Positions 1 through 64,000 of a DNA stretch of 64,000 nucleotides are shown here, piece after piece (within the stretch, counting starts at the first letter, position 1; every line of letters begins with the position of its first letter). Source of the stretch: Escherichia phage ph0011; the sequence record OP557969.1, one strand, 5' to 3'. Under the pieces are notes generated by a model, which searched no databases, was not told the origin of the DNA, and saw nothing but the letters and a program-made list of their open reading frames with translations. Made by a program: the position numbers and the translations under genes.

Positions 1-51
1 AAAGTACACATACAGAGAAGTACTAAAACTTATCTCTATATAAGGTAATAT

Positions 52-240
52 ATGAACAATTTTGAGTACTACTTCAATAAACTAAATTCCATAGAACAAA
101 ATATGCACAAAACATATATTAAGTACTATCAATCATCTGCATCTGGAATTAAAAATATATCAATAAAGATTATCACTAACCGTGTACTGACACCTGAACG
201 TGATATGTATATTGATGTACTGAAACTCATCTCTGTGTAA
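52..240 (+). CDS. small hypothetical protein, divergent FamA-like
   Basis: 62-aa ORF; N-terminus MNNFEYY resembles the downstream KEYYT mini-protein array. Confidence 0.4.
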   Translation: MNNFEYYFNKLNSIEQNMHKTYIKYYQSSASGIKNISIKIITNRVLTPERDMYIDVLKLISV

Positions 241-250
241 GGAATAAACT

Positions 251-430
251 ATGAACAATTTCTATATAGAACACATAAACATTAAAGACCGTTTCATGTA
301 CGACACCTTCGTGAAGTACTACAACCTCGCAACTAACAGTACTAAAAATATTAATCTCAATAGCTGCATACACCAAGCACTAACAAAAGATAATCCCTTC
401 AGGGAAATCCTCGCTCTCGCATCTGTATAA
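251..430 (+). CDS. small hypothetical protein (about 59 aa), FamA-like N-terminus
   Basis: ATG shortly after upstream stop; N-terminus MNNFYIEH; below ORF-track length cutoff; coordinates hand-read. Confidence 0.35.
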   Translation: MNNFYIEHINIKDRFMYDTFVKYYNLATNSTKNINLNSCIHQALTKDNPFREILALASV

Positions 431-441
431 AGGAATCTAAT

Positions 442-1104
442 ATGAAACTTAATCAACACAGCAAACAATACCTTAAGCACTTTAAATACCTCAACAGTAT
501 TCAAGCAGAATCAGTTACATCATCTTATACGTATCACCCGAATATACTAAAGAAACGAAATAAAAAGAAAAAATCCAGAAATGTTCTCGTATCTAAGAAC
601 CTCAAATCGTACTTGAAGAAAAATAATATAGCTCTTGCTTTTATTAGTATCTATAATACTGATTTAAAAGTATTGAGTACTAATACCAGCACAAAAGCAC
701 TAAAGAATGCATCTATCTATATACACATTGATAATATCCCGTGCACTATAATTCTATCTTTCGGGAATGTATACTTCTTCGGGAATTGTAATAGCACCCA
801 TGATATCAGTACTGCACAATTCCAAATCGGAGATATGTACTGCATGGGTTCAGAAAAAATACACGATAACATGCACTTCTTCCAAAAGCAACGTACTAAC
901 GAAACTGATACAGTACTGCAATTCCTCAAAGAACTAGAACACAAAGAATTATCCGACGAAGAAGAATTCATGTACAGTACTGTAATCGATAATCCAGGAC
1001 TCTATAAAAACGCGTACAAACTAACAAAACATGTCCAGGAACTTATCAGTACTGATAAGAAATTTCATCACCTCATTACGTATATAACCTCTACAATGTC
1101 CTAA
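442..1104 (+). CDS. hypothetical protein (220 aa)
   Basis: Long ORF; RBS-like AAGGAA upstream; no recognisable domain. Confidence 0.5.
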   Translation: MKLNQHSKQYLKHFKYLNSIQAESVTSSYTYHPNILKKRNKKKKSRNVLVSKNLKSYLKKNNIALAFISIYNTDLKVLSTNTSTKALKNASIYIHIDNIPCTIILSFGNVYFFGNCNSTHDISTAQFQIGDMYCMGSEKIHDNMHFFQKQRTNETDTVLQFLKELEHKELSDEEEFMYSTVIDNPGLYKNAYKLTKHVQELISTDKKFHHLITYITSTMS

Positions 1105-1125
1105 CTCTAATATATAGATACTAAT

Positions 1126-1317
1126 ATGAAAAATCAATACAAAGAACTATACACAAAATATTTCCCCCAGTACCTGATCGAACACCTGGAACATACCAGA
1201 AACTTAAACACTAAAATTAATAAAGCAAGATTCATTATGTGCACTAAATCAGTAATAGATACTACCAACTATAATAGCGTACTATATCACATCCTGTACC
1301 TAACATTCGTGTACTAA
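1126..1317 (+). CDS. FamA mini-protein
   Basis: N-term KELYTKYFP, central MCTK, C-term LTFVY; tandem array. Confidence 0.55.
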   Translation: MKNQYKELYTKYFPQYLIEHLEHTRNLNTKINKARFIMCTKSVIDTTNYNSVLYHILYLTFVY

Positions 1318-1327
1318 AGAGAACAAT

Positions 1328-1510
1328 ATGCATAAAGAATACTACACAAATAAACTCCCTATGCATCTACAACACCTTATACCAATAAAACCTATTGGCA
1401 TAAAAGATCATGAAAAAATAATGTTCCAACAATGTACTAAGTACACCCTAATAGACGATGACAATCCATATATGCTGTACTATATAATAATGCTAACATT
1501 CAGGTACTAA
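1328..1510 (+). CDS. FamA mini-protein
   Basis: N-term MHKEYYT, C-term LTFRY. Confidence 0.55.
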   Translation: MHKEYYTNKLPMHLQHLIPIKPIGIKDHEKIMFQQCTKYTLIDDDNPYMLYYIIMLTFRY

Positions 1511-1511
1511 T

Positions 1512-1700
1512 ATGAATAACCACAAAGAATACTACACACAATTCCTCCCCAGCATTTTTGAACACTACGCCAGATATAAAGTCCCTCTGGATAACGAGTT
1601 GGCAGTACTCGGATTCAATAACTGCATAGAACGAAGTATAGAAAATAGTAGTACATATGACCAATTGTTTAACACTATCCTACTTATATTCAGGTACTAA
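1512..1700 (+). CDS. FamA mini-protein
   Basis: N-term HKEYYTQF, C-term LIFRY; 1-nt spacer to upstream stop. Confidence 0.55.
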   Translation: MNNHKEYYTQFLPSIFEHYARYKVPLDNELAVLGFNNCIERSIENSSTYDQLFNTILLIFRY

Positions 1701-1701
1701 T

Positions 1702-1890
1702 ATGCATAAAGAATACTACACAAAAGATTTTCCAATGTACCTCAAAACTAATCTATTAGATAAACCCCGCAACATCAATGCTCAAAACGATAAAGTGTAC
1801 TTTACTATGTGCACTAAAGCATGTATACTAGATTTTGATAGCTATCATCGAGTACTGTATCATACCCTGTACCTAGCTTTCGTGTACTAA
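1702..1890 (+). CDS. FamA mini-protein
   Basis: Start moved to internal MHKEYYT (track ORF 1657 reads through upstream gene); C-term LAFVY. Confidence 0.55.
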   Translation: MHKEYYTKDFPMYLKTNLLDKPRNINAQNDKVYFTMCTKACILDFDSYHRVLYHTLYLAFVY

Positions 1891-1900
1891 AGAGGCCAAT

Positions 1901-2107
1901 ATGAACGAACAGAAAGAATTTTACACCAAACACCTCAGTACATCAGAACAAATGTTTCTAAGGAGTGTATCACCTTTACGTTTAGATACACCACACGCCA
2001 GAGATTGCTTTAATAATTGTATACGTATTACTCTAGAAGCTTTAGAAAACAATAACAAAAATATTCAGTACTCAGGCGTAATGGGACTAATATTCTTCTA
2101 TGAATAA
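1901..2107 (+). CDS. FamA mini-protein
   Basis: N-term KEFYTKHLS..EQMF, C-term IFFYE. Confidence 0.55.
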   Translation: MNEQKEFYTKHLSTSEQMFLRSVSPLRLDTPHARDCFNNCIRITLEALENNNKNIQYSGVMGLIFFYE

Positions 2108-2288
2108 CAAAGAATTCTACTTAAACCATCTGGAACTAAACTCCCAAATGCTTATACCACTAAAACCAATAGATATCAAGGATAAGAAAAATACCAAACA
2201 ATTCCACTACCACACACTATGTGCTATCAACCCAGATTATAATACATATAAATTGTTCTACATCATCACCCTAATACTCAGGTACTAA
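2100..2288 (+). CDS. FamA mini-protein
   Basis: N-term NKEFYLNHL, C-term LILRY; overlaps upstream stop. Confidence 0.5.
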   Translation: MNNKEFYLNHLELNSQMLIPLKPIDIKDKKNTKQFHYHTLCAINPDYNTYKLFYIITLILRY

Positions 2289-2289
2289 T

Positions 2290-2475
2290 ATGCACAAAGA
2301 ATACTACACACAATTCGTTAAAGAAAACTACAAACACGCCGTACACATAAAACCATTAAATTCTAATGACCCAAATACCATATTCTTGTTTAAGGACGCA
2401 ACACGTACAGTACTCAATACTAAAGATGAACAGGTGCAGTACGTATTCTTACTATTACTTATATACAGACACTAA
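2290..2475 (+). CDS. FamA mini-protein
   Basis: N-term MHKEYYTQF, C-term LIYRH. Confidence 0.55.
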   Translation: MHKEYYTQFVKENYKHAVHIKPLNSNDPNTIFLFKDATRTVLNTKDEQVQYVFLLLLIYRH

Positions 2476-2480
2476 CTAAT

Positions 2481-2690
2481 ATGAATACAGAACATAAAGA
2501 ATTCTATTCCAAACACCTCAGCCCCTCAGAACAAATGTTTATAAGATCTACACCACCATTAAGTACTGATACATATTTCGGCAGAGTATGCTACAATAAA
2601 TGTGTACAAATGACTTTAAACGCAAACGACAATAATAACAGTACTAACATGTACTCAGGTATAATAGGTATACTATTTCTATATGATTAA
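2481..2690 (+). CDS. FamA mini-protein
   Basis: N-term EHKEFYSKHLSPSEQMF, close paralog of 1901..2107. Confidence 0.55.
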   Translation: MNTEHKEFYSKHLSPSEQMFIRSTPPLSTDTYFGRVCYNKCVQMTLNANDNNNSTNMYSGIIGILFLYD

Positions 2691-2865
2691 AGAACATAAA
2701 GACTTCTACATAAGAAAACTAACATTCGTCCCCGTAAAAATATACAAAGAATGCGACCCAAGATTATACCTGTGGCACTTCAATGAGTGCATAAAAGATT
2801 CTATATACCCTAAGAACTACAAAGAACAATTGTGCTCAGTACTAACACTAGTACTATCATATTAA
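2683..2865 (+). CDS. FamA mini-protein
   Basis: N-term KEHKDFY, C-term LVLSY; overlaps upstream stop. Confidence 0.5.
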   Translation: MIKEHKDFYIRKLTFVPVKIYKECDPRLYLWHFNECIKDSIYPKNYKEQLCSVLTLVLSY

Positions 2866-2878
2866 TAGAGATAATACT

Positions 2879-3082
2879 ATGAATAAAGAACATAAAAACT
2901 TCTATATAAGTAAACTAAAAGAAAATGAACAAGCATGGATTAGAACTATAATAATACTTCCATTTAATAGATACGCACTGAATAGATGTACACAGATTGC
3001 TATAGACCCTTATCCCATTGAAGAGGATGTACAGTACAATCAATACTACTATATCTTAATGCTTATATATAGACCTATATAG
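2879..3082 (+). CDS. FamA mini-protein
   Basis: N-term KEHKNFYISKL, C-term LIYRPI; RBS GAGA upstream. Confidence 0.55.
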   Translation: MNKEHKNFYISKLKENEQAWIRTIIILPFNRYALNRCTQIAIDPYPIEEDVQYNQYYYILMLIYRPI

Positions 3083-3098
3083 GAAATTACACAGGCGA

Positions 3099-3148
3099 AT
3101 TGTTAAAATTCAGCCTGCCATACGTCTGTATTGTTAAAATTCAGCCTG
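3099..3148. repeat. direct repeat ATTGTTAAAATTCAGCCTG x2
   Basis: Two 19-bp copies about 12 bp apart at start of non-coding hub. Confidence 0.6.
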
Positions 3149-3228
3149 GACAAATTCGATCACCAGGATTCTCTCCAGGCTAAACCACGTAACTCTACAG
3201 AGAAGCTATTAGCTTCTCTTTGTCATAT

Positions 3229-3460
3229 GTAGTCATAAGTAATCATATATAAACATTTAAGTAATCATTTATAATCACAGTAGTGAACAGTAGTGAGTAC
3301 TAGAGTACAGGAATGTGCACGTTTAATCAAGAACGTAGCAGTACTGATATGCCACTAAGTAGGCAGAGGAAGTCTGCCGTACTTTGTAGTTTCCAAGCTC
3401 CTTTTCCATTTTGCAAATTACATCAACTGTAATCAAAAGTAATCACATAATGATTAGTAC
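3229..3460. repeat. cluster of short direct repeats (GTAATCA about 5 copies, ACAGTAGTGA x2) and a GGCAGA/TCTGCC hairpin
   Basis: Seen by eye in non-coding sequence. Confidence 0.45.
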
Positions 3461-3489
3461 TGAATTATTACTTTCACCTTAATTTCAAT

Positions 3490-3560
3490 TACCCCTTTAC
3501 CCTTCGGGGTAAATGTATTTTTATCCATTTACCTTTGGGGTAAAATCCCATTACCCCTTG
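3490..3560 (+). other. cluster of consecutive short hairpins (TTACCC-TTCG-GGGTAA and variants)
   Basis: Three tandem GGGGTAA-containing inverted repeats, first with UUCG-type loop. Confidence 0.4.
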
Positions 3561-3744
3561 AGGCTCCAGCAAAAAGTTGGAAAGTACTCCATCGTAAATC
3601 TGGATCGTAAAAATTTTGGAGTACCTATGAAATAAAAGTTGGATCTTCGAAAGTTGAAATTTACGTTGGGACGTTTATGATTTGTGGGATATAATGAGTT
3701 TTGTAGCGATACAGTTTATACGATTTTAGAACTGCATAATGAAA

Positions 3745-3775
3745 GAAAGCTATTGACATTATGATTCAGTACTGT
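3745..3775 (+). promoter_or_regulatory. sigma70-type promoter with no ORF downstream
   Basis: TTGACA, about 16-bp spacer, TATAAT with TG upstream of -10. Confidence 0.5.
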
Positions 3776-4179
3776 ATAATGTTCTACATAGGGTGATGAC
3801 TTGCCGCAAACATTTCATTGACTCTACCTCCTGTCGTGAGACAGTACAGAAAAGATAGTTCCTCCTGTGGTGGTACATCTTTTTGAACCTCATGTAAAAA
3901 AACGTAATAACAGTACTGATATTAACAGAATGGTGTCAGTACTGACTTTAATCTAATACATTATGCCACCAGCACAAGCTGGTGGATTCCCTCTAACAGT
4001 ATTCAGTACTACATGATAGTCTTCATCCTCCTAGGGTAACATAGTGAGGGCTATTGTGGGAGTACTGAATACTCCTTTCAAAAGATAGAATAATGGTATA
4101 GTACCGACGGATTTTGGGCGTAGTTACCCTGGGTGGATTTTGGACGTAGATATGTCTAGCCCTCCAGAAGTCTGGAAGT

Positions 4180-4300
4180 AAAGATGGCTATCTATCTAGA
4201 CGGCTAAACGGCTAGATTTCTAGATGGCTGTATGGCTAGACGTTTGGATGGCTAAACGGCTAGATGGTTACACGTCTGGAAGTATAGACGGCTAAATCAA
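4180..4300. repeat. iteron-like array of GGCTA(GA) repeats
   Basis: At least 8 GGCTA copies at about 8-12 bp spacing, flanked by two GTCTGGAAGTA copies. Confidence 0.6.
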
Positions 4301-4634
4301 AATTTTTATTTTGTTTTTCCAATAGTTCCCCTACCGCGTGAGGATATTTTTCCCCGCAGTATCTGGAGTTAGATTTTTCTGAATCTGGAATCATTATCTA
4401 ATAAACTGGGGGCAATGTCAACCGCCTGGATGAATATTTTTAAAAAAATAATCTAGTACTGAATTTTGGGCGTAACTATGCACCCGGTGGGCTTGAGTCT
4501 TTCTCGACTTGATGGAACTATTATACAGTACTGAAAAAATAAAGCAATACCCTGGAAGCAAAAAAATTTTAATTAATTTGCTTGCTATTCTGGGCCGTAC
4601 TATGGTACTATTAATTCAGTACTGAGAAAGTGCT

Positions 4635-4722
4635 TTTACCTGCTAGGGTGCGGGAGTGTATCCTTTTTAAATTTTATGAATTTTGGGCAGATCTCCGCAC
4701 CCTGTGGGTTAGTGCCTTGTGT
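4635..4722. repeat. inverted pair of GGGTGCG-core element (AGGGTGCGGGAG ... CTCCGCACCCT)
   Basis: Arms about 45 bp apart; same core recurs at about 6530, 13520, 17240, 20520 and 23260. Confidence 0.5.
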
Positions 4723-4992
4723 CCGGCTTATGTAGTAATTATACGCTTTTTCAGTACTGAGTCAATACCTAAAAACAAAATAATTGAAAATAATTTAACG
4801 CGTTTAAACGGCCCGTAAAGCCCTGGAATGATTAGAATGGTGCAAATGTATAGCTTAGGTGTATTAATGCGTTAGAATGCGTCTGAGGCCGTTTTACGGG
4901 GTATAGGGATGATTTAGTGGATTGATTCAGTACTGAATAATAGTACTCCTATATAGAAAGAAAACTATTTTAAAAGTATTTGTAGAAAGTAC

Positions 4993-5051
4993 TTGCACCG
5001 TACTGATAAAAGCGTATAATGTTTTACATCGAGAGCGGGAACACTTCCCGC
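4993..5051 (+). promoter_or_regulatory. early promoter plus 5' leader hairpin cassette
   Basis: AGTACTTGCAC -35, TATAAT -10, GTTTTACAT, then GCGGGAA-cac-TTCCCGC hairpin, then RBS. Confidence 0.6.
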
Positions 5052-5075
5052 TACACATTAAGAGAGATTAAAACG

Positions 5076-5438
5076 ATGGCGACTCAAATCAATAAAATTA
5101 TTGCTAACCTGGTTAACTTCCGTGAAGAGATGAAAGGTCTTCCGGCTGAAACGGTAAAAATTCACATTTCAGCTTATCGGGAACTTATTGCAATGTTACC
5201 GCTTAAGCGTGAACAATACGCCGCTACCGTGATGCTTGATGCGATGATCAATAAGATGATCGCCAGTGATTTAACGATGGTTTATCAGTACATGGGCGAA
5301 AATTTCGCGGTGTCTGGTAAGCCAGTACCAGGGATGGCAACTACTGAGGAATTGCACGGTTTAAATTTAAAACAAGATGCATGGGATAATATGCCTCGTT
5401 TCCTGGTATGGGCTGACAGTGGCAAAATTTACAAATAA
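5076..5438 (+). CDS. hypothetical protein (120 aa)
   Basis: Start at MATQINK after hairpin and RBS AAGAGAG; track N-extension covers promoter. Confidence 0.65.
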   Translation: MATQINKIIANLVNFREEMKGLPAETVKIHISAYRELIAMLPLKREQYAATVMLDAMINKMIASDLTMVYQYMGENFAVSGKPVPGMATTEELHGLNLKQDAWDNMPRFLVWADSGKIYK

Positions 5439-5530
5439 GTTTAATAAAGTACTTGCATACTAAGTTAAAACAAGTATAATACTTTCTATCAGGTGGGGAA
5501 TAGTTCCCCACTATATAAGAGGATTAAAAA

Positions 5531-5770
5531 ATGGCTAAATCAAAAATGTTCTTAGGTCACAAAAACAAAACTCATTGGAATGTAAGCCTTTGGATTAATA
5601 ACGATGAATCATTATACCGGTTGGCCCTGGACTTTATTGCCGCCAATACTAATCGCAATGATGCGGCCCGTCATATGATGTTATTTTTAGAACAGACTGG
5701 ACAAGATAAAACACCGGACGGATTCAAATATAGCACTACTGCGATCCGTGCGGCGATGGTTGGAATGTAA
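5531..5770 (+). CDS. hypothetical protein, paralog of 7569..7808
   Basis: Shared GHKNKTHWNVSLWINN and TPDGFKYSTTAIRAAMVGM; own cassette. Confidence 0.7.
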   Translation: MAKSKMFLGHKNKTHWNVSLWINNDESLYRLALDFIAANTNRNDAARHMMLFLEQTGQDKTPDGFKYSTTAIRAAMVGM

Positions 5771-5860
5771 TAGAATAGAATTTATTTAAAGTACTATCAT
5801 TTTTTGCGATAGTACTTTATAATAGTGTTTTATTCATACACCAACGATAAGGGCAATAGC

Positions 5861-6127
5861 ATGAATATTAAGTATTTTGCGACGCGTGAACAAGCTCGGA
5901 AGGCGGCGAAAGTGGAAGGTGCAACGTTTAAAGATATGGGCATACAATCGGAACGTGGTAAACGTTGGGCCATTGTAAAGCGTAGTACAGCCAGATCATT
6001 ACAGTACTGGTTAGCGGCTTTAAAAAGTCCTGCTAGTGTATCGCGTCGAGTGGTAGAAATAAAGCTCGACCGTAAGGGGAATCGTGTTACCGTGTACCGT
6101 ACTAAAAAGATAGCAGTACTTGAATAA
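5861..6127 (+). CDS. hypothetical protein, paralog of 18547..18942
   Basis: Shared FYATRE..FKDMG..DRKGNRVTVY; start at MNIKY after RBS. Confidence 0.6.
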   Translation: MNIKYFATREQARKAAKVEGATFKDMGIQSERGKRWAIVKRSTARSLQYWLAALKSPASVSRRVVEIKLDRKGNRVTVYRTKKIAVLE

Positions 6128-6130
6128 AAA

Positions 6131-6195
6131 GTACTTGCAAACTATGCTTAAAAGCGTATAATACTTTATATCAGGGCGGGGGAATAGTTCCCGCC
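6131..6195 (+). promoter_or_regulatory. early promoter plus 5' leader hairpin cassette
   Basis: AGTACTTGCAA, TATAAT, GCGGGGGAA-tag-TTCCCGCC hairpin. Confidence 0.6.
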
Positions 6196-6214
6196 TATAA
6201 CCGGGAGTAATAAA

Positions 6215-6445
6215 ATGACTAATATGTATATGACTGAAGTTAAAACCGTAAAAGATACTACCACGAATAAAACTACTTACTTACAGCGGATCTGTGGTGT
6301 CTGGCAACGTATCAGCAAATCAAAGTACTTTAAATTAACATCATATGCCAATCGTTCGGATTCATTCAGTACTGAAATAAAAGGTAATAAAGTACACCAA
6401 TACGGCACTTATTATTATTATAGCCTGGACGCGATTGCAGTATAA
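6215..6445 (+). CDS. hypothetical protein (76 aa)
   Basis: ATG directly after hairpin and AGGAGT RBS. Confidence 0.6.
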   Translation: MTNMYMTEVKTVKDTTTNKTTYLQRICGVWQRISKSKYFKLTSYANRSDSFSTEIKGNKVHQYGTYYYYSLDAIAV

Positions 6446-6730
6446 GTAGTTTACAAATCTTTACAATTGCCGGTATTGACTTAAAATGTCAGTACTGGCA
6501 TAATGTATTCATTGGCAGATAAGCCGTGGCCCATAGGGTGCGGAAGTGTATCTATAGAAAAATTAGTTTAGTACAGTTACAATTGTGCACCCTGTGGGTT
6601 AGCTGTTGTCATGGGGTATATTATGCCAGTACTTGATAATGCTGTCAATACTTTTTTACTATTCAGTACTGAAAACTATTTGATAAAAAGTACTTGCAAA
6701 CTATGTTTAAAGGCGTATAATGTTTTACAT

Positions 6731-6803
6731 CAGGACGGGGAACGAAATAAGTAACTTCCCGTTAAGTAGCCCAGGAGTAAGGCATACGAAAAACTCCCCT
6801 GAT
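6731..6803 (+). other. structured about 75-nt leader element (copy 1), candidate small RNA or regulatory leader
   Basis: Starts at promoter +1 (CAGGACGGGGAACG...ACTCCCCTGAT), followed by a second promoter; near-identical copy at 17354-17424. Confidence 0.45.
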
Positions 6804-6871
6804 AAAATAGTTTGACAATTGTTTTTAAAAGCGTATAATACTTACATCAACTACTGAATGAGGGTTACAAA

Positions 6872-7483
6872 ATGAAAACTATCACTACTACTACTTATGT
6901 TATGGATTTTTCTGAATTGAACGCAGAACAAAAAACGTCAGCTATCGAACTGGTTCGGGAACGTGAAAAAAACTTAAACGACGATTATTTTTCTGAAAGT
7001 GAAATTGAATACTATAAAGAAACAGTACTACCGGAATATGGCATTAATGACGCAGAAATACAATTCAGTGGTTTTTGGTCGCAAGGTGACGGTGCATCAA
7101 TTAGTACTGACCACGTTGACGCAGTGAAGTTTTTACGTAAGGTAAGAGCATTAACTAAGTATCGCTCAATCCGTCACCTGCTGAATGAAGATGATTTGGC
7201 GATGAGTGTAAAGCGTTCTCACTCCCGCTACTCACATGAGAACACTGTAAGCGGGTACATTGAATCGGCTTACACTGATTTAACCGCAAAACAAGAAACG
7301 TTAGTTAATGAGCTTGAGGAACTGCTCACTGATACTATTCGTGAATTGTCACGCAAGTTATACCGTGATTTAGAGAATGCATATGAGGATCAATTCACTA
7401 CTGAAAACATCGTATCACTGATTGAGGGTAACGAATATCAATTCAATGTTATTGATGGCGTAGTAGAATCAATTGCATATTAA
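6872..7483 (+). CDS. hypothetical protein (203 aa)
   Basis: ORF with RBS GAGGG; tandem promoters upstream; no confident family call. Confidence 0.65.
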   Translation: MKTITTTTYVMDFSELNAEQKTSAIELVREREKNLNDDYFSESEIEYYKETVLPEYGINDAEIQFSGFWSQGDGASISTDHVDAVKFLRKVRALTKYRSIRHLLNEDDLAMSVKRSHSRYSHENTVSGYIESAYTDLTAKQETLVNELEELLTDTIRELSRKLYRDLENAYEDQFTTENIVSLIEGNEYQFNVIDGVVESIAY

Positions 7484-7485
7484 AA

Positions 7486-7550
7486 AGTACTTGCAAACTA
7501 AGTTTAAAAGCGTATAATACTTTATATCGAGGCGGGGAATGGTTCCCCGC
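7486..7550 (+). promoter_or_regulatory. early promoter plus 5' leader hairpin cassette
   Basis: AGTACTTGCAA, TATAAT, GCGGGGAA-tgg-TTCCCCGC hairpin. Confidence 0.6.
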
Positions 7551-7568
7551 TCAAACGAGGATTTAAAA

Positions 7569-7808
7569 ATGGCTAGTACTAAAACTTACAACGGTCACAA
7601 AAACAAAACTCATTGGAATGTTTCCTTATGGATTAATAACGGTGAGTCATTGTATCGGCTTGCTCAAAGTTGCATCGCACAATGTAAAACTAAAGATATT
7701 GCGGCCCAATGTATGTACCGCAGATTAAAAGCCAACGGTACTACTACAACGCCGGACGGATTCAAGTATAGCACTACGGCGATCCGTGCTGCAATGGTTG
7801 GAATGTAA
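7569..7808 (+). CDS. hypothetical protein, paralog of 5531..5770
   Basis: Start at MASTKTYNGHKNKTHW after hairpin and RBS. Confidence 0.7.
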   Translation: MASTKTYNGHKNKTHWNVSLWINNGESLYRLAQSCIAQCKTKDIAAQCMYRRLKANGTTTTPDGFKYSTTAIRAAMVGM

Positions 7809-7864
7809 CATTCAGTACTGAATCAATGGCGGGTGTGGTTCCCGCCTTTACTGAGGATTATCTA

Positions 7865-8146
7865 ATGAGTAAAGTAATTAACTATACAGTACTAAGCAAG
7901 TCATTATCTATTAGCCAGTGCACCGATGGTTTTTGGCTGTACGATGAAACGCGTGGTATGAATTTAGCTATGCAGGAGAAAACTCCTGATGCGGCATATC
8001 TTAAAGCACTGGAATACTACCAGAAGCGTTTAACGGAAGTAGAAAACAATTATCAGAATCTCAAAGAGAAAGTAGATAATTTCGTTGGTCAATTCGTTGA
8101 CGATGACGAAGGGCACTACTGCGACCGTTGCGGATCTTACAGTTAA
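7865..8146 (+). CDS. hypothetical protein (93 aa), C-terminal CxxC
   Basis: Start at MSKVINY after GGCGGG..CCCGCC hairpin and RBS GAGGAT. Confidence 0.55.
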   Translation: MSKVINYTVLSKSLSISQCTDGFWLYDETRGMNLAMQEKTPDAAYLKALEYYQKRLTEVENNYQNLKEKVDNFVGQFVDDDEGHYCDRCGSYS

Positions 8147-8163
8147 GTACTAAGGATTATATA

Positions 8164-8367
8164 ATGAGTGATTTAATTGAACGTATCAAAGAGCTTGAAG
8201 AAAAAGAATTACAGCTAATCGGCTTACAGAATAAAATCTATCATGATTTGGGGAGTTTTATCAATGCTTGGGATAGTGGCGATCCTGATGCGTTACCTGC
8301 TAACCGCCAGGCAATGATCAATGATGTGCGTGGTGTCTTTGAGTATGTTTTAAAGCAATTAAATTAA
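8164..8367 (+). CDS. hypothetical protein (67 aa)
   Basis: Start at MSDLIER after RBS TAAGGA. Confidence 0.55.
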   Translation: MSDLIERIKELEEKELQLIGLQNKIYHDLGSFINAWDSGDPDALPANRQAMINDVRGVFEYVLKQLN

Positions 8368-8370
8368 AAA

Positions 8371-8436
8371 AGTACTTGCAATTAGTTTTTAGTACTGTAT
8401 AATGTTTTACATAGAGGGGAGAAAATGGTTCTCCCT
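8371..8436 (+). promoter_or_regulatory. early promoter plus 5' leader hairpin cassette
   Basis: AGTACTTGCAA, AGTACTGTATAAT, GGGGAGAAA-atg-GTTCTCCC hairpin. Confidence 0.6.
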
Positions 8437-8454
8437 AGTAAAGAGGAAAATAAA

Positions 8455-8676
8455 ATGGCTAATATTACTACTCTTTCCCAACTTGAAGCACTGGTTAAAT
8501 CTATGCGGGAACATGCCGACAAAATCGGCGTAAAAGATCCAGCCGTTTGCTTTTGTGACGAATTGAATGATGATACATTGGTAATAGCAGAAGTCCAGGA
8601 CGTTTCTAACTATTCATCGCGTTACACTGGCGGCGTAGCAAATAAAGGTGACTTCTGTTTATACCTTACCAAATAA
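8455..8676 (+). CDS. hypothetical protein (73 aa)
   Basis: Start at MANITTL after hairpin and RBS AAGAGGAAA. Confidence 0.65.
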   Translation: MANITTLSQLEALVKSMREHADKIGVKDPAVCFCDELNDDTLVIAEVQDVSNYSSRYTGGVANKGDFCLYLTK

Positions 8677-8840
8677 CAACGCGGGGAGATAATAACTCCC
8701 CGTTACTTTTTCAGTACTGAATCATTTAATAGACGGATCTATGCACCCGGTGGGTTAGTGACTGTTTCGTCTTGATGTAGTAATTATGCCAGTACTGGAT
8801 GCGGTTGTCAAGAACTATTTTTCAAATACTTTTTACTAAA

Positions 8841-8906
8841 GTACTTGCTAATAGTTTTTAAACGCGTATAATGTTTTACATAGCAAGGGGAAACGGTTTC
8901 CCCTGG
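8841..8906 (+). promoter_or_regulatory. early promoter plus 5' leader hairpin cassette
   Basis: AGTACTTGCTA, TATAAT, GGGGAAAC-g-GTTTCCCC hairpin. Confidence 0.6.
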
Positions 8907-8924
8907 TAACTAAGGAATAAGAAA

Positions 8925-9161
8925 ATGATCGAACAAATCAAATCAACGTCTGCGAATGTAACGGGAACGGTATCACACTTTACTAGTGATGAATCGCGGG
9001 GCGTACCCTATTGTGCTGTACATGTAAACACTGAGGGTAACTACTGGTTTACGGTTTACGGATCATATTCATTTGGACGGCCAGGGCATCAAAAAATTCT
9101 GGATAAAGTACAGCCAACGGGTAAAAATATCACTGCTGAAATGTTTTATAAAAAATCATAA
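8925..9161 (+). CDS. hypothetical protein (78 aa)
   Basis: ATG after hairpin and RBS TAAGGA. Confidence 0.65.
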   Translation: MIEQIKSTSANVTGTVSHFTSDESRGVPYCAVHVNTEGNYWFTVYGSYSFGRPGHQKILDKVQPTGKNITAEMFYKKS

Positions 9162-9162
9162 A

Positions 9163-9228
9163 GTACTTGATAATAGTTTTTAGTATTGTATAATATTTTA
9201 CATCGCAAGGGGGAGCGGTTCCCCCTGG
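9163..9228 (+). promoter_or_regulatory. early promoter plus 5' leader hairpin cassette
   Basis: AGTACTTGATA, TGTATAAT, GGGGGAGC-GGTTCCCCC hairpin. Confidence 0.55.
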
Positions 9229-9245
9229 TAACTAAGGATAATAAA

Positions 9246-9545
9246 ATGAAAATTGCAATCATCGCCCTGGCTTTATCTGTTTCCTCTTTCGCTGTTAATG
9301 CGTCATTAGATGTAAGTAGTGAAAAATTCATTCAGTGCACTGTTGCAATGACCGATGAAAGAACTGGCGAGATTGTATTAAAGGATTTAGAGATCCAGCC
9401 GGAAGCATTTAAAAACGGCCCGTTCCATGAAGAAGACGAAAACGGTAGTACAACAATTTATTATGATGCTAGTACTAAACGCGGTTCGGTCACGGTTATG
9501 GATACTGAGAAAGTAACTCATACAGGCGTTATTAATTGCCGTTGA
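9246..9545 (+). CDS. small secreted or periplasmic protein (99 aa) with Sec-type signal peptide
   Basis: N-terminus MKIAIIALALSVSSFAVNA with AxA-like cleavage site; two Cys in mature part. Confidence 0.6.
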   Translation: MKIAIIALALSVSSFAVNASLDVSSEKFIQCTVAMTDERTGEIVLKDLEIQPEAFKNGPFHEEDENGSTTIYYDASTKRGSVTVMDTEKVTHTGVINCR

Positions 9546-9566
9546 TTGATACTACGGGGTAACATC

Positions 9567-9797
9567 ATGACTAAGCGAATAGTTTTACTTAACGCTGGAA
9601 GTACTACACAACTCCTTAACGCCGTGCATTATGATATTGAAACGAGCGTCAATCTTATCAGTACTGTAGTATTGTTGGACACTGGAAAGGTCGCAAATGA
9701 TAAAGCGATTGCAGGTATACTAACGGATCTTAAACCAGGTTGCAGTACTCCAATAACTTTAAATGATAAAGTGTTTAATATTTTACTAACTGATTAA
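9567..9797 (+). CDS. hypothetical protein (76 aa)
   Basis: ATG 22 nt after upstream stop; weak RBS; intrinsic terminator follows. Confidence 0.45.
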   Translation: MTKRIVLLNAGSTTQLLNAVHYDIETSVNLISTVVLLDTGKVANDKAIAGILTDLKPGCSTPITLNDKVFNILLTD

Positions 9798-9803
9798 GTA
9801 CAT

Positions 9804-9830
9804 AGCCCACCAGGTGGGCTTTTTTGTTTT
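9804..9830 (+). terminator. rho-independent terminator
   Basis: AGCCCACC/GGTGGGCT stem then TTTTTTGTTTTT. Confidence 0.75.
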
Positions 9831-9872
9831 TGTAGTATTGTAGTACTGAGATACTTTGAAAATAGTTTTAAA

Positions 9873-9915
9873 AAAGTAGTTGACATTACCGCAAAAAGGC
9901 GTAGAATGTATTACA
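9873..9915 (+). promoter_or_regulatory. sigma70-type promoter followed by long structured leader
   Basis: TTGACA, 17-bp spacer, TAGAAT; about 100-nt leader related to the 6731 element. Confidence 0.5.
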
Positions 9916-10030
9916 TCAAGACGGGGAGCACTAAGTAGACCGCCAGTAAGTCGAACGAAAAACTGGACACGTCGAGAAAACTTTGATACACTAATAAACG
10001 TAAACTAAACTTTAATTGAGGATTTATAAA

Positions 10031-10513
10031 ATGGCGAATGTAAAATCATTTCTGAAAGCACTGATTTCCAACGATACTGCTATTGCGGCTGAACTGCTGG
10101 CGGATCTGGATAACGATACCATGAAAGCAGTACGCAACAATTTTAACATTGCGTACAGTGAAGCTAAAGAACTGCAAGCCAAAAAGGTAGCAGAACTGGA
10201 AGAACAGAAAAAAGCCCGTGAAGAAGAACTACAAGCAACGATTGAAAGTATTCAGGCGGCAGTTGCTGGGTTGGATCTGGATGTAGTTGTAGAAATGGCA
10301 CATAAAGCCCTGGCAGTTAAGTACGGGGAAGATAAGCCAGTAGCTAAACCTAAAAAATGGATTCAGGAACGCGTAACGGTTGTTCTTGATAATGGCGAAG
10401 AACATTTAATTCCCGTGCGTGGTAACTGCATTGCGGTAGTTCTGGATGCTATCAAAGAAAGCGGATTGACTCGCGAGGAATGGATCGAAGCTCACCGCAA
10501 AATTGAAGCATAA
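10031..10513 (+). CDS. hypothetical protein (160 aa), coiled-coil-rich N-terminal half
   Basis: Start at MANVKSF after RBS GAGGAT; charged heptad-like segment EEQKKAREEELQ. Confidence 0.65.
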   Translation: MANVKSFLKALISNDTAIAAELLADLDNDTMKAVRNNFNIAYSEAKELQAKKVAELEEQKKAREEELQATIESIQAAVAGLDLDVVVEMAHKALAVKYGEDKPVAKPKKWIQERVTVVLDNGEEHLIPVRGNCIAVVLDAIKESGLTREEWIEAHRKIEA

Positions 10514-10534
10514 CAATTAAAGTACTGAATCACT

Positions 10535-10568
10535 AGCCCACTTCTTATAGTGGGCTTTTTTGTGTTTA
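10535..10568 (+). terminator. rho-independent terminator
   Basis: AGCCCAC/GTGGGCT stem then TTTTTTGTGTTT. Confidence 0.7.
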
Positions 10569-10788
10569 TCGTTTACCAGTCCACTAGCACCGCCTAGAGT
10601 CGATTCTAACGCATTAAACTGATTATCTGATGAATAGCCCTAGCTGGTGGCGTTAATGCCGTTAGAACGCGATTGAGGACGTTTAAAGTATTTTGCAAAA
10701 AGTAATAAAAAGTACTTGCACGATTAAGAGATTAGAGTATAATTAATTACATCAAGACAAGACACCTTAACTAACTGAGGATATAAAG

Positions 10789-10941
10789 ATGAATACTTAT
10801 GAACTGGATTGTTTCACTTTACAAGTAATGTCAGTATGCAGTAAAAAAGATTGGTCATCAAAGGAATTTAAAGCAGTTATTGCGTGTGCAAAACACGGCA
10901 AGACTATCAATGAAACGGCATCAATCATTGATAAACTTTAA
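10789..10941 (+). CDS. micro-protein (about 50 aa), Cys-containing
   Basis: Promoter (TTGCAC..TATAAT), RBS GAGGAT, ATG; below ORF-track cutoff; hand-read. Confidence 0.4.
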   Translation: MNTYELDCFTLQVMSVCSKKDWSSKEFKAVIACAKHGKTINETASIIDKL

Positions 10942-11012
10942 AAAATAGTTTGACAATAGTTTTAAGTACTGCGATAATACATACATCAACTACTGAATAG
11001 GAATAAAAAACA

Positions 11013-11240
11013 ATGGCTATCGTAATCACTCGCGTAACTGGTACTACTGGCACTGCTTCAACTGTTGCTGTAATTACTAATAAGAAAGGTGCAGAATTAC
11101 ATTTTGCAATGGATAAATGGGCCGTTAATGAGTTTGGTCAGTGGGCAAGTGTAGAATACATTGAAACCTATCAAGTGCCATCGATTAGCTTAACTGATTT
11201 AGGTGTAGAACGTATCCTTTGCCTGGATGAATTAAATTAA
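11013..11240 (+). CDS. hypothetical protein (75 aa), Thr/Gly-rich N-terminus
   Basis: Promoter TTGACA..CGATAAT upstream; RBS AATAGG. Confidence 0.55.
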   Translation: MAIVITRVTGTTGTASTVAVITNKKGAELHFAMDKWAVNEFGQWASVEYIETYQVPSISLTDLGVERILCLDELN

Positions 11241-11326
11241 AAAAGTACTTGCAAAGTAAATCAAATAAAGTATAATACATTACATCAAGGGGAGAAAATG
11301 GTTCTCCCCACTAAGAGGAAACTAAT

Positions 11327-11470
11327 ATGAAAACTTGTCAATGTGGTAAAAAATCTATTACGGGTTTGAAACGGGGCGTTGCACTTTGCCAGTATCATTA
11401 TAATGCTCAAGTATGGGGTAAAGAATGGGCCGACCAGGTGGAAGCAGCAAAGAAAGCAAAAAGTAAGTAA
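11327..11470 (+). CDS. micro-protein (about 47 aa), possible zinc-ribbon (CxCG ... CQYH)
   Basis: Complete cassette: promoter, GGGGAGAA/TTCTCCCC hairpin, RBS AAGAGGAAA, ATG; hand-read. Confidence 0.45.
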   Translation: MKTCQCGKKSITGLKRGVALCQYHYNAQVWGKEWADQVEAAKKAKSK

Positions 11471-11482
11471 AAATATTATCAC

Positions 11483-11520
11483 AGTACTATTGACATAGAT
11501 TGATAGTACTGGCATAATAG
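11483..11520 (+). promoter_or_regulatory. class-2 early promoter (AGTACTATTGACA ... AGTACTGGCATAAT)
   Basis: TTGACA, 17-bp spacer, CATAAT, AGTACT flanking both elements; same module at about 14366 and 22582. Confidence 0.55.
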
Positions 11521-11551
11521 ATTTTATCAAGACAACTAAGAGGAAATTAAA

Positions 11552-11896
11552 ATGGCTAACATCAATACTATAGCAGCACAAAATATCAACCTGTCTTCTG
11601 TTGAAGTTGTACACATTGCCGCCCGGCGTTGGTTCCAGGCGTCTTATGGTAATACTTATTTCTCTTTAACGGTAGATGTTGAAATCAATGGCGAATTTAT
11701 TGAAGTAGTAAACGTGCCGTTCCAATATGGCTACGGGGATCATTTTGACACTGTAGCAATGGAAGAATTTAGCAAGGTTATTAATATGGAAGGTAAAGAG
11801 TTTTTACGCGGTTCTTATCTTTCCCGTTTTTGCCGTGATAATAATATTACTGTTTATAGTTCTGTTAGTGATGTTAAACGCAAAAAAGATCTTTAA
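11552..11896 (+). CDS. hypothetical protein, paralog of 18128..18451
   Basis: Shared GNTY, YGYG and C-terminal DVKRKKD; RBS AAGAGGAAA. Confidence 0.7.
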   Translation: MANINTIAAQNINLSSVEVVHIAARRWFQASYGNTYFSLTVDVEINGEFIEVVNVPFQYGYGDHFDTVAMEEFSKVINMEGKEFLRGSYLSRFCRDNNITVYSSVSDVKRKKDL

Positions 11897-11976
11897 TTAG
11901 CTTTACTTTATGCAGATACTTTGATATAGTGTCTGCATAGGGGAAAGAAATTAAATCAACTTAAGAGGATAGTAAA

Positions 11977-12246
11977 ATGAAAAATATCAGTACTTTAATC
12001 GATGCAGGTACACATGTTCGTCGGTCTATGGTTGCAACCAGTTCTACAAAACAAGTAGCGAGCGGTTATCTTGTATTTGTGCACGATGGTAAACTCCTGG
12101 AACGTTCAATCAATTTTGATGTTAAAAACAATTGCCGTTTTATTATCTTTCGCCGTGAACAATATAAGATCGACATTCCAGCGAAGCCCATTAGCGGGGC
12201 GTACAACGTGCAATCATTGTTTGAGCGTCAACCATACACCTATTAA
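11977..12246 (+). CDS. hypothetical protein (89 aa)
   Basis: RBS AAGAGGA upstream. Confidence 0.6.
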   Translation: MKNISTLIDAGTHVRRSMVATSSTKQVASGYLVFVHDGKLLERSINFDVKNNCRFIIFRREQYKIDIPAKPISGAYNVQSLFERQPYTY

Positions 12247-12297
12247 TCAAAACAACGTTAGCGGTCGATTTAGGCCGCTTATACTGGGGATTATATA

Positions 12298-12570
12298 ATG
12301 AATACTAATCAAGTACTGAACGAGATTGAAAGCATCATTAAACCGATGAAGCGTACTGATGCAATGTTAACACCGGAAGAATGCCGCTTATATGAGCGTT
12401 ACAGCGTCGAACAAGTACAGGAAATGGCTATGGCTATCCCTGCCGTTCAACAGCCTGAGAACGCAGTACAGGACGTTACAGGGGATTATAACATCAATCC
12501 AGTACTAGGGAAGATTACACCAATTACCGAAGAACAAAAAGACTACTTAAGCCAGTACTTAAAAGGTTAA
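12298..12570 (+). CDS. hypothetical protein (90 aa)
   Basis: RBS GGGGA upstream; acidic. Confidence 0.6.
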   Translation: MNTNQVLNEIESIIKPMKRTDAMLTPEECRLYERYSVEQVQEMAMAIPAVQQPENAVQDVTGDYNINPVLGKITPITEEQKDYLSQYLKG

Positions 12571-12575
12571 TTAAT

Positions 12576-12785
12576 ATGCTTACTGTACAGGATAAGATCG
12601 ACATCTTAAAGGTTAATATGTATGTGATTGATGCCGTACCTGGTAAAGTATTTGCATACGATGACACCACTGTAAGCAATTTCTACTATAGCCAGGAAGT
12701 GGGGGATCTTTCTGTACAGTCGGTTATTGAAAACGTAGTTAATGCAGCGTATGAGCATTTACTTTCAAATAGTACTTGCAATTAG
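12576..12785 (+). CDS. hypothetical protein (69 aa)
   Basis: ATG 6 nt after upstream stop. Confidence 0.5.
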   Translation: MLTVQDKIDILKVNMYVIDAVPGKVFAYDDTTVSNFYYSQEVGDLSVQSVIENVVNAAYEHLLSNSTCN

Positions 12786-12833
12786 TTTTTAAACGCGTAT
12801 AATGTTTTACATGAAGGGGAGAAATAGTACTCC
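12771..12833 (+). promoter_or_regulatory. early promoter plus 5' leader hairpin cassette
   Basis: AGTACTTGCAA, TATAAT, GGGGAGAAA-tag-TACTCCC hairpin. Confidence 0.55.
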
Positions 12834-12853
12834 CACTAATTAAGGAATAGTAA

Positions 12854-13000
12854 ATGAAAGCATCAAAAAAGAGTACTAACAAGAAAGCACGTTCAACTTT
12901 AGATGGGGTATTCCCTTTGCGTTTTGTGGATGAAGTAGTTTCCTACCCGCTGGGCCTTACTCCTGAGATGGTAGAAAGTTTGCGTAAATCTAAAAAATAG
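12854..13000 (+). CDS. micro-protein (about 48 aa), basic
   Basis: Cassette (promoter, hairpin, RBS TAAGGA) then ATG; hand-read. Confidence 0.4.
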   Translation: MKASKKSTNKKARSTLDGVFPLRFVDEVVSYPLGLTPEMVESLRKSKK

Positions 13001-13081
13001 TACTTGCAATTAGTTTTTAGTACTGTATAATGTTTTACATGAAGGGGAGAAATGATTCTCCCCAAGAACAGGAGAAACAAA

Positions 13082-13234
13082 ATGAAACAATACAACGCTC
13101 GGTTTGATGTTACTATCGGCAACGGCAAAGGTCAATTCTCTTTCAGTACTCGTAAGAGTTATACAGAAAACTTCTTGCGTAATTGTGCACTGACCGCCGC
13201 ACAAATTAAACATTATTTTCAGGCTAAAAAATGA
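13082..13234 (+). CDS. micro-protein (50 aa)
   Basis: Start at MKQYN after hairpin and RBS AGGAGA. Confidence 0.55.
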   Translation: MKQYNARFDVTIGNGKGQFSFSTRKSYTENFLRNCALTAAQIKHYFQAKK

Positions 13235-13320
13235 AATCATTAGCTTATTATAGTTCGGCCCTGGTCGGTGCATTGATCGCGGCATTGTTAGTAGCTTATC
13301 TATTCTTTATGGTGATTTAA
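13231..13320 (+). CDS. tiny hydrophobic peptide (about 29 aa), predicted single transmembrane helix
   Basis: ATGA overlap with upstream stop; MKSLAYYSSALVGALIAALLVAYLFFMVI; hand-read. Confidence 0.35.
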   Translation: MKSLAYYSSALVGALIAALLVAYLFFMVI

Positions 13321-13458
13321 ATGAATCCTAACGGTATAATTTACAGTACTCCTAAAACGAAAGCAGATAAAGCCAAAGCACGTAAAGCGAAAGTAAAGGA
13401 GTACATCAAGCAAGGCATGACACGAAAGGCGGCAGTACTGAAAGCTAAAAATAAATGA
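13321..13458 (+). CDS. lysine-rich micro-protein (about 45 aa)
   Basis: ATG directly after previous stop; highly basic; hand-read. Confidence 0.35.
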   Translation: MNPNGIIYSTPKTKADKAKARKAKVKEYIKQGMTRKAAVLKAKNK

Positions 13459-13459
13459 A

Positions 13460-13565
13460 AAAAGTGGTTGACTTCGGTCAGCCATTTTGCTATTATATAT
13501 TCATTGAGAGATAGCTCACTAGCCCACGGGGTGCGGGAGTGTATCTATTATATAAGCATTGAGTA
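13460..13565 (+). repeat. GGGTGCG-core intergenic element with its own TTGACT..TATTATATA promoter
   Basis: Related copies at about 17190, 20460 and 23200. Confidence 0.5.
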
Positions 13566-13606
13566 CTGAAAACTATTTTAAAAGTATTTGTAGAAAGTAC
13601 TTGCAA

Positions 13607-13660
13607 ACTATCTCAATAGGCGTATAATGTTTTACATCAAGGGGGAAACGGTTTCCCCTA
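13607..13660 (+). promoter_or_regulatory. early promoter plus 5' leader hairpin cassette
   Basis: AGTACTTGCAA, TATAAT, GGGGGAAAC-g-GTTTCCCC hairpin. Confidence 0.6.
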
Positions 13661-13678
13661 GTAATAAGGAATAAAATC

Positions 13679-14020
13679 ATGACTATTGCAATTGTACAAT
13701 CTAACTTTGAAAACGAAATCATCGCCCAAGCACTGCGTTTAAATGATGGTCGGGCCGAAATTAATTACGGTTTCAATTCAGGCGGTTGTGAAAAATATCA
13801 GTACTTTATAACTGCTGATGGCGGTGTCCTGGGTATTAATACAGTTATTGTAAACATTCAGAAAATTAATTTCAATGATCCAGACGATAGCCAGTTTTAC
13901 ATTATAGGCGTAGACGTGAACTATGAGGATGACTCACTAACTGATGATTACACTGGCGAGAAGTTAGAAAGTGCATACGGTGAAGATGATTATCAGTCAG
14001 TACCGGAAGATTTTGAATAA
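13679..14020 (+). CDS. hypothetical acidic protein (113 aa)
   Basis: RBS TAAGGA after hairpin; Asp/Glu-rich C-terminus. Confidence 0.65.
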   Translation: MTIAIVQSNFENEIIAQALRLNDGRAEINYGFNSGGCEKYQYFITADGGVLGINTVIVNIQKINFNDPDDSQFYIIGVDVNYEDDSLTDDYTGEKLESAYGEDDYQSVPEDFE

Positions 14021-14143
14021 TATTAAAAAATAGTTTGACAATAGATTATAGTACTGTATAATATTTTACATGAAGGGCAACGGGAAGTTTTTAAAACTTC
14101 CCTATAGGGAGAATAGTTCTCCCACTAACAGAGAGAAAACAAA

Positions 14144-14356
14144 ATGGCTAATATCTGCACTGTACTGAAAAATGCAAAACAAGTTTTATTTTCTGATCAC
14201 GATCATTTAAACAAGGATATTACTGGCGTTCGGAATATCAAAGATGTAAAAAGTGTTATGGGCATCTATTGCAATATGAAACGTGTTGGAACGTTCGGTA
14301 ATAAATTTCTATACCAAGCGGGGGATTACAATTTTACACTGACTATCATTAACTAA
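14144..14356 (+). CDS. hypothetical protein (70 aa)
   Basis: Promoter, double hairpin, RBS AGAGAGA. Confidence 0.6.
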   Translation: MANICTVLKNAKQVLFSDHDHLNKDITGVRNIKDVKSVMGIYCNMKRVGTFGNKFLYQAGDYNFTLTIIN

Positions 14357-14438
14357 AAATATTATCACAGTACTATTGACATAGATTGATAGTACTGGCA
14401 TAATAGATTTTATCAATTACACTACTAAGGAATTAAAA

Positions 14439-14618
14439 ATGGCTATCATCGCAAAAACTGAAATCATCGGCCTGGATTCTATCATCATGACGTTTGAAGA
14501 TCAAAAAGGTATGTATGTAGTTTCCTATGGTGATTATGTTCGGGAGTATGAAACGGTAGACGAAGCCTTTGAAAGTTACATTCGCCAGGTGAATAAAGCA
14601 TACGACGATTACCGCTAA
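14439..14618 (+). CDS. micro-protein (about 59 aa)
   Basis: Class-2 promoter, RBS TAAGGA, ATG; hand-read. Confidence 0.45.
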   Translation: MAIIAKTEIIGLDSIIMTFEDQKGMYVVSYGDYVREYETVDEAFESYIRQVNKAYDDYR

Positions 14619-14731
14619 AATATATTACCAGTACTATTAAAGATATTGACAACGTTTGATAGTACTGGCATAATAAGTTTTATAAACAGTAGTCAAATAG
14701 TAGTTAACTTAACAAAAGAGAGAGAAACAAA

Positions 14732-14875
14732 ATGATCGCACTGGATTCATTCATCGATGCAGTTCTGGCAAAAACTGGCGAGGATCTGACCGCAGAACAA
14801 TACGCGATGATCGAGCAATGCCAGCAAGACGGTAAATCGGTGAAAGATACTGTTAAGATTATCCGCAAGATGTAA
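14732..14875 (+). CDS. micro-protein (about 47 aa)
   Basis: Class-2 promoter, RBS AGAGAGAGA, ATG; hairpin follows; hand-read. Confidence 0.4.
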   Translation: MIALDSFIDAVLAKTGEDLTAEQYAMIEQCQQDGKSVKDTVKIIRKM

Positions 14876-14981
14876 GATTATAAGCCCATTAGTTAACGCT
14901 GGTGGGCTTTAATCATTTACCCTATACAATGCCAGTACTAAACCGTTTATCTCGTTAGAATGCATTACAGGACGTTTGACA

Positions 14982-15179
14982 ATGATTAGCATGAAATCAG
15001 TACAAAAACAAATAGAAACATTATCAAAAATTAAACGTAAACAGTACTCATTAGAATATAATATCAATGGTAACTATCATCTAATGAAAGAGAATAATTT
15101 TATCGTCATTGATGAATCATTGCAAATTATTAGTATAGTACTGAAAGCATTAATTAATGATAGAAAAAGGTTAAAATAA
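14982..15179 (+). CDS. hypothetical protein (about 65 aa)
   Basis: Track ORF begins at a TTG; first ATG chosen; no clear RBS. Confidence 0.35.
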   Translation: MISMKSVQKQIETLSKIKRKQYSLEYNINGNYHLMKENNFIVIDESLQIISIVLKALINDRKRLK

Positions 15180-15436
15180 TGGCAGTAGGATTCGCGAAAG
15201 ATGGAGCCGAGCAAGATGAGATTAACGCAGTTATTCAAGCCGCCGTTAACCACGCTAGAAAGCAAATTAACGCACAAATAGAATCACTGATACATTGCCT
15301 CGACTGCGGCGATAAAATCCCTGAGAATCGCCGACAGGCTGTTAAGGGTTGTAAGTACTGCATAACTTGCCAGGAGGATCATGATAGTACTTTTAAACGT
15401 CCCCCGCGTAATTGTTGGCATAGATCTATGAGATAA
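15179..15436 (+). CDS. TraR/DksA-family C4 zinc-finger protein
   Basis: C-x2-C-GDKIPENRR ... C-x2-C spacing typical of TraR-like proteins; start overlaps upstream stop. Confidence 0.7.
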   Translation: MAVGFAKDGAEQDEINAVIQAAVNHARKQINAQIESLIHCLDCGDKIPENRRQAVKGCKYCITCQEDHDSTFKRPPRNCWHRSMR

Positions 15437-15500
15437 AAAGTAATTGACAGTACTGAAAGATAGTGTATAATGTTTTATATCTTAACTGAGGATAGAAATC

Positions 15501-15857
15501 ATGGGAATACAACATATCACGCGGACCACTGACAATGGCGAGATCACTGGTTATCAAGTACAGGGCAAAGTAGCACAATTGCAGTACTGGTTTGTTAAAC
15601 GTGGAATCATTGCACCGGATCTTGATTATGACCGTGTAGCGTTTATTGATTCTCTTTATGTTGATCCTGATAGTCGGGGCAATGGTGAAGGTAACGAATT
15701 AATGAATGCCTTTATTGATGCCGCCGATGATTCAGATTGTATCATCTTAGAATGCGATACGGGAGAAGATAACGCCTTTAATCTTAAAGAATGGTACGAA
15801 GGTTTCGGATTCGAGGTATTGATAGATAGTGAATATCCTATCATGATTTTATCATAG
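15501..15857 (+). CDS. probable small GNAT-family acetyltransferase
   Basis: FIDSLYVDPDSRGNGEGNELMNAF resembles GNAT motif A; 118 aa. Confidence 0.4.
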   Translation: MGIQHITRTTDNGEITGYQVQGKVAQLQYWFVKRGIIAPDLDYDRVAFIDSLYVDPDSRGNGEGNELMNAFIDAADDSDCIILECDTGEDNAFNLKEWYEGFGFEVLIDSEYPIMILS

Positions 15858-15936
15858 TACTTGCATTTAGTTTTCAGTACTGTTATAGTACTTGCATCAA
15901 GGGGAAACATCTTCCCCTACTAAGAGGAAATAAAAA

Positions 15937-16125
15937 ATGGAAAACTTATCAAGTATTTTAGTACAAGATGATTTCGGTAATCCTGGAAGTGCTATCATTG
16001 TTCGGGGCAATAAAGCAACGTTTGTTATTGCTGGTGGACCCGTACAGCGTAGCATTAAAAATAATGCTGTTACCATTAATAATGTACGCTATCGCTTAGA
16101 TAAAGAATTAATTCATAAACTGTAA
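15937..16125 (+). CDS. hypothetical protein (62 aa)
   Basis: Promoter, GGGGAAAC..TTCCCC hairpin, RBS AAGAGGAAA. Confidence 0.6.
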   Translation: MENLSSILVQDDFGNPGSAIIVRGNKATFVIAGGPVQRSIKNNAVTINNVRYRLDKELIHKL

Positions 16126-16152
16126 TATTAATTTAATAGAGGATAACAATAA

Positions 16153-16476
16153 ATGTACATTCATACTACTGTCACAAAGGAAGTCCGTTGCCAGTTCGAA
16201 AGTATTCCGGGCGTATGTTTCATCACTGGTACGTTTTCCCCTGGTGATCGTGATAATCCAGTACTGTTACAGTTACGCCATCCATTATGGGATAAAGCAT
16301 TTGATCTGCCGTTGAATGAATTCGCAACCACTGCTGATAAGTACATTAAAAATATTCGCGAGAATGATTGCCTATTCATTAATGCTTTTAGTGATGCCGC
16401 GTTAAGTGAGATCCATGCTGTATTGGTTGCAATCATGGAATCAATGGAGAAAACTATATTCAAACAAGGTGAATAA
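16153..16476 (+). CDS. hypothetical protein (107 aa)
   Basis: RBS AGAGGA upstream. Confidence 0.6.
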   Translation: MYIHTTVTKEVRCQFESIPGVCFITGTFSPGDRDNPVLLQLRHPLWDKAFDLPLNEFATTADKYIKNIRENDCLFINAFSDAALSEIHAVLVAIMESMEKTIFKQGE

Positions 16477-16481
16477 AAACT

Positions 16482-16542
16482 ATTGACAATGCAATCCAGT
16501 ACTGTATAATAGTTTACATGAAGGGGAGAAATGATTCTCCCC
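16482..16542 (+). promoter_or_regulatory. early promoter plus 5' leader hairpin cassette
   Basis: TTGACA, AGTACTGTATAAT, GGGGAGAA-atga-TTCTCCCC perfect palindrome. Confidence 0.65.
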
Positions 16543-16559
16543 ACTAAGAGGAAAGAAAA

Positions 16560-16772
16560 ATGCAAGGTCAACTAATCGTTCGTAAATGGTCTGATACTAA
16601 CGAAAAACCGTGGGATGTACAATACATCGCCCCAAATGGTGAATCCAGATATCAACCAGGTGTAACGCATAGTACTGAGCAATTCGCCGCCGCTCATCGC
16701 GAACGTCTGTTACAATCAATGCAGCACGGTTCCGGTGAAAAATTCATTCAGGATCATTGGCTGAAAGATTAA
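16560..16772 (+). CDS. hypothetical protein (70 aa)
   Basis: ATG after hairpin and RBS AAGAGGAAA. Confidence 0.65.
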   Translation: MQGQLIVRKWSDTNEKPWDVQYIAPNGESRYQPGVTHSTEQFAAAHRERLLQSMQHGSGEKFIQDHWLKD

Positions 16773-16858
16773 AAAGTACTTGCACAGTACTGAATAAAGT
16801 GTATAATGTTTTATATCGGAAGGGGAATAGTTCCCCTCCTAACAAAGAGGAAAGTATA

Positions 16859-17032
16859 ATGGTCCAGGTAGAATTAACAGTACTGAAAGATCTGTTTTAT
16901 CGGATTGGTACTACTGGCGAATATCCGAAGGGTGATAATGCAAAACTTTACGTATCACTCGACTTATGGCAACGCGAACAATTAGCAACGGCCTGGCGTA
17001 AAGGCAAAGCAGATAGCGAGGTGAAAGCATGA
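16859..17032 (+). CDS. micro-protein (57 aa)
   Basis: Start at MVQVEL after hairpin and RBS AAGAGGAAA. Confidence 0.55.
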   Translation: MVQVELTVLKDLFYRIGTTGEYPKGDNAKLYVSLDLWQREQLATAWRKGKADSEVKA

Positions 17033-17178
17033 AAGAATTCTTATTTGAAGTAGTGTTTCAAGGTGTCGGTAATAACCAACTGATTCGATCAAGTGGTTAT
17101 AATGTTAACCAGGCATGGAATAACATTAAACAAATGTACCCTAACGCTATCACATATCGCAACCCGAAAGAAGTTTAA
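17029..17178 (+). CDS. micro-protein (about 49 aa)
   Basis: ATGA overlap with upstream stop; hand-read. Confidence 0.35.
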   Translation: MKEFLFEVVFQGVGNNQLIRSSGYNVNQAWNNIKQMYPNAITYRNPKEV

Positions 17179-17189
17179 AAATATTTGAA

Positions 17190-17290
17190 AAAGGGATTGA
17201 CTCCGGTCAGTCCCTTTGCTATTATATACGCATAGAAACAAATCAGCCCACAGGGTGCATAAATGTATCTATTGTTTGCTGGTGGCTAGT
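17190..17290 (+). repeat. GGGTGCG-core intergenic element with own promoter
   Basis: GGGATTGACTCCGGTCAGTCCCTTTGCTATTATATA then AGCCCACAGGGTGCAT; near-identical 5' part at 20460 and 23200. Confidence 0.5.
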
Positions 17291-17353
17291 ACTGAAAACT
17301 ATTTTTAAAAAAGTACTTGCATTGTACTTAGAATCAAGTATAATGTTTTACAT

Positions 17354-17424
17354 CAGGACGGGGAACGAAATAAGTAACCCCGTTAAGTAGTCCAGGAGTA
17401 AGACATACGAAAAACTCCCCTGAT
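17354..17424 (+). other. structured about 75-nt leader element (copy 2)
   Basis: Near-identical to 6731-6803; between tandem promoters upstream of 17494. Confidence 0.45.
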
Positions 17425-17493
17425 AAAATAGTTTGACAATAGAAAGTAAACGAGTATAATACTTACATCAACCACTGATAAGGAAACATTAAA

Positions 17494-17769
17494 ATGCGGA
17501 CTTTACTTACAGCTAACGAAATCGAGCAAGTACTGACTACTAATCTGGAACAATGGAAACGTGAAGCAGATATCCAGGCGGTTCAATGCCTTAACGATAA
17601 GTTAACGCCAGATGACTTAAGCACGATTGTTGATCCACAATTTTATGAAGATATTCACGACACGTCTTTAAGCGTCGAGGATGTACTTGATAAGCACTAC
17701 ATTGATACTGATTTACATGTTTACGGTCGTAAAAACTTTATCACTATTCACGACATTTACAATACTTAA
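17494..17769 (+). CDS. hypothetical acidic protein (91 aa)
   Basis: RBS TAAGGAAA upstream. Confidence 0.65.
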   Translation: MRTLLTANEIEQVLTTNLEQWKREADIQAVQCLNDKLTPDDLSTIVDPQFYEDIHDTSLSVEDVLDKHYIDTDLHVYGRKNFITIHDIYNT

Positions 17770-17772
17770 GTA

Positions 17773-17836
17773 TTGACAAAGTATCTTAGTACTGTATAAT
17801 AGTTTACATCAAGTGAGGGGAAACGGTTCCCCTCCT
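17773..17836 (+). promoter_or_regulatory. early promoter plus 5' leader hairpin cassette (duplicate A)
   Basis: TTGACA, AGTACTGTATAAT, GAGGGGAA..TTCCCCTC hairpin; about 85-bp near-identical copy at 18044-18127. Confidence 0.65.
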
Positions 17837-17857
17837 AACAAAGAGAGAGAAATTAAA

Positions 17858-18040
17858 ATGGCTAAGTGCACTATCTGTAAGAAAGAAATCGTATTAGTTC
17901 CAAGTGCCCGTGAACGTGCCGCTCGGTTCGGTGGCAAAGCGTCAGACTATACAAAAATGTTTACTGCCCATGCAGCTTGTCAAGTAGCAAAACGTTCACA
18001 AGAAAGCGTAGAATTAATGCGTAAACTTTCCAAAAAATAA
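17858..18040 (+). CDS. micro-protein (60 aa), Cys/Lys-rich
   Basis: Start at MAKCTICKKE after hairpin and RBS AGAGAGAGA; start set from track frame. Confidence 0.6.
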   Translation: MAKCTICKKEIVLVPSARERAARFGGKASDYTKMFTAHAACQVAKRSQESVELMRKLSKK

Positions 18041-18043
18041 GTA

Positions 18044-18104
18044 TTGACAAAGTATCTTAGTACTGTATAATAGTTTACATCAAGCGAGGGGAATGGTTCC
18101 CCTC
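18044..18104 (+). promoter_or_regulatory. early promoter plus 5' leader hairpin cassette (duplicate B)
   Basis: Near-identical to 17773-17836. Confidence 0.65.
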
Positions 18105-18127
18105 CTAACAAAGAGAGAGAAATAAAA

Positions 18128-18451
18128 ATGGCTATGATCCTTACCCAGAAAGTAGAACTGAAAATTGTAACCTCCTTTGACATTAAAGTTAATCGGTGGA
18201 CTGATAGCCACGGCAATACTTACCACTCCTGCTACGTGTCCGCATTGATTGGTGATCGCTGGGAAGACCTGGGACACGAAACCTTTACATACGGTTACGG
18301 CACACAAGGCGAGTACACGGGTTTAGAAATCATTAAGGAAACTGTAATAGGTTTCAACCCGAAAGAGAAAGTACTACACAGAATTGAGAAAGAGATCAAC
18401 AAAGAAATTACAGTTCGCTACTACGATGTAAAACGTAAGAAAGACATGTAA
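18128..18451 (+). CDS. hypothetical protein, paralog of 11552..11896
   Basis: Shared GNTY, YGYG, DVKRKKD. Confidence 0.7.
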   Translation: MAMILTQKVELKIVTSFDIKVNRWTDSHGNTYHSCYVSALIGDRWEDLGHETFTYGYGTQGEYTGLEIIKETVIGFNPKEKVLHRIEKEINKEITVRYYDVKRKKDM

Positions 18452-18546
18452 TAGAATCCATTTAAAGTACTATTTGACATTGCCCAGATAGTACTTTATA
18501 ATAGACTCTAACTTGTAGTACTAACTTAACTAATAGGATGTATACC

Positions 18547-18942
18547 ATGATTACTAAATTCTACGCTACCCGTGAAGCTGCCCGTATTGTTGCACGCGAG
18601 GAAGGAGCAGCATTTAAAGACATGGGCAAAGATGCACCGAAAGGTCAACGCTGGGCCGTACAGTTCAAAGAAATCTCTGATATTGTGAATTCACCTGAGC
18701 CAGTACTGACAGCAGCAGAACTAAAACGAGCGGATATGCTGGCGGCAATACTTGACGCACAAGATGAGTTTATCGCTGATTCTGATATCAAAGTACAGGT
18801 AAACCACACCGCATGGACTCACGCGGATCACCTGGCAAACCTTAAGCGTCCAAGTGAACTGATTCGCAACCAGAAAGAGATCCGACATGATCGTAAGGGT
18901 AATCGTGTAACAGTATACAGTAAACGCCGCCAGGTTATCTAA
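18547..18942 (+). CDS. hypothetical protein, paralog of 5861..6127
   Basis: Start at MITKFYATRE (RBS AGGA 8 nt upstream). Confidence 0.6.
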   Translation: MITKFYATREAARIVAREEGAAFKDMGKDAPKGQRWAVQFKEISDIVNSPEPVLTAAELKRADMLAAILDAQDEFIADSDIKVQVNHTAWTHADHLANLKRPSELIRNQKEIRHDRKGNRVTVYSKRRQVI

Positions 18943-18964
18943 TAACTTGCAGTACTAACAACAC

Positions 18965-18990
18965 GGCGGGATCAGTTCCCGCCTTTTTTA
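18965..18990 (+). terminator. rho-independent terminator
   Basis: GGCGGGA/TCCCGCC stem then TTTTTTA; same stem type as leader hairpins but with a U-run. Confidence 0.7.
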
Positions 18991-19003
18991 TAGGACAAAC
19001 AAA

Positions 19004-19258
19004 ATGATTAAGGTTCAACTATATAAAGATAACATCTTACGGGTACACTATAAAGCACCGAAGAGAATCATCACAAAGGCCGTACAGCTTGCTAATGAGT
19101 TTATTAATGGTAACCTATTACCGAGGAAGTTAAGCAACGGGAAACTGCGTGTAATCGATGTGGACACTAACAACAGGATAGTAATCGAGAACACAGGAAA
19201 GATAAACCTTTATGAGCATCAACAATACAATAAGAAAATAAAACTAATATCACGTTGA
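19004..19258 (+). CDS. hypothetical basic protein (84 aa)
   Basis: RBS AGGACAAACAAA. Confidence 0.55.
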   Translation: MIKVQLYKDNILRVHYKAPKRIITKAVQLANEFINGNLLPRKLSNGKLRVIDVDTNNRIVIENTGKINLYEHQQYNKKIKLISR

Positions 19259-19311
19259 CAGTACTCAATTGTTTTAGTATTATGTACACATACCAACACG
19301 GGAGAAACAAA

Positions 19312-19530
19312 ATGAAATTATCTAAAATCGAAAAGAAAACTATTGATGAAGCAGTTAAGCACGGTTATACCTTTCGTAATGATTCACATTTTACCAATTT
19401 TCAACAAGGGTATCGTACTATTAAAAAACTAATTGACAAAGGTTTATTAGTTGAAGTCAATAACGGTAACGGTATCGAGTATCAACCAACACAGGACGCA
19501 TTTTATTTTAAGAAATATAATATTATCTAA
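19312..19530 (+). CDS. hypothetical protein (72 aa)
   Basis: Start at MKLSKIEKK after RBS GGGAGAAACAAA. Confidence 0.55.
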   Translation: MKLSKIEKKTIDEAVKHGYTFRNDSHFTNFQQGYRTIKKLIDKGLLVEVNNGNGIEYQPTQDAFYFKKYNII

Positions 19531-19588
19531 TTGACAGTACTCAAATGTTTTAGTACTATATGTACATACCAACACGGGGGGAAACAAA

Positions 19589-19831
19589 ATGATTACTTTA
19601 GAAAAACGTATCAAAGAAACTACATCGCTGGTGGAACTGTTAACAGTACTCAAATGTAAAACAACACCATTCAGCACGCCGGACTTTATTAATATGGTTG
19701 ATGTTAATGGTCGCTATCGTATCACGGTCGAACAAGGAGCGGCGAAAGTATTCAGTACTAAAAACACGAAGGAAGTGATCCACGCCGTTAATGTTAAAAA
19801 AGTAGTTGCCATTGATAGTAAAGTACTGTAA
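19589..19831 (+). CDS. hypothetical protein (80 aa)
   Basis: RBS GGGGGGAAACAAA; upstream module repeats that of 19312. Confidence 0.55.
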   Translation: MITLEKRIKETTSLVELLTVLKCKTTPFSTPDFINMVDVNGRYRITVEQGAAKVFSTKNTKEVIHAVNVKKVVAIDSKVL

Positions 19832-19862
19832 TATAGTTTCATTAACTCAAGGAGAACATGCA

Positions 19863-20447
19863 ATGCGTAATTATACTAAATTCATCCGTACACTGTCAGA
19901 AATGGAAACCAACAAAGAGATCCTTTCAGCTTGTCGGTTAGCTGGCCTGGAGATCATCGGTGCTGGTTCTTCCCGTATAGTTTTCGCTTTAAATGATCGG
20001 TTAGTGATTAAGGTCGCGAATTGTGATGCGGGTGTAGAACAAAATGAAACTGAATGTAAGGTATGGAATTTTTTAGACTATGACCGCCCTCAATTGAAAC
20101 AGTACTTTGCAAAGGTGCATATGCATTTATGCGATCCTGATAATATGTTTATCGTTATGGATCGGTTGAGTACTGCAAGCAAAGGCAGTGTGAAGCACGT
20201 AAACGCGTGCAATGAATTAAAGTACAATATTAAACGTAATGCAATCGAACGCCAGCACCGCTTTGCTGATGCACTACAACACGTTGATGATACATTATCA
20301 ACACTAACGATAAGAGATATCAGAAAACAGAATATCGGCCAGGATCGTAATGGACTTATTAAAGTACTTGATTACGGTTTAACCAGCAATATCTGGAATC
20401 AGTACTATAAAAAGCGTGATGTGGCAGCAAGTAAGGTAACACGATAA
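19863..20447 (+). CDS. minimal protein-kinase-like protein (about 195 aa)
   Basis: Gly-rich loop IIGAGSSRIVF, Lys motif LVIKVA, catalytic-loop-like IRDIRKQN, DFG-like LDYG in canonical order and spacing; RBS AAGGAG. Confidence 0.6.
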   Translation: MRNYTKFIRTLSEMETNKEILSACRLAGLEIIGAGSSRIVFALNDRLVIKVANCDAGVEQNETECKVWNFLDYDRPQLKQYFAKVHMHLCDPDNMFIVMDRLSTASKGSVKHVNACNELKYNIKRNAIERQHRFADALQHVDDTLSTLTIRDIRKQNIGQDRNGLIKVLDYGLTSNIWNQYYKKRDVAASKVTR

Positions 20448-20459
20448 AAAAGATTAAAA

Positions 20460-20560
20460 AAGGGATTGACTCCGGTCAGTCCCTTTGCTATTATATATCC
20501 ATTGAGAGATAACTCACTGACCCATAGGGTGCGGAAGTGTATCTATTATATAAGTATTCA
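20460..20560 (+). repeat. GGGTGCG-core intergenic element with own promoter
   Basis: GGGATTGACTCCGGTCAGTCCCTTTGCTATTATATA ... CCCATAGGGTGCGGAAGTGTATCTAT. Confidence 0.5.
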
Positions 20561-20667
20561 GTACTGAAAACTATTTTTAAAAAAGTACTTGCATTGTACT
20601 TAGAATCAAGTATAATGTTTTATATCGAGAGGGGGAATGGTTCTCCCTGGCAATAAGGAATAAAATC

Positions 20668-20889
20668 ATGACTACAATGACTTGCATTTACGCTTCTAAT
20701 CTTCTGAATGATGCGGCCTTTAATGTTGATTCAGAATATCAATGTTATCGGGATGAAAATAAAAAAGTTTTTGTAGTTGATAATAATGGTTTCCATATTG
20801 AATTACAATCCGGCTTCACTGGTGTTGATGGTAAATCAGTATGGGGCGTACAGGATGATAAAGGCACATATCATTTTAAACGTAATTAA
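20668..20889 (+). CDS. hypothetical protein (73 aa)
   Basis: Promoter, GGGGGAATGGTTCTCCC hairpin, RBS TAAGGA. Confidence 0.65.
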   Translation: MTTMTCIYASNLLNDAAFNVDSEYQCYRDENKKVFVVDNNGFHIELQSGFTGVDGKSVWGVQDDKGTYHFKRN

Positions 20890-20892
20890 GTA

Positions 20893-20951
20893 TTGACAAA
20901 GTATATCAGTACTGTATAATAGTTTACATCAAGGGGAGAATAGTTCTCCCC
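20893..20951 (+). promoter_or_regulatory. early promoter plus 5' leader hairpin cassette (duplicate C)
   Basis: TTGACA, AGTACTGTATAAT, GGGGAGAA-tag-TTCTCCCC; near-identical copy at 21385-21442. Confidence 0.65.
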
Positions 20952-20972
20952 GATACTAAAAGGAATAAAATC

Positions 20973-21377
20973 ATGACTACTACTAATCAAGCTCGGTCCA
21001 TCGCCAACGATAAAAATCATGCTGCAATGGTCGCTGGTTACATTGAAGCTATGCAATTCAGTACTGTACACAATGAGAACGGCGATTACCTGGAAGATTA
21101 TGAATTATCAGAGCAAGCCCATCAAGCGGCGGTGATTGCATGTTCTCGCTTCATTGAGAAACACGGTAATGATCTGGAAGTAGTTCGCGGTATGTTTATT
21201 GATTACGGTTATGAGCAAGCTGGTCATGATCTCTTTCTTACTCGCGAAGGTCACGGCACTGGTTTTTGGGATCGTGGTTTAGGTCACTATGGCGATGTAT
21301 TCACGAAGTACTGCGAAGAAATCAACGTTTGCGATCCCTATGTAGGCGATGATAATCTAATCTATATGGGCGAATAA
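20973..21377 (+). CDS. hypothetical protein (134 aa)
   Basis: RBS AAAGGA after hairpin. Confidence 0.65.
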   Translation: MTTTNQARSIANDKNHAAMVAGYIEAMQFSTVHNENGDYLEDYELSEQAHQAAVIACSRFIEKHGNDLEVVRGMFIDYGYEQAGHDLFLTREGHGTGFWDRGLGHYGDVFTKYCEEINVCDPYVGDDNLIYMGE

Positions 21378-21384
21378 AAGTATT

Positions 21385-21442
21385 TGACAAAGTATATCAG
21401 TACTGTATAATAGTTTACATCAAGGGGAGAATAGTTCTCCCC
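21385..21442 (+). promoter_or_regulatory. early promoter plus 5' leader hairpin cassette (duplicate D)
   Basis: Near-identical to 20893-20951. Confidence 0.65.
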
Positions 21443-21461
21443 ACTAAAAGGAAACAAAATT

Positions 21462-21734
21462 ATGTCTAGCTACTCCGCAACTATGATCATCAAAGATATG
21501 AATAACAATCCTACCGCCGCTGGTGGATCGTTCGGTAACATTAACCTAGATGGTCGGTTATCCATGCAATCAGCCATCGATGCAGCGAAAGAAGTTTTTA
21601 AGAATGAATGTACTGTTAGTAAGCTGGATTATATGGGTTTCGCTATCGAGAAAACTACTCGTTTTGTGAACTACAAAAATCCACTGATGATTGATACTAA
21701 CCTGAAAGCTAACGAAGTGGGGTACTTATTATGA
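21462..21734 (+). CDS. hypothetical protein (90 aa)
   Basis: RBS AAAGGAAAC after hairpin. Confidence 0.65.
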   Translation: MSSYSATMIIKDMNNNPTAAGGSFGNINLDGRLSMQSAIDAAKEVFKNECTVSKLDYMGFAIEKTTRFVNYKNPLMIDTNLKANEVGYLL

Positions 21735-21922
21735 CAGTAGAAGAAGTTAAAAAAGTACTGGCAGTACTACGATATCATAATCATTGCAAGGTGAAGAATG
21801 ATCCTGATTATCTTGATTCATCCCTGGAGGAAGACACCTTGAACGCTATAAGCCATATGCAGACATTAGCAAAGCGTATGACTGAAAAGAATATGCCGGA
21901 CTATATCGGAAATAAAATTTAA
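21731..21922 (+). CDS. hypothetical protein (63 aa)
   Basis: ATGA overlap with upstream gene. Confidence 0.5.
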   Translation: MTVEEVKKVLAVLRYHNHCKVKNDPDYLDSSLEEDTLNAISHMQTLAKRMTEKNMPDYIGNKI

Positions 21923-22009
21923 AAAGTACTTGCATTGTAGTTAGATTAACGTATAATGTTTTATATCGAGAGGGGGAAATGGTTTCCCCTCAAGTCCAGG
22001 AGATACACC

Positions 22010-22273
22010 ATGAACACTATCGAAATCACTATCAATGCACACGTATACGACAACGTAGTACTGCAAACTACTATGACCGCCAATGATACCAGTACTTTGC
22101 GGAATACTGTTATTAGTGCCGTATGTGCCGCTATCGGTGATGTCGCCCTGGAAAATGCAAAACACGTAAACGATGGTTTCACTATGTGCAAACGTGATAA
22201 CGCAAAACATATCATCGTGGAAGGTTACGGCGGTGTAGAATTTAATGTTTATATGAAAAAAGTACTTGCATAA
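22010..22273 (+). CDS. hypothetical protein (87 aa)
   Basis: Start at MNTIEIT after GGGGGAAA..TTTCCCC hairpin and RBS CAGGAG. Confidence 0.6.
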   Translation: MNTIEITINAHVYDNVVLQTTMTANDTSTLRNTVISAVCAAIGDVALENAKHVNDGFTMCKRDNAKHIIVEGYGGVEFNVYMKKVLA

Positions 22274-22340
22274 TAACTAAAACAAAGTATAATGTTTTGC
22301 ATAGGGGGAGATATCCTCCCCCACTAAAAGGAGTAATAAA

Positions 22341-22565
22341 ATGGCTAACTTTGATGAACTGATGCGGGAAGTAGCTAACCTGGCAGAAGAGAAGAAATCA
22401 TTCGATTCTATCTATAACACCGCTCACCGTGATTCAGTACTGGCATGTAACCAGGATCAAAAAGATGAACTAATCGCCACCTATCATGAAGCATGGAAGT
22501 ACTACCGACAATGGGAGAAAGAAGAAAGTGAGTCTACCATTGACGGCCTCAATAATCTAATCTAA
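22341..22565 (+). CDS. hypothetical acidic protein (74 aa)
   Basis: Promoter, GGGGGAG..CTCCCCC hairpin, RBS AAAGGAG. Confidence 0.65.
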   Translation: MANFDELMREVANLAEEKKSFDSIYNTAHRDSVLACNQDQKDELIATYHEAWKYYRQWEKEESESTIDGLNNLI

Positions 22566-22581
22566 AAGTTTTATTTCAGTA

Positions 22582-22615
22582 CTATTGACATAGCTTGATA
22601 GTACTGATGTAATAA
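22582..22615 (+). promoter_or_regulatory. class-2 early promoter
   Basis: AGTACTATTGACA ... AGTACTGATGTAAT. Confidence 0.5.
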
Positions 22616-22641
22616 CTTTACTAACTACAAGGGGAAACATA

Positions 22642-22899
22642 ATGGATCAGTTCACACAATATCGGGTAAATCCACAAGCTATGGCCTACGTAGAAGACCA
22701 TAAAACGTTACCAGTACTGCAACCAGTTAAAGGCCATATCTATCGTGCAATGTCGTGGTGTACGGCCCAGGATGGCTATAAAACCGTAGCCGTGGGTATG
22801 TATTGCGGTGATGGTGAATGGTTTGATCCAAATAATCCGGTAGCCATTGACAGTACTGAAAAAATGAAATGGGCCGACTACATCGAAGATATTTCATAA
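22642..22899 (+). CDS. hypothetical protein (85 aa)
   Basis: RBS AAGGGGAAA. Confidence 0.6.
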   Translation: MDQFTQYRVNPQAMAYVEDHKTLPVLQPVKGHIYRAMSWCTAQDGYKTVAVGMYCGDGEWFDPNNPVAIDSTEKMKWADYIEDIS

Positions 22900-22989
22900 A
22901 AACTATTTGACAGTACTAACCAGTAATGTATAATGTTTTACATAGAGCGGGGGAATAGTTCTCCCGCCAATAGTTTGGAGTAAAACATT

Positions 22990-23190
22990 ATGTCTATCGC
23001 TATCGCCATGGTTGAAGTACTGAAAGAAGCTAAAGCCAACCAGATCGACGTAAAGATCCAGGAACTACAAAACGGCTTAATCGGCTGTACTTGTACCGCT
23101 GGTGGAGCGGCAGACTATCGAGAACACGAATCACTCGAATCACTGGTTCGGTATCTTACCATGATCGTTGATGATTGGAGAATCATCTAA
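22990..23190 (+). CDS. hypothetical protein (66 aa)
   Basis: Promoter, GCGGGGGAA..TTCTCCCGC hairpin, RBS GGAG. Confidence 0.6.
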   Translation: MSIAIAMVEVLKEAKANQIDVKIQELQNGLIGCTCTAGGAADYREHESLESLVRYLTMIVDDWRII

Positions 23191-23199
23191 CAAAAAAGA

Positions 23200-23330
23200 A
23201 TAAAAAAAGGGATTGACTCCGGTCAGTCCCTTTGCTATTATATACGCATAGACAAAAACTAGCCCACAGGGTGCATAGGTGTATCCAAAATATATAGTTA
23301 ATAACGGTGAGTAACTATCTGCTGGTGGAA
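23200..23330 (+). repeat. GGGTGCG-core intergenic element with own promoter (longest copy)
   Basis: Same 5' part as 17190 copy with an insertion in the central region. Confidence 0.5.
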
Positions 23331-23435
23331 CTAAAACTATTAATAAAAAAGTATTGACAAAGTATATCAGTACTGCAATAATGTATCTCATAGGGCGGCA
23401 ATGGTGCGACGGCCCACAAAGTTAGGAGATTCAAA

Positions 23436-23768
23436 ATGACTACTTCAATCGCTATCGTTAAAGCTTTCATCCGTACTAATGTTTCCTCTGTATTCATCGA
23501 CGGCCTCGACCGTAACGTAGAATACTCAATCATTATCGCACAAACGGCAAACGGTTCTCGGTACATCCTGAATGATAGTGAAGCAAATCACTACTACTTC
23601 ACTAAAGCCACTGGCTTTAAACGCATCGATGCTGATGTAGTATACGCTAAGATGAATAAGCTGGTAGATAAGATTAACGCTAAAGGTACTATAGATTTAC
23701 AGTACTGGACCGAAACCGATCCAGAATATGGATCTCACCGCTACCTGAATCCAGGTATTAAAATGTAA
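23436..23768 (+). CDS. hypothetical protein (110 aa)
   Basis: Promoter, GGGCGG..CGGCCC hairpin, RBS TAGGAG. Confidence 0.65.
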   Translation: MTTSIAIVKAFIRTNVSSVFIDGLDRNVEYSIIIAQTANGSRYILNDSEANHYYFTKATGFKRIDADVVYAKMNKLVDKINAKGTIDLQYWTETDPEYGSHRYLNPGIKM

Positions 23769-23832
23769 AAAGTACTTGCATAGTACTTAGATTCATGTAT
23801 AATGTTTTACATAGAGAGGGGGAAATGGTTCT
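23766..23832 (+). promoter_or_regulatory. early promoter plus 5' leader hairpin cassette
   Basis: AGTACTTGCAT, TATAAT, GAGGGGGAAA-tgg-TTCTCCCTC hairpin. Confidence 0.6.
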
Positions 23833-23857
23833 CCCTCCTAAATTAAGGAGTTTTATC

Positions 23858-24259
23858 ATGACCTTCTCAATCACTTCCTTCGCTGACGTTTTAGTACTGG
23901 CTCGGACTTTTGGTAAAGATGCACTGGAGTACGCTGTAAGTAATGGCACTATCCAACCGGAACAGTGCCGCATCATTGGAAACTGCAAACGTTGGGCGGT
24001 TTCCAATACTATTGCACTGGAAAACTTCCACGATGGCAACAATGAATATTCTGTTGATGTAGTATTCGAAGCCGTTGATCTCGGCGGTATCTATAATACT
24101 AACCTGAATGATGTGCGTATCGTTCGCACTGGGTTCGGTGCTTATGATGTATCTATTCGTGAAGCTATGAACACCGGATACATTAGCAAGGACTTACTTG
24201 CTCACATCATGCAGCTGTGTACGGAACGTAACGAAGCACGCACTATCTTAGGGTTGTAA
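23858..24259 (+). CDS. hypothetical protein (133 aa)
   Basis: Start at MTFSITSF after hairpin and RBS AAGGAG. Confidence 0.65.
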   Translation: MTFSITSFADVLVLARTFGKDALEYAVSNGTIQPEQCRIIGNCKRWAVSNTIALENFHDGNNEYSVDVVFEAVDLGGIYNTNLNDVRIVRTGFGAYDVSIREAMNTGYISKDLLAHIMQLCTERNEARTILGL

Positions 24260-24327
24260 GCGTTACACATCATCAAACATCATAGGCCGCTCTCTAGCGG
24301 CCTTAACTATATCAGGAGTACATACAC

Positions 24328-24537
24328 ATGATCTATACAGTATACAACGTTCTAGGCACTATTGCAGGCGTACATGATAACGTCGATGGTGCTATGCGTA
24401 CAGTACTGCAACAGGTTCCACTAAAGCCTAAGACCATTAAGCAGATGACAGCACGACTAACCAGGGCGACGGCTGGCGTGGAAGTATGGCAGGACTATGG
24501 GGATACACAGATAATCGTAAGCGTAACGAAGGATTAA
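24328..24537 (+). CDS. hypothetical protein (69 aa)
   Basis: RBS CAGGAG; last gene before the FamB array. Confidence 0.6.
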   Translation: MIYTVYNVLGTIAGVHDNVDGAMRTVLQQVPLKPKTIKQMTARLTRATAGVEVWQDYGDTQIIVSVTKD

Positions 24538-24699
24538 TGCGTAAAAGGATTTAGTACTGATTCAGAAAAAAGTCAAGGCGTTTTTAAAATTATGCGTTAA
24601 AAAAATGCATAGGTAATCCCTTGACTTTTTTGAAATAAAAGGGATTGGACTATGGCAAAATGCGTAGGGGGCTAAAGGGCGGGTAACCTTAGCGACTTC

Positions 24700-24750
24700 G
24701 ATAAAGGGGTATTACGAATAAAATGTTATTGACTTTTTATATAAATCGTA
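24700..24750 (+). promoter_or_regulatory. sigma70-type promoter heading the FamB array
   Basis: TTGACT, about 17-bp spacer, TATAAAAT; no further promoter seen for several kb. Confidence 0.5.
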
Positions 24751-24756
24751 TAAAAT

Positions 24757-24984
24757 ATGATTGATAATAATTTTAAGGGAGTCCCTGTGCGTATTTTAAC
24801 TCAAGCAGAACACCACGAAAGACTTATTAACAATATGGCTATGATAATGTATAAGTCACATAAACGTGGTATTGCCTATAAGCATGAATTAGTACTGGAA
24901 CTATTCATTGGGACTAACTATCAGGAAAGGTATGTCAACGATTGGATTTGGTATTTAATTGAAGATATAACGAGTAAACTATGA
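24757..24984 (+). CDS. FamB small protein
   Basis: Motif FIGTNYQERYV; first array member. Confidence 0.55.
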   Translation: MIDNNFKGVPVRILTQAEHHERLINNMAMIMYKSHKRGIAYKHELVLELFIGTNYQERYVNDWIWYLIEDITSKL

Positions 24985-25175
24985 TAATTTTAACTAAAGA
25001 AGAATATCAATCACTGTTACGTAAAAACTACGTAAAGATTTACAATACAGACACACACGTAGAACGAATGGAGTTATACCTTTTGATTACATTGGGAACT
25101 AACTATCAGGAAAGATGGGTGATTCAATATATGGATACATTGAAAAATAAAATATTGTCCACGAGGAAACAATGA
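24981..25175 (+). CDS. FamB small protein
   Basis: LGTNYQERWV; ATGA overlap. Confidence 0.55.
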   Translation: MIILTKEEYQSLLRKNYVKIYNTDTHVERMELYLLITLGTNYQERWVIQYMDTLKNKILSTRKQ

Positions 25176-25381
25176 AAACTATAACACGAACCAAATCATT
25201 AGGTCTTATCTTGAAATACATGGACTTAATGGTGGATATCAGCAAAGACCTTCCTAAAACTGCAATTGAAGTTGCAAGAGCAGAGTACCGTCTATTAGCA
25301 GTACTGAATACTAACTACCAGGATGAATATGTTGACGATTGGATTCTATCATTAAAAAAAGATATAAAGAGTAAACTATGA
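25172..25381 (+). CDS. FamB small protein
   Basis: LNTNYQDEYV; ATGA overlap. Confidence 0.55.
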   Translation: MKTITRTKSLGLILKYMDLMVDISKDLPKTAIEVARAEYRLLAVLNTNYQDEYVDDWILSLKKDIKSKL

Positions 25382-25590
25382 TTTTTTTAACGCCAGAAGA
25401 ATATAAGAAACGTTTCAATTCTGTCCAGATTGACATTTTACTTATATACAATTCAAATGCAGACCTTGGCTTATCAAGGGTATTAGAAAAAGATTTACTT
25501 ATGGGTGCATTTTTGGATACAGACTTTCAGGTGTATTATGTAGGGGAATACTTAATTGCACTTCAGAATTACATTAAGAGTAAACTATGA
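25378..25590 (+). CDS. FamB small protein
   Basis: LDTDFQVYYV; C-term YIKSKL; ATGA overlap. Confidence 0.55.
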   Translation: MIFLTPEEYKKRFNSVQIDILLIYNSNADLGLSRVLEKDLLMGAFLDTDFQVYYVGEYLIALQNYIKSKL

Positions 25591-25799
25591 ATAGCATTAA
25601 CTCAAATCAATATACCGAACGCGTCGCTGCAAGGCAACTTGAAATCCTCATATTATATGAAGAGGCTGATGATTTGAACTTAGCATCAGTATTGGAAAAT
25701 GAAATACTATTGGGTGCATTCCTTGGTACTGACTATCAGGAGCATTTCTTGAATGAGTATATAGTTGCCCTCCAGAAATACATTAAGAGCAAACTATGA
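25587..25799 (+). CDS. FamB small protein
   Basis: LGTDYQEHFL; close paralog of 25378; ATGA overlap. Confidence 0.55.
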   Translation: MNSINSNQYTERVAARQLEILILYEEADDLNLASVLENEILLGAFLGTDYQEHFLNEYIVALQKYIKSKL

Positions 25800-26014
25800 A
25801 ACATTTAAGTAATTACGAGAAGAATAAAATTATCGTTGCTGCAATAAACAAATATTTTACACTTCCTCACACAGAAGGTTTATGTGTAAGGGAACACAGG
25901 ATAAACACCACCGATATACGCATGATGGCTGTACTGGGGACTAACTTTCAGGAAGAGTATGTTGTTGCACACATAGTTGCCCTCACTGATTTAATAAGGG
26001 ACAAATGCAAATGA
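25796..26014 (+). CDS. FamB small protein
   Basis: LGTNFQEEYV; ATGA overlap. Confidence 0.55.
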   Translation: MKHLSNYEKNKIIVAAINKYFTLPHTEGLCVREHRINTTDIRMMAVLGTNFQEEYVVAHIVALTDLIRDKCK

Positions 26015-26229
26015 AAGACATAAACACTCAAGAATATCTTAAACGATTAGAACAAGGGAAGAACTTTAGACTTCAAGTTTACGATGATGAATCACTAACA
26101 TCCAATGAAAAGTATGTTTTACTAACAGACTCATCATTAATACCATTTGTGGGAACGAACTATCAGGAGGTTATGGTAGACAACCACATCACGGCCTTAA
26201 AATGTTATGTCAGGGATTTAGGTAAATGA
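26011..26229 (+). CDS. FamB small protein
   Basis: VGTNYQEVMV; start set at ATGA overlap. Confidence 0.5.
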   Translation: MKDINTQEYLKRLEQGKNFRLQVYDDESLTSNEKYVLLTDSSLIPFVGTNYQEVMVDNHITALKCYVRDLGK

Positions 26230-26483
26230 AACACTTAACACTGGATGAATATGAAACTATAGTTCGTAAACTAACCCCTATAGCAAGGATAGTCTACGAT
26301 GACCCCAGCCTTACATGGAACCAAATGCGAGCTAAAGTTAATGAGCTATGGTTGTTGTACTTTATGGGGACTCAATATCAAGAGAAATATTGTACCGAGT
26401 ATATTGAACAACTAATGAATGTTATACAGGATAAACTAGATGATTATTGGCTCACAAAGCATGAAGATTTTATCAGGGGTTGA
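26226..26483 (+). CDS. FamB small protein
   Basis: MGTQYQEKYC; ATGA overlap. Confidence 0.55.
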   Translation: MKHLTLDEYETIVRKLTPIARIVYDDPSLTWNQMRAKVNELWLLYFMGTQYQEKYCTEYIEQLMNVIQDKLDDYWLTKHEDFIRG

Positions 26484-26727
26484 GTATCAGACTGCCCTCT
26501 TCTCTCTTCTAAACACCCTCCGCACGAACAATAAACTTTATAATTCCAGTACTGCTGATATTGTCAACGCTGATGTATATCTTAATAAATTTATAGGGAC
26601 TAACTATCAAGAACTGTTTGTTTTACGATATATCTCTACATTAAGAAACGAAATATCAGATAAAACCCGTCAAGCCAGAAGAGAATGGAAGAATGCGACA
26701 AAGACTAAATCACAAAATGTATTGTAA
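26461..26727 (+). CDS. FamB small protein
   Basis: IGTNYQELFV; start at internal MKILSGVEY. Confidence 0.5.
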   Translation: MKILSGVEYQTALFSLLNTLRTNNKLYNSSTADIVNADVYLNKFIGTNYQELFVLRYISTLRNEISDKTRQARREWKNATKTKSQNVL

Positions 26728-26944
26728 ACTATTACAGGAACTGGCACAGAAACACTATGATACAATATCTTCCATATTACCCTATGATATCATGCGTTTA
26801 ATTCATAGTGAGGCAGAGATGTTAGTACTGATGACCGGTACTGATAAAATAGCAATCACCAGATCGATAGAGCAATATATTGATGCACACTGTCAATGTA
26901 TTAGAACTGAGATATGGAGGCGAGTAAATGAAAGTACTGAATGA
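26693..26944 (+). CDS. FamB-like small protein (divergent)
   Basis: MTGTDKIAIT in motif position; start uncertain. Confidence 0.4.
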   Translation: MRQRLNHKMYCKLLQELAQKHYDTISSILPYDIMRLIHSEAEMLVLMTGTDKIAITRSIEQYIDAHCQCIRTEIWRRVNESTE

Positions 26945-27143
26945 GTTTCAGTATCATTGGAGGTTACAAGCAATAAGAGGGAAAGTTGTTAGTATTTCTT
27001 TAGACAAGTCTATTGCACAAGAGGACAAATGTGTTATAATAGCTGAAATGAAGTTGGGTGCTTTCGTAGGGACAAACTATCAAAACATCTACACAGACGT
27101 ATTATTAAGTGCCTTACGCAACAAGGTGTTATCCAGAGAATGA
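26928..27143 (+). CDS. FamB small protein
   Basis: VGTNYQNIYT. Confidence 0.55.
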   Translation: MKVLNEFQYHWRLQAIRGKVVSISLDKSIAQEDKCVIIAEMKLGAFVGTNYQNIYTDVLLSALRNKVLSRE

Positions 27144-27358
27144 GAAAATTAATAGGTTACGAATATGTTAAGCTTCTGAAAACCTGTAGTAGTAGCAGGG
27201 TAAAGATTCAATCTGATAAGAGCATCCCTGCCAACCTAAAACATGTAATGATAGCTGAACTCTATGCAGGGGCACTCATAGGGACAAACTATCAACAAAT
27301 GTATATAGACATGTGGGTTGATGCATTAGTCAAGGAGATCCGAAGTAAATGCAAATGA
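27140..27358 (+). CDS. FamB small protein
   Basis: IGTNYQQMYI; ATGA overlap. Confidence 0.55.
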   Translation: MRKLIGYEYVKLLKTCSSSRVKIQSDKSIPANLKHVMIAELYAGALIGTNYQQMYIDMWVDALVKEIRSKCK

Positions 27359-27567
27359 TTAATTTAAGTAAAGATGAATATTATGTTCGTCTTGCAAAAA
27401 CTTATCCAGCACGTAACGCCGTTTATAATAGTAACATTATTGAACGCTCAAAGAAGTTGATCGTAGTAAATGAGATTAAGATGCTTTCAGTCTTAGGAAC
27501 AAACTATCAAGAGAAAGCTGTACTGTTGTTAATTGATGCCCTCAAGAGAGAGATACAAAGTAAATGA
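27355..27567 (+). CDS. FamB small protein
   Basis: LGTNYQEKAV; start at ATGA overlap. Confidence 0.5.
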   Translation: MINLSKDEYYVRLAKTYPARNAVYNSNIIERSKKLIVVNEIKMLSVLGTNYQEKAVLLLIDALKREIQSK

Positions 27568-27800
27568 TTCATTTATCTTACCATGAATATCAAAAACGTT
27601 TAAATGCATCAAGGAATATAAGGATTCAAATCTTCAATAATAAAAGATTGAAATCTGAAGCCAAAAAAATCAAAATGATAGAAGCAGAGTTATGCAACTT
27701 CCTGGGGACGAACTATCAGGATGATAAGGTAACAAACTATCTTAGAGAACTAATGATTAGTATCAAGAGTAAATGCAATGCTTTGGAGAATAAAAAATGA
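27564..27800 (+). CDS. FamB small protein
   Basis: LGTNYQDDKV; ATGA overlap. Confidence 0.55.
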   Translation: MIHLSYHEYQKRLNASRNIRIQIFNNKRLKSEAKKIKMIEAELCNFLGTNYQDDKVTNYLRELMISIKSKCNALENKK

Positions 27801-28054
27801 TCAATTTAAGTAAAGATGAATATACCGAGCGTATGACAAAAATTACGCACAAACGTAATACAATCTATCACAACCAAGAAATTCAACACAGTAAGAAAAT
27901 GATCATGATGCGTGAGTTAAAGATGGGTGTATTCTTGGGAACAAACTATCAAGAGCCAGAAGTAAATCGCTTAATTGCTGAGTTACTAATGGAAATCAAA
28001 GGTAAGCTGTACTTTTATCAAATGACCCAACCACTGAGGTGTACTGAACGATGA
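27797..28054 (+). CDS. FamB small protein
   Basis: LGTNYQEPEV; ATGA overlap. Confidence 0.55.
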   Translation: MINLSKDEYTERMTKITHKRNTIYHNQEIQHSKKMIMMRELKMGVFLGTNYQEPEVNRLIAELLMEIKGKLYFYQMTQPLRCTER

Positions 28055-28311
28055 GTACTATGAGTACTATGAATAAAATTAATAACATCAGATTATCAGA
28101 AAGATTTGATAGAATTGGTGAAGCCAGTAGAAGATACAATAGGGAATATGGTCATTTAAGCTTTTCTTTGGAAAAGAGATATGAACTTGAAGCAGAGTTT
28201 AAAATGCAGAGTCTCTTAGGTACACAGTACCAAGATCATTATGTAGAAAATTGGATTTCACTTCTAATCCAATCAATTTATGTAAGGAGTATTAAATGCA
28301 AAATGGAATGA
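28051..28311 (+). CDS. FamB small protein
   Basis: LGTQYQDHYV; ATGA overlap. Confidence 0.55.
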   Translation: MSTMSTMNKINNIRLSERFDRIGEASRRYNREYGHLSFSLEKRYELEAEFKMQSLLGTQYQDHYVENWISLLIQSIYVRSIKCKME

Positions 28312-28526
28312 TATACTTAACCAACGAAGAATTTCAAGAAAAAATGATTAAATCAGGTAAGATTACTCTTGAACATATACCAAATCAATCAGTATATGAA
28401 GTAGCAGCGAATGTATTGTTTCAGAAGCTACCTTACTTTCTGGGAACAGATAAACAAGAATTTTTGGTACAAAATATGATTGAGCATCTTCTAATGAGTA
28501 TTAGGGAAAAAGTAAATGCAACATGA
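28296..28526 (+). CDS. FamB small protein (LGTDKQ variant)
   Basis: FLGTDKQEFLV. Confidence 0.5.
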   Translation: MQNGMIYLTNEEFQEKMIKSGKITLEHIPNQSVYEVAANVLFQKLPYFLGTDKQEFLVQNMIEHLLMSIREKVNAT

Positions 28527-28776
28527 AATTATATACTTAACACATGATGAGTTAAAAGAAAGACTAGATAAATCCAAAAGACTTACAAATCAACTTCCTC
28601 ACAACCCAAACCAAACCCCAGCGGAAAGGAGTGCAGAAGTTTTATTCCAGTCTTTGTCATACCTTCTTGGAACTGATAGGCAGGAGTATCACGTTGAACG
28701 TATAATTAAATATCTTAAAATTACTATTCAGGAAAAGATATATGAACATCAATATAAAAATCTTGACGGTCAATGA
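28516..28776 (+). CDS. FamB small protein (LGTDRQ variant)
   Basis: LLGTDRQEYHV; close paralog of 28296. Confidence 0.5.
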   Translation: MQHEIIYLTHDELKERLDKSKRLTNQLPHNPNQTPAERSAEVLFQSLSYLLGTDRQEYHVERIIKYLKITIQEKIYEHQYKNLDGQ

Positions 28777-28993
28777 ATATCATAATATTATAATGAAGAC
28801 TAATAGTGCAATTTCTAAAAAATCAAATCCAAAATACATACTGGAGCACACATTTGAAGAACGTCAATTAGCTTTAGTTGAAGCAAAACTTCTTGCACTC
28901 CTAGGAACAAACTATCAAGAAGAGTACGTTAGAAAACTAATATACCTTTTAACTAAACACATCAGGAAAAGAAATGCAGTACTTGACCGATGA
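28742..28993 (+). CDS. FamB small protein
   Basis: LGTNYQEEYV. Confidence 0.5.
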   Translation: MNINIKILTVNEYHNIIMKTNSAISKKSNPKYILEHTFEERQLALVEAKLLALLGTNYQEEYVRKLIYLLTKHIRKRNAVLDR

Positions 28994-29183
28994 CGAATAC
29001 GGTGTTATCATCCTTGATGTTATCAATAAAGAATACCACAGGAAACAACGTTACGCTTGTTATGAAGATAAGCAGCTTTCTATAGCTGAACAACAATTAG
29101 TTCATTTATTAGGAACAAACTATCAAGAACAATGCACTGAACGTTACCTGTATCTTCTGTCGAGGAAAGCACAAAGATTATGA
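28974..29183 (+). CDS. FamB small protein
   Basis: LGTNYQEQCT. Confidence 0.5.
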   Translation: MQYLTDDEYGVIILDVINKEYHRKQRYACYEDKQLSIAEQQLVHLLGTNYQEQCTERYLYLLSRKAQRL

Positions 29184-29395
29184 AAATTTTAAGCCACAGT
29201 GAACAAACAGAATTGTTAATCTTTAATACAAGTAAATTCTTAAACATAACATTGTCTGATATAGATGAGGATGAAAAAGAGTTACTTAGAGCAGATTTAA
29301 GAGTTCTTTTATATATTGGAACTAACTTCCAAGAGCAATTCGTCGAGGACTACATCGATGAACTAAAGTCTGCTATCCAACGGAAATACAAATGA
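29180..29395 (+). CDS. FamB small protein
   Basis: IGTNFQEQFV; ATGA overlap. Confidence 0.55.
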   Translation: MKILSHSEQTELLIFNTSKFLNITLSDIDEDEKELLRADLRVLLYIGTNFQEQFVEDYIDELKSAIQRKYK

Positions 29396-29628
29396 AAATT
29401 CTTTCAAGTTCTGAATACCACGAACTATTAAGTAGTTTAATTCTAAAGTTGTTTATAACAAAAAGCACAAAATTACCGGATGAAGAAGTACGTGTTCTAG
29501 TAAGTGAAGTATATGTTAAAGCTACTCTAGGAACTAATTATCAAGAATGTAATATTAATGATTATATCAATGATCTAAAAAGGTATATACAAAACAAATG
29601 CGAATCATTACCGAAGAAGAATACCTAA
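29392..29628 (+). CDS. FamB small protein
   Basis: LGTNYQECNI; ATGA overlap. Confidence 0.55.
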   Translation: MKILSSSEYHELLSSLILKLFITKSTKLPDEEVRVLVSEVYVKATLGTNYQECNINDYINDLKRYIQNKCESLPKKNT

Positions 29629-29834
29629 CAATCATAAATGGACTATTTTTGAAGTTATTTGCCATTAACACATCAAAAATACCAGATACTGATAAAATTA
29701 TTAAGTTAAATGAAATCTACGTTCAAGCTACTCTAGGAACTAACTATCAAGATGCCAATATGTATAATTACATTAATACACTCAAAAGGGTAATAAAATT
29801 AAAATGTACAAACAGCCAATACACAAACCTCTAG
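29598..29834 (+). CDS. FamB small protein
   Basis: LGTNYQDANM; close paralog of 29392. Confidence 0.5.
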   Translation: MRIITEEEYLTIINGLFLKLFAINTSKIPDTDKIIKLNEIYVQATLGTNYQDANMYNYINTLKRVIKLKCTNSQYTNL

Positions 29835-30034
29835 GAACAGCAGAATACATTGAACTAATGGCAGCAAACTTCTCATCCTTTCAGAAACTGATGCAAGAAT
29901 CAAATAATGATTTAGAATATCATATCAAAAGTTCAGATTTAAGATTGCTACTCACTCTAGGAACAGACAGTCAGTACCAATTCGTACAGGAACATATTAG
30001 AGCACTTTTAAATGGCATCAGGGATAAACTATGA
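29804..30034 (+). CDS. FamB small protein
   Basis: LGTDSQYQFV. Confidence 0.5.
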   Translation: MYKQPIHKPLGTAEYIELMAANFSSFQKLMQESNNDLEYHIKSSDLRLLLTLGTDSQYQFVQEHIRALLNGIRDKL

Positions 30035-30246
30035 AGGTAATATCAAACCAAGAGTACTTGGCACTATTCAGAAAAAATAGTCAAGAATTTCTGAATATTG
30101 ATATGAGGACTGATATAAGTGAACTTCAGAAAAATCTTTTGCGTTCAGAGATGATAGTACTGACACTCTTAGGAACACAGCATCAAGAGAGAACTGTTGA
30201 TTCATATATTGAGATTCTTAAGAAGCTTATACAGGAAAAACTATGA
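30031..30246 (+). CDS. FamB small protein
   Basis: LGTQHQERTV; ATGA overlap. Confidence 0.55.
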   Translation: MKVISNQEYLALFRKNSQEFLNIDMRTDISELQKNLLRSEMIVLTLLGTQHQERTVDSYIEILKKLIQEKL

Positions 30247-30464
30247 GAATCATAACACAAACAGACATATTTAAGTTAGCAAGGGAACATACATCTGAAA
30301 TTGATGCTATAGTATCAAAAAGTTACAATGACCCTTATACACAAGATGTACACTACAATGAATTATGGGTGTATATACTTTTAGGTACAAATTATCAAGA
30401 GTACGCATTACAGAAGTATTTGTTAGCTTTACGTGATGCTACTGCTAATGGAGTGATTGTTTAA
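30243..30464 (+). CDS. FamB small protein
   Basis: LGTNYQEYAL; ATGA overlap. Confidence 0.55.
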   Translation: MRIITQTDIFKLAREHTSEIDAIVSKSYNDPYTQDVHYNELWVYILLGTNYQEYALQKYLLALRDATANGVIV

Positions 30465-30465
30465 T

Positions 30466-30708
30466 ATGAAAGTACTATCTGAATTACAAATGGGACAGAG
30501 ATTTAATAAGTACTATCATTTACTGAAACCTATACAGAGGATTAAATGTTCTTATGATGAGAAACAGGTTTTAATTTATGAGCACAAGTTCTTTGTATCA
30601 TTAGGTACGAATCATCAAGAGTACTATTTGAAGTTGTACTTGATTACATTAATAGATTTAATTCACTATAAAACCAAACAAGCTAATAAAGAGAAATATG
30701 AAAACTAA
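30466..30708 (+). CDS. FamB small protein
   Basis: LGTNHQEYYL; start at MKVLSELQ after upstream stop. Confidence 0.5.
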   Translation: MKVLSELQMGQRFNKYYHLLKPIQRIKCSYDEKQVLIYEHKFFVSLGTNHQEYYLKLYLITLIDLIHYKTKQANKEKYEN

Positions 30709-31042
30709 TATACAACTCAAGGTGTATAAATCCTATGAACATATATATATCAAAAGTAGTCTATGTAGAGATGTAATGGACTACAAGGGTAAGCCATTCA
30801 CAATTACGTATGATTCTTATATTAATGATTTATATATATCATTTGTTAATTACGAAAATAAAATATACAAGCACGTTGATATTAAAGATTTAAGTACTTT
30901 ATCTGAAGAGGAATACTTTCAAGAATCATTAGTATGGGATTTAGAATTTCCTATGCCATTAGTACATAAAATGATAGTACTAATGAAAGAAGCTAAACAG
31001 AAGCCTAATGGTGATTATGAAGAACACATCGTTGAGTATTAA
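30698..31042 (+). CDS. FamC protein (short form)
   Basis: Motif SEEEYFQESLVWD; embedded at end of FamB array. Confidence 0.55.
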   Translation: MKTNIQLKVYKSYEHIYIKSSLCRDVMDYKGKPFTITYDSYINDLYISFVNYENKIYKHVDIKDLSTLSEEEYFQESLVWDLEFPMPLVHKMIVLMKEAKQKPNGDYEEHIVEY

Positions 31043-31258
31043 ATGAAAAGATTATCATACAAAGATTACACCAATCTTATCAGGACTTTACAACCAGAAA
31101 TTAGAAGAATTAATTCTCTTCCTATATCTAATGAAGAATGTTCAGTACTGAAAGATGAGTTAATCTTAAAACACACAGTAGGAACAAACTATCAAGCTGA
31201 TAGTGTTCGATATTTAATTTGGGGGTTGATGTGTCAAATAAAGTCCAAGTGCTATTGA
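31043..31258 (+). CDS. FamB small protein
   Basis: VGTNYQADSV; starts immediately after FamC ORF stop. Confidence 0.55.
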   Translation: MKRLSYKDYTNLIRTLQPEIRRINSLPISNEECSVLKDELILKHTVGTNYQADSVRYLIWGLMCQIKSKCY

Positions 31259-31322
31259 CAGTACTTGACGGAGCTTTTCATTACTGATATAGTACACTAA
31301 CGTTAATCATAGGGTAGAAATT

Positions 31323-31568
31323 ATGTTAAAATTTTTAAATTTCCTTATCGTCTTGTGTATTGTTCTTGGGATTGCACCGTTTGTACTGGTGTATATGGAT
31401 TCAGATGAAATGCAAAAGATGAATTGCACAAGGACAGGACAGAGTAGAGAAGAGACGATTCTTATGCCTGTTACGGTTATTGTTAACAACATGCCCATTA
31501 CAAACATGGTCCCTACCCTAACGACAACGTACCAGTACTCTTGTACAGACGGGGAGAGGTGGAGATAA
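31323..31568 (+). CDS. small membrane protein (81 aa)
   Basis: N-terminal hydrophobic helix LNFLIVLCIVLGIAPFVLVYM; RBS TAGGGTAGAAATT. Confidence 0.5.
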   Translation: MLKFLNFLIVLCIVLGIAPFVLVYMDSDEMQKMNCTRTGQSREETILMPVTVIVNNMPITNMVPTLTTTYQYSCTDGERWR

Positions 31569-31891
31569 TGCGTAAGTTCAATTGTATTGTACGTAAGAAT
31601 TCATGTTATATTGTAGTAGCTGATTTTAATACAGGTTCTGGGTTGAAGATATTTGAGTACAGAAAATGTAATAATTCTTTTCATTGGAAATTAGGTGCAA
31701 GAAAAACAAAAACAATTTCAGTACCGAATTTATGTTCTATCTCTGAAGAAGAAGAGTTTCAGTACATGTTAGTACATGATGTTTCTTTAGGATTTACATT
31801 TGGAGATATGAAGGAAGTACAAAAGCAGATGATTGCACATTGTCATCTTCCAAAGAATTTTGTTCAACACGTATGTGAATTCCACATATAA
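31568..31891 (+). CDS. FamC-like protein
   Basis: SEEEEFQYMLVHD; start at MRKFN after RBS GAGGTGGAG. Confidence 0.5.
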   Translation: MRKFNCIVRKNSCYIVVADFNTGSGLKIFEYRKCNNSFHWKLGARKTKTISVPNLCSISEEEEFQYMLVHDVSLGFTFGDMKEVQKQMIAHCHLPKNFVQHVCEFHI

Positions 31892-31900
31892 GAGAATAAT

Positions 31901-32212
31901 ATGAAATTTAATATAGCAAAAACATCGAGTATATGTATTTTTGGTTATGCAGAAGAGTTAGGTGATATTGACATTCTTTTGTACAAAAAGGATGGTGTTA
32001 TGCATTTCAAGTACCAAGATGAAGAGGCAGACAATTATCCTTTACCTAATTTAGTACAAATACAGGAAGAGGAATTATTCCAGTACAGTTTAGTATACGA
32101 CATTGATATTTGCACGATGCCAGTATTAATTAATATACAAAAAGTGATGCTCGATATGTATGATAAGCTAATACAAGGTATGTCAGGGAGGATCATTGAA
32201 ATCGATATATAA
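31901..32212 (+). CDS. FamC protein
   Basis: QEEELFQYSLVYD. Confidence 0.55.
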   Translation: MKFNIAKTSSICIFGYAEELGDIDILLYKKDGVMHFKYQDEEADNYPLPNLVQIQEEELFQYSLVYDIDICTMPVLINIQKVMLDMYDKLIQGMSGRIIEIDI

Positions 32213-32408
32213 GAATTTACCTAATGCATATATGTTGAAGTACAAAGAGTTTATTAAAGATGTATATGTAGATCCTTTCAATATAAAATTATCAGAGTTC
32301 GATGTATTATTTTATCTAGGGACAATAGTACAGGACCAATACGTTAATAATCTAATAAGGTGTTTGAAAAAGGAGATACAATGCAGACCCAAATGTACAA
32401 AAAAATAA
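32196..32408 (+). CDS. FamB-like small protein (variant)
   Basis: FYLGTIVQDQYV. Confidence 0.45.
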   Translation: MKSIYKNLPNAYMLKYKEFIKDVYVDPFNIKLSEFDVLFYLGTIVQDQYVNNLIRCLKKEIQCRPKCTKK

Positions 32409-32644
32409 ACCGTTATTTGTATGCATCAAAGTACAGGGATTTTTGTTTACAAGGAGGTGAGGACGATTTCGGTCTGAGGTTATCGGAATTTAATATGTTA
32501 TTTTATCTTGGTACATCCGTACAAGAAGAAATGGTTCAGAAATTTCTCAATAACCTTGTACAAAAAATTAATATTCAAATTATGATGCATAAATTACAGA
32601 ATGAGATAAATGAATATGAATCTAGAAATAGTTCAGGATCTTAA
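32381..32644 (+). CDS. FamB-like small protein (variant)
   Basis: FYLGTSVQEEMV; start at MQTQMYKK after RBS AAGGAG. Confidence 0.45.
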   Translation: MQTQMYKKINRYLYASKYRDFCLQGGEDDFGLRLSEFNMLFYLGTSVQEEMVQKFLNNLVQKINIQIMMHKLQNEINEYESRNSSGS

Positions 32645-33005
32645 AAAAGTAATATTTCTTTTGAATACAAGAAGCTCTTTATATAAGGAGTTCAAAGATA
32701 AGGATAGTTCTTTTAAACCAGTATGTATAGAATTCAATGATTTAATTACAGATGCATTGTTTGAATTTTCCGAGAAATATCAAGATACAGTGTTTGGTGT
32801 TAGGAATGCTATTCATCCAATTACAGGCACAAGGAAGATAACGTTATCTCATTTTACATTTGACAATAAAGATTTATTCAGTTATAATCCCAGTACATCT
32901 TTATATTTTATTCCAAAAGGAGACAAGAATAGTCCGATTCATTACGGATGGATTATATCTTATGTAGTGCAAGGAAAGGAGTATCCTATCAAATGGCACG
33001 ATTAG
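32610..33005 (+). CDS. hypothetical protein (131 aa)
   Basis: ORF overlapping upstream stop; no family motif. Confidence 0.45.
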   Translation: MNMNLEIVQDLKKVIFLLNTRSSLYKEFKDKDSSFKPVCIEFNDLITDALFEFSEKYQDTVFGVRNAIHPITGTRKITLSHFTFDNKDLFSYNPSTSLYFIPKGDKNSPIHYGWIISYVVQGKEYPIKWHD

Positions 33006-33145
33006 GACAGGAAGATTATAGTTTAAATATATTATTAAGAAATATTAATGCGGATTATTGTGTATGGGTTAAGAATCGAGACATGATGTATTATGATTTT
33101 TATTTAGATTATGCCATCAAACGCTTTTTAAGAGAAGAATATTAA
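32993..33145 (+). CDS. micro-protein (50 aa)
   Basis: Start at MARLGQEDY with RBS AAGGAG about 10 nt upstream. Confidence 0.35.
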   Translation: MARLGQEDYSLNILLRNINADYCVWVKNRDMMYYDFYLDYAIKRFLREEY

Positions 33146-33321
33146 TGAAAGTGGTTAATACAAAAGCAATAAATGATTTAAATGATTCTTTATTAGTAAG
33201 TATTAAGTTGTATTATAATATTCATTTAAAGGGTGGTATTAACGATTTTAGTTATTACTTAAGTGCAATATCACAAGAGCATTTAAATTATCAAGATCAT
33301 TTATTACATCCAAATCATTAA
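33145..33321 (+). CDS. micro-protein (about 58 aa)
   Basis: ATG overlapping upstream stop; hand-read, frame not verified. Confidence 0.25.
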   Translation: MKVVNTKAINDLNDSLLVSIKLYYNIHLKGGINDFSYYLSAISQEHLNYQDHLLHPNH

Positions 33322-33329
33322 GGCAAATT

Positions 33330-33890
33330 ATGAATGAGATAGAGTTATTATCACACAAGATTAGTACAATAGCTACAGTACTGAACAACAAAAATAAAGT
33401 ACATAGTTCCTTTTTAAGAATTAATAAAGTTGGTAGTAGTTTATATTTGGAAGTAAAAGCGGGTTTTGCAGGACAGTACAATGATAAAATCAAAGAAGAA
33501 GTTAAGGGAAATGAAGATGCTTTCATTGAGGTTTGTGCAACAGTTGGTTCAAATCCAATTTCAGTATCACCGTTAATGCGAAATGAAAATTCAGAATTTG
33601 ATTCCAGTTTCGAAGGTTATTTGTGGTACAATTATGGTGATAATTATTTTATATATCAGAATTCCAAAACGAATTATAGTGAAGAAGGTATAAAATTCAT
33701 TGATCCTTACAATGAAGCAGAAGTATTTCAGAAATCCCTAATATACAATACAAATCAAATGAAGTATCTTATGTTGTTTAGTACAATGCATTTGAATCCA
33801 TTGAAAGATAATTTAAAATTTTTCATTCGTTTAGAATTAGTTGATATTACTTATGATCTTTTAATCCAAGGAAGTAGTTATGAAGTATAA
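33330..33890 (+). CDS. FamC protein
   Basis: NEAEVFQKSLIYN. Confidence 0.55.
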   Translation: MNEIELLSHKISTIATVLNNKNKVHSSFLRINKVGSSLYLEVKAGFAGQYNDKIKEEVKGNEDAFIEVCATVGSNPISVSPLMRNENSEFDSSFEGYLWYNYGDNYFIYQNSKTNYSEEGIKFIDPYNEAEVFQKSLIYNTNQMKYLMLFSTMHLNPLKDNLKFFIRLELVDITYDLLIQGSSYEV

Positions 33891-34194
33891 AATGATGTAT
33901 ACACCATCATTAGTATATGTAGAATTAGAATCAAATGATAATGGGTGGAATTTCATTAAACATATCGATACCAATACATGGTACATGGCTCACTTGGATA
34001 ATAATGTGGTATCAGACCATTTTATGGATTTCAATATCTTAGATGAAGATGAATTTTTCCAAATGCAATTGGTGCTTGACACAAATGGTTTTGATATGGT
34101 ATTATTAAAGAATATACAGAAAGCTGTTGATGAATTAATAGCTGAACATAATTTGAGCGAAATAAGGATTAGTTATGACCTCGAAGTACTGTGA
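33880..34194 (+). CDS. FamC protein (short)
   Basis: DEDEFFQMQLVLD. Confidence 0.5.
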   Translation: MKYKMMYTPSLVYVELESNDNGWNFIKHIDTNTWYMAHLDNNVVSDHFMDFNILDEDEFFQMQLVLDTNGFDMVLLKNIQKAVDELIAEHNLSEIRISYDLEVL

Positions 34195-34525
34195 GTTTGA
34201 AATTAATAAGTTAAGAGAATGGTTTTATAATATTGAAATTGAGGCCATTCCTTATCATACATATGAACAAAGTGATTTACAATGTATTGATATTAGGGAG
34301 TTGTACAAATATTATCAAAGTGCGTTAGAGATGCATAAATTATTTTTGAGTACGGATTTCTTTATGCAGTATAATTTTGAGGAATATAATAATTATAACT
34401 TAGTACAGAAATACGTAGTAGCAAAGTACATGTACATTCAAGGTATTAAAGGTTGTATTGAATTCAATACTGTTCTTGCTTTAGTTGAGGTAATTTTATG
34501 TACAGCATGTGCATATCTAATTTAG
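34175..34525 (+). CDS. hypothetical protein (116 aa)
   Basis: ORF in array context; no FQ motif recognised. Confidence 0.45.
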   Translation: MTSKYCEFEINKLREWFYNIEIEAIPYHTYEQSDLQCIDIRELYKYYQSALEMHKLFLSTDFFMQYNFEEYNNYNLVQKYVVAKYMYIQGIKGCIEFNTVLALVEVILCTACAYLI

Positions 34526-35016
34526 AGTTTAGTTTAGATGCAGCCTTTAAATTTGCACATAAGATAGAAACAATATATAGTTTTTTTAGTGAAGTTTATG
34601 AAGTTTGTGCTAAACGATATATCGATACAATAGACATTAGCAATAAGTTCGATGTATGGCACAAAACAATCCAAAGCAAAAAGCAGTGTGCAGCAGTTTT
34701 TAGTGTTTTATCATTTAATCCCAGCAATTGTTACCCAGAGAAGCATGAACGTTATCCCAATGACGACATGTGGTTTGTGTACAAAGAAGATGCTGATATG
34801 TCGTCATTTGAAGTTCCTGATAATTTTGATATCAGTGATTTAACAGAAGAGTGGTGGTTCCAGCAGAATTTAGTACATGATGATATTGATTTATTTTTCT
34901 ATATCGTGTTCAAAATACTTTATCACAACAATATAGTTAAAGATAGTGTATCGTTTTCATGTCTATATATTGATGAGTTGTTCGAAGATATCAAAAATCT
35001 CAAGCCTGTATCGTAA
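34498..35016 (+). CDS. FamC protein
   Basis: TEEWWFQQNLVHDD. Confidence 0.55.
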   Translation: MYSMCISNLEFSLDAAFKFAHKIETIYSFFSEVYEVCAKRYIDTIDISNKFDVWHKTIQSKKQCAAVFSVLSFNPSNCYPEKHERYPNDDMWFVYKEDADMSSFEVPDNFDISDLTEEWWFQQNLVHDDIDLFFYIVFKILYHNNIVKDSVSFSCLYIDELFEDIKNLKPVS

Positions 35017-35070
35017 GATATGGGCTTTTTTGTTTGACTCAAGTACAAATGAATGGTACAATGTGAAATC
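35005..35070 (+). promoter_or_regulatory. internal terminator-like hairpin with U-run followed by sigma70-type promoter
   Basis: GGGCTTTTTTGTTTGACTC then TTGACT, 17-bp spacer, TACAAT. Confidence 0.45.
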
Positions 35071-35087
35071 ATTTTAAGGAGAACCCT

Positions 35088-35636
35088 ATGGAAAATTTTC
35101 AAATACCACAAGATTACGATACAGCGAAAGAGATGGTACACAAGGTTCATTACATTTTTAATGAATTAATTATTGCAAATTCATCCTGTATGCAAATTGA
35201 GTTAAAGGGTATTAATAGTGAAGAAGTTTTTTTGGCTTCTCCAAGTTCAATTATTCCGTTGTATGGTATGGACCGTTTATGGTTCATGAGAGATGCACCA
35301 ATTGACAGGTACAAAATACAAAAAAAATCAGAGAATGATTTTCTTTATGATTATTTTAATATTTCATTACAAGCACACGATATAAGTACAATGAGTGCAG
35401 AGGAATATTTTCAGCACAGTACAGTGTATAGTCCAGAAGAAATCTTTGTTGTTATGCTTGTTGCAAAATTGAGTACTGTTGATTTTGGGACGTACCCAAA
35501 TAAATCATTCAAGATTATTATTCCTGCATTTGTTGATCTTTATGATTTCATTGTGCACAAGAAAGAAAGTACAGTGTACGATATGCAGCGTTCAAATATC
35601 AGTTTAATTGCAGTAAGTGCAGGGGAATTAAAATGA
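35088..35636 (+). CDS. FamC protein
   Basis: SAEEYFQHSTVYSPEE; RBS AAGGAG. Confidence 0.6.
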   Translation: MENFQIPQDYDTAKEMVHKVHYIFNELIIANSSCMQIELKGINSEEVFLASPSSIIPLYGMDRLWFMRDAPIDRYKIQKKSENDFLYDYFNISLQAHDISTMSAEEYFQHSTVYSPEEIFVVMLVAKLSTVDFGTYPNKSFKIIIPAFVDLYDFIVHKKESTVYDMQRSNISLIAVSAGELK

Positions 35637-36241
35637 ACATAGACCAATTAATGAAGTACAGTAAAAGTACAGTTCCAGTACTAAGTAAAGTGTTAGATGC
35701 CTTCACTGCTAAGTACCCTGAAGGTTCAGAGTTAAATATTCCTTTTACTACACCAGGGATTGATGATACTTACATGGTACACATTGGTAGTTCAGGTATT
35801 GTTTTGAAGCAAAAGTACAGTGATAGTGAATATTATGGTTTGAAACTGGATAAAATTTCAGGAGAGAAGACACCTTTTGAGTTTTGGATTCCGAATAGTA
35901 TTGAATCATGGAATACACATATTAATAAGAGAGACGAAGGTAATATTTCTCTTGTAAATTATAAGGAAAAAAGATTTGACGTATTTTATTATTACAGTAC
36001 AGATACGTTTCCAGAAGAGATTTATTTAAATTCAGAGATGTATGAAGATATTGAATCATTTTTCTTTCAGTTATCATTGGTACATGATATCATGCCATTG
36101 CAAGCGTTCAGGGATGAAATAAATTTAGCGAAAGAGATTTCGGATATGTTACCTGAATTTAGTGTTCTTTATGGTAGTAGAGCTTTACCTGAAAATGTGT
36201 ATATAGAATTTATTTCTTGTGTTCAAGGATTGAATATATAA
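35633..36241 (+). CDS. FamC protein
   Basis: DIESFFFQLSLVHD; ATGA overlap. Confidence 0.55.
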   Translation: MNIDQLMKYSKSTVPVLSKVLDAFTAKYPEGSELNIPFTTPGIDDTYMVHIGSSGIVLKQKYSDSEYYGLKLDKISGEKTPFEFWIPNSIESWNTHINKRDEGNISLVNYKEKRFDVFYYYSTDTFPEEIYLNSEMYEDIESFFFQLSLVHDIMPLQAFRDEINLAKEISDMLPEFSVLYGSRALPENVYIEFISCVQGLNI

Positions 36242-36242
36242 T

Positions 36243-36437
36243 ATGAACGAAGATGATATCAAAAAAAGGCATACGAAGTTTGAACTGCTCCCTGACGAAA
36301 TCCACATTGATATAGTTAATTTTAACATCAAAGCGTCCTTGCATCCTATATCACAAGATGATTTTGACAACAGAGTGCTTAACATAGTGGTGATTTTGTG
36401 CTATAATCATTTCAGTGAATATTTTAACAAAAGATGA
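36243..36437 (+). CDS. small hypothetical protein (64 aa)
   Basis: ORF immediately after upstream stop. Confidence 0.4.
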   Translation: MNEDDIKKRHTKFELLPDEIHIDIVNFNIKASLHPISQDDFDNRVLNIVVILCYNHFSEYFNKR

Positions 36438-36444
36438 GGTACAT

Positions 36445-36966
36445 ATGTATCAGCACACGTACAATACATCATATGAGTATGGGTACAGCATTTTGAAGAT
36501 TATCAAAGCGTTAGAGGGTGGATTGCTTAGTCATAAGTACACCAGAGTAGGTGACAATTGGTTCAGAAATGATGATGATGAGTTCAGAAGTCATAAAATC
36601 GTTTACAGTAATAATTACAGTGCTAATTATCTTCAGGATGTGGTTATGTGCTTTGAATACGTGTTACAGTTCAGGGGTTCCATCAGACCAGAGTTAAGAG
36701 AACACATGTACATTCGATACCTACCAATGCTTGAGGATGAGAAATCAATATTCAATTCAGTACACCACAGAGTACGAGATAGAACATTCAGGAATATTTT
36801 GGAAGATGAAGCTGCCTATTTTCAGCGATCATTGATTGATGCTCCTGATGTGTTACAGATGCAGAATTTGTATAATGTATTAGATGCGAACATCGATACT
36901 GATATCTTTTTTTCCTTAAGTGATTATGAAACATGTTTGGAAGATTTAAAGGAAATAGGATTATGA
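36445..36966 (+). CDS. FamC protein
   Basis: DEAAYFQRSLIDAPD; start at MYQHTYN after RBS GAGGT. Confidence 0.5.
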   Translation: MYQHTYNTSYEYGYSILKIIKALEGGLLSHKYTRVGDNWFRNDDDEFRSHKIVYSNNYSANYLQDVVMCFEYVLQFRGSIRPELREHMYIRYLPMLEDEKSIFNSVHHRVRDRTFRNILEDEAAYFQRSLIDAPDVLQMQNLYNVLDANIDTDIFFSLSDYETCLEDLKEIGL

Positions 36967-37307
36967 GTGGATTTACAGTATATATAGTAAACGTCAGTAC
37001 AGATGGTAGTTTAATTGAATTTGATGTAGTTGATGACGATGATAATGCATATGGTATTAAGGTGCAAGACAATGTTGTGCAGTTCAGTACAAGAACAAAT
37101 TACGAAAATCCAGTTCCTGTTCCTAATTTCATAGAAGACGAAGCTGTACGATTCCAATACGAAACTGCCTTTGACAATATAGCGATGCATATTATTATGC
37201 AACACAGTTTAGTTCAATTAGTTCCTTTATTTAGACAAAATGTATATGTACATGAATTGTCGATTAATAACGTTCAAAGTTCCGTTTTGTTCGGCACAAA
37301 TATGTAA
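36963..37307 (+). CDS. FamC-like protein
   Basis: DEAVRFQYETAFD; ATGA overlap. Confidence 0.5.
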   Translation: MSGFTVYIVNVSTDGSLIEFDVVDDDDNAYGIKVQDNVVQFSTRTNYENPVPVPNFIEDEAVRFQYETAFDNIAMHIIMQHSLVQLVPLFRQNVYVHELSINNVQSSVLFGTNM

Positions 37308-37316
37308 GGAAGGATA

Positions 37317-37859
37317 ATGAGTTTATTAGATACCATAGAAAAAGACAGAAGTGCCATTAAGAGATTAAAAAATCTGGTTCTGTGTATTGTGAACAACGTT
37401 GAAAAGTTTGAAGTCCAAGGAAGAATTGGTGATATTTCACATACAGGAATAAAATCCCTGAAGTCAGATTTATTAATTCATAAGGAAGATAAATTATTAT
37501 TTGTATTGAGTTCAGATTTATTGGTTGCAAGTAATGGTTTCAATTCGGTATCAACACAAGATGGTAGTACTGGATTATATCTATCACAGGGTGTACAGAC
37601 GAATGAACATAAGTGTTTTAGTTCAAGAGTACAGAATCCCTTTAAGTTTAATACAGAACAAGCTACAGAGCTTTTTGAGGCTTCAGAAGAGATGTTATTT
37701 CAGTACAAAATGGTCTATACAGATTTTGAAATACGATGCCTATACGCTGTTAAGCATTATGTACAAGAGTTCGAAGATTTAAATTATCTTTTAGTTCGAA
37801 CGAATACGAAGAACATTGACATATTAGAAGATTACATTTCAACAGTTGTTAGTGTGTAA
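37317..37859 (+). CDS. FamC protein
   Basis: SEEMLFQYKMVYTD; RBS TAAGGAAGGA. Confidence 0.6.
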   Translation: MSLLDTIEKDRSAIKRLKNLVLCIVNNVEKFEVQGRIGDISHTGIKSLKSDLLIHKEDKLLFVLSSDLLVASNGFNSVSTQDGSTGLYLSQGVQTNEHKCFSSRVQNPFKFNTEQATELFEASEEMLFQYKMVYTDFEIRCLYAVKHYVQEFEDLNYLLVRTNTKNIDILEDYISTVVSV

Positions 37860-37863
37860 TGGG

Positions 37864-38034
37864 ATGTTGCTTATGAAGGAGTTATTTGATGAACAGTTCA
37901 ATGTATTAATGGATAATATTCTTTTTTATAGCCTTGGTAGTAAACGAGGAAATCGTGCTTACAATATAGATTACATATTAACTGTGTTGAGTTCACAGTA
38001 CACATATGCTGTGCAGAGGACATATTATGAATAG
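37864..38034 (+). CDS. micro-protein (about 56 aa)
   Basis: Start uncertain between several in-frame Met codons. Confidence 0.3.
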   Translation: MLLMKELFDEQFNVLMDNILFYSLGSKRGNRAYNIDYILTVLSSQYTYAVQRTYYE

Positions 38035-38212
38035 TTATAGTGGTGTTGCTAAGGAGAAGTTAAATTGTAGTTTAGATTTTGGCTTAAATGATTTTCTTAC
38101 GTGCACAATGTTCAGGAATGATGATTATGAACAATCCGTAATTTCGTTGTATAGATATTTTGAAATAATTTACACAAGATACCTTAGAAGGTTAGAGGGA
38201 TTGGAATTATGA
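38027..38212 (+). CDS. micro-protein (61 aa)
   Basis: ATGA overlap with upstream stop. Confidence 0.35.
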   Translation: MNSYSGVAKEKLNCSLDFGLNDFLTCTMFRNDDYEQSVISLYRYFEIIYTRYLRRLEGLEL

Positions 38213-38427
38213 TTTATGAACAAAAAGTACCAAGTGGTTATAGTGTTGATGGTTTTGAATTCATGATGGATTTGGTTTTAAAGAATACATTAGTAGTACA
38301 CCGTGCATTACCGGACCATGTAGATAGTGCGGTTCAACGAATAATGAATGTATACGAGATGACGAGTCGAAAGCTTTGTGCAATGAAAAGGATTGAAGAA
38401 ATCAAGCGTTCTAGGATGAATAATTAG
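38209..38427 (+). CDS. small hypothetical protein (72 aa)
   Basis: ATGA overlap; RBS GAGGGA. Confidence 0.45.
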   Translation: MIYEQKVPSGYSVDGFEFMMDLVLKNTLVVHRALPDHVDSAVQRIMNVYEMTSRKLCAMKRIEEIKRSRMNN

Positions 38428-38567
38428 AGACGTTTCGTATGATGTATTCAAACGTACAATAAAACAATACTATATAACTTTTTATAATTGATATTTTTTA
38501 AAAAATACACAATCACAACGTGCTCCTTTTATTGGAATTTACCTTATTAATTATAGTTGAGGGGAAG

Positions 38568-38945
38568 ATGGAAATGAAATATAAAGATTTTCATATAGGG
38601 ACATGGATGTACACTGGTGAGTTTATTACGTGCTGTAATTTATACAAGCGTGATTTAAACTACTCAAGGGAGAAGGTTATAAAGTTCGCAGATTCACAAT
38701 TTTATTTTATGGAGTTAAGTACTGGAATTCGTGTTAAATCAACCGTTATGCTGGATTATACAGTTCTGGATGAGGCACAATTATTTCAGGAGTCATTAGT
38801 ATTTGATAAGAAGTACAACTGTACATTAGAAGAGATAGTTGAAATCCAGCGTAGGATCAAATTTATTCACAAGGATTGTATCGATAAATGGTGTAAAACT
38901 GGTGAAACTAATTTTAGTAATTATTTCAATCTAGGGGAAGAGTGA
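38568..38945 (+). CDS. FamC protein (DKKY subgroup)
   Basis: DEAQLFQESLVFDKKYNCTLEE; start at MEMKYKDF after RBS GAGGGGAAG. Confidence 0.55.
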   Translation: MEMKYKDFHIGTWMYTGEFITCCNLYKRDLNYSREKVIKFADSQFYFMELSTGIRVKSTVMLDYTVLDEAQLFQESLVFDKKYNCTLEEIVEIQRRIKFIHKDCIDKWCKTGETNFSNYFNLGEE

Positions 38946-39301
38946 TGGAATTTGATTTTGTAATATCAGTACATTCTTTCAAGAATAGTTTTCAGTACTT
39001 TTGTAATTTAAACAAAGGTGATTTAATGCACAGTGCAAATGAGTATATTCATTACACTGCTGGTAAATTTACATTTATTGATTACGATTCATTACAGTAT
39101 CCACATCAGGATATGCCGGACTTTACATTAATGGATGAGGCCGAACTATTCCAAGCTGCATTAGTATTCGATAAGAAGTACTTGTGTACACTAGAAGAAG
39201 TAATTGCCATACAAAATGAAATAAAAGAGTATGCTGCTTTGAATAAATCCAATGTAAGTATTAATCAAGAATACAAATTCAATATAGGAATTACAGAATG
39301 A
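38942..39301 (+). CDS. FamC protein (DKKY subgroup)
   Basis: DEAELFQAALVFDKKYLCTLEE; ATGA overlap. Confidence 0.6.
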   Translation: MMEFDFVISVHSFKNSFQYFCNLNKGDLMHSANEYIHYTAGKFTFIDYDSLQYPHQDMPDFTLMDEAELFQAALVFDKKYLCTLEEVIAIQNEIKEYAALNKSNVSINQEYKFNIGITE

Positions 39302-39663
39302 CATTTGATTATTCGATATACGTTTGCAAGTCCAGAACGGGGTGGGATTTGTGCTGTAATCTTGTCAAGGGTGACTCGGAACATGAGTTGAGTTTATATA
39401 TTCAGTACTCGGATTTGTGTTTTAATTTTATTGATGTATTGTATGATGACTTCGACTATAACTCTGAAAGTATTACAGATTATACAGTACTGGATGATGC
39501 TGAACTATTTCAAGCTTCTTTGGTGTTTGACAAGAATAAGTACTCATGTACAATAGAAGATATGATTTTTATACAAAATGAAATGAAGAGATATGTCAAA
39601 GAAAACACCTTTGATACATCTACACCAACAACAAGTAATTATTATTTCAATACAGGTGAGTAA
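39298..39663 (+). CDS. FamC protein (DKKY subgroup)
   Basis: DDAELFQASLVFDKNKYSCTIED; ATGA overlap. Confidence 0.6.
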   Translation: MTFDYSIYVCKSRTGWDLCCNLVKGDSEHELSLYIQYSDLCFNFIDVLYDDFDYNSESITDYTVLDDAELFQASLVFDKNKYSCTIEDMIFIQNEMKRYVKENTFDTSTPTTSNYYFNTGE

Positions 39664-39664
39664 T

Positions 39665-40006
39665 ATGGAATATGATTTTTCTATTTATATGCCTATAATT
39701 AGTTCACAAGATGTGTATTGTAATCTTAATAAAGGTGATTACGAACACAAAATGGATCAGTACATTAAATTTAATGGTGCGTACTTTAGCTTCATTGATT
39801 ATCAGGCCAAAGGATCAGTTGTAGAAAATATGAAAGACTATACAACAGTACATGGTGAGGCTGAAATATTTCAAGAGTCATTAATATTCGACAAGAAGTA
39901 CTTGTGTACTCTAGAGGAAGTAATTGAACTCCAACAGAAGATGAAAGAATATAGAAGAATCTACACAGAGACTGGTTCCAAAGATAGGTATCGTTTTAAG
40001 CTATGA
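39665..40006 (+). CDS. FamC protein (DKKY subgroup)
   Basis: GEAEIFQESLIFDKKYLCTLEE; start at MEYDFSIY after upstream stop. Confidence 0.55.
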   Translation: MEYDFSIYMPIISSQDVYCNLNKGDYEHKMDQYIKFNGAYFSFIDYQAKGSVVENMKDYTTVHGEAEIFQESLIFDKKYLCTLEEVIELQQKMKEYRRIYTETGSKDRYRFKL

Positions 40007-40188
40007 ATAAAAAAGAACAAATGGAATCATTCATGAATACAATACTTCGACGATTCGTAATTGATATTAGACATAACAACATTACCAGGAATGACATGTG
40101 CTTCGGTACATATAATATTAGTGAATTGTATATAGCTAATATTCACATGGTGTACCGAGATTATATCCAGACACTACACGGGAGTTGA
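40003..40188 (+). CDS. micro-protein (61 aa)
   Basis: ATGA overlap. Confidence 0.4.
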   Translation: MNKKEQMESFMNTILRRFVIDIRHNNITRNDMCFGTYNISELYIANIHMVYRDYIQTLHGS

Positions 40189-40189
40189 T

Positions 40190-40660
40190 ATGAGTTTTGA
40201 AAGAGCATTAGAAATTGCTAAGTTAATTGATGTATGTAAAAAAGAAATAGTGCTCAACAGACTCAATGGGTATCTATTCAAGGAAGGTAAATCTTATTGC
40301 CGAATGATATACGATGACAGTAGTGAATATATTCACATGTATGAAGAAAATCTTGATGAATCTGAAACAACACTCACTGGGTGTGATGTTAATCTGGAAG
40401 ATAATTACATGTACTTCTGTCGTGATGCTGATATTTTAATACAAGAAACATCATATCAAACTGGGAATCCAGAGGTATATCTTCCATATTCAGTACTGGA
40501 TAATGACTGGGGAAGTGAAGAGTTCTACTTCCAGCAGAATACTATCTACGATGAAGATGTACTTGACAAGCTTGTCATTCTGTGGTACTTTAAGAACACT
40601 GATACTCCTAACTTCTATATAGATTTGGATCTACTAAGAGTTATTAATGAGGATATATGA
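40190..40660 (+). CDS. FamC protein (WYFK subgroup)
   Basis: SEEFYFQQNTIYDEDVLDKLVILWYFK; N-term MSFERALEIAK. Confidence 0.6.
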   Translation: MSFERALEIAKLIDVCKKEIVLNRLNGYLFKEGKSYCRMIYDDSSEYIHMYEENLDESETTLTGCDVNLEDNYMYFCRDADILIQETSYQTGNPEVYLPYSVLDNDWGSEEFYFQQNTIYDEDVLDKLVILWYFKNTDTPNFYIDLDLLRVINEDI

Positions 40661-41097
40661 GTTTAGTAAGTGCACTTGAACTGGCACACAAAATACACAA
40701 CTTCCATGATAAAATAAAAAGTGGGTTTTATGGTGATAACGTAAGTGAATTTGGTAATGAGTATTATCTATCAAGTTCAAATACATACGCTGATGATATT
40801 TTACTTATGGGTCATGATAAAGACAATACTATACAGTACTCTTCATGTAGTCAATATGCTAGTTTTATGGTATATATTCCAGGAACTAAGATTACTTTTG
40901 ACACATCAAATACACCTGTTGACTTCGGGGTACTTGATGGTCCATGGGGTACTGAAGAGTATTACTTCCAACAGAGTCTTATTTTTAGCCAAGAGATGCT
41001 TGATACCTTGGTTGTGTTGTGGTACTTTAAAGAATTGAATTTTGAACCATTCTTTCTTGACTGGGGAGCATGTGAGTATTTAAGTTCAGGAGAATAA
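40657..41097 (+). CDS. FamC protein (WYFK subgroup)
   Basis: TEEYYFQQSLIFSQEMLDTLVVLWYFK; ATGA overlap. Confidence 0.6.
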   Translation: MSLVSALELAHKIHNFHDKIKSGFYGDNVSEFGNEYYLSSSNTYADDILLMGHDKDNTIQYSSCSQYASFMVYIPGTKITFDTSNTPVDFGVLDGPWGTEEYYFQQSLIFSQEMLDTLVVLWYFKELNFEPFFLDWGACEYLSSGE

Positions 41098-41099
41098 TA

Positions 41100-41567
41100 A
41101 TGTCATTGCGAAGTGCATTGAAAGAAGCAAAGAAGATCCATAATTACATGATTATGGTACAAGAAGGTTCCGTGCCTGGTGTATATAAAACATCTGATAC
41201 TGAATTTTTCGTAAAAGATCGAGATGATTATGATGAGTCAGAGATATGTGCAGAAACGTTAGTACTGCACATTGATACGGATGATACTGATGACTGTGAA
41301 TATCAGATGCACAATCAATACCTTAGTTATTATAGGGATGAAGATATTATAATTTACACTCCTGATTACGATGATGATAACATAATCATTCCGTATTCAG
41401 TTCTGGAAGGTCCATGGGATAGTGAAGAATATTATTTCCAGCAAAGTACTGTGTATAATGAAGATGTTTTAGATGTTATTGTAATTATGTGGTACTTTAA
41501 AAGTATTGATTCTGACAGTTTCTATTTCGATTATGAATACGTAGAGAATACTGTAGGGGGAAGATAA
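41100..41567 (+). CDS. FamC protein (WYFK subgroup)
   Basis: SEEYYFQQSTVYNEDVLDVIVIMWYFK. Confidence 0.6.
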   Translation: MSLRSALKEAKKIHNYMIMVQEGSVPGVYKTSDTEFFVKDRDDYDESEICAETLVLHIDTDDTDDCEYQMHNQYLSYYRDEDIIIYTPDYDDDNIIIPYSVLEGPWDSEEYYFQQSTVYNEDVLDVIVIMWYFKSIDSDSFYFDYEYVENTVGGR

Positions 41568-42010
41568 TGTCATTACAAAGTGCTCTTGAAAAAGCAAAAG
41601 AACTTCATGCATATATTGAAGATATTAAGGCTGGGAAGTTCGAAGAAATATACAAAGCCGAGAATGGTAACTACTACAAGGATAGTGATTTTGCTACAAC
41701 TACAGTTATTCTTGGGTTGAATTCCAAAAGTCCAGTAGACTTTTCTCAATACAATCCAGATGCAGAATTTATTAGTTATGCTTATGGTGGCGAAATCCGT
41801 TTTTATAATCGCAGCAGACCTTTAAAATTGAACTTTGAAGTACTGAAAGGTCCGTGGGATAGTGAAGAGTACTACTTCCAGAATAGAACTTTGTATGATG
41901 ATGAAGTTCTAGATACTTTAGTTATTATGTGGTACTTTAAAAGTATTGATAGTACAAGATTTTATTTGGATTATGAATATGTACGTGAAGTTTATAAGGG
42001 TAAACGATGA
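41567..42010 (+). CDS. FamC protein (WYFK subgroup)
   Basis: SEEYYFQNRTLYDDEVLDTLVIMWYFK. Confidence 0.6.
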   Translation: MSLQSALEKAKELHAYIEDIKAGKFEEIYKAENGNYYKDSDFATTTVILGLNSKSPVDFSQYNPDAEFISYAYGGEIRFYNRSRPLKLNFEVLKGPWDSEEYYFQNRTLYDDEVLDTLVIMWYFKSIDSTRFYLDYEYVREVYKGKR

Positions 42011-42321
42011 AATTCTTATACAATATTCAGTACATTCCGGGTACAATTAGTTTAATGTATTTCTTCGACCATGATAATTTCCAACATCTTGCAGTTAGGA
42101 GATGTAATGAATCTTTAATGATCGAATATCTTCACGATTGTGATTATCTTCCTGACTTACTTGAATGTGATTACAGAGATGAGCATGAATCATTTCTGTT
42201 TCAGGAATCACTTGTATGGGACAAGAGAATAAATTTTTATGTTTTACTTGAGATACAAAAACAAGTAAAGTACTACTGGGATTACTTAATCACCCAAGAC
42301 TATATAGAGATTGAAATATAA
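42007..42321 (+). CDS. FamC protein (short)
   Basis: HESFLFQESLVWDKR; ATGA overlap. Confidence 0.55.
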   Translation: MKFLYNIQYIPGTISLMYFFDHDNFQHLAVRRCNESLMIEYLHDCDYLPDLLECDYRDEHESFLFQESLVWDKRINFYVLLEIQKQVKYYWDYLITQDYIEIEI

Positions 42322-42764
42322 TGTACGAAAGTGATCTTAAGCACGCTGAAGAATTAGTTAATATAGTAAAGTTCTTTCAAAATAATGTAAAGTACTTAGA
42401 CTATAAAGGGGCTTATATTAGTACTATAAGTGTTGGTACAGATATTCTAGGATTAGGCAATGAATATAAGTACGAGTCCCATGATTATGACTTGGAATTC
42501 AAGTACTTCGTATGGGATTCTGGAACTTTCTATTCTATAGATGAAGATGGCAAATATTTTGAATTCACAGAAGAAGAAGTTCTATTCTTAAATTCAGAAG
42601 ATGCTTACTTTCAATATAGTACTATATACCCAAACGCGGCGTTAAGAGCTTTAGTAGTTTTTAATGCATTTCTGAAAGAGAACTTTAACAATTCTATATT
42701 CATTGATTTAGATTATGTATATGAACTAAATCAGGTGATATATATGGAGTCCAGAAAAGAATGA
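42321..42764 (+). CDS. FamC protein
   Basis: SEDAYFQYSTIYPN. Confidence 0.55.
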   Translation: MYESDLKHAEELVNIVKFFQNNVKYLDYKGAYISTISVGTDILGLGNEYKYESHDYDLEFKYFVWDSGTFYSIDEDGKYFEFTEEEVLFLNSEDAYFQYSTIYPNAALRALVVFNAFLKENFNNSIFIDLDYVYELNQVIYMESRKE

Positions 42765-43216
42765 GTTATGAAAGTGCACTAAAAAAGGCTAATGATATTC
42801 TACGCGTTGTTCAGTTCTTAAAGGACTATCCTGTTTATGTAGATGATGAACGCAGAGAAGTTTCTAATGGCACGAAGATTACAATTGATTCTTTATTTGA
42901 CACTAGCAGCAACAACTGTAGTACTATTGAATTAGCATACGATTATATTTCATTGAACAGAAAATATGATGAAGTTACGATAGAGCGTCATGAGGATGAA
43001 GAATCTTTTAAAATTTCTGATATTTTATCCCTGAGTACTGAAGAAGGGTACTTCCAGGGAAGTACTCTTTATAATGAAGAAACACTTGACAATCTATGTA
43101 CATTTAGTGTACTATATCAGAAGTCAGTACTGGATATATTTTATCTAGACACTGAAAAACTTGATAGGTTAGTTGATTTCGTTACTATAGAAGAGGCATC
43201 CTTTGAGAAAAATTAA
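42761..43216 (+). CDS. FamC protein
   Basis: TEEGYFQGSTLYNEE; ATGA overlap. Confidence 0.55.
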   Translation: MSYESALKKANDILRVVQFLKDYPVYVDDERREVSNGTKITIDSLFDTSSNNCSTIELAYDYISLNRKYDEVTIERHEDEESFKISDILSLSTEEGYFQGSTLYNEETLDNLCTFSVLYQKSVLDIFYLDTEKLDRLVDFVTIEEASFEKN

Positions 43217-43739
43217 CATTAATGATTATGATGCATTACAAGATTTATCAAAAAAGATTCGCACTATCGTACCAGTACTGAAGAAATGCAGTACTGGATT
43301 AATCGATCCTAGTACAGTTATTAGTGAGAAGTACAATTTTCATAAACTGTTACAAGGGAATGGTGCATTCCAGAAGTGTGAGATACGTGAGACACACGTA
43401 ATTGATACATCATTGTTTTCTATTGGTGCACCTGTGTCGAATAATACTATTTTCCTAGACAACGCTGGAAATATTCAACAATTAACATTTAAGAAAAGGA
43501 AAAAGAACAATAACATTGGTGTGTATGCGATGAAGTGGGGTCAACCTGATTTGAAGCGTGAAATTCACATCCCTAAGTACAATTACAATGCATTTGACGA
43601 ACAGTGTTTTCAACTATCGTGTACTGACCCTGACTATGCTATCATTCAGTTCTATATGGAATTGCAGATTGCATTTAACAGTAATTTGTATATTAACTTA
43701 TTGGCGATGAACATCGATGAAGTATTCAAAAACATTTAA
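43203..43739 (+). CDS. FamC-like protein (divergent)
   Basis: FDEQCFQLSCTDPD. Confidence 0.45.
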   Translation: MRKININDYDALQDLSKKIRTIVPVLKKCSTGLIDPSTVISEKYNFHKLLQGNGAFQKCEIRETHVIDTSLFSIGAPVSNNTIFLDNAGNIQQLTFKKRKKNNNIGVYAMKWGQPDLKREIHIPKYNYNAFDEQCFQLSCTDPDYAIIQFYMELQIAFNSNLYINLLAMNIDEVFKNI

Positions 43740-43935
43740 TCGAATTGAATACATGAGAACTGTGAGTGCAGTGTGGGACATATGGTTCACTACTAAACCA
43801 AAAATGGATTACCATGACTTTAAGCTATTGTTCTTCGTTGGCTCTAACAAACAGGATGTTGCAATGAAGGGTTATATTCAGCACTTACAGGAACTAATCC
43901 AGAAGAGAATATATGAAAATAATAGACCAAGATGA
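43717..43935 (+). CDS. FamB-like small protein (variant)
   Basis: FFVGSNKQDVAMKGYI; start uncertain. Confidence 0.4.
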   Translation: MKYSKTFNRIEYMRTVSAVWDIWFTTKPKMDYHDFKLLFFVGSNKQDVAMKGYIQHLQELIQKRIYENNRPR

Positions 43936-44104
43936 TATTGCTAAACTATTCAATATATATTCTTCTAAAATGATGCAAATCGACTCATATAGTACTGAAT
44001 TCAAAGAATTAAAAGTACTGATGTATTTGGGTACACAACATCAGGAACAAGTTGTTAAAGAATATATTGATTCATTACAGAAGGATATACGTTATGTACA
44101 ATGA
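43913..44104 (+). CDS. FamB small protein
   Basis: LGTQHQEQVV. Confidence 0.5.
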   Translation: MKIIDQDDIAKLFNIYSSKMMQIDSYSTEFKELKVLMYLGTQHQEQVVKEYIDSLQKDIRYVQ

Positions 44105-44648
44105 GCTTGACTTAGCATTTGAACGTGTAAAAATCTTCATTGAAACTTATCTTATGCACAAAACTATATTGAAAACAAAAGGAATATGGTTCACTGATAA
44201 ATTTCTTACTATGGCTAAGAGAGATGGAATGGAACATCTTTACTGTACAGATAGTGCCAGAATTTCAGTACTGAATTATGATGAAAGTGTATCATCTGGT
44301 ACTAGTTTAATTTCGACATATAATGATAATATTACTAGTATTATGTATACTAAAAATTGTTCAAATGTTTCTGTATATAAAAACTGTGATAGTTCATTAT
44401 CGTACAATATCGATCAGTACTTTTATCCTAATACAGAAGAAAACATCTTTCAAAATAGTCTTATATTGGATGATACATCTAATAAATGTATATATCTTTA
44501 TAATAAATTAAAAGAGTACATTGATAACAGTTCAATTAGAACTAATACATTCAGTGTTTCTGTTTTAAATTATAATAAGGAAGATGTGTTTTATTATACA
44601 GAAATTGAAAGAATACATACAATGTATAAGGAACTACTATGTTATTAA
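44094..44648 (+). CDS. FamC-like protein
   Basis: TEENIFQNSLILDD; start at MYNELDLAF. Confidence 0.45.
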   Translation: MYNELDLAFERVKIFIETYLMHKTILKTKGIWFTDKFLTMAKRDGMEHLYCTDSARISVLNYDESVSSGTSLISTYNDNITSIMYTKNCSNVSVYKNCDSSLSYNIDQYFYPNTEENIFQNSLILDDTSNKCIYLYNKLKEYIDNSSIRTNTFSVSVLNYNKEDVFYYTEIERIHTMYKELLCY

Positions 44649-45241
44649 ATGCAAATAAATGTTGTAGTGCTGATGTTCATGTATATTTTAAGAAATTAGT
44701 CAATGATATCATCTATATGCAAGAAATCATTTATCACAAAAGAATGGACTTAGAAAAAGCATTAGCTCAGTTCTCTTTTAATCTAGATGGTGATATATCT
44801 TTAGATGGTGATGGGTTACGTATAACATTAGACAGCAATTCCAATAGAGTTTTCTTTTGGATAGATAATAAATTATGTTCCTCAATTTGTCGCACTTTTT
44901 ATAACCCTATTTCGGACTTGTATCAATTGGTTTATTCGAAAGGTGCGGTTGAAGCATCATATGGTGATAGTTTTGCACTAGGGAAGTCCATTCCATATAT
45001 GCAAACATTTGATATTGAATTAGTCAGTACTGATGAAGATGTAATGTTCACAAATGATCTAACGATGCAGCGTGAATCTGCAATGAGATATATAACAAAT
45101 TCAATGCATACCTTCTTTAAAATAGCAGAATTTGATAATGTATATATATCAAATGTAAATATTTTCACTGACTTGTGTCAGTTTTTGAGAAATATTTTTG
45201 ATTTTGATGAAAGATATTCTAAGTTTTATACTGAGGTTTAA
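44639..45241 (+). CDS. hypothetical protein (200 aa)
   Basis: ORF in array context; no clear FQ motif. Confidence 0.45.
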   Translation: MLLNANKCCSADVHVYFKKLVNDIIYMQEIIYHKRMDLEKALAQFSFNLDGDISLDGDGLRITLDSNSNRVFFWIDNKLCSSICRTFYNPISDLYQLVYSKGAVEASYGDSFALGKSIPYMQTFDIELVSTDEDVMFTNDLTMQRESAMRYITNSMHTFFKIAEFDNVYISNVNIFTDLCQFLRNIFDFDERYSKFYTEV

Positions 45242-45246
45242 ATCAA

Positions 45247-45606
45247 ATGAATACCATTAGTATTACGTACTACACAACTAAAAAATACGTTTGTTGTTTA
45301 CTTTCTTTGAAGACTAATGATGATATGTTCAATAATGTGGCATATACATTAGAATTGTCAGAAGATGGTTTTCAATGTCATGAAGCATACTCAAATACAC
45401 GTGAAGATACAATTGATACTACGCTCATGCAAGAGGATGAATTATTTCAAGAAAGTTTAGTATGGGATAAAAAGTACTATTGTGATTTTGATTTTCTATG
45501 TTTAATCCAGAAAGAAATGAAAAGGATCTTCGACAATTATCCAGTGAAGAGATTAAGTTCTGGACCAGAGCAGTACAGGAGGATGATATTCCGATATGAA
45601 GACTAG
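45247..45606 (+). CDS. FamC protein (DKKY subgroup)
   Basis: QEDELFQESLVWDKKYYCDFD. Confidence 0.55.
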   Translation: MNTISITYYTTKKYVCCLLSLKTNDDMFNNVAYTLELSEDGFQCHEAYSNTREDTIDTTLMQEDELFQESLVWDKKYYCDFDFLCLIQKEMKRIFDNYPVKRLSSGPEQYRRMIFRYED

Positions 45607-45931
45607 ATTAGTAAAAGTAATGTATGCTACACATATTAAACTACTTCTTGTGAAATTTGATTATAATAAAAAACACAATGAGTTTTATACTTTAATTCGT
45701 AATGAAGAATCATTTTCATTGAGATGTAATAATATACCAATGAAAATAAACGATTACACCACATTAGATGAGGGAGAACTATTCCAAGAATCATTAGTTA
45801 TTGATAGTAATATAAAAATAGATATAGAAATTATTAAGCAGTACCAGACGTTATTAAACAAAATTATGAATTGTTATCCCTGTAGAATAGAAGGTAATAT
45901 GCAATTTAAATCGAAAATGTACGAGTTGTGA
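45596..45931 (+). CDS. FamC protein
   Basis: DEGELFQESLVIDSN. Confidence 0.55.
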   Translation: MKTRLVKVMYATHIKLLLVKFDYNKKHNEFYTLIRNEESFSLRCNNIPMKINDYTTLDEGELFQESLVIDSNIKIDIEIIKQYQTLLNKIMNCYPCRIEGNMQFKSKMYEL

Positions 45932-45938
45932 GGTTTTT

Positions 45939-46475
45939 ATGTTAGATAAAATAATCAATACTGGAACACCATACAACCATCTTAAGTTGGATACATTTGA
46001 GTCAGCATTAAGTACTGCCCAAGATATAATTGATATTATTAAGTACATTAAAGAAAATAAGATAAAATGTTTAAAAAAGATAAATCATTCAATGTACAAA
46101 GATGACGACATTCATGTATCAGTTCTAAAGCCAAAAGATAAAGTAAATGGGAGAGATTTTTATAATAATAGTGGACAGTATGAATGCGAATATGACCCAG
46201 AATTTCGTGGCGGGTTCATGTGCTACAGTAAAAATGACACATCACATATTGAGATACGTACAATAAACGGTGGTATAACTAGATTGGAGTTCATTGATAT
46301 AGTTTTAAATCAGGAAAATTACTTCCAACAAACATTAATTTATCCTTCTTATTATGTAGGAGTACTATTCATGTACAAGTACTTCTATGTGCACTTAAAT
46401 GAAGATTTCTATATAGACTTAGAAGATTACCAATTAGTATGGGAAGAAATGATAGAACTTCGCAATAACACTTGA
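45939..46475 (+). CDS. FamC protein
   Basis: NQENYFQQTLIYPS; RBS GAGG. Confidence 0.55.
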   Translation: MLDKIINTGTPYNHLKLDTFESALSTAQDIIDIIKYIKENKIKCLKKINHSMYKDDDIHVSVLKPKDKVNGRDFYNNSGQYECEYDPEFRGGFMCYSKNDTSHIEIRTINGGITRLEFIDIVLNQENYFQQTLIYPSYYVGVLFMYKYFYVHLNEDFYIDLEDYQLVWEEMIELRNNT

Positions 46476-46477
46476 CC

Positions 46478-46530
46478 CCCACCAAATCTTTGTGATATAA
46501 TCTCTTTAAATTAATTGTAAAGGGTTATAT
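46478..46530 (+). promoter_or_regulatory. internal sigma70-type promoter
   Basis: TTGACC, about 18-bp spacer, TATAAT with TG upstream of -10. Confidence 0.5.
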
Positions 46531-46534
46531 CGCA

Positions 46535-47008
46535 ATGTCACCAGACCTCAATTTCGATAATGCACAAAAAATCGCACAATATATCATTAAACTTCATAAG
46601 TTTCTCATAACAGTTAAAGAGGATATAATTCTACCCAAAGGTAAACTTTATGTGGGCAAAAATTATTTGTCATATCGTGGAAATTTATTGTATACTACAG
46701 ATGAAAATTTCTGTGGTATTCGTGTAATTGACGATGTACCAACAGGAAACTTTATCTCATATTGTTTCCGTACATCTAGTCGTTTTAAGTACTATCATCC
46801 TAGATATGATGATGAACATGACACATTTGATGTTAGGACAGAAGAAGATTTTTTCCAGAACAGTACTTTACACGATGAGAGAATTGTGTTGAGTTCTACA
46901 ATTTTTACAGTTCTTAAAGATGAACTCAACGACGCAAATGATAGATTCTATATGGATTTAAACTTCGTAGATGAAATTATGGAGTACATGGAGACGAATG
47001 GTTTATGA
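46535..47008 (+). CDS. FamC protein
   Basis: TEEDFFQNSTLHDER; RBS AAAGGG. Confidence 0.55.
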   Translation: MSPDLNFDNAQKIAQYIIKLHKFLITVKEDIILPKGKLYVGKNYLSYRGNLLYTTDENFCGIRVIDDVPTGNFISYCFRTSSRFKYYHPRYDDEHDTFDVRTEEDFFQNSTLHDERIVLSSTIFTVLKDELNDANDRFYMDLNFVDEIMEYMETNGL

Positions 47009-47475
47009 TTACAACAACATATGATTACGATGGTGTTTTGGAATTTGCATCTAACATTCATCGCATTGCTAAGGAGTTCAGAAGTCCCGAACCGTTTGGT
47101 GGAATGTTCCATTATGACATGTTCAGTTCACCCAAAGGAAAACTTGCCTATAAAAATAATAAGGGTAATCAAGTATATGCTGAAATCTTTGACGATAATG
47201 ACTTTCACTACAAAGCCGAATACATTTCATATTGTCCTGGGTCTGATTTGAAGATTTATATTGATAGGGATAAAGAAAATGTATTTGTTCCATATACTGA
47301 TTTAGTCTTCATGTCAGAGGAAATGTACTTTCAGGAATCATTGATTCATGATATAAAAGTTCTTAATGCTATATTATTATATGGTACACTACTTAATTAT
47401 TACAAATACAATCAAAGATTCTTTTTAGATTTAGAAGTATACTATATATGCGTGGATTATTTGAATGCAAAATAA
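47005..47475 (+). CDS. FamC protein
   Basis: SEEMYFQESLIHDIK; ATGA overlap. Confidence 0.55.
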   Translation: MITTTYDYDGVLEFASNIHRIAKEFRSPEPFGGMFHYDMFSSPKGKLAYKNNKGNQVYAEIFDDNDFHYKAEYISYCPGSDLKIYIDRDKENVFVPYTDLVFMSEEMYFQESLIHDIKVLNAILLYGTLLNYYKYNQRFFLDLEVYYICVDYLNAK

Positions 47476-47827
47476 GAAAACAATTCAGTACATCACTGAT
47501 GGCAATGAATACTTTGCTTCAAGATATGAATTCAGTGAGGGTCATTTCGTAACTTATATACCTGAATATAATCAGTTTTATCTCCAGATTTACCAAAAAG
47601 ATTCCAATATAAATGAATTATATACCGAAATAAAAATCCCAGATTATAGTACTTTATCAGAAGAGGAATTGTTTCAGGAGAGCACGATCAGTACTGAAGA
47701 TGTATACGAACTAATTGAATATCAGAAGGTACTTAAATATTTCCATAAATCACATGATATAGAAATGGATATGGTTAAACCGTGGCGTTATAATACATAT
47801 GAGGTAAATTATGTTAGAAATGATTAA
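47465..47827 (+). CDS. FamC protein
   Basis: SEEELFQESTISTED. Confidence 0.55.
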   Translation: MQNKKTIQYITDGNEYFASRYEFSEGHFVTYIPEYNQFYLQIYQKDSNINELYTEIKIPDYSTLSEEELFQESTISTEDVYELIEYQKVLKYFHKSHDIEMDMVKPWRYNTYEVNYVRND

Positions 47828-48224
47828 AATCATACAACGCTGTCTTGTTGACAAATATGGTATATATGGATATAGTTTAAGTGCTCCTATTGACAAAAAC
47901 AAAACAACCTATGTAAGCTATAATGCAGTGCGTGGGTTTGATATATTCATTAGTACTAATCATCAAATTAAACAAGCTAAAGATGTGTCTATGATGGCCC
48001 CTGACGAGTTGTTTCAGTACAGCTTAGTTCTTCCTACATGTATCGATATACATCGTCTAGGAGCTATACAGAAGGTTTTACGTGAACATAAAATACTACC
48101 TAATAAAATTACACACATCCCAGAAACAATCTTCAAAACCATAGAAGTAGAAACCCCTGATTATATGTTAAGTGATGATGAGTTCTACGAGAAGCACTTC
48201 CCTGGTAAAGTTTGGAGAGACTAA
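47811..48224 (+). CDS. FamC protein
   Basis: APDELFQYSLVLPT. Confidence 0.5.
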   Translation: MLEMIKIIQRCLVDKYGIYGYSLSAPIDKNKTTYVSYNAVRGFDIFISTNHQIKQAKDVSMMAPDELFQYSLVLPTCIDIHRLGAIQKVLREHKILPNKITHIPETIFKTIEVETPDYMLSDDEFYEKHFPGKVWRD

Positions 48225-48691
48225 TGAACCGAAAGTACAGAGAAACTATGAAGTTCACTAAGGAGTGTTTAGAGGTAGTTGATTTCATTTTCGATAACAA
48301 AGACTCTCTGGGTCATCACTTCGTAATTACAAAGAAAGAAGATAAGAGATACAAGTGTCAAAGACTAGGATACAGTATTGAGTTCTCCTTAATGAGTGAT
48401 GGAATGATTAACTCCTTATATGAATGTGGGAAGACTGATTACATTTCATTTAGATCATGGAGTGATAATATAATGTTCTTGAGTCCTAATGGAAGTAAAT
48501 ATCCATTTCTTAATGATTTATCAGAAGAAAGTTACTTTCAAAATAGTTTAATTTACACAGAAAAAGAACTCAAGATGCTATTCATTATGTCGTACTTTAA
48601 AAAGTACTGCAAATTTAAATTATTATCTTTTGAGATTTCATCAATGAAAGTATTCATTAAAAATGTAAAAGAATTAAAGAGGGTTTTTTGA
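48212..48691 (+). CDS. FamC protein (YFKK-type)
   Basis: SEESYFQNSLIYTEKELKMLFIMSYFKK. Confidence 0.55.
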   Translation: MERLMNRKYRETMKFTKECLEVVDFIFDNKDSLGHHFVITKKEDKRYKCQRLGYSIEFSLMSDGMINSLYECGKTDYISFRSWSDNIMFLSPNGSKYPFLNDLSEESYFQNSLIYTEKELKMLFIMSYFKKYCKFKLLSFEISSMKVFIKNVKELKRVF

Positions 48692-49233
48692 TGTACATAG
48701 AAAATGATAATGTAAAATGCATTTCTGACATTTGTATAAAATTAATGAAAATTTTCATTAACCCAAAATACAAGACTCGTTTATTACGTCATAACATTGA
48801 TGAACATTGTGTAATTACTATTTTAGGTAGTATGCTTGATGTAAAGTACGATGGAAAAATTCTTTTTGGTATAAGAGAAGAAAAGATTGAAGATTCCTTC
48901 TTTACTCCTAAAGATAAATTTGAACCTTCTGATTATAAAGTAATTATTCGTGATGATACACTATACATTAGTAGTGATTATTCCAACTTTTTGGACCAAA
49001 TATATACTGAAAATGTTGACTACTATCATGAATTATTAGATTTACCAAAAACTGACATAGATATGGAGAGAATTAAATTTTCATTATCATATAATGAGTT
49101 CTTAGGTATACAAACATATTATTCACTCAAAGGAAAGATTCCACCTTCTATGTATATAAGGATTGAGATTGGTAATGTATTCAATGAAAAAGTTCTATCA
49201 ATTGCTGATAAAATATTGAGGGTTGAATTATGA
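48688..49233 (+). CDS. hypothetical protein (181 aa)
   Basis: ATGA overlap; no clear FQ motif. Confidence 0.45.
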   Translation: MMYIENDNVKCISDICIKLMKIFINPKYKTRLLRHNIDEHCVITILGSMLDVKYDGKILFGIREEKIEDSFFTPKDKFEPSDYKVIIRDDTLYISSDYSNFLDQIYTENVDYYHELLDLPKTDIDMERIKFSLSYNEFLGIQTYYSLKGKIPPSMYIRIEIGNVFNEKVLSIADKILRVEL

Positions 49234-49802
49234 ATATTATGAATTTTACAAATTACCAATTTCATAGGCTTGAATTTCGTCATTGTGTTGCATTTGCAAA
49301 AACATTGATGTGTATCATTGACACTCTTTCAAACAAATCATTTCTAAAGGATAATGATTTATTTCTGAAAAAAAATCGTGTGGCATCATCCGATGTCGGT
49401 GTCGAACTATATGTTGAGATCAGTGTTGATACGGAAGATAGTTCAAGAGTGGGGTGTATTGGCACTATTGGTACACATTGTTTTACATGGAATCCAAATA
49501 CAAGTCAAGTTCGTATTGATAGAAACAATTCACGTTGGGTTAATCTTAGTACTGAACCCGATTTAGAATCAGTAATGTTTCAGTTGAGTTTAATACACGA
49601 ACCTAATGAACTTCTTTATATTATTGTATTCAGTTATCTTTCACAAAATTACGATAAACCAACAGGGTTTTTCATAGAATCGGATATAGATGAAATTATG
49701 GAAGAGATTCCTAGTTTAAAGCATATTTTAGTACAGAAAGATTTCTATGAAGACTTCAGAGATTTATATGACATGCACTTAGGGTTATTTAAGAATGGAT
49801 AA
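49230..49802 (+). CDS. FamC protein
   Basis: DLESVMFQLSLIHEPNELLYIIVFSYL; ATGA overlap. Confidence 0.55.
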   Translation: MNIMNFTNYQFHRLEFRHCVAFAKTLMCIIDTLSNKSFLKDNDLFLKKNRVASSDVGVELYVEISVDTEDSSRVGCIGTIGTHCFTWNPNTSQVRIDRNNSRWVNLSTEPDLESVMFQLSLIHEPNELLYIIVFSYLSQNYDKPTGFFIESDIDEIMEEIPSLKHILVQKDFYEDFRDLYDMHLGLFKNG

Positions 49803-50313
49803 AGATGGTATTCTAATTAGACTAATTAAGAGTTTGATGAAGTTCACAAATAATGATGTCGATACATACAAAGTTGGGGATATTGAATTCAAATCATTTG
49901 GTATGTACGGTGAAGCCAAAACATATTATGCATCAATAAAATTACAAGAATCACACGAAATGTTAATATCGTTATCATACGAAGATGTTGACCCAAGATG
50001 GAGTTCCAGTATCTCGTTATCGAGAATGGTAATTCGTAATAATCACCGATACATTTCGTCAAGGAATACTCCTAACTTGTTTGATATTGTTTTGAATGAA
50101 AATACCAACCCTATATCTAAACATGATATCGTACCTTTAACTGATGAAGTTCGTTTTCAGTTGAGCACCATTTGTGACGAAGATGTAATATCATGTATGA
50201 AAATTTACGAGAAGGTTGGGAGTGATATTCCCATGAACTATTACCTAACCATCGATGGAACGTACATCCGAGATGATGTTCTTGTGTACATTGACAGTGT
50301 TTTACCAAAATAA
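49795..50313 (+). CDS. FamC protein
   Basis: TDEVRFQLSTICDED. Confidence 0.5.
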   Translation: MDKDGILIRLIKSLMKFTNNDVDTYKVGDIEFKSFGMYGEAKTYYASIKLQESHEMLISLSYEDVDPRWSSSISLSRMVIRNNHRYISSRNTPNLFDIVLNENTNPISKHDIVPLTDEVRFQLSTICDEDVISCMKIYEKVGSDIPMNYYLTIDGTYIRDDVLVYIDSVLPK

Positions 50314-50340
50314 AGACCCGTATGGGTCTTTTTGTGTTTT
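50314..50340 (+). terminator. rho-independent terminator
   Basis: AGACCC-gtat-GGGTCT then TTTTTGTGTTTT. Confidence 0.7.
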
Positions 50341-50345
50341 AGGCT

Positions 50346-50380
50346 TTACATAAGCATTCAGGTGTGTTATACTTGATTTT
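50346..50380 (+). promoter_or_regulatory. sigma70-type promoter
   Basis: TTTACA, 17-bp spacer, TATACT. Confidence 0.45.
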
Positions 50381-50400
50381 AAATAAAATTGGAGGAATAT

Positions 50401-50964
50401 ATGAGTACTGAATTAATTAAAGAAGTCACATTACTTCTGAAACATTGTTTTAAGTACATTCCTGATACTGGTTCACGCCAGTACATTAAAGTTAATGAGA
50501 AATATAACATTAATGTCTTAAAGAATGAAACCGTTAACAGTTATGCAAACATTGAGTTAGATGTTGAGGACAAATACACAGCATTACACATCATTTCGTC
50601 AGGCGATAGAAAACAAGATTATCGTTCTACATTTTATGATGAGAGTGTTACTGTTGGTTATAACTTTCATAAAAATAAAATTGCGTACAAGAATACATAC
50701 ACACATGAAGTAATTGAAGAGTACAATTATAAAATTAAAAAAGACGAGTACGATGTACTTTTATTCAATGCGAACCTCATACATAATGCTTGCACAGTTC
50801 GCAATCTTATGTTAGCATATGAAATTCCAAAGGTGATAGAAAGAAATGAATTGATAATCTTCAAAACTATTTTAAAATTCAGTACAGAAGAATTAGAAGA
50901 ACTAGTACTGGCTCTTAAGATGTTCATCAATGAATATGTGCCTGTTAAATTAGAGGACTTATAA
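50401..50964 (+). CDS. hypothetical protein (187 aa), possibly divergent FamC
   Basis: Start at MSTELIK after RBS GGAGG (track ORF begins at a TTG). Confidence 0.55.
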   Translation: MSTELIKEVTLLLKHCFKYIPDTGSRQYIKVNEKYNINVLKNETVNSYANIELDVEDKYTALHIISSGDRKQDYRSTFYDESVTVGYNFHKNKIAYKNTYTHEVIEEYNYKIKKDEYDVLLFNANLIHNACTVRNLMLAYEIPKVIERNELIIFKTILKFSTEELEELVLALKMFINEYVPVKLEDL

Positions 50965-51548
50965 TGCAAGCTGAACACATTCAAATTATGAATTTGATGC
51001 ATGACATTGCGGAACTATCTGATAAGTACGATATTACTGTTCATGAGTCTATTGGAAATTATCGACTTAAAGTTGAAAACAAATCACCACATCGTTTTGG
51101 TTCTGTGACACTGGAGTCTTATAAAGATTACGGTTATGGAACGGCAAAAAAGGGTTTCTGGGATACTATGGCAATGTATATACGTACATCAAGACGTAGA
51201 GAACAAATCGGTTCAATTACGCCAAATATGATATTTGTCAATGCTGTACACAGTGATATTAATCGAATTGTTGAATCTAATTTTGGTGACGTTGAGAACG
51301 ATACATATTTGGAAATTCCACCAGAACTAGACCAATGTGAAGACATTCGTGAAGCATACATTTTCCAGAGATCATTACTTAACAACTTCAATGAGTTTCA
51401 GTACTTGATGCTTTGTTATGAAGCTGCAAAAGCTATTAAGACTGGTGAATTGGTAATGTATAATAATTTCATTAACTGCAAATCCGATACACTTAAAGAG
51501 TTACACACTGCCATCAAAAACATCAAGGATACATATGAACGCTTATAG
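50964..51548 (+). CDS. FamC protein
   Basis: REAYIFQRSLLNNFNEFQYLMLCYE. Confidence 0.55.
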   Translation: MQAEHIQIMNLMHDIAELSDKYDITVHESIGNYRLKVENKSPHRFGSVTLESYKDYGYGTAKKGFWDTMAMYIRTSRRREQIGSITPNMIFVNAVHSDINRIVESNFGDVENDTYLEIPPELDQCEDIREAYIFQRSLLNNFNEFQYLMLCYEAAKAIKTGELVMYNNFINCKSDTLKELHTAIKNIKDTYERL

Positions 51549-52113
51549 TTATATGACAGAACGTCATCAGATATTATATGATATCAGTACTAAAATGTTA
51601 TCAATCGTTAATAGTGGAAAAGAAATTGAAAAACAATACCTCATCCGTGATGTAGCAATTTCATCTAAATGTTGGTCCAATGAATATTACAACCACGGTA
51701 TTCTTACGATTTCTGGTGCTAGAAATATTTGTATTGTAAAAAATAAAAACAAAAGTAATGAAGAGTGTGAGATTAGAACCGATATACAAATTAAGGATGA
51801 TGGAAGTTTTTCACACTACCCATTTCATATTAGTACTATTGGTGTTTTATATAATATTAAAGTACTATTCGGTGATGAAGAGTATAAGTTAAAATATATC
51901 GACCCAGAATCGAGTACAGTCCAAGAAGACCTGTTTCAGATGAGCACAATTATGCCCGAAGAAGTTCTTAGTACTGTTGTTTTTTGTAGTTTAATTTATC
52001 ACGAATACAAAAAGAACCAATTCGATTTCCACATGATAGGAACGTACATCTTCAATAATTTGAATGTAGATCGTTTAAAAGCATTAAATTCAGCAATGGA
52101 TAAGGTGCTATAA
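51535..52113 (+). CDS. FamC protein
   Basis: VQEDLFQMSTIMPEE. Confidence 0.5.
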   Translation: MNAYSYMTERHQILYDISTKMLSIVNSGKEIEKQYLIRDVAISSKCWSNEYYNHGILTISGARNICIVKNKNKSNEECEIRTDIQIKDDGSFSHYPFHISTIGVLYNIKVLFGDEEYKLKYIDPESSTVQEDLFQMSTIMPEEVLSTVVFCSLIYHEYKKNQFDFHMIGTYIFNNLNVDRLKALNSAMDKVL

Positions 52114-52541
52114 TGACAAGAGATGATTGTTTGTACATATGGGATGTAGTTGAAAATACACTTTCAAATCCAGAAAAATATAAAACACAAAAAAGACAGC
52201 GACATAAAACATGGATAGATTTGTTCGTTGAGGACATACACGCAGTGACTATTTGGGATTCACCGAGGGCATCAGCATCTACTCTATTGGACAATGAATG
52301 TATTGATTGCATTAATTCCACTTTTCATCTACACGGTTCTACAATTTTCGGTACATTTCTGGATATTGAAAATAAAGATGATATTGATTCACTTGCGTTA
52401 CAATATCAAGTACTGTATAATACTAAATTAATTTATGATTTAGTTCTAGCTTCTTATGTGTATAAATTAATGAAGAAATATAATTATATTTCTGTTTCAG
52501 TTTATACTAAGGATATTCTTTCATTAAGAGACAAAACATGA
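52113..52541 (+). CDS. hypothetical protein (142 aa)
   Basis: ATG overlapping upstream stop; no FQ motif. Confidence 0.45.
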   Translation: MTRDDCLYIWDVVENTLSNPEKYKTQKRQRHKTWIDLFVEDIHAVTIWDSPRASASTLLDNECIDCINSTFHLHGSTIFGTFLDIENKDDIDSLALQYQVLYNTKLIYDLVLASYVYKLMKKYNYISVSVYTKDILSLRDKT

Positions 52542-53047
52542 ATTTATTAAATGCACGCGAATTGGTTGAGATGTATGAGATATTGTCTACATATAAAAAT
52601 TCACCTGACGATGTAATTATCAACAAAAAGTTCCATGTCAGTGTTGATCATATGACAAATATAGATATGATTTCTTTGGTTGAAAGTAATAAGTCAGGTC
52701 TTGAACGTGATATCATGCGTTTGATTTATATTCCCAAACCATCATATCCTAATGATAGTTCAATTAGTAATGAGACTTTTATATATAATCCTTATACTGA
52801 TTGTACTTTAGTTTCGGTATCGAATCAGAAACAAGATACTTTTCAATTCATCTATACCAGTACTGATAACCTTGAAGAAATCGAATTCCAAAATAATACA
52901 TTAAGTCCATGTGGAAGTATTATTGCATTCATGTCATATCTGTGGTCAATCAAATCAGATACCATAGTATATAGTTCAAATTATACACAGGATTGTATTG
53001 TTGAATCATTTAAAGTTCTAAAGGAATACTATGAAAATAACAAATGA
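52538..53047 (+). CDS. FamC-like protein
   Basis: LEEIEFQNNTLSP; ATGA overlap. Confidence 0.5.
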   Translation: MNLLNARELVEMYEILSTYKNSPDDVIINKKFHVSVDHMTNIDMISLVESNKSGLERDIMRLIYIPKPSYPNDSSISNETFIYNPYTDCTLVSVSNQKQDTFQFIYTSTDNLEEIEFQNNTLSPCGSIIAFMSYLWSIKSDTIVYSSNYTQDCIVESFKVLKEYYENNK

Positions 53048-53612
53048 TTTTATTAAAAGTTTAGTACACCCTATGCTTAGTGTTATGAAAAAATCACAGT
53101 CTCTACCTGAAGATAACGATTACAAGTATAATCGTTTTGATTCAGATGTGTTTTGTATTGAAATGGAAATTAATAACAATCGTGATTTTTATTTAAAATT
53201 CAAAGAATCTTCAAGTTCGTACTACAATTTTGACATGAATTTCAAAATGGACACAAATATTGAAGAAAACGCAATTTCAAATCATATTAGTAGAAATGGT
53301 TTTATGTATAGATCTAATATGCATAATAATAAAAAAAGTGTTAGATCTAAATGGAACCAGCAATTCACTAAAATTTGTGAAATTGATAGCAGTACTTTTG
53401 GTGAAGAACAATATTTTCAATTAAGCACAATTCATGAACTACCACCATATGATTTTGTTAAAACATGGTTTGATATTCATAATATAATTGATGAAACAAT
53501 TGAACTTCCATTTAGTTTATCAATATCATATACTGCAACTAAAACGTTTATTTTTACTGAAGATATGATTATGAAAAAAATATGGGCAATGCTCCCTCTT
53601 ATGAGTGATTAA
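53031..53612 (+). CDS. FamC protein
   Basis: GEEQYFQLSTIHEL. Confidence 0.5.
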   Translation: MKITNDFIKSLVHPMLSVMKKSQSLPEDNDYKYNRFDSDVFCIEMEINNNRDFYLKFKESSSSYYNFDMNFKMDTNIEENAISNHISRNGFMYRSNMHNNKKSVRSKWNQQFTKICEIDSSTFGEEQYFQLSTIHELPPYDFVKTWFDIHNIIDETIELPFSLSISYTATKTFIFTEDMIMKKIWAMLPLMSD

Positions 53613-53624
53613 CGGAGAAACTAC

Positions 53625-54176
53625 ATGAATCAAAGTCATGATCTTTTTAAATTATGTGCATCCAAAGATGTTGAAGGATGGACAGATAAAGTCAATACAA
53701 TCATCAATAGATTCCGAGTCTTTAGTGCTCGTGCACGAAGTGATGGTTCTATGAATTTCAAATATTCAATGACAATTGATGGTGTTGTAATTCATGTAGA
53801 TGAAGAAAAACTATCTATTAATCTACATGATTCATGTGTATTTGCTATTCATCAAAAGATGGGTTCAGGATGGGGTTGCAACAACATGAACTCAAAAGCA
53901 TTCTTTTGGGTTGGTCATTACAATACAGTTCTTGATCCTTCCATCAAATCCAATCTATTAGTTAATAATATCGTTTATGATTTATCGTATCCAGAAGAGT
54001 CACATTTTCAATTGAGTACATTACATAATTTAGTCAAATATGAAGATTGTGTCAAAGCATTAGAATTATGTCATTCAATTGATCTTAAAGATAAGTTGAT
54101 ACAAATTTACCCGTTGTTCTTCCATGAAGAAGTACAATGCACACTTGAACATATTTTATATGGGTACGATAAATGA
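53625..54176 (+). CDS. FamC protein
   Basis: PEESHFQLSTLHNL; RBS ACGGAGAAA. Confidence 0.55.
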   Translation: MNQSHDLFKLCASKDVEGWTDKVNTIINRFRVFSARARSDGSMNFKYSMTIDGVVIHVDEEKLSINLHDSCVFAIHQKMGSGWGCNNMNSKAFFWVGHYNTVLDPSIKSNLLVNNIVYDLSYPEESHFQLSTLHNLVKYEDCVKALELCHSIDLKDKLIQIYPLFFHEEVQCTLEHILYGYDK

Positions 54177-54775
54177 GAAAAAGTTACCAAGAAGCTATTG
54201 ACCTAATTCGAGAAGTTATTAAGGTTGCACCAGGTGCAATAGCATTCAAGAAGTCTCTATATAAGAAATATGGTCCCATGTCAAGTATGTGCTGTCAAAA
54301 GAAACGTAGTAAATTCACTACGCAGTACTGGCATGACTCTATTATCTTGAGTAATGAACATCAGCGTATTTTAACAATCGAATCAGTAGATAATCAATAT
54401 GGGGAAGGATTGATTTGTATTCCTGACTATGATGAAATTAATTTCAATTGTGGGGATTATGAGACAACATTATTATTACACGAGGGTTATCCTGAAGGTG
54501 ATGTAATGGCAGAGTATAATCCAAAAACAAAAATACTGAAACGTGGTATACAGTTCAAAATCGATAACAAAGATGATGTGGAAGCTGCACTAATGCAACT
54601 GAGTACAAGCGAACCTATCTCTATTGATGTAGAAGAGTTATGGGGAATCATTTCAGTACTTAATGAGTGTTATAAAATTAAATCATTGCATAAGTACTCT
54701 ATAATTTTACATACTAATTGTGCAATGATAAAATGTAAGAACATACAAGAGATGGTGGTTCCAGATGAACTTTAA
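54173..54775 (+). CDS. FamC-like protein (divergent)
   Basis: EAALMQLSTSEP; ATGA overlap. Confidence 0.45.
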   Translation: MRKSYQEAIDLIREVIKVAPGAIAFKKSLYKKYGPMSSMCCQKKRSKFTTQYWHDSIILSNEHQRILTIESVDNQYGEGLICIPDYDEINFNCGDYETTLLLHEGYPEGDVMAEYNPKTKILKRGIQFKIDNKDDVEAALMQLSTSEPISIDVEELWGIISVLNECYKIKSLHKYSIILHTNCAMIKCKNIQEMVVPDEL

Positions 54776-55349
54776 AGAAATAGAAAGTAAAATTAAGTAC
54801 TTCAAAGATATCAAAAAACTTTGGGAAAAGTATAAAATTGTTTATCAATTCCAAGATGATGATACTGTTCAAACCATTGATATTAGTATTCGTGTGAAGT
54901 TCAAGAATGGTAGTTATGGTGAAGTTAAATTGAATTCTATGGGTGTATATCTTAGAGACTATGATGGTTCCACTCTTGCACAATTTGACTTCACACCTGA
55001 CCCTGATGATATGTTACTGAGTGAAATCAATGCGTATGACCTTGAGATGTTTGGTGGGAAACCTTTATTATTCCGCTTATCAGATGAATGGGATGAGGTT
55101 TACTACACATACAAAGATGGAGTGATTCGAGACGTGAATGATGAGGTTGTAAATGATATGGAAGAACGTCTATTCCAAGAATCATGTGTGTCATCTGAGT
55201 CATATACATACCAATACCTACTTGACATGTTCGATTTGTATAGTAAAATAGATTCAGAAATGGGTACATTGGGTATTCATTATCTCACAATAAATGACTA
55301 TGCTCAACTCGAAACCGCAGTGAAAGCATTATCTAAAGTTCTGAAATAG
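54765..55349 (+). CDS. FamC protein
   Basis: MEERLFQESCVSSES. Confidence 0.5.
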   Translation: MNFKEIESKIKYFKDIKKLWEKYKIVYQFQDDDTVQTIDISIRVKFKNGSYGEVKLNSMGVYLRDYDGSTLAQFDFTPDPDDMLLSEINAYDLEMFGGKPLLFRLSDEWDEVYYTYKDGVIRDVNDEVVNDMEERLFQESCVSSESYTYQYLLDMFDLYSKIDSEMGTLGIHYLTINDYAQLETAVKALSKVLK

Positions 55350-55358
55350 GAATGAATT

Positions 55359-55772
55359 ATGAAACTGTATCATGCGAGTACTGTAAAAATTGATAACTTT
55401 TATATCCCGTATGGTGGCCTTCATATGGGAGGTAAACACAGTGCACTTGAAGCTGCATTACGCAAGCTAAGAAGCCCACTGAACGTTGTTGCCGCTGATA
55501 CAGTATACTTGCATACTTTAGAAGTTGATGTTGACAACGTGCTTCTATGGGAGGATTTGGGTAGTGATGATGAGTGGCGTTCACTAATTGAACATTGTAA
55601 TTCTAAAGGTTACGATGCTGTTCAATACACAAATGAATACGAGCCGGATAATGTTCCTAGTTATATGATTTGGGATACGTCTAAGGTTCGCATTGTCGAA
55701 GTTGATGCTATGCATATGGATGATGCAGAAATGATCATCGAAGATTTCCTTGATGAATATGAAGGTGTATAA
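55359..55772 (+). CDS. hypothetical protein (137 aa), not FamB/FamC
   Basis: RBS TAGGAATGAATT; distinct composition (LYHAS, GLHMGGKH); no confident family. Confidence 0.55.
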   Translation: MKLYHASTVKIDNFYIPYGGLHMGGKHSALEAALRKLRSPLNVVAADTVYLHTLEVDVDNVLLWEDLGSDDEWRSLIEHCNSKGYDAVQYTNEYEPDNVPSYMIWDTSKVRIVEVDAMHMDDAEMIIEDFLDEYEGV

Positions 55773-56290
55773 TGATTGAACCTATGACAGTACTAGCACG
55801 TACTAAATTATTATTGAAGATTGGTGAGATATTAACTGATATTTTGTACAGTGAGATTGATATACATGAATTATGCATTATACAACCATGGGAATTAACC
55901 AAATTCTCTGCGTTCTATCGTTTATCATATAAAGGGGAAACAGTTCTGGACTGGAACCCCAAAGCCAGATTTATGGAGTATGCAGCTTTATATGGAACAT
56001 GTGGTGGAATAACAAATGATTTTAAAGAAATTAAAACTCAAACAGCGTCACATGAATTTAATGATTTATTATATCCAGAATTTAAGTTAACAGAAGAATC
56101 ATTATTCCAGCACTCATTAATTTTAAAAGATCTTAATGATTTAGAGTACTACAAAGAATTAGTAGATATTTTTATGAATACACGACTTTCAAAAGATATT
56201 GTGATATTCTGGTATACAGAGCATGTTACGGAGGAATTGCTTACTGAATTTCTTCTAAATATGACAGCTATAAAGGAGAAGTTATGTTAG
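55772..56290 (+). CDS. FamC protein
   Basis: TEESLFQHSLILKD. Confidence 0.55.
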   Translation: MIEPMTVLARTKLLLKIGEILTDILYSEIDIHELCIIQPWELTKFSAFYRLSYKGETVLDWNPKARFMEYAALYGTCGGITNDFKEIKTQTASHEFNDLLYPEFKLTEESLFQHSLILKDLNDLEYYKELVDIFMNTRLSKDIVIFWYTEHVTEELLTEFLLNMTAIKEKLC

Positions 56291-56757
56291 ATATTTTAGG
56301 AAACATCGATACTGCAAATTATTTTATCCAAGACGCACTGTTTAATACACTACAAAAAGGTTTAGAAGTTCGTCACAATGTATACCAAGGTGATGGTTAT
56401 TTCGTTGATATTATTGAGGCACGAAAGAATACGTTTAATCTTAACGTTACGACGCTTGGAAGACAGAACATTGCACGAATTTTAGTAAGTAAAGATGAAA
56501 TTGTATTAAGATACAGTGCTAAGTTTATGCTGACTTACAAGAAAAAAACTGACATGTTCAGTACTAATTTATTTGATGAGCCATTTGACCTTGAAGATAT
56601 TGAAGCTACTTTCTTCACTCAAAGTACTATGGTAAAATACACTGATGTTCAATTTTCAGCAGACGTTATGTCTGAAACATTACAAATGATCAAGGTATTA
56701 TTTTATGCTTTTGAGCAATTTAGAGAAGAAAGAAATAAGGTTAACAACCACAGATGA
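56284..56757 (+). CDS. FamC-like protein
   Basis: IEATFFTQSTMVKY. Confidence 0.45.
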   Translation: MLDILGNIDTANYFIQDALFNTLQKGLEVRHNVYQGDGYFVDIIEARKNTFNLNVTTLGRQNIARILVSKDEIVLRYSAKFMLTYKKKTDMFSTNLFDEPFDLEDIEATFFTQSTMVKYTDVQFSADVMSETLQMIKVLFYAFEQFREERNKVNNHR

Positions 56758-57118
56758 ACTAATAGAGGCGATTACTAAGGATTCAAAATACCATAAAGGG
56801 ATTCGTCTATACTTTATAGATACTGGCTCAATGGAAGGTACATACATTTATGGCTCACAATCTTTGTCTTATGTTGTAATACCAAATAAAAATGTAAAAA
56901 TCTTTTTAGGTTCAAGTAAAAAAGCGTTCTTGACAGTTAATGACAACAGTGTTATTATGAATTCCTTGGGTCATGACAAGGTAGAAATTGATCTAAACAC
57001 ATTAGAAGAAATGGATTTTTTTCAGTACGAGTGTTTAGGCGTTGACTTACATGGTATCAGTAGTGATATGATAAAATCATTAATTAAATATTTCAAGGGT
57101 GTTTATAAATGTATCTAA
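56705..57118 (+). CDS. FamC-like protein
   Basis: LEEMDFFQYECLG; start uncertain (53-nt overlap with upstream ORF). Confidence 0.4.
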   Translation: MLLSNLEKKEIRLTTTDELIEAITKDSKYHKGIRLYFIDTGSMEGTYIYGSQSLSYVVIPNKNVKIFLGSSKKAFLTVNDNSVIMNSLGHDKVEIDLNTLEEMDFFQYECLGVDLHGISSDMIKSLIKYFKGVYKCI

Positions 57119-57606
57119 CAAAATCGATGAAAAATTCATTTGATAAGATCAAGAGTGTTCTTGGTGGTGAGCATATTACTAGTGTGACTCAAACGGCTGA
57201 CCAAATTCAATGCAGTTCAAATGATTATACTGTAATTCTAGGTTTACATAGTCTACGTTTGACAATAGTAAATAATATTGACAACACTGCAATTGTAATA
57301 ACACCATGCCATATCAAAAATGAAAATGGTGTATATCTTCATCATATGGGAACAGTATTTCATATTTTTAATACAAATGAAAATATTGTTAAAGAATACA
57401 ATACACTTAATATTGATTCAGGTGAATTATTTCAAATGAGCACGTTGTACTCATGTAATTTTACAGATACTTCACGTATTTTACCATTCTTCTTAGAAAT
57501 TATTAAGAAAATGGAAAATTTAAAACGTGAATACAATAAAGAAATGGTTCCTGAAGCTATATTAAATATTACTAATGCTATAGAGAAGTATAATTCAGTG
57601 ACTTAA
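57109..57606 (+). CDS. FamC protein
   Basis: DSGELFQMSTLYSC. Confidence 0.5.
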   Translation: MYLTKSMKNSFDKIKSVLGGEHITSVTQTADQIQCSSNDYTVILGLHSLRLTIVNNIDNTAIVITPCHIKNENGVYLHHMGTVFHIFNTNENIVKEYNTLNIDSGELFQMSTLYSCNFTDTSRILPFFLEIIKKMENLKREYNKEMVPEAILNITNAIEKYNSVT

Positions 57607-57648
57607 TAAAAACGCACATGGAGTGCATGAGAAGATCAAGGATAGATC

Positions 57649-58122
57649 ATGGAGATTAAAACCGTTGAAAATGGGGAAATTGATGACATTTTAGAGTTGG
57701 ATGCCTTCAAAGTTCATGATATAATGTTCAATGTGAAAGACATTATTCAATGTCTGTTTTTGTGCAGCAAGACTATGCATGACTTTTTTCACAACCCAAA
57801 TACAAATGTTTTTATACTAACAATCAGTACTGAAAGCTCGTTCATCATGGGTATGCCTATGAGTACGAATGAACAGTATATTGATTGTGTTATTCGCAAT
57901 AACGATAGTATTACACCTCAATCTGAAGTACGTAAAAAGAAAAACACTTACACAATCAAAGATGATAAAATTATGATGTGCTGTAGTAAGGGGTTTATAT
58001 TAGATAATTTTATTGTCAAAGATAGTTATCATGACTTTAAAGTTTCCGAAAACCAATCTAATGTAGTTCTTTATGCAAGTGACATAGAAAGTCTAACAGT
58101 AAAAGATCCCAGTTTGGAGTAA
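57649..58122 (+). CDS. hypothetical protein (157 aa)
   Basis: RBS AAGGATAGATC; no clear FQ motif. Confidence 0.5.
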   Translation: MEIKTVENGEIDDILELDAFKVHDIMFNVKDIIQCLFLCSKTMHDFFHNPNTNVFILTISTESSFIMGMPMSTNEQYIDCVIRNNDSITPQSEVRKKKNTYTIKDDKIMMCCSKGFILDNFIVKDSYHDFKVSENQSNVVLYASDIESLTVKDPSLE

Positions 58123-58124
58123 TT

Positions 58125-58256
58125 ATGTCGAAGAAAGTTAATAATTTCGTACAGAAACACATGAATGAGTTTAATAAACCTCAAACACATGTGGATCGTA
58201 AAAAAGAAATGAAAAATGGTAAAGTAAAACATAAGTCGAGATTTATTCTCGACTAA
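58125..58256 (+). CDS. basic micro-protein (about 43 aa)
   Basis: RBS GGAGTAATT; C-terminus runs into terminator hairpin; hand-read. Confidence 0.3.
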   Translation: MSKKVNNFVQKHMNEFNKPQTHVDRKKEMKNGKVKHKSRFILD

Positions 58257-58262
58257 TTTTTT
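58235..58262 (+). terminator. rho-independent terminator
   Basis: GTCGAGA-tttat-TCTCGAC then TAATTTTTT. Confidence 0.55.
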
Positions 58263-58285
58263 GTCCAAATTTATGGAGATTGTAT

Positions 58286-59134
58286 ATGTTAGATAGTACA
58301 GAATTTCGCAACTTCAAAAAGTATTCAGTACTTGAACATATCAACGAATTTCTGAATTCTCCAACACCATTTGGTATCAGTACATCAGATTCATACGATG
58401 GATATAGAATCTTCACATGTAATGACTTTCAAATTTCTGTCAAAAAAGGTACTTCAAAAGAAGTTGCAATTCGTGATGTAGTACTGTATAGCGATTCTTC
58501 CATTTCTTACTGTCATGATGTGAACAATTTTGAATCTCTTTCAACACCTAATTGTTCATACTACAAATCCCATGACACGATGATGTATAAAGAACAACAT
58601 ATCAATGGCGTTTCGTTCTATAAAACTAGCAGTGATAAATCATATACATCTAGAGATGATTTTGGAAAATACACATGTACTATGTACACGGATAATGAAA
58701 AAACAAATTACACTCATTCATTCGAGTCCAAATTCAAAGAAAGTGAAGTTTCAAATATCACTATACAAGAACAGGTATCAGAAGGCATTGTTTATCGTAG
58801 CACTGCATTCTTTCGCATGAAAGATATTGAATCTGGTAGGCCAATGATGTATAATATTGATATATACATGCAAGGTGAAATATCTGAAGTAGTGATTAGT
58901 GTTGGATATCGTACTAGCTTCACATTTACGATAAACTCACCAGATGCATCATTGGTACACCTCTTTGACAAATTGTATACATTCCAAGTTGAGTTTTGTC
59001 TCAATTCAAACGAATATCAAATATTCGATATATTAAAAAGTAATATCATTAATAAATTAGAATATTACTATAAGTTGGGTGGGAAGATGAGTATAGTTAA
59101 TACAATGATACATAATATAAAAGAAACATTATAA
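58286..59134 (+). CDS. hypothetical protein (about 283 aa)
   Basis: Start at first ATG after RBS GGAGATTGTAT (track ORF begins at a TTG). Confidence 0.6.
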   Translation: MLDSTEFRNFKKYSVLEHINEFLNSPTPFGISTSDSYDGYRIFTCNDFQISVKKGTSKEVAIRDVVLYSDSSISYCHDVNNFESLSTPNCSYYKSHDTMMYKEQHINGVSFYKTSSDKSYTSRDDFGKYTCTMYTDNEKTNYTHSFESKFKESEVSNITIQEQVSEGIVYRSTAFFRMKDIESGRPMMYNIDIYMQGEISEVVISVGYRTSFTFTINSPDASLVHLFDKLYTFQVEFCLNSNEYQIFDILKSNIINKLEYYYKLGGKMSIVNTMIHNIKETL

Positions 59135-59150
59135 ATCTGGAGGATTTGGT

Positions 59151-59444
59151 ATGGATACTAAATTCAAAATTATTTTTAAAACGAAGCCGTATATACCATA
59201 TACTGCCGAACGTTTTATACCACCTGGTGCAGAGGAAATTATTCACCAAGATGGTACAAAGTTATATCTAGTTCCATGTTCATATGAACGTGCAGTAGAA
59301 ATGCTACTCATGAATTCTAAACTATGCACAAATAAGTATATTAGTTACCTATATAATGAACATATCTTAGAGTTCAATGATGAAAATATGTTTATTCTTG
59401 CAATTGAAGATTTTAATAAATGGTTTGAATTTATTAAAGTCTAA
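59151..59444 (+). CDS. hypothetical protein (97 aa)
   Basis: RBS CTGGAGGATTTGGT. Confidence 0.6.
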   Translation: MDTKFKIIFKTKPYIPYTAERFIPPGAEEIIHQDGTKLYLVPCSYERAVEMLLMNSKLCTNKYISYLYNEHILEFNDENMFILAIEDFNKWFEFIKV

Positions 59445-59455
59445 TGAAAAAAATA

Positions 59456-59500
59456 ATGTGGACAAATTAAATCCCTGTGATATAATGTTCGCATCTTTTT
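59456..59500 (+). promoter_or_regulatory. sigma70-type promoter
   Basis: TGGACA, about 16-bp spacer, TATAAT with TG upstream of -10. Confidence 0.5.
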
Positions 59501-59516
59501 GATAACGGAGATATAG

Positions 59517-59903
59517 ATGAATACAAGTTCAATCCTAAAAGCAATTGGTGGTGTTTTACTCATTGAGGTGAAAGGTGAACCAAAACTATGCTGTTTAGAA
59601 GATATGAAGAACACAAAACACTTCAGTACTGGTCAGATTTTCAATGCAATTCGCGTTCTGAATGACAAATCCATTGCTGATTATGGTAAAGTTTGGCCTG
59701 TATATCAAAATTCTGATGGTGAGATCAGTTCTGATTGGAAAACAATTGAAGAAGTTCGACAAAATTGTGATTGTGATTGGGACTTTATCGTTGAAGTATG
59801 TGACCAACTACAAGAAGATGTACCAGAAATCGTAGAACGAAAGGAAGTTCTGGCAAATCTAGAAAAATTCCGTAATGGAACACTCCAATACGACACAATC
59901 TAA
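59517..59903 (+). CDS. hypothetical protein (128 aa)
   Basis: RBS AACGGAGAT. Confidence 0.6.
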   Translation: MNTSSILKAIGGVLLIEVKGEPKLCCLEDMKNTKHFSTGQIFNAIRVLNDKSIADYGKVWPVYQNSDGEISSDWKTIEEVRQNCDCDWDFIVEVCDQLQEDVPEIVERKEVLANLEKFRNGTLQYDTI

Positions 59904-59952
59904 TCTGCTTATTTAAAAATAGCTAGTTAACATTATATAAAAGGAATTTAAA

Positions 59953-60258
59953 ATGGAAGACAATGGAATGAAATTTGATATGTTTGAGGGTGTGCCTGAG
60001 TTTGATTTTAACAAACTTGAAGAAGGTGAAGCCACTGAACTTGTCAGTGTTACGCTTAAAGCTGATACTAAAAAGAAATATTCACCATCAGTTCGTGCAC
60101 GCTCAAAAGAAGAATATGAAACATTTATTGAGAGTATTCATTATGAAACATTCTATCACAAAGATGGAACTCCATATGAAGTACGTGTAACAGTTCTGAA
60201 GCCTGAAGTAAACCCAATGGAAAATCTACGTCCTGTTTACTGCTGGGCAAGCCACTAA
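59953..60258 (+). CDS. hypothetical protein (101 aa)
   Basis: RBS AAAGGAATTT; terminator follows. Confidence 0.6.
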   Translation: MEDNGMKFDMFEGVPEFDFNKLEEGEATELVSVTLKADTKKKYSPSVRARSKEEYETFIESIHYETFYHKDGTPYEVRVTVLKPEVNPMENLRPVYCWASH

Positions 60259-60267
60259 TAAACCATA

Positions 60268-60298
60268 GGACGGGATATAATATCTCGTCCTTTTTTTT
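60268..60298 (+). terminator. rho-independent terminator
   Basis: GGACGGGA ... TCTCGTCC stem then TTTTTTTT. Confidence 0.65.
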
Positions 60299-60310
60299 GT
60301 CTGGAGATAT

Positions 60311-61159
60311 ATGAAACTTTATCTAATCGTTGACTACAGTAAGGGTTATTATGACTACGCAGAAGAATCTGAAGGGTATTGCTCGTCTACTAATGTCAAT
60401 GTACGCACCAGTAGTACACATGAGCATGAATCTATTACAAATCTAAAAGATTTTATTGCATATCGAGCATTTGAAAAGAATTTCTGTCGTAGTAGATATT
60501 CGAAGTTTGAGTACCCGTTAATTGATGTTCCTGATGAATTGATGTTCCAGTTAATGCTCACTGGAGTACAAGATTATGATTACATTGCGTACAATCACAT
60601 TACTAAGAAAATTTATATCGGTACGTCAACGCATGACATTTCTATGTATGCATCATGCCCCGATGATCGAATGAATGATAGAAAATCATACTATAGTGGT
60701 TCAGTTGGTTCAAATGTTCCATCAAATAAAAATTTATTCTTTGAGTACGAGTTTGATAATCATCGAGGGAAAACAGACCGAGAAGATTATTGTACTGAAA
60801 TTAATAGTTCAAATGGATATGAAGAAGTGAAAGAAGCAATAATGCCATATATCCTAGACAAGTACTACAAAGATTTTCAGTACTGTAGTAATTTTCTAAT
60901 CCGAAATTCTATCAAAATCGGTCGTCAAAGCACTGCATTCTCTAAGTACTACAATGATTCCCCTGTTGCTGAAAATGAATACTGTAATGTTCTCTCAATC
61001 CCACGTGAAGATATGGTATTCATGTTCACATCTTTCATTGAAGATGATGAGTTGTATGTAAAAAACAAGCACAGGTTCATGCTAAGTAATATTGAGGTTA
61101 TGAGAAGCTTAAGTGCAGATATATTAACGAATTTCACTGAAAAAACAGAATACAACTGA
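60311..61159 (+). CDS. hypothetical protein (282 aa), possible distant FamC relative
   Basis: RBS CTGGAGATAT; contains DVPDELMFQLMLTG resembling the FamC motif. Confidence 0.6.
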   Translation: MKLYLIVDYSKGYYDYAEESEGYCSSTNVNVRTSSTHEHESITNLKDFIAYRAFEKNFCRSRYSKFEYPLIDVPDELMFQLMLTGVQDYDYIAYNHITKKIYIGTSTHDISMYASCPDDRMNDRKSYYSGSVGSNVPSNKNLFFEYEFDNHRGKTDREDYCTEINSSNGYEEVKEAIMPYILDKYYKDFQYCSNFLIRNSIKIGRQSTAFSKYYNDSPVAENEYCNVLSIPREDMVFMFTSFIEDDELYVKNKHRFMLSNIEVMRSLSADILTNFTEKTEYN

Positions 61160-61189
61160 GACATACCATAAGTTTATGATATAATATAA

Positions 61190-61218
61190 GGTGACAGCAG
61201 AATATGTTGTCACCTTTT
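61190..61218 (+). terminator. rho-independent terminator
   Basis: GGTGACAG ... TGTCACC stem then TTTTTT. Confidence 0.7.
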
Positions 61219-61762
61219 TTAATCCTGAAAGGTTCCTTTAAAGGAAACGTTTAAAACCTAATCCACTCGAAAATGTAGAGGGTAGATGAGTAGTCCTTTC
61301 AGTACGAACAGCAGATGAAACCCGTTAGATGATGGCATAGTTTGAACCACTCACGGCAATGCGGCTGTATAAAGAACTCCAATAGGATAAAGAGAGTTCC
61401 TCGATAGACATATAAGGATCGCACCTTACCAATTATCTAAGGGAGATTTCATGAGAAATATGCGGTCGGAATTATACAATATAGTTGCGTCCAAATTTTG
61501 TGAAATCAAATACAAGTACTGGTCATATGGTATTTGTATTATGTGTTGGGATGTTTAAGACCAACGACCGTTGCTACAAGAACCGCGATAGAGAGAAACC
61601 GAGCAACCCGCTTTCGTCTCGTATGAGAATTCGTGATATGAACTATGTGAAGACCACCAGCGTCAAATTTTTTTGTTCTTTCCCCTGCGGGGGGATGAAA
61701 TATGCTCAAACAAACCTCGTCAATATTAATTAAAAGAATTATTATTACTTGTAGAATTTGAC

Positions 61763-62386
61763 ATGCGTAGCATGGATAATTCTACTGGTGTTGATGTAAT
61801 CAACATCACGTATATATTCATTGAAGTTTCCACAGGAATAATGATGGCATTTATTAAAAAACAAAAAACATTTACCTATAAGACTTTGGATTTTATTGAT
61901 TGCGAAAATCAAACACAGAATGAAGATAACTTTACTGGATTTGTTGTTATTAAAGAAAAAGGATGTATTTCGTATATCAAGGAATTACAAAATGGAATTG
62001 AAGTAACGTCGGTTAAATTACTTCCTACACAAAAGCCAACAATATCCAAAGCACAATATGGTAATTATTTTGAGGAAAGATATAGTAATAATTTAATAAG
62101 TGTTAAGGCTCATATTATAAAAGGAGAACTAGAAGGAGAATATAGAAAATTCAATCCACAAGGAAAATGTGTTTGGGTTAAATACTTCAATTCAGGAAAT
62201 GATGTAACATCTGAAATAATTGAGTTTTTAGGTTTAACATGTACCCCTGAAACTCTTCATGACTACAAATTTAATGCTGAAGAAGAGTTTAATCTGATGA
62301 TGCGTTATGGAACACATTTTAAATTTTTATATGAATATAACATTGACAGTGGTGTTTTTGATAGGATAGTACAAAACTGTCTTTAA
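61763..62386 (+). CDS. hypothetical protein (207 aa)
   Basis: Long ORF after promoter-like TTGACA; no clear RBS; no confident family. Confidence 0.45.
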   Translation: MRSMDNSTGVDVINITYIFIEVSTGIMMAFIKKQKTFTYKTLDFIDCENQTQNEDNFTGFVVIKEKGCISYIKELQNGIEVTSVKLLPTQKPTISKAQYGNYFEERYSNNLISVKAHIIKGELEGEYRKFNPQGKCVWVKYFNSGNDVTSEIIEFLGLTCTPETLHDYKFNAEEEFNLMMRYGTHFKFLYEYNIDSGVFDRIVQNCL

Positions 62387-62402
62387 CAAAAGGATTTATA
62401 AC

Positions 62403-62927
62403 ATGTCGAAGAAGGATACTTCGAAGAAAAAGCAATCAGTACATTTCAGTACTGGAAAAGATAACTGGACAACTCCAAAGGATTTCTTTGAAGAGTTGGA
62501 TGAGTTATGGGGATTCACACTTGATGCTGCTTGTGTTGATGAGACGGCATTATGTGAAAATTATTTTACACCAAATGACGATTCTCTATCACAGGATTGG
62601 GGAAAGAATATAGTTTGGTTAAACCCGCCATATAGTGATTTGAAAACATGGTTATCTAAAGCAGTAGATGCGTATAATAAAGGAGCAACAGTCGTAATTC
62701 TAGTTCCATCACGAACTGATACAATAGCCTTCCATGAATATGCTGCAAAAGTTTGTGATTGTATTTGTTTCATTAAAGGAAGATTACGATTTGGTATCCC
62801 AGAAGAACCAGAGAAGAAGACAGATTCAGCACCATTTCCTTCATGTCTTATAGTTCTTGATAATTACTTAACTACTGCTAAAATAAATTATCTTAAATCT
62901 ATTGGGTTGGTAATGAAGAAACTATGA
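62403..62927 (+). CDS. phage Dam-type DNA N6-adenine methyltransferase
   Basis: N-terminal W-x-TP...F..L......FTLDAA and catalytic NPPY motif, as in phage Dam-family MTases; RBS AAAGGA. Confidence 0.75.
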   Translation: MSKKDTSKKKQSVHFSTGKDNWTTPKDFFEELDELWGFTLDAACVDETALCENYFTPNDDSLSQDWGKNIVWLNPPYSDLKTWLSKAVDAYNKGATVVILVPSRTDTIAFHEYAAKVCDCICFIKGRLRFGIPEEPEKKTDSAPFPSCLIVLDNYLTTAKINYLKSIGLVMKKL

Positions 62928-63457
62928 AAGAAACATGTATTTTATCATTTATGAGATGTAACCCTGTACATAATGGACATGGTTTAGTTTTTGAAAAGGC
63001 CAAAACATTACAAGAACAGTACAATGCTGATTTGAAAATATATCTAAGTACCAGTACTGACAATATAAAAAACCAACTCCCACCTGAACTAAAAATGTAT
63101 TATACAGAGGGATTTTATCCTTCAGTACAAGAGAACATCTACACCGAAGACAATCTATTTGATATAATGAGAGAACTGGATGGAAAATACTTAGATGTAT
63201 TTTTCATATGTGGTTCAGACCGTATTGAATCTTTTCAGAAAACTCTTGACAGTTACAATGGGAAATTATATAATTTTTGTAATATAAAAGCAATTCAAGC
63301 AGGTATTGATCGCCAATCAAGTCAATATAGTTCAACACAAATGCGTAACTTCGCAAAAAATGAAGATTTTGATAATTTTCGAGAATTTTTACCAGGTAAT
63401 GATGAGGACTTAAAAATTCAATTATTTGAAGATGTTATCAAATACATGAGGAAATAA
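62924..63457 (+). CDS. HxGH-motif nucleotidyltransferase (NMNAT/NadD- or PPAT-like)
   Basis: N-terminal CNPVHNGH (H-x-G-H) and later SSTQMR (ISSTxxR-like); ATGA overlap with MTase. Confidence 0.6.
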   Translation: MKETCILSFMRCNPVHNGHGLVFEKAKTLQEQYNADLKIYLSTSTDNIKNQLPPELKMYYTEGFYPSVQENIYTEDNLFDIMRELDGKYLDVFFICGSDRIESFQKTLDSYNGKLYNFCNIKAIQAGIDRQSSQYSSTQMRNFAKNEDFDNFREFLPGNDEDLKIQLFEDVIKYMRK

Positions 63458-63459
63458 CT

Positions 63460-63753
63460 ATGACAGTACTGTTCAAAACTAATCCAGTTCTTTGGGAACA
63501 AAATGAGCAAGCAGGATTCCGTTCTATCCATGTTGAATACAAGGGTAACACGGTAGTTGCAATTATTGCTAATAAAACTTTAGGAAAATGGACTGCACAA
63601 GTTGTTCCTATGGGATATTCTTATACATCTGATGAGGTAGAATTTTTGGCTGATCTTTATCGTCAAATGCCTTTTATCATTAATGTTCTAGAACAAAGTG
63701 ATACATTAACACATGAAGATGTAATCAACTTTCTTGGAAACTTACATGTGTGA
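63460..63753 (+). CDS. hypothetical protein (97 aa)
   Basis: ORF 2 nt after upstream stop. Confidence 0.5.
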   Translation: MTVLFKTNPVLWEQNEQAGFRSIHVEYKGNTVVAIIANKTLGKWTAQVVPMGYSYTSDEVEFLADLYRQMPFIINVLEQSDTLTHEDVINFLGNLHV

Positions 63754-64000
63754 TGTGATTAATCTTACTGGATATTTTTTACAAGAATCAATGATTAAAT
63801 TTAGTGAACACTTTCCAGTACTGGATGGTATAGAAATGTGGCATGTTAAGCCACTTTTCAACTCTTTCAGTAAAGAGCACAAAATGTTATTGACAGAAGC
63901 GAGTAAATCTAATAACATATGTGAAATCAAGATTGGTGTGAATGTCTATAAAGGGTTGGTAATCTTTTTTGACAATAACAGCAATTATTTTTATATTGTT
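63746..64000 (+). CDS. hypothetical protein, 3'-truncated by window end
   Basis: ATG overlapping upstream stop; open frame to window end (MCDVINLTGYF...). Confidence 0.4.
   Translation, partial: MCDVINLTGYFLQESMIKFSEHFPVLDGIEMWHVKPLFNSFSKEHKMLLTEASKSNNICEIKIGVNVYKGLVIFFDNNSNYFYIV

Follow-up and report, generated by a model that had tools for sequence, protein, structure and literature searches.

In T4-like phages, promoter-early stem-loop (PeSL) cassettes have been described together with the modular shuffling of genes (Arbiol et al. 2010, PMC2839356; Comeau et al. 2014, PMC4122927). The 64,000-nucleotide stretch of Escherichia phage ph0011 DNA analyzed here (OP557969.1; hereafter the window) contains a region of similar design, in which three pairs of related genes are found. 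Its cassettes consist of an AT-rich intergenic stretch, sigma70-like −35 and −10 boxes, often a GGGG...CCCC stem-loop, a Shine-Dalgarno sequence and an ATG. As with PeSLs, the cassettes are dense where small genes of unknown function lie, each module has its own expression signals, and where close relatives differ by an insertion, deletion or replacement, the junctions fall in cassettes. On the other hand, we are dealing with an Asteriusvirus, a Rak2-like jumbo phage, and with a long terminal repeat instead of one of the T4-like hyperplastic regions; three of the six cassettes of the paired genes have no hairpin, and exchange spans unrelated phage subfamilies. Moreover, in contrast to the commonest PeSL subclasses (PMC2839356), the commonest hairpin in the window lies about 12 nt past the −10 box, a position probably within 5′ untranslated RNA, and lacks a T run, which makes a terminator role doubtful. 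Shuffling in the Asteriusvirus terminal repeat is nonetheless of the PeSL type. Cassette-linked modular shuffling, known from T4-like phages, thereby gains a new phage group, the Rak2-like jumbo phages with their terminal repeat, but not a new principle.

Three other systems invite comparison. Juhala, Hendrix and colleagues reportedly described the morons of lambdoid phages in 2000. Morons are autonomous promoter–gene units, with or without a terminator, that lie between resident genes and are spread horizontally; prophages express them, and they mostly occur as single insertions. The paired gene at 18547, which is followed by a terminator-like hairpin, resembles a moron, but the window has about 50 consecutive lytic-phage genes organized in this way, with a common linker sequence. 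Phage T5 keeps small early genes of the host-takeover type in a long direct terminal repeat, with two copies per virion DNA. Small genes that may be of this type also occupy a long direct terminal repeat in the window, yet they show no sequence relationship to those of T5, and Asteriusviruses are not known to inject their DNA in two steps. Finally, in xenologous gene displacement, or pseudoparalogy, a distant homolog from another lineage takes over the position of a resident gene and then looks like a paralog, although it is no duplicate of the gene that it resembles. The 11552 locus matches this description; unlike in the general concept, which does not denote a molecular system, the junctions here are marked by a regulatory cassette and by conserved C-terminal codons.

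Megablast matches to Asteriusviruses identified the window as DNA of a PBECO4/121Q-like jumbo coliphage of this genus. For the related phage fEgEco12, the physical genome end and a 20,993-bp direct terminal repeat (DTR) were established by PhageTerm and restriction digests (PMC13070987), and the UE-S1 paper names the ends of that genome "long-ended T5 type" (PMC12805682). In our alignment, position 1 of fEgEco12 corresponds to window position 3358 and its position 20,993 comes to lie at about 24,690 by projection, so that all six paired genes are inside the DTR (Table 1). The DTR contains about 56 small plus-strand genes, the majority of them downstream of sigma70-like promoter cassettes, which end at about 23.8 kb. 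Sites of the form TTG(A/C)(C/A/T)(A/T)-N16-18-TA(T/G)AAT are biased towards the plus strand (32 versus 3 on the minus strand), and 28 of these 32 lie between 5.4 and 23.8 kb; a consensus promoter scan found 80 sites versus 50.6 expected. The promoter sites sit in intergenic space behind an AT-rich stretch containing the upstream stop codon, and a cassette closes at its 3′ end with the next gene's ribosome site (Shine-Dalgarno) and start codon. Repeat families of 22 copies are present, and at least 14 of the cassettes in the window have the GC hairpin.

Table 1. Paired genes, their upstream signals and associated features of the window
Feature	Position	Strand	Details
Direct terminal repeat (DTR), about 21 kb	~3358–24690	+	Projected from fEgEco12
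Copy 1a cassette	5444–5530	+	−35 TTGCAT 5453–5458; −10 TATAAT 5475–5480; hairpin 5492–5512 (−14.2 kcal/mol); ribosome site 5517–5523
Pair 1 copy a, DUF7249, 79 aa	5531–5770	+	"Alpha" allele; 95–96% aa, 86% nt identity to Phapecoctavirus ESCO13/536P1
Copy 2a promoter region	5771–5860	+	−10 TATAAT 5818–5823; degenerate −35; no hairpin
Pair 2 copy a, phrog_8127, 88 aa	5861–6127	+	Short form, without the central ~45 aa
Copy 1b cassette	7480–7568	+	−35 7491–7496; −10 7513–7518; hairpin 7531–7551; ribosome site 7556–7561
Pair 1 copy b, DUF7249, 79 aa	7569–7808	+	"Beta" allele; Asteriusviruses only; opens segment 7571–8369
Copy 3a promoter	11464–11551	+	TTGACA 11490–11495; TG-extended CATAAT 11513–11518; ribosome site 11538–11546; no hairpin
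Pair 3 copy a, phrog_6246, 114 aa	11552–11896	+	Stephanstirmvirinae-type allele; 85% aa, 79% nt identity to ESCO13
Mobile module beside 18128	17756–18127	+	Gene 17858–18040 between 88%-identical cassettes 17756–17831 and 18027–18102
Copy 3b cassette	18027–18102	+	−35 18044–18049; −10 18066–18071; hairpin 18084–18105
Pair 3 copy b, phrog_6246, 107 aa	18128–18451	+	Resident Asteriusvirus-clade copy
Copy 2b promoter	18452–18546	+	TTGACA 18474–18479; TATAAT 18497–18502; no hairpin
Pair 2 copy b, phrog_8127, 131 aa	18547–18942	+	Long form; then terminator-like hairpin 18965–18983 and T run

The first-pass annotation had named the three pairs as paralogs. Both BLASTP and shuffled-sequence controls place the homology of all three, at the coordinates given there, far beyond chance. 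The pair 1 proteins are 66% identical over 79 aa (E 6e-37), with a Smith–Waterman score of 253, where shuffles averaged 23 (z = 55.7). Pair 2, whose members differ by a 45-aa internal indel, shows 35% identity (E 1e-17; z = 22.5), and pair 3 shows 32% (E 1e-11; z = 17.7), while cross-pair controls in the shuffle test gave z of about 0. Each pair represents a single family, namely PF23907 (DUF7249)/phrog_871 for pair 1, phrog_8127 for pair 2 and phrog_6246 for pair 3 (families 1–3 below). An all-against-all BLASTP of every window ORF of at least 40 aa found no further paralog pair between 4.5 and 24 kb and, as had been noted, the three pairs are not tandem. Large tandem paralog arrays occur elsewhere in the window, at 0–3, 24.7–32.6 and 38.5–48.7 kb. 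Judged by ribosome-site spacing and by homologs, the gene starts chosen originally are preferable to the alternatives (7569 over ATG 7539, 18547 over 18538 and 5861 over GTG 5825); the ATG at 7539, which is the first in the ORF of copy 1b, falls within the hairpin.

A cassette had been ascribed to each copy, and this is true of five out of six, the exception being 5861 with its TATAAT box and degenerate −35. The type comprising promoter, GC hairpin and ribosome site is found at 5531, 7569 and 18128. The hairpins of these three (−14 to −16 kcal/mol; stability z about −2.5 to −2.9) have no T run, and a terminator scan did not score them as terminator-like. The promoters of 5861, 18547 and 11552 are hairpin-less; that of 11552 is 90% identical to 14350–14438 and about 80% identical to the one upstream of the ESCO13 homolog. 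In their promoter–hairpin–ribosome-site layout, the cassettes of ESCO13 match those of the window. A point against exchange of modules between these groups is that identity between Asteriusvirus and Phapecoctavirus cassettes is limited to short patches, except for cassettes that moved together with a module.

The synteny comparison proposed in the first-pass annotation revealed a conserved order of loci. All six loci follow one order in UE-S1, EC22.5-2, TH47 and ECO103, and fEgEco12 retains five of them in that order, the 7569 locus being missing. EJP2 has the loci as in the window, with the allele classes swapped between them. Against five relatives, we counted 61 distinct synteny breakpoints, of which 39 lie outside gene interiors and only 22 inside, although 70% of the region is gene interior (p = 3e-8). 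Differences between relatives start and stop mostly at the promoter/hairpin/ribosome-site cassettes. However, breakpoints at gene boundaries are also expected if recombination is random and recombinants with broken genes are lost, so this distribution does not prove a causal role of the cassettes.

Gene content points beyond the genus. Homologs of 14 of the 56 DTR genes are present in 15–20 kb pieces of Stephanstirmvirinae/Vequintavirinae phages, and six adjacent ESCO13 genes match window genes spread across 9 kb, which points to genes moving between jumbo phages and coliphages of 150 kb. Asteriusviruses, Stephanstirmvirinae and Vequintavirinae are myoviruses with no other relationship, which encounter one another in E. 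coli.

Allele trees (neighbor-joining on 79–120 aa) were built for the paired genes. In family 1, the alpha allele at 5531 groups with Phapecoctavirus, Justusliebigvirus, Vequintavirus and PGT2 (bootstrap 99.5%), and the beta allele at 7569 forms a separate clade (100%). A third allele, gamma, is present at the 5531 locus of TH47 and EJP2 and joins a Pseudomonas phage (78%). Both window proteins score above the PF23907 gathering threshold of 27 bits (42.1 bits for 5531 and 52.2 for 7569), and both have the family-wide motifs GHKNxxHWNVSLWINN and TPDGxKYSxTAIRAAMVGM. The ends of DUF7249 are invariant and its middle is hypervariable, with dN of about 1.05 in the middle versus 0 at the C end. Synonymous divergence is 0.88 between 5531 and 7569 and 0.66 between 5531 and ESCO13. 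Nearly identical DNA at both gene ends raised the possibility of recent gene conversion between 5531 and 7569, which we rejected: dS at these ends is 0.5–0.9 and the stretches are conserved in every family member, so that their similarity is due to protein constraint. In fEgEco12, the segment 7571–8369, including copy 7569, is replaced, the exchanged stretch running from its start codon up to the following cassette.

A deep search with 18128 returned two clusters only, and the family 3 alignment was therefore built from 11552 homologs. The allele carried at the 11552 locus by the window, UE-S1 and TH47 falls within the Stephanstirmvirinae clade (bootstrap 97–100%), and that of EC22.5-2, ECO103 and fEgEco12 clusters with 18128 (100%). 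The flanks of the locus are identical up to the promoter and again from the DVKRKKD codons on, placing the junctions with the resident allele at about 11536 and at 11819–11870. By these comparisons, the gene at 11552 is an allelic replacement of the resident paralog at its own locus. Its partner 18128 is present in all 36 matching records, in 35 of them at 93% identity or more and in EJP2 at 41%. Next to it, the module with gene 17858–18040 is missing from UE-S1 and TH47, being gained or lost between the cassette repeats; Justusliebigvirus VEcB carries a similar module, with 88% nt identity over a 323-nt match.

Pair 2 behaves as a genus-wide duplicate as far as its sequences tell. The promoters of its two copies are homologous, private to this pair and begin just past the upstream stop codon, which fits the copying of promoter and gene as one unit. 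RaK2 has a single family 2 copy, 41% identical to 18547 and 34% to 5861, compared with 35% between the window copies themselves.

Taken together, these results favor, with good probability, old two-locus families whose locus content has been exchanged as modules, also with unrelated ~150-kb coliphages. Could a promoter-plus-gene cassette instead have been duplicated within the Asteriusvirus lineage, its copy inserted at another cassette and diverged in place? The private promoter of pair 2 would agree with this, cassette-bounded gain and loss is directly observed, and the Asteriusvirus-only clade uniting 18128 with the 11552-locus allele of EC22.5-2, ECO103 and fEgEco12 fits one real duplication in family 3. 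However, in pairs 1 and 3 neither pair consists of two closest relatives. The gene at 5531 shares 95% aa identity with Stephanstirmvirinae but 66% with its partner, and for 11552 the values are 85% and 32%, so both are far closer to that subfamily, within whose genes the trees place them. In addition, the cassettes of 11552 and 18128 differ in type, and with loci fixed genus-wide no relocation can be seen at this time depth. Since the allele trees already contradict such an origin for pairs 1 and 3 as present in the window, we consider it unlikely.

An old segmental duplication of a family 3–family 1–family 2 block, followed by differential loss, would explain why one family 2 gene comes directly after a family 1 gene and its copy directly after a family 3 gene, and why homology begins at the same ATGTAATAGAAT junction at both family 2 loci. 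Family 3 and family 1 homologs are also adjacent in ESCO13. Yet the three-gene block is absent from every genome examined, 7569 and 11552 adjoin no family 2 gene, the Phapecoctavirus and Justusliebigvirus loci examined have no family 2 homolog, and a phage-wide search for this family gave only weak or partial matches outside Rak2-like jumbo phages. As the allele phylogenies demand exchange anyway, this scenario appears highly improbable.

Under modular exchange between old loci, the three small families would be early-region accessory proteins housed in the Asteriusvirus DTR, a region of single-gene modules that are each equipped with a ribosome site and a sigma70-type promoter and in many cases with a 5′ GC hairpin. 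Every family would occupy two fixed loci that predate the divergence of the sampled Asteriusviruses, so that neither duplication nor relocation would have taken place in this phage. The copies are old and at fixed positions (32–66% aa identity; dS of about 0.9 for pair 1). What varies would be locus content: recombination at or beside cassettes, or at conserved codons, would remove modules, add them or exchange them, with partners that include unrelated ~150-kb coliphages (Stephanstirmvirinae, Vequintavirinae) of common cassette architecture. The window holds Stephanstirmvirinae-type alleles at 5531 and 11552 and Asteriusvirus-type alleles at 7569, 18128 and both loci of pair 2. Transfers of the former are not recent (79–86% nt identity; dS 0.66), and their direction is judged from distribution alone. 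The original suggestion of cassette-mediated duplication and relocation survives in part: cassettes do mark rearrangement sites, as seen in the breakpoint distribution, the 17858 module and the 7571–8369 swap, but relocation in this genome is at odds with loci that are fixed in relatives. By analogy with PeSLs in T4-like phages, the cassettes themselves may be the recombination substrate. More generally, "paralogs" in a single genome can mislead, two of the six genes here apparently being imported alleles at old paralogous loci.

As to function, DUF7249 was the sole Pfam match among the families of the six genes; NCBIfam gave none above cut-offs and PADLOC none, a PDB sequence search with families 1 and 2 found no match, and our literature search found no paper on DUF7249 or on Asteriusvirus cassette shuffling. 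The six genes are presumably expressed early by host RNA polymerase, and two diverged copies may be kept because they are useful, for example in covering variant host targets. A bolder and rather doubtful proposal is that the Asteriusvirus DTR draws on the same pool of single-gene modules as the Stephanstirmvirinae and Vequintavirinae early regions, with the shared promoter–hairpin–ribosome-site linker joining the modules, and that two diverged alleles are kept on purpose, each to neutralize its own variant of some host target, for instance a defence protein. For phage therapy genomics, the ~21-kb terminal repeat would be the most exchangeable part of the genome. DUF7249, phrog_8127 and phrog_6246 are widespread families and candidates for a role in host takeover or counter-defence.

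The first-pass annotation had grouped six early genes, named here by their start positions, into three pairs of dispersed paralogs: 5531 with 7569, 5861 with 18547 and 11552 with 18128. Homology within the pairs was confirmed by BLAST (E = 6e-37, 1e-17 and 1e-11, respectively) and by comparison with 1000 shuffled controls, which gave z = 55.7, 22.5 and 17.7, as against about 0 for cross-pair controls in the same test. Each pair represents a single family, namely DUF7249/phrog_871 (family 1), phrog_8127 (family 2) and phrog_6246 (family 3). The cassette region holds no other paralogs; large tandem arrays of paralogous small genes occur elsewhere in the window, just outside the terminal repeat. 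Their products are GTNYQ-motif proteins of ~70 aa and proteins of ~120-155 aa, and the arrays represent a mode of gene-family growth unlike that of the dispersed pairs.

Megablast searches with the 5000-19000 segment returned only partial, mosaic matches, the best being to Escherichia phage UE-S1 (60% coverage, 95% identity). All strong matches were Asteriusviruses of 348-386 kb, e.g. PBECO4, 121Q, G17 and phAPEC6. From ~4.9 to 24 kb of the window, the + strand carries ~56 small genes, most of them behind a cassette that recurs in 22-copy families and runs in the order AT-rich stretch, -35 box (TTGCAA or TTGACA), 16-17 nt, TATAAT, a GGGG..AATRGTT..CCCC hairpin ~12 nt further on, ribosome site and ATG. 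For the related phage fEgEco12, PhageTerm and restriction digests have established the physical ends and a 20,993-bp direct terminal repeat (PMC13070987). In the alignment, position 1 of that phage falls at window position 3358 and the end of its repeat projects to ~24,690; therefore, all six genes lie inside the terminal repeat, and two copies of each terminal-repeat gene would be expected per packaged genome. Only a few of these genes have a name, the four putatively annotated through their fEgEco12 homologs. The left end of the repeat is a non-coding leader containing an array with 8/16/24-nt periodicity (units GGCTAGAT/GGCTAAAC) and rich in CAGTACTG palindromes; a role in packaging, end recognition or replication is conceivable. 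A further repeated element of ~93-136 nt has a 12-bp stem, AAAGGGATTGAC...GTCAGTCCCTTT, within which lies TTGACT, similar to a -35 box; TATTAT comes after it. This is a composite hairpin/promoter of the type of the classic promoter-early stem-loop (PeSL) of T4-like phages, in which the stem covers the -35 box.

Positions of named genes and non-coding or repeated features in the window
Feature	Position	Source of annotation
Tandem arrays of paralogous small genes	52-3082, 24757-32644, 38520-48691	
Non-coding leader	3358-5000	
Periodic array in leader	4186-4267	
Protein spackle	9246-9545	fEgEco12 homolog
DksA-like zinc-finger protein	15179-15436	fEgEco12 homolog
GNAT acetyltransferase	15501-15857	fEgEco12 homolog
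Serine/threonine kinase	19863-20447	fEgEco12 homolog
Composite hairpin/promoter element	13448-13583, 17177-17269, 20446-20581, 23193-23285	

Judged by sequence, two of the six genes (5531 and 11552) are foreign-type alleles. Gene 5531 shares 95-96% protein and 86% DNA identity with the Phapecoctaviruses ESCO13 and 536P1. Its identity is 81-84% with genes of Justusliebigvirus and Vequintavirus and drops to 66% with 7569. It belongs to an alpha class (bootstrap 99.5%) together with all 150-kb coliphage genes, phage PGT2 and the EJP2 gene at the 7569 locus. The beta class (100%), comprising 7569 and its orthologs, was found in Asteriusviruses alone. TH47 and EJP2 carry, at locus 5531, the gamma class (100%), which joins a Pseudomonas phage protein (78%). 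This distribution indicates that allele classes pass from locus to locus and from one phage group to another. Beta was found in 22 records at identities of at least 90%; an 18128-type gene occurs in 36.

Gene 11552 is 85% (protein) and 79% (DNA) identical to its ESCO13 homolog and was placed within the Stephanstirmvirinae clade (97-100%). A separate 100% clade unites 18128 with the allele at the 11552 locus of EC22.5-2 and fEgEco12, a type also carried there by ECO103. In a six-way DNA alignment, the window is identical to EC22.5-2 up to the promoter (~11536); identity resumes at the GATGTTAAACGCAAAAAAGAT codons, which encode the DVKRKKD motif, and carries on into the flank downstream. The gene bodies between these stretches are unrelated: 11552 is an allelic replacement in place. 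The window-type allele is present at 95% identity or more in only eight records. Family 3 and family 1 genes lie side by side in Phapecoctaviruses. The main contig of ECO103 4-12-1 has the EC22.5-2-type allele at the 11552 locus, and a separate 1658-bp contig from the same isolate (OR844675.1) has the Phapecoctavirus-like allele at 95% identity, so the phage population may have been mixed or polymorphic. The promoter of 11552 (11464-11552) is 90% identical to that before gene 14439 (14350-14438), whose ESCO13 homolog lies directly upstream of the 11552 homolog; the two genes may have arrived jointly and later separated.

As for family 2, both copies are present in every Asteriusvirus record matched. 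A common hairpin-less promoter, TAATAGAAT..ATTTAAAGTACTAT..GATAGTACTTTATAATAG, precedes 5861 and 18547, starting just past the upstream stop codon. In EJP2, the gene at the 5861 locus is of the long form, with a 5' half like 18547 and a 3' end like 5861, and the one at the 18547 locus is short and strongly diverged. Hence 5861 is a deletion derivative, and family 2, too, has exchanged or converted segments.

Searches (tblastn) with the six proteins revealed a common order of loci (5531, 5861, 7569, 11552, 18128, 18547) in UE-S1, EC22.5-2, TH47, ECO103 and fEgEco12, except that fEgEco12 has no 7569 locus. EJP2, a divergent Asteriusvirus, shares these loci. The dS between 5531 and 7569 is 0.88, and protein identity within pairs 2 and 3 is only 32-35%. 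The initial observation of paralogy was sound, but its interpretation as cassette-mediated duplication and relocation stands only in part: the loci are old and fixed, so that no such event can be assigned to this phage, and duplication of cassette plus gene best fits pair 2, at an age of genus or older. The transfers are likewise not recent, since dS from 5531 to ESCO13 is 0.66. Their direction is suggested by the wide distribution of families 1 and 3 in 150-kb coliphages and by the absence of hits to either family in RaK2, both in phage-wide searches and in a 4-kb piece; family 2 is represented there by one gene.

The region as a whole looks like a pool of modules. Of its 56 genes, 14 have homologs (58-96% aa identity) in 15-20-kb early-region pieces of ESCO13, 536P1, VEcB and A147. 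Six neighboring ESCO13 genes (6800-8784 of the piece analyzed) match window genes 5019, 14439, 11552, 5531, 11013 and 14144 in an order scrambled gene by gene, and the promoter-hairpin-ribosome-site layout also precedes ESCO13 genes. The clearest cassette-bounded case is gene 17858-18040, which adjoins 18128 and is flanked by cassettes 88% identical to each other (17756-17831 and 18027-18102). UE-S1 and TH47 lack the gene and keep a single cassette there, and the Justusliebigvirus VEcB has a similar copy of the module, downstream promoter included (88% nt identity over a 323-nt match), between its family 3 and family 1 genes. In fEgEco12, 7571-8369 (7569 plus two genes) is swapped for an unrelated small gene, the junctions being the start codon and the next cassette. 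Another cassette-bounded insertion/deletion, 16126-16474, is delimited by the stop codon upstream (16125) and by the cassette at 16475; the corresponding gene (16153-16476) is shared with fEgEco12 and absent from UE-S1, EC22.5-2 and TH47.

In T4-like phages, intergenic cassettes of promoter and stem-loop recombine with one another, whereby small genes are lost, gained or replaced and mini-circles arise (PMC2839356, PMC4122927). The shuffling pattern here matches this, and PeSL-style recombination between cassettes probably shuffles the terminal-repeat modules as well. Against five Asteriusviruses we counted 61 distinct alignment breakpoints. Gene interiors occupy 70% of the region but hold only 22 of these (p = 3e-8), and several of the 22 are just a few bases away from a start or stop codon. 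The reading has its limits: surviving junctions would also fall between genes if selection removed recombinants whose genes are disrupted, and cassette similarity across phage families is patchy. Three of the six cassettes have no hairpin. The hairpin itself follows the -10 box, has no T run and was not called in a terminator scan; it could instead form a structure in the 5' RNA. The feature is a further example of already known genome plasticity, with a useful twist: cross-family allele replacement at paralogous loci within a jumbo-phage terminal repeat.

Given their location in the terminal repeat and the host-type promoters ahead of them, the six genes may have early accessory, host-takeover or counter-defence roles; similar reasoning has been applied to phage CBB (PMC5259590).

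The palindromic hexamer AGTACT is ~20-fold over-represented throughout the window and densest at 3358-24690, with 14 sites versus 0.5 expected in the leader, 120 versus 6.3 at 5001-24690 and 94 versus 13 downstream. The excess is shared by other Asteriusviruses and RaK2 (32 versus 1.3 in 4 kb), whereas the hexamer is absent or depleted in Stephanstirmvirinae and Vequintavirinae loci (0-4 versus ~5). Many -35 and -10 boxes have AGTACT just upstream, yet half of the sites lie in coding DNA.

Follow-up and report, generated by a model that had tools for sequence, protein, structure and literature searches.

What is the element that stands, in nearly identical form, between two promoters upstream of different early genes of a jumbo coliphage, and what might it do there? 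The window analysed here, a stretch of 64 kb, comprises the early region of an Asteriusvirus jumbo coliphage, roughly its terminal repeat of 21 kb, and contains three copies of one motif, at 6729–6803 (copy 1), 17352–17424 (copy 2) and 9915–9973 (copy 3), all of which begin at the predicted +1 of a sigma-70 promoter; a filter-free covariance-model scan of the window likewise returned exactly three. Our comparative sequence analysis strongly supports the view that the element is a structured RNA within the leader transcribed from the first of two tandem early promoters.

Three copies and their promoters

The sequence-only reading had placed two near-identical elements upstream of 6872 and 17494, each behind one promoter and ahead of a second TTGACA..TATAAT promoter that is followed by a ribosome-binding site and a gene, and both the positions and this tandem layout hold for copies 1 and 2. 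Apart from T7 A1 and A2, which carry annotations, the promoters named here are predicted by consensus. All features of the copy 1 unit lie on the plus strand. Its first promoter, Pa (6694–6721, TTGCAA-16-TATAAT, A-rich upstream from about 6665), belongs to an early-promoter repeat family of roughly 40 copies and has its predicted start at A6729, by analogy with T7 A1. Counted from this start through the closing helix, the element spans 75 nt and comprises the closing helix H1 (6729–6734/6798–6803, AUCAGG/CCUGAU), a hairpin H2 (6735–6762), the invariant UAAGUA (6763–6768), a pseudoknot between GCC at 6769–6771 and GGC at 6781–6783, a helix H3 (6774–6778/6793–6797, GGAGU/ACUCC) and an A-rich loop, AUACGAAAAA (6784–6793). 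The second promoter, Pb (6812–6839, TTGACA-16-TATAAT, 12 of 12 consensus positions), has its predicted start near 6846, 117 nt past that of Pa, and precedes a Shine–Dalgarno sequence, GAGGG (6860–6864), and a gene (6872–7483, ATG at 6872) for a 203-residue acidic protein with a pI of 4.6 (phrog_5162).

Copy 2, also on the plus strand throughout, lies in a unit that begins shortly 3′ of a terminator-like hairpin at 17190. Pa (17317–17344, TTGCAT-16-TATAAT) is followed by a 73-nt element with H1 at 17352–17357/17419–17424, H2 at 17358–17383, UAAGUA at 17384–17389, a pseudoknot of GUC (17390–17392) with GAC (17402–17404) that covaries with that of copy 1, and H3 at 17395–17399/17414–17418 (GGAGU/ACUCC). 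Pb (17433–17460, TTGACA-16-TATAAT) and a ribosome-binding site then lead into a gene (17494–17769) for a 91-residue acidic protein (phrog_14947). Pairwise alignment of copies 1 and 2 shows 2 substitutions and one 2-nt indel within the element but little similarity in the spacers of either promoter, so that the element is as well conserved as the promoter hexamers. The variation read earlier as (T/C)(T/C) does not exist; a TT of copy 1 is simply missing from copy 2, which accounts for the lengths of 75 and 73 nt. Within the 64 kb, a 25-mer, CAGGACGGGGAACGAAATAAGTAAC, and a 21-mer, ACGAAAAACTCCCCTGATAAA, each occur exactly twice, against an expectation of zero.

The third, divergent copy is a short form without H2. 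An intrinsic terminator (9804–9828) lies directly 5′ of its promoter (9880–9907, TTGACA-16-TAGAAT), and the element, like its promoter and the features that follow, is on the plus strand: a closing helix of GACG (9920–9923) with CGUC (9970–9973), UAAGUA (9932–9937), a pseudoknot of GAC (9938–9940) with GUC (9950–9952) and an H3 of CCAGU (9943–9947) with ACUGG (9962–9966). A weak promoter-like site, TTGATA-17-TAAACT, follows at 9983–10011, then a ribosome-binding site and a gene (10031–10513, ATG at 10031) for a 160-residue protein (phrog_27871). The core consists of UAAGUA-GNC, a stem, UAA-GNC-AYACGAAAAA and a further stem. A 30-nt core pattern, TAAGTAG-N-C ... TAAG-N-C-NN-A-N-GAAA, matches the window 3 times against 0 expected, once in each of the three copies.

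Fold, covariation and strand

Comparison among family members supports a predicted fold of two covarying hairpins and a 3-bp pseudoknot. Helix H3 is 92.7% paired, against 23–46% when its partner columns are slid, and three of its pairs change on both sides, the variants running from GGAGU/ACUCC in copies 1 and 2 through CCAGU/ACUGG in copy 3 and CCUG/CAGG in T7 to GGUGU/ACACC in EJP2 and CUUG/CAAG in LTH01. In an alignment fitted to the structure of the model, H2 and H3 together reach 96.5% pairing, and 7 of their 9 pairs vary on both sides. The middle pair of the pseudoknot is A–U in 24, U–A in 9 and C–G in 5 of 39 distinct members, with a mismatch in 1; it is formed in 38 of these 39 as opposed to 10 of 26 chance pattern hits, a count free of selection bias, since the scan pattern left the two positions as N. 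C–G and U–A each occur there in more than one lineage, and the support for the pseudoknot consists of this one covarying pair with an invariant pair on either side. Single-sequence folding energies are modestly better than those of shuffles (z −1.7 and −3.3).

The closing helix is lineage-specific in sequence (AUCAGG/CCUGAU, GACG/CGUC, GACGG/CCGUC, CGGC/GCCG, GCGGC/GUCGC, CAACGAA/UUCGUUG), whereas about 19 positions of the element are invariant across unrelated phages. What had been described as a CAGG..GGGGA/TCCCCTG inverted repeat is better read as two helices, AUCAGG/CCUGAU closing the element and GGAGU/ACUCC inside it, the second of which had been missed. On the transcribed strand the model-fitted alignment contains 18 G–U cells, which the other strand would show as A–C mismatches; the G–U pairs thus favor the transcribed strand, which argues that the element is an RNA.

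With its predicted nucleotides +1 to +6 paired in the closing helix, the element could be a cis-acting 5′ stabilizer or translational control of the Pa mRNA, blocking 5′-end-dependent decay or modulating access to the ribosome-binding site. Stem-loops at the 5′ terminus stabilize E. coli mRNAs, a simple 5′ GC hairpin follows most other early promoters in the window, and in a longer fold GUAGCCC of copy 1 can pair with the Shine–Dalgarno region. That pairing, however, is conserved neither in copy 2 nor elsewhere, transcripts from Pb bypass the element, the leader is removed in T7 at R0.3, and stabilization has no need of invariant loops, so extensively maintained here across unrelated phages. 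We therefore regard this role as quite unlikely.

No terminator-like site was called at or just after any of the three copies, and H3 is followed by CCUGAUAAAAUAG; the GC-rich hairpin and U tract of an intrinsic terminator or attenuator are absent. A discrete short RNA, as proposed by the sequence-only reading, would thus need processing. A search of the 64 kb with Rfam 15 gave no hit at gathering score, and around the three copies and T7 positions 400–950 Rfam returned only noise at E up to 10, with no riboswitch or ribozyme match. These negatives bear on the idea that the pseudoknot forms the pocket of a new riboswitch-like, ligand-sensing aptamer or the active site of a small self-cleaving ribozyme. 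The architecture resembles that of small pseudoknot aptamers, combining a 3-bp with a 4–5-bp helix, an A-rich loop and invariant junction bases, and the core is fixed while the closing helix varies freely. H-type aptamers such as preQ1-I are comparable in size and, like the element, have two short stems, a third loop rich in A and numerous invariant bases that stay unpaired, but the element differs from them in having no Rfam match, no recognizable expression platform, be it a terminator or Shine–Dalgarno sequestration, and no link to metabolic genes. To our knowledge no self-cleavage has been reported for T7 A1 transcripts despite their long use in vitro, and a ligand-binding or self-cleaving function appears very unlikely.

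Relatives in T7 and other phages

Judged by sequence and predicted fold, the window elements belong to an unnamed T7-type family of early-leader pseudoknot motifs. In T7 the core occupies nt 551–590, between annotated A1 (498) and A2 (626), and the A1–A2 interval (nt about 535–597) carries the same succession of UAAGUAG-NC, stem, UAAG-NC-NNAYGAAAAA and stem, with counterparts in T3, K1F, phiA1122 and other Studiervirinae; the motif is present in 486 Studiervirinae records. As in the window, the T7 motif shows the same pseudoknot pairing with a hairpin directly upstream, and lies on the transcribed strand shortly past a strong host-polymerase promoter with another such promoter next. Unlike the window copies, it begins about 35 nt into the transcript, with a separate 5′ hairpin ahead of it, has no closing helix, abuts the −35 of A2, and is present once per genome rather than three times per terminal repeat. 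T7 records carry no annotation for the motif, and no description of it was found in the literature searched, which did not extend to older papers in subscription journals.

Besides T7 and phiA1122, the core pattern picks up about 35 T7-like contigs from IMG/VR, and it occurs also in the jumbo phages Munch, L058 and Hallingskeid, in the Vequintavirinae LTH01, A73 and A7_1, and in Justusliebigvirus outra, muut and EmilieFrey. A covariance model (R2) trained on 19 T7-like sequences only ranks the three window copies at the top (24–29 bits), with admittedly rough E-values of 2.7e-5 (copy 3), 1.1e-4 and 3.8e-4 against 1.2 for the next hit. The third leader, noted earlier for its similar length, is on the evidence of core pattern and covariance models a true homologue. 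All carriers are phages of Enterobacterales, in keeping with a link to the host; no copy was found in 185,579 bacterial and archaeal genomes, bar one mis-binned T3-like contig. In the phages, the element is encoded on the transcribed strand, no more than about 55 nt from the predicted start of a sigma-70 early promoter, and a second promoter follows it in every lineage seen except L034/L038, with 2 to 42 nt and no helical phasing between H3 and the next −35.

The cassette is 88–92% identical between three phage subfamilies, which points to recent exchange, and unrelated genes sit 3′ of the same cassette in different phages. Such exchange raises the question of whether the element acts as DNA, either as an activating or UP-like sequence upstream of the second promoter or as the conserved core of a mobile promoter cassette whose copies stay alike through frequent recombination between co-infecting phages. 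In T7, the GAAAAAC tract lies at what we take, from the UP consensus, to be the position of the proximal UP subsite of A2. Against a DNA-level function, the stems covary freely while the loops stay fixed, the G–U cells follow the sense strand, covariation of a pseudoknot is meaningless in duplex DNA, the distance to the −35 varies without phasing, and L034/L038 lack a second promoter altogether. We thus find action as DNA very doubtful, even though promoter-plus-stem-loop cassettes do mediate shuffling in T4-type phages (PMC2839356, PMC4122927). These PeSL cassettes, composites of a promoter and a terminator-type stem-loop that serve as recombination sites (PMC2839356, PMC4122927), are repeated early modules that lie between small variable early genes and pass from phage to phage. 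Among the leaders of the window, the ordinary ones, roughly 40 in number and made of a promoter and a GC hairpin, fit this kind loosely; the element, in contrast, has a more complex fold of three helices with a pseudoknot and invariant loops, lies between two promoters, and lacks a terminator-like stem and U tract.

Candidate roles in early transcription

The explanation we consider best, and put forward tentatively, is a 5′ RNA domain that is self-contained, works independently of the gene and binds some conserved component of the host. The element would form the 5′-terminal domain of the RNA made from Pa by the host sigma-70 RNA polymerase, its closing helix formed between the six nucleotides transcribed first and the six that end the domain. 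This helix would enclose the optional hairpin and an H-type pseudoknot, in which two GNC triplets pair, one directly 3′ of the invariant UAAGUA and one in the loop of the third helix, leaving UAA and the A-rich AYACGAAAAA single-stranded and invariant. Produced abundantly as soon as infection begins, the domain may bind an enterobacterial component conserved across hosts, whether a protein, the transcribing polymerase or another macromolecule, and Pb would supply the downstream gene with leader-free mRNA. Firing of both promoters, the existence of a binding partner and an action of the domain separate from the gene are inferred, the last because the downstream genes differ between copies. As for such a partner, tests of the element for similarity or complementarity to rRNA were negative. 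How self-contained the domain would be is less clear in T7-like members, since the closing helix is missing there.

In T7, RNase III cuts the leader away from the gene 0.3 mRNA at R0.3, so that in this phage the leader could act only co-transcriptionally or in trans. Together with the unrelated downstream genes and the leader-free mRNA expected from the downstream promoter, this leader removal makes a gene-specific riboregulator the least likely of the options raised by the sequence-only reading, the others being a discrete small RNA of about 75 nt and a processing site. Its broader idea of a structured RNA element in the leader is strongly supported by the covarying helices, the pseudoknot, the G–U strand bias and the conservation across phages including T7.

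A co-transcriptional role could take the form of a cis-acting modifier of the transcribing RNA polymerase. The put RNAs of phage HK022 are promoter-proximal and suppress termination through a cis effect on RNA polymerase; like the element they are structured, about 70 nt long and located just 3′ of early phage promoters. They work without any phage protein, and each genome has more than one of them. By analogy, the nascent pseudoknot would stay tethered to the polymerase and make it resist pausing and termination across the early region, in T7 during transcription-driven genome entry. The element always lies no more than about 55 nt past the transcription start of a strong early promoter, which is consistent with such a role, as are the RNase III removal of the T7 leader, the occurrence of a boxA (GCTCTTTAACAA) further 3′ in the same leader in T7-like phages and L034/L038, and the position of window copies at the beginning of new units after terminator-like hairpins (9804 for copy 3, 17190 for copy 2). 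Yet polymerases starting at T7 A2/A3 or at Pb transcribe the same genes without the element, and each unit of the window amounts to one short gene, after which further promoters come. The put RNAs, moreover, consist of two stem-loops with no reported pseudoknot, whereas the element is pseudoknotted and its effect on polymerase hypothetical. A filter-free model scan of the whole HK022 genome gave a best score of 12.5 bits (E 0.15) at an unrelated site, and a put RNA by similarity in sequence or structure to putL and putR was rejected for want of a match. Nor does the window offer a boxA of its own: its early region contains 8 two-mismatch hits against 7.9 expected, none of them near the elements, and a lambda- or rrn-type nut site of boxA and hairpin was rejected for the window elements on that ground. 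Polymerase modification is thus possible but doubtful.

In architecture, the leader of the T4 gene 32 mRNA is comparable, as it too has a 5′ H-type pseudoknot, followed by an A/U-rich unstructured stretch. The T4 pseudoknot is the nucleation site for binding by the protein of its own gene, the one gene that it regulates; in the window, by contrast, the copies precede different genes, with a second promoter in between.

As a separate observation, the first 10 transcribed bases of T7 A1 (AUCGAGAGGG) are the same as those of several ordinary leaders in the window.

Three leader copies and their structure

Combining pairwise alignment, covariance-model scans and folding, we find that the two near-identical elements recognized in the sequence-only reading are both present, at 6729-6803 (copy 1) and 17352-17424 (copy 2) on the plus strand, and that each lies in the same order of upstream sigma-70 promoter (Pa, predicted), element, perfect-consensus second promoter (Pb), ribosome-binding site (RBS) and gene (at 6872 and 17494, respectively). 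Counted from the predicted +1 positions (A6729 and A17352, assigned by comparison with T7 A1), copy 1 spans 75 nt and copy 2 spans 73 nt. Pairwise alignment of the two elements gives two substitutions and one 2-nt indel, the latter having first been taken for a ‘(T/C)(T/C)’ variation, while the promoter spacers are mostly different. The proposed third, divergent leader does exist behind the promoter at 9880-9907, but it has more in common with the others than the similar length then ascribed to it: this short form (copy 3, 9915-9973, plus strand) shares a 30-nt core pattern that matches three times in the window against 0 expected. Scanned with a covariance model and no filters, the window yields these three copies and no others. 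Copy 3 lies after the terminator at 9804, copy 2 after a hairpin at 17190 that looks like a terminator, and the window copies are followed by small genes for acidic proteins of unknown function. The feature is real and exceeds what was seen in it at first.

By single-sequence and alignment folding, the window class is a three-way junction of an AUCAGG/CCUGAU closing helix (H1), an ACGGGG..CCCCGU hairpin (H2) and a GGAGU..ACUCC hairpin (H3). The closing helix occurs in all classes except the T7-like one, with sequences unrelated between classes, and H3 is likewise variable around a loop that is fixed across classes (GGAG/CUCC, CCAG/CUGG, GGUG/CACC, CCUG/CAGG, CUUG/CAAG). Over 32 distinct sequences aligned by fitting to the model, pairing in H2 and H3 combined is 96.5%, with both-sided changes in 7 of 9 pairs; the CMSTMSU copies were excluded from alignments because of the many indels and unverified status of that record. 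For H3, pairing reaches 92.7% against 23-46% with slid partners, and three pairs have changed on both sides. The same H2 and H3 alignment holds 18 G-U cells, which become mismatches if read on the other strand, and we regard an element acting at the level of DNA as highly improbable.

Covariation links the base that follows UAAGUAG to the one that follows UAAG in the loop (A-U in 24, U-A in 9 and C-G in 5 distinct members, with 1 mismatch), the pair being flanked by an invariant G and C on each side. Both positions had been left free in the search pattern, and chance matches to that pattern are paired there in 10 of 26 cases. C-G is found in window copy 1, outra, muut and the unrelated L034/L038 group of phage sequences, and U-A in copy 2, A73, 121Q, EJP2 and the T7-like sequence L030; since each occurs in unrelated groups, the covarying change arose several times. 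This covariation, with its invariant flanks, defines a 3-bp pseudoknot that joins the H3 loop to the strand directly 5' of H3 and has an A-rich third loop of 10 nt. In T7 numbering, its middle pair is formed by A560 and U575.

Relatives across phages and promoter context

A blastn search with the 90-nt element returns 44 records, mostly with two places each and with four where the record includes both terminal repeats, and a 1-kb probe around copy 1 returns 38 phage records at 94-97% identity, all of them ~350-kb Asteriusvirus jumbo coliphages (e.g. PBECO4, 121Q, phAPEC6, G17). More distant blastn relatives, at 88-92% identity, are in other subfamilies and belong to Justusliebigvirus (outra, muut, EmilieFrey) and Vequintavirinae (A73, W70, A7_1, A5-4), where the whole Pa-element-Pb cassette is kept before different genes. 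The core of copy 3 has matches in Yersinia phage phiA1122 (553-587) and in several further jumbo phages, and T7 carries the same core, UAAGUAGACAGCCUGAUAAGUCGCACGAAAAACAGG, at 551-590, between its annotated E. coli promoters A1 (498) and A2 (626). This T7 segment is conserved, nearly always unannotated, in 486 T7-like phage records, whose hosts are nearly all Enterobacterales (two records name Stenotrophomonas and Enterococcus); a degenerate pattern finds it in ~35 T7-like contigs in IMG/VR. When a covariance model built from 19 T7-like sequences only was run over the window without filters, the window elements ranked 1-3 (E 2.7e-5, 1.1e-4 and 3.8e-4), with the next match at E 1.2.

Across these lineages the motif is always on the transcribed strand and at most ~55 nt from a strong early promoter. 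A second promoter follows H3 by 2-42 nt in every lineage seen except the L034/L038 group, where a boxA follows the motif instead; T7-like leaders have a boxA too, further downstream, and the window has none, whether next to the element or elsewhere in its early region. The element is an RNA-level, structurally constrained and portable module that is independent of the downstream gene. Helical phasing of the motif against the next promoter was considered and dropped, the 2-42 nt distances showing no period.

No copy was found by blastn in 5,426 E. coli genomes, and when 185,579 genomes were scanned twice for a host copy that would reveal a regulon, nothing came up but chance matches and a single mis-binned T3-like contig. 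The T5 first-step-transfer region, tried as a carrier, gave no match. Compared with window 17352-17427, the element of muut (1508-1583) has a 5' G run and a 3' C run that are each one base longer, and downstream of the muut cassette comes a homologue of the 17494 window gene; cassette and gene seem to have moved together between a phi92-like phage and the jumbo phage.

Candidate functions and significance

We suggest, with somewhat less than even confidence, that the element is a gene-independent domain that binds a host partner. It would bind a conserved host component, acting either while tethered to the polymerase or after release, a proposal drawn from four features: single-stranded bases that do not vary, confinement to phages of Enterobacterales, a second promoter that bypasses the element, and RNase III cleavage that takes the leader off T7 mRNA. 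A role for the element as a 5' stabilizer or translational element appears distinctly unlikely. HK022 put resembles the element in placement, without any match to it, and a put-like effect on the polymerase specifically is conceivable, if unlikely. Even at E 10, Rfam offers no match to either the window copies or T7; that the element is a new aptamer or ribozyme strikes us as very unlikely. The broader proposition, that many unrelated enterobacterial phages deploy in the first seconds of infection a new functional RNA class, be it a decoy or recruiter of a conserved host factor (polymerase, nuclease, chaperone or defence component), or else an aptamer or a ribozyme of a new kind, unnoticed in the T7 A1-A2 interval, is one that we hold tentatively, as a possibility worth entertaining.

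Several other functional readings were rejected. The 16S rRNA segment 870-886, GUUAAGUCGACCGCCUG, resembles UAAGUAGACCGCCAG; for mimicry, local alignment scores against the rrn operon are within the shuffle range, and the model gives the site 11.7 bits (E 0.26). Pairing to rRNA or rrn-encoded tRNAs finds no complementary 7-9-mer common to the motif classes. Some copies have a short frame from AUA/ACG-AAA-AAC-UCC..., with AUG there in EJP2, but as a leader peptide its frame, start codon and Shine-Dalgarno sequence are not kept in copy 3 or T7, although the nucleotides are. GGA motifs that could be CsrA sites in copies 1 and 2 are missing from the same places in copy 3 and T7.

The closest relative of the element is the T7 A1-A2 interval itself, which is unannotated. 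PeSL cassettes of T4-type phages (PMC2839356, PMC4122927) are like the ordinary promoter-hairpin leaders of the window and unlike the element. Text and literal-sequence searches, with subscription journals outside their reach, found only the T7 fragment printed as a construct, and papers on related jumbo phages mention promoters and not the element. The element belongs to a widespread and apparently undescribed family of pseudoknotted early-leader RNAs. Early transcripts of the host polymerase are the earliest phage molecules made in the cell, and a domain conserved in podoviruses, jumbo myoviruses, rV5-like and phi92-like phages points to a common RNA-based step in host takeover or defence evasion. 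Because T7 carries the motif, its function is directly testable in the best-developed phage system, with point and compensatory mutants of a 3-bp pseudoknot easily built. The motif can also be used to annotate early regions. The T7 A1-A2 interval is among the most used pieces of DNA in transcription research, and the A1-A2-A3 fragment, a widespread promoter cassette, may bring an active RNA element into constructs.

The early promoter array and its other repeats

Between 3.7 and 24 kb the window carries ~40 sigma-70-type promoters on the plus strand. They form a repeat family in which an A-rich upstream region precedes TTGCAA or TTGACA and a 16-nt spacer separates this hexamer from TATAAT; in most of them a short GC hairpin (GGGGAGAA..UUCUCCCC) and then an RBS come next. 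In fEgEco12, whose direct terminal repeat measures 20,993 bp (PMC13070987), the counterpart of copy 1 lies 3,390 bp in from the physical left end, and the array therefore roughly matches the terminal repeat. That repeat is probably the first DNA into the cell. No tRNA was found in the 64-kb window, nor any Rfam family at gathering score.

More than 20 early promoters at 3750-23850 (+), for example at 20617-20650, have a 5' GC hairpin and RBS resembling PeSL cassettes, and the early leader at 14063-14143 (+) is atypical in having two tandem hairpins (GGGAAGUUUUUAAAACUUCCC, then GGGAGAAUAGUUCUCCC) before its RBS. Several window leaders begin with AUCGAGAGGG, the first 10 transcribed bases of T7 A1; given these common starts, the early promoter cassettes of T7 and this jumbo phage appear related beyond the element.

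A second repeated non-coding family occurs on the plus strand at 4560-4700, 6476-6565, 13461-13560, 17177-17275, 20446-20545 and 23193-23290, directly upstream of ordinary early promoters, the Pa of copies 1 and 2 among them. Each member consists of a 12-bp hairpin (AAAGGGATTGACTCCGGTCAGTCCCTTT) containing a -35 box, then TGcTATTAT and a conserved stretch of ~50 nt ending GCCCAYAGGGTGCGGAAGTGTATC, and may be a composite of terminator and promoter from which a short RNA is made. At 6476-6650, convergent promoter-like sites (plus strand, 6476-6504; minus strand, 6648-6620) enclose an inverted repeat (CCCATAGGGTGC at 6530-6541, GCACCCTGTGGG at 6587-6598) and could give rise to paired sense and antisense RNAs within the intergenic region that also holds copy 1.

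Chi (GCTGGTGG) occurs 11 times in the window against 0.49 expected, 9 of these on the plus strand between 3978 and 23328 (listed span 3966-23328), in the terminal-repeat early region. One, at 17278-17285, is 32 nt upstream of the Pa -35 hexamer of copy 2, and in phage Munch a Chi lies within the spacer of the second promoter. At 4144-4295 (+), ~0.8-1 kb in from the predicted physical left end, 8-bp units such as ATGGCTAG and ACGGCTAA are repeated in tandem, in degenerate form, as an array. Past the early region, coding segments repeated at 25693-29126 and at 38760-45806 (e.g. ...GGGACAAACTATCAA and GATGAGGC.GAACTATTCCAAG...TTAGTATT.GA.A) make up two sets and indicate tandem paralogous gene families.

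Follow-up and report, generated by a model that had tools for sequence, protein, structure and literature searches.

The small genes and their neighbours

Eight open reading frames of 29–59 aa, here called m1–m8, lie on the + strand between positions 10,789 and 17,178 of the window, the 64,000-nt stretch of Escherichia phage ph0011 (OP557969.1) that was analysed. Recomputation of the frames gave exactly the coordinates proposed in the earlier note:

10789–10941, +: m1, 50 aa, ATG start; cassette found in some relatives only
11327–11470, +: m2, 47 aa, ATG start; C4, C6, C21 and H24 (CCCH)
12854–13000, +: m3, 48 aa, ATG start; basic N-terminus
13082–13234, +: first gene of the m4/m5 operon, 50 aa; phrog_7119
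13231–13320, +: m4, 29 aa, ATG start; hydrophobic single-helix peptide
13321–13458, +: m5, 45 aa, ATG start; Lys-rich; phrog_29913
14439–14618, +: m6, 59 aa, ATG start; phrog_9374
14732–14875, +: m7, 47 aa, ATG start; phrog_34103; helical
16859–17032, +: gene upstream of m8, 57 aa; phrog_10572
17029–17178, +: m8, 49 aa, ATG start; phrog_37188

Addition of the eight frames raises the coding fraction of 10789–17178 from 0.59 to 0.76. The ORFs at 10789, 11327, 12854, 14439 and 14732 had been credited with a promoter and/or hairpin and an RBS of their own, and a near-consensus sigma-70 promoter was located for each. Translational coupling, claimed for the other three, is likewise borne out by the junctions: m4 and m8 overlap the end of the preceding gene in ATGA (13231–13234 and 17029–17032, respectively), and m5 begins at the base directly after the m4 stop (TAAATG). 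The signals are as follows:

10716–10743, +: m1 promoter, AAAAAGTAC-TTGCAC-16-TATAAT
11249–11276, +: m2 promoter, TTGCAA-16-TATAAT
11289–11309, +: m2 5'-UTR hairpin, GGGGAGAA-AATGG-TTCTCCCC
12776–12803, +: m3 promoter
12815–12837, +: m3 5'-UTR hairpin, weaker, 5-bp core
13004–13031, +: promoter of the three-gene operon 13082–13458 (including m4 and m5)
13044–13063, +: 5' hairpin of the same operon
13461–13488, +: intrinsic-terminator hairpin at the end of the m4/m5 operon, z = -5.6
14376–14404, +: m6 promoter, TTGACA-17-TGgCATAAT, extended -10, without hairpin
14646–14674, +: m7 promoter
16780–16807, +: promoter of the two-gene operon 16859–17178 (including m8)
16818–16839, +: 5' hairpin of the same operon
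17190–17217, +: terminator hairpin at the end of the m8 operon, z = -5.8, of the same module type as 13461–13488

The 5' hairpins are GC-rich, usually present, and begin about 11–15 nt past the -10 box; among 20 copies there are 15 distinct stems, with compensatory pairs. These hairpins have no U-tract, so their sequence does not itself indicate a function as terminators. The 5' arm of the terminator at 13461–13488 contains a TTGACT -35 hexamer. Shine-Dalgarno (SD) matches of at least 4 nt precede six of the eight micro-ORFs, for example TAAGGA with 7-nt spacing for m3, GGTGA within the 3' end of m4 for m5, and GAGGTGA for m8. The exceptions are m7, which has a purine-rich leader that recurs in the array (AAGAGAGAGAAA), and m4, which has no SD and is coupled. 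For all ORFs of 25–60 aa in the array between 4.9 and 24 kb, such matches occur in 12 of 37 on the + strand versus 0 of 44 on the - strand.

A cassette array in the terminal repeat

The window belongs to the genus Asteriusvirus, jumbo coliphages of the 121Q/PBECO4/phAPEC6 group, with UE-S1 as the best match (96.7%). The genome ends of fEgEco12 were determined experimentally (PMC13070987), and by blastn nt 1 of fEgEco12 corresponds to window position 3358 and the end of its direct terminal repeat (DTR), 20,993, to about 24,690; the location of the repeat has further support in the literature (PMC11895373).

3358–24690, +: direct terminal repeat of ~21 kb (inferred extent), coinciding with a one-directional early-gene cassette array

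All eight micro-ORFs fall within this repeat, 6.8–13.5 kb in. The repeat is made up of ~35 cassettes in a single direction, and near-consensus promoters number 35 on the + strand (3753 to 23803), compared with 4 on the - strand in the entire 64,000 nt. Each cassette runs from an A-rich UP-like element through a near-consensus sigma-70 promoter, a 5' hairpin and an SD to one to three small genes, which are in part translationally coupled, and a strong terminator closes some of the operons. Relatives differ by the gain or loss of whole cassettes, and the promoter repeats are the sites of these changes: indel breakpoints are at 10757/10999 (m1 cassette), 12823–34/12991–95 (m3 cassette), 15454/15875 and 16125/16475. 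The same array also encodes a DksA/TraR zinc finger and a GNAT acetyltransferase.

Coding constraint and distribution

The micro-ORFs are intact in nine good-quality relatives. Variable alignment columns are distributed over codon positions 1, 2 and 3 as 31, 20 and 93 of 144 (p = 1.9e-14), with p values for single ORFs from 3e-5 to 0.058. Against diverged homologues, dN/dS is 0.06–0.37 overall: 0.06 for m2 versus Phapecoctavirus phiWec181, 0.06–0.07 for m6 on diverged pairs, and 0.37 for m1 versus its homologue in Salmonella phage Munch (48% identity). These comparisons show the ORFs to be under purifying selection. The least constrained is m3 (p = 0.058, pairwise dN/dS ~0.4), and the codon-position bias of the 29-aa m4 has p = 0.035; taken singly, these two are weakly indicated as genes. 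Two allelic forms of m5 occur, of 45 and 47 aa.

Coding sequences of m2, m6, m7 and m8 are common to unrelated phage genera. The most widespread is m6, with 238 phage records that include rV5-like and Phapecoctavirus phages (73% identity in rV5), while m2 is present in Phapecoctavirus (~90%), m7 in both Klebsiella phage fENko-Kae01 and Salmonella phage Munch (67%), and m8 in Klebsiella phages RaK2 and Muenster (51–53% identity). Several of these outside-genus homologues are located within annotated terminal repeats, and the hairpin cassette layout itself is also found in rV5 and phiWec181. For m3 and m4, no homologues were found outside Asteriusvirus. Possibly, m7 is a distant paralogue of m1.

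The earlier note regarded the ORFs as missed, which does not hold: they are already known from sister-phage records as hypothetical proteins, and the 60-aa cutoff of the first-stage ORF list is the only reason they looked overlooked. All eight are annotated in fEgEco12 (g013, g015, g020, g022, g023, g026, g027 and g036), and seven in phAPEC6, which lacks the m1 cassette and has an intact yet unannotated m3 ORF. UE-S1 annotates seven, leaving out m4, and 121Q those present in its genome except m4. WPEC3 annotates every micro-ORF it has, m4 included, and SD-2_S15 those in its genome, again including m4, with the exception of m8. The 29-aa m4 is thus annotated in phAPEC6 (gp520c), WPEC3, SD-2_S15 and fEgEco12 (g022).

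Predicted properties of the products

No match to a protein of known function was obtained for the eight micro-proteins in Pfam, NCBIfam, PHROGs or PDB, and fold searches returned no informative match (none at all for m2); m5, m6, m7 and m8 are placed in PHROG families without known function. The description of m4 as a hydrophobic single-helix peptide, followed by the Lys-rich 45-aa m5, is supported: m4 is strongly hydrophobic, and the 2.82 of its best 19-aa Kyte-Doolittle window ranks within the top 0.7% when compared with decoy ORFs. For m6, a beta-meander with a C-terminal helix is predicted.

The earlier description of m2 as a zinc-ribbon-like peptide stands in part. Its Cys/His pattern, C-x(1-2)-C-G ... 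L-C-x-x-H, is kept across an uncurated family of 176 clusters, and this conservation makes metal binding plausible; we regard m2 as a putative metal-binding mini-protein. One m2 cluster has Cys6 replaced by Tyr. The AF2 model resembles a knuckle plus helix, with the last two ligands at the helix start, more than a classical zinc ribbon. The pattern resembles zinc-knuckle or treble-clef-type CCCH or CCCC mini-domains such as that of the zinc-binding ribosomal protein uS14 (C-x2-C-G...G-L-C), although uS14, the sole match among PDB sequences, is not significant (E = 0.57) and no Pfam or NCBIfam model matches m2.

Products of the micro-ORFs are absent from the phAPEC6 virion proteome. The fEgEco12 annotation calls the 47-aa m7 homologue a 'tail fiber protein', a label that is unsupported by Pfam or PHROGs. 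The fENko-Kae01 record notes LC-MS/MS identification for three other proteins encoded in its DTR.

Comparison with known systems

The cassettes are similar to the promoter-early stem-loop (PeSL) cassettes described in T4-type phages (Arbiol et al. 2010, PMC2839356; Comeau et al. 2014, PMC4122927). The parts are common to both: an upstream element rich in A and T, an early promoter of sigma-70 consensus type, a stem-loop rich in G and C, an SD and a small ORFan. In both, too, many copies of this unit stand in a hyperplastic region, and where close relatives differ by an insertion, deletion or replacement, the breakpoints lie within the repeated regulatory motif. The stem-loop here, however, is in the 5' UTR, 11–15 nt after the -10 box, whereas in T4-type PeSLs it is mostly between -35 and -10 or overlaps -10. 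The carriers also differ, being Rak2-like jumbo phages (with the layout also in rV5-like phages and Phapecoctavirus) rather than T4-type phages, and unlike T4-type PeSLs the present array fills a terminal repeat.

In PA5oct, a distant phage of the Rak2 clade, RNA-seq shows strong transcription of the DTR genes at 5 min, and infection depends on the host RNA polymerase (PMC7318152); in CBB, RpoD-like promoters precede short early ORFs (PMC5259590). With Asteriusvirus these Rak2-like phages have in common long DTRs in which short hypothetical genes are densely packed and preceded by promoters of sigma-70 type. The likeness to the micro-ORF array is one of clade and architecture, and the expression data are those of PA5oct.

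In phage T5, the first DNA to enter the cell is a long terminal repeat with the pre-early (first-step-transfer) genes, which include small host-shutoff genes and are driven by very strong sigma-70 promoters. No homology between them and the micro-ORFs is known, nor is two-step DNA transfer known for Asteriusvirus; the likeness is by analogy only.

Interpretation and alternatives

Based on these observations, we consider it very probable that the micro-ORFs are genuine small protein genes of Asteriusvirus, carried in the ~21-kb DTR cassette array. Early expression and translation are inferred, as a literature search turned up neither transcriptomes nor ribosome profiling nor proteomics for this genus. 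Host sigma-70 RNA polymerase would transcribe the cassettes right after DNA entry, and the 5' hairpin may stabilise the short mRNAs, attenuate read-through from upstream cassettes, or both. The products would be non-structural accessory proteins with early action on host targets or competing phages; m2 may form a CCCH metal-binding knuckle with two helices, and m4, expressed together with the basic m5, may insert into the membrane as a single helix. A putative host-interfering role fits the context of sigma-70 promoters, terminal-repeat position, and DksA-like and GNAT neighbours.

Real genes could also be directed at the phage itself, as early-to-middle switch regulators, assembly chaperones or virion components. 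Such roles would agree with the lack of homology to known host-takeover or anti-defence proteins, the 'tail fiber' label in fEgEco12 and the LC-MS/MS-identified DTR proteins of fENko-Kae01. That label lacks database backing for a 47-aa protein, however, and the phAPEC6 virion proteome contains no homologue. The genes look dispensable and accessory, not core, in that even near-identical phages carry them patchily and unrelated genera have exchanged them, and the consensus sigma-70 promoters point to expression preceding phage factors. Phage-directed roles are rather unlikely.

It is less likely still that some of the shortest ORFs, chiefly m4 and m3, are frames that stay open without being translated, within parts of the cassettes that are transcribed and conserved as spacer or regulatory sequence. 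At ~10% divergence chance alone keeps short ORFs open, both occur in Asteriusvirus only, m3 falls short of significance, and m4, without an SD and with a nominally significant bias, is unannotated in UE-S1 and 121Q. Nevertheless, both are intact in all good-quality relatives that have them, with substitutions still biased to position 3. The m4 of CMSTMSU has an in-frame 6-nt deletion, while the other micro-ORFs of that phage are mostly frameshifted; the hydrophobicity of m4 ranks high against decoys, and the ATGA and TAAATG junctions place m4 exactly between two constrained genes. As for m3, it has its own promoter, hairpin and well-spaced SD, and is mobile as a cassette. Least probable, and to be given very little weight, is selection on the promoter-hairpin cassette as a recombination or transcription element, with the ORFs as largely neutral passengers. 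Indels of whole cassettes at promoter repeats, the PeSL-like architecture (PMC2839356) and the many ORFans among the cargo would suit it, but the dN/dS range given above speaks against neutral passengers. Moreover, when Asteriusvirus is compared with phiWec181 or rV5, the m2 and m6 coding sequences are conserved while promoters and leaders differ, so that the conserved payload is the protein.

The neighbouring genes at 13082–13234 and 16859–17032 are likewise shorter than 60 aa from their true starts. The former owes its listed length of 60 aa to a start at ATG 13052, which falls within the hairpin loop; phAPEC6, WPEC3 and fEgEco12 annotate it at 153 nt.

Micro-ORFs and their coding constraint

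Eight micro-ORFs of 29-59 aa, here called m1-m8, are small, constrained, early-type accessory genes that public records already annotate as hypothetical. They lie in a terminal repeat, in cassettes that resemble the promoter-early stem-loop (PeSL) cassettes of T4-type phages. The observation made in an earlier note is correct, and the biology is ordinary. Recomputation reproduced the coordinates and frames of all eight, each of which is on the + strand and starts with ATG.

Table. Micro-ORFs m1-m8: window position, strand and length; p value of the excess of variable columns at codon position 3; records in the phage collection (for m4, a local unmasked search); occurrence beyond Asteriusvirus, with identity where available.
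m1: 10789-10941, +, 50 aa; p = 0.037; 11 records; Salmonella phage Munch (48%)
m2: 11327-11470, +, 47 aa; p = 3e-5; 42 records; Phapecoctavirus (~90%), an Aeromonas phage (67%)
m3: 12854-13000, +, 48 aa; p = 0.058; 24 records; none
m4: 13231-13320, +, 29 aa; p = 0.035; all 10 close relatives; none found, distant relatives searched
m5: 13321-13458, +, 45 aa; p = 0.029; 30 records, two allelic forms; none
m6: 14439-14618, +, 59 aa; p = 1.4e-3; 238 records; rV5-like, Phapecoctavirus, Klebsiella phages
m7: 14732-14875, +, 47 aa; p = 7e-4; 40 records; fENko-Kae01 and Munch (67%)
m8: 17029-17178, +, 49 aa; p = 1e-4; 44 records; RaK2 and Muenster (51-53%)

The window belongs to Asteriusvirus, the jumbo coliphages of the 121Q/PBECO4/phAPEC6 group, and its closest match is UE-S1 (96.7%). 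Ten relatives (L001-L010) were compared, nine of good quality together with the UNVERIFIED CMSTMSU record (L002, MH494197). In the nine, the micro-ORFs are intact wherever the locus is present. Breaks are confined to CMSTMSU, where five of the eight are affected: m2, m3, m5 and m6 are frameshifted, and m4 has an in-frame 6-nt deletion. These frameshifts look like sequencing errors, not biology. When unique sequences are aligned, the variable columns at codon positions 1, 2 and 3 number 31, 20 and 93 (p = 1.9e-14). Against diverged homologues, dN/dS is 0.06 for m2 (phiWec181) and for m6 (rV5), 0.07 for m6 (phiWec181) and 0.37 for m1 (Munch); between m7 and its Munch homologue synonymous sites are saturated, yet 67% of the residues are kept. 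On this comparative sequence evidence, the eight are bona fide protein-coding genes and not chance ORFs, m3 and m4 being the least certain. A literature search found neither Ribo-seq, MS or other expression data for Asteriusvirus nor experiments on the m1-m8 proteins.

The description of these ORFs as missed does not carry over to public records. fEgEco12 annotates all eight (g013, g015, g020, g022, g023, g026, g027 and g036). phAPEC6 annotates seven, including the 29-aa m4 as gp520c; the m1 cassette is absent from this genome, and an intact m3 ORF is left unannotated. Seven are also annotated in UE-S1, every one with an RBS, and 121Q, WPEC3 and SD-2_S15 annotate most of those that they carry. 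PHROG families are matched by m5 (29913), m6 (9374), m7 (34103) and m8 (37188), all listed as "unknown function". The missed status is thus an artefact of the 60-aa filter in the first stage of analysis, and the existence of the micro-genes is not new, since standard phage annotation already recovers them. Two neighbours also fall below 60 aa when read from their true starts, 13082-13234 (50 aa, phrog_7119) and 16859-17032 (57 aa, phrog_10572). With the eight ORFs counted, the fraction of 10789-17178 that is coding is 0.76 instead of 0.59; about one fifth of what this region can encode escapes a 60-aa cutoff.

Expression signals and cassette architecture

The expression signals described earlier for the micro-ORFs were all recovered. 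Sigma-70-type sites are present 34-57 nt 5' of m1, m2, m3, m6 and m7, and GC-rich hairpins lie 3' of the m2 and m3 promoters. Translational coupling applies to the remaining three: m4 and m8 each overlap the end of the upstream gene by ATGA, and m5 starts at the base right after the m4 stop. The coupled group containing m4 and m5 has its own promoter and hairpin at 13004-13063, that containing m8 at 16780-16839, and the two are closed by very stable terminator hairpins (13461-13488 and 17190-17217, respectively; z ~ -5.7). A Shine-Dalgarno (SD) match of >=4 nt at 4-12 nt spacing is found in six of the eight; of the other two, m4 is coupled through its ATGA overlap and m7 has a purine-rich leader that recurs in the array. 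When the array (4.9-24 kb) is taken as a whole, an SD of >=4 nt precedes 12/37 of its + strand ORFs with 25-60 aa and 0/44 of those on the - strand, a pattern that is not due to chance.

With a relaxed pattern, 35 + strand promoters are recognised from 3753 to 23803; the entire 64-kb window has 4 on its - strand. Most of the sites have the form AAAAAGTAC-TTG(A/C)(A/C)N-16/17-TATAAT. At 25 of the 35, a stable hairpin lies 3' of the promoter, and the SD then follows the hairpin. Twenty leader hairpins could be aligned; their stems, 15 of them distinct and 5-9 bp long, begin within the 5' UTR, 11-15 nt past the -10 box. MAFFT with RNAalifold gave no consensus structure for these 20, because stems of variable length fall out of register. 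With loop-anchored counting in its place, compensatory differences (GC to AT, CG or TA) are seen at pairs 4, 6, 7 and 8. An Rfam scan of 3-29 kb returned a sub-threshold Trp-leader as its sole match.

Upstream of the -35 hexamers in 3753-23803, AAAAAGTAC or AAAATAGT is found at most promoters, which accounts for the occurrence of AGTACT/GTAC at nearly every cassette; the motif is also found within many promoter spacers ('cagtactg'). The upstream sequence that bears it may be an UP-like element or have another role. In several leader hairpins the loop contains an ATG, after the GGAG of the 5' arm (GGGGAGAAATGATTCTCCCC; for example 13044-13063 and 16523-16542). As the loop ATG at 13052 is in frame, the gene downstream of 13044-13063 is listed as 60 aa; the loop ATG is probably incidental, since the loops of other hairpin copies lack it.

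A conserved non-coding module, for which Rfam has no match, is present in three copies per genome (window 6462-6733, 13452-13640 and 17181-17356). It opens with a very stable hairpin that has a UUCG or UCCG loop and compensatory changes in its arms. A TTGACT -35 hexamer lies within the 5' arm and is followed by a TATTAT -10 box (13461-13497 and 17190-17226); after this promoter come an invariant CCCAC-R-GGGTGC...GTATCTAT core and then AGTACTGAAAACTATTTT. The copies after m5 and m8 were considered as a structured sRNA, a reading rejected for now, as the transcribed part is no more stably folded than shuffled sequence (z -0.6 to -0.8) and significant folding is limited to the terminator hairpin. 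A small transcript could still arise from the module, given that the direct terminal repeat (DTR) of PA5oct encodes two abundant ncRNAs (PMC7318152).

Terminal repeat and comparison with PeSL cassettes

The genome ends of fEgEco12 were verified by restriction analysis (PMC13070987). Its nt 1 maps to window 3358 and the end of its 20,993-bp DTR to about window 24,690, so that the cassette array coincides with a direct terminal repeat. Homologous loci are annotated as terminal repeats in vB_Ec-M-J, fENko-Kae01 and Muenster, and the DTR of Sharanji is 20.7 kb (PMC11895373). Of the neighbouring genes searched in this part of the array, only two have a recognisable domain: 15179-15436 encodes a C4 zinc finger of the DksA/TraR type (E = 1e-11), and 15501-15857 encodes a GNAT acetyltransferase (E = 4e-9) whose cassette is missing from SD-2_S15 and PBECO4.

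Indel breakpoints between relatives recur at the promoter and leader repeats. Breakpoints at 10757|10999 remove the m1 cassette in five relatives, and m3 is lost in four through breakpoints at 12823-34|12991-95, between two near-identical promoters; 15454|15875 and 16125|16475 delimit two further cassettes. Cassette behaviour of this kind is described for the PeSLs of T4-type phages (PMC2839356, PMC4122927). Shared with PeSLs are the repeated AT-rich element, the sigma-70 consensus promoter, the stable stem-loop, and the SD with start codon, as well as indels and replacements among close relatives that are bounded by repeated motifs. The position of the stem-loop differs: in the commonest PeSL classes it lies between the -35 and -10 boxes or overlaps the -10 box, whereas here it lies in the 5' UTR and not in the promoter. 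The terminator/promoter module departs from this rule: at 13461-13497 and 17190-17226 the stem includes the -35 hexamer.

The same layout is seen 5' of homologous small genes in rV5 and in Phapecoctavirus phiWec181. Compared with the window, these phages have kept the m2 and m6 coding sequences but differ in promoters and leaders, which argues that the protein is the conserved payload. A PeSL-like organisation is present also in the terminal repeat of Rak2-like jumbo phages and in the early regions of rV5-like phages and Phapecoctavirus. The modular shuffling of genes, which had been described for T4-type phages, is thereby extended to these groups.

Individual proteins

In m2, the zinc-ribbon-like peptide of the earlier note, four putative metal ligands in two pairs are indeed conserved; neither the curated zinc-finger families nor the solved zinc-ribbon folds gave a match. 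A word-indexed search gave six close homologues, and an exhaustive profile search 176 cluster representatives at E <=1e-3. The module of ~40 aa stands alone or is N-terminal in proteins of 100-220 aa. Three of the residues, C6, C21 and H24, do not vary among 60 diverse members, and the first Cys is retained within a C-x(1-2)-C motif. Conservation extends to C-x2-H, to G13 and L14, and to a tail that reads G-K-x-W-A-D; in one close cluster C6 is replaced (C6Y). No consistent match exists in Pfam or NCBIfam, the single hit among PDB sequences (uS14, E = 0.57) is not significant, and Foldseek returned nothing. In the AF2 model (pLDDT 78.6) an N-terminal knuckle is accompanied by two helices, 22-30 and 32-45, and C21 and H24 lie where the first of these begins; two beta-hairpin knuckles are absent, and we take the predicted fold to be treble-clef-like, not a zinc ribbon. 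The members sampled are unnamed metagenomic proteins, with one homologue in a phage-like small-gene array. Judged by its conserved residues, the CCCH module defines a putative metal-binding family absent from the curated domain libraries searched.

For m4, the best hydrophobic window ranks in the top 0.7% of decoy ORFs, which, with the in-frame deletion in CMSTMSU, lends it further support as a gene; tblastn against the phage collection gave nothing because of the low-complexity mask. Several candidate assignments are compositional matches under curated cut-offs and were rejected: m4 as KdpF, m5 as aureocin A53 or the C-terminus of a T3SS ATPase, m2 as RsfA, and the ORF at 13052 as an SMF SAM domain. 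Sequence relatives of m5, m6, m7 and m8 were not found in the PDB.

No paralogy among the eight was detected by blastp. Profile comparison of m1 and m7 (hhalign) gave 82% probability over 31 columns, with a C-terminal 'G-K-S/T-x-x-E/D-T' motif common to both; this is suggestive, and the two are possibly distant paralogues. A helix-turn-helix reading of the motif was rejected, as it lacks Pfam support and the peptides stop before the recognition helix would begin.

Possible function

The role in host interference proposed in the earlier note is plausible. Searches of Pfam, PHROGs, NCBIfam and the PDB gave no homology of m1-m8 to a characterised host-targeting protein, and no homologues were found among phAPEC6 virion proteins. 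From the promoter consensus and by analogy with PA5oct, host sigma-70 RNA polymerase would transcribe the cassettes as immediate-early genes. At 5 min, the transcriptome of PA5oct is made up mainly of DTR genes, and infection is sensitive to rifampicin (PMC7318152); in CBB, RpoD-type promoters lie ahead of short ORFs that reach into the terminal repeat (PMC5259590). The leader hairpin would probably stabilise the 5' end of the mRNA, attenuate read-through, or both, and the micro-proteins are probably dispensable accessory factors directed against host targets or competing phages.

A wider reading, which we offer tentatively and with some doubt, is that the Asteriusvirus DTR might be a T5-like, first-entering host-takeover locus built of PeSL-type mobile cassettes, through which micro-genes would be exchanged between unrelated genera of large coliphages (Asteriusvirus, Vequintavirus, Phapecoctavirus, Klebsiella Rak2-like). 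Its cargo would include a widespread, uncurated CCCH metal-binding family (m2, 176 clusters) and a pair formed by a membrane micro-peptide and a basic peptide (m4/m5), with specific host or anti-defence targets.

What is added to existing annotation is modest: the cassette and DTR framework, the sharing across genera, and the uncurated CCCH family around m2. The eight micro-proteins make up a clean set with clear limits; they are under constraint and come with strong expression signals of their own. Because of this, and because several (m2, m6, m7, m8) cross genera, they are reasonable candidates for toxicity, interaction and anti-defence screens.

Observations on neighbouring annotation

Two labels in fEgEco12 (L016) are without support from domain libraries. 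The m7 homologue at 10703-10846 (47 aa; window 14732-14875) is labelled "tail fiber protein", which has propagated to UniRef and is backed by neither Pfam nor PHROGs; 5284-5583, the homologue of window 9246-9545, is labelled "protein spackle", for which Pfam gives no support. In UE-S1 (L001), a minus-strand CDS is annotated at 8701-8904 (window ~13010-13213), where phAPEC6, WPEC3, SD-2_S15 and fEgEco12 place the + strand 50-aa gene 13082-13234; the minus-strand CDS is probably a mis-call. Right past the inferred DTR end (~24,690), about 20 paralogous genes (~65-95 aa each) stand in tandem at 24757-29183, arranged head-to-tail and mostly with overlapping stop and start codons.
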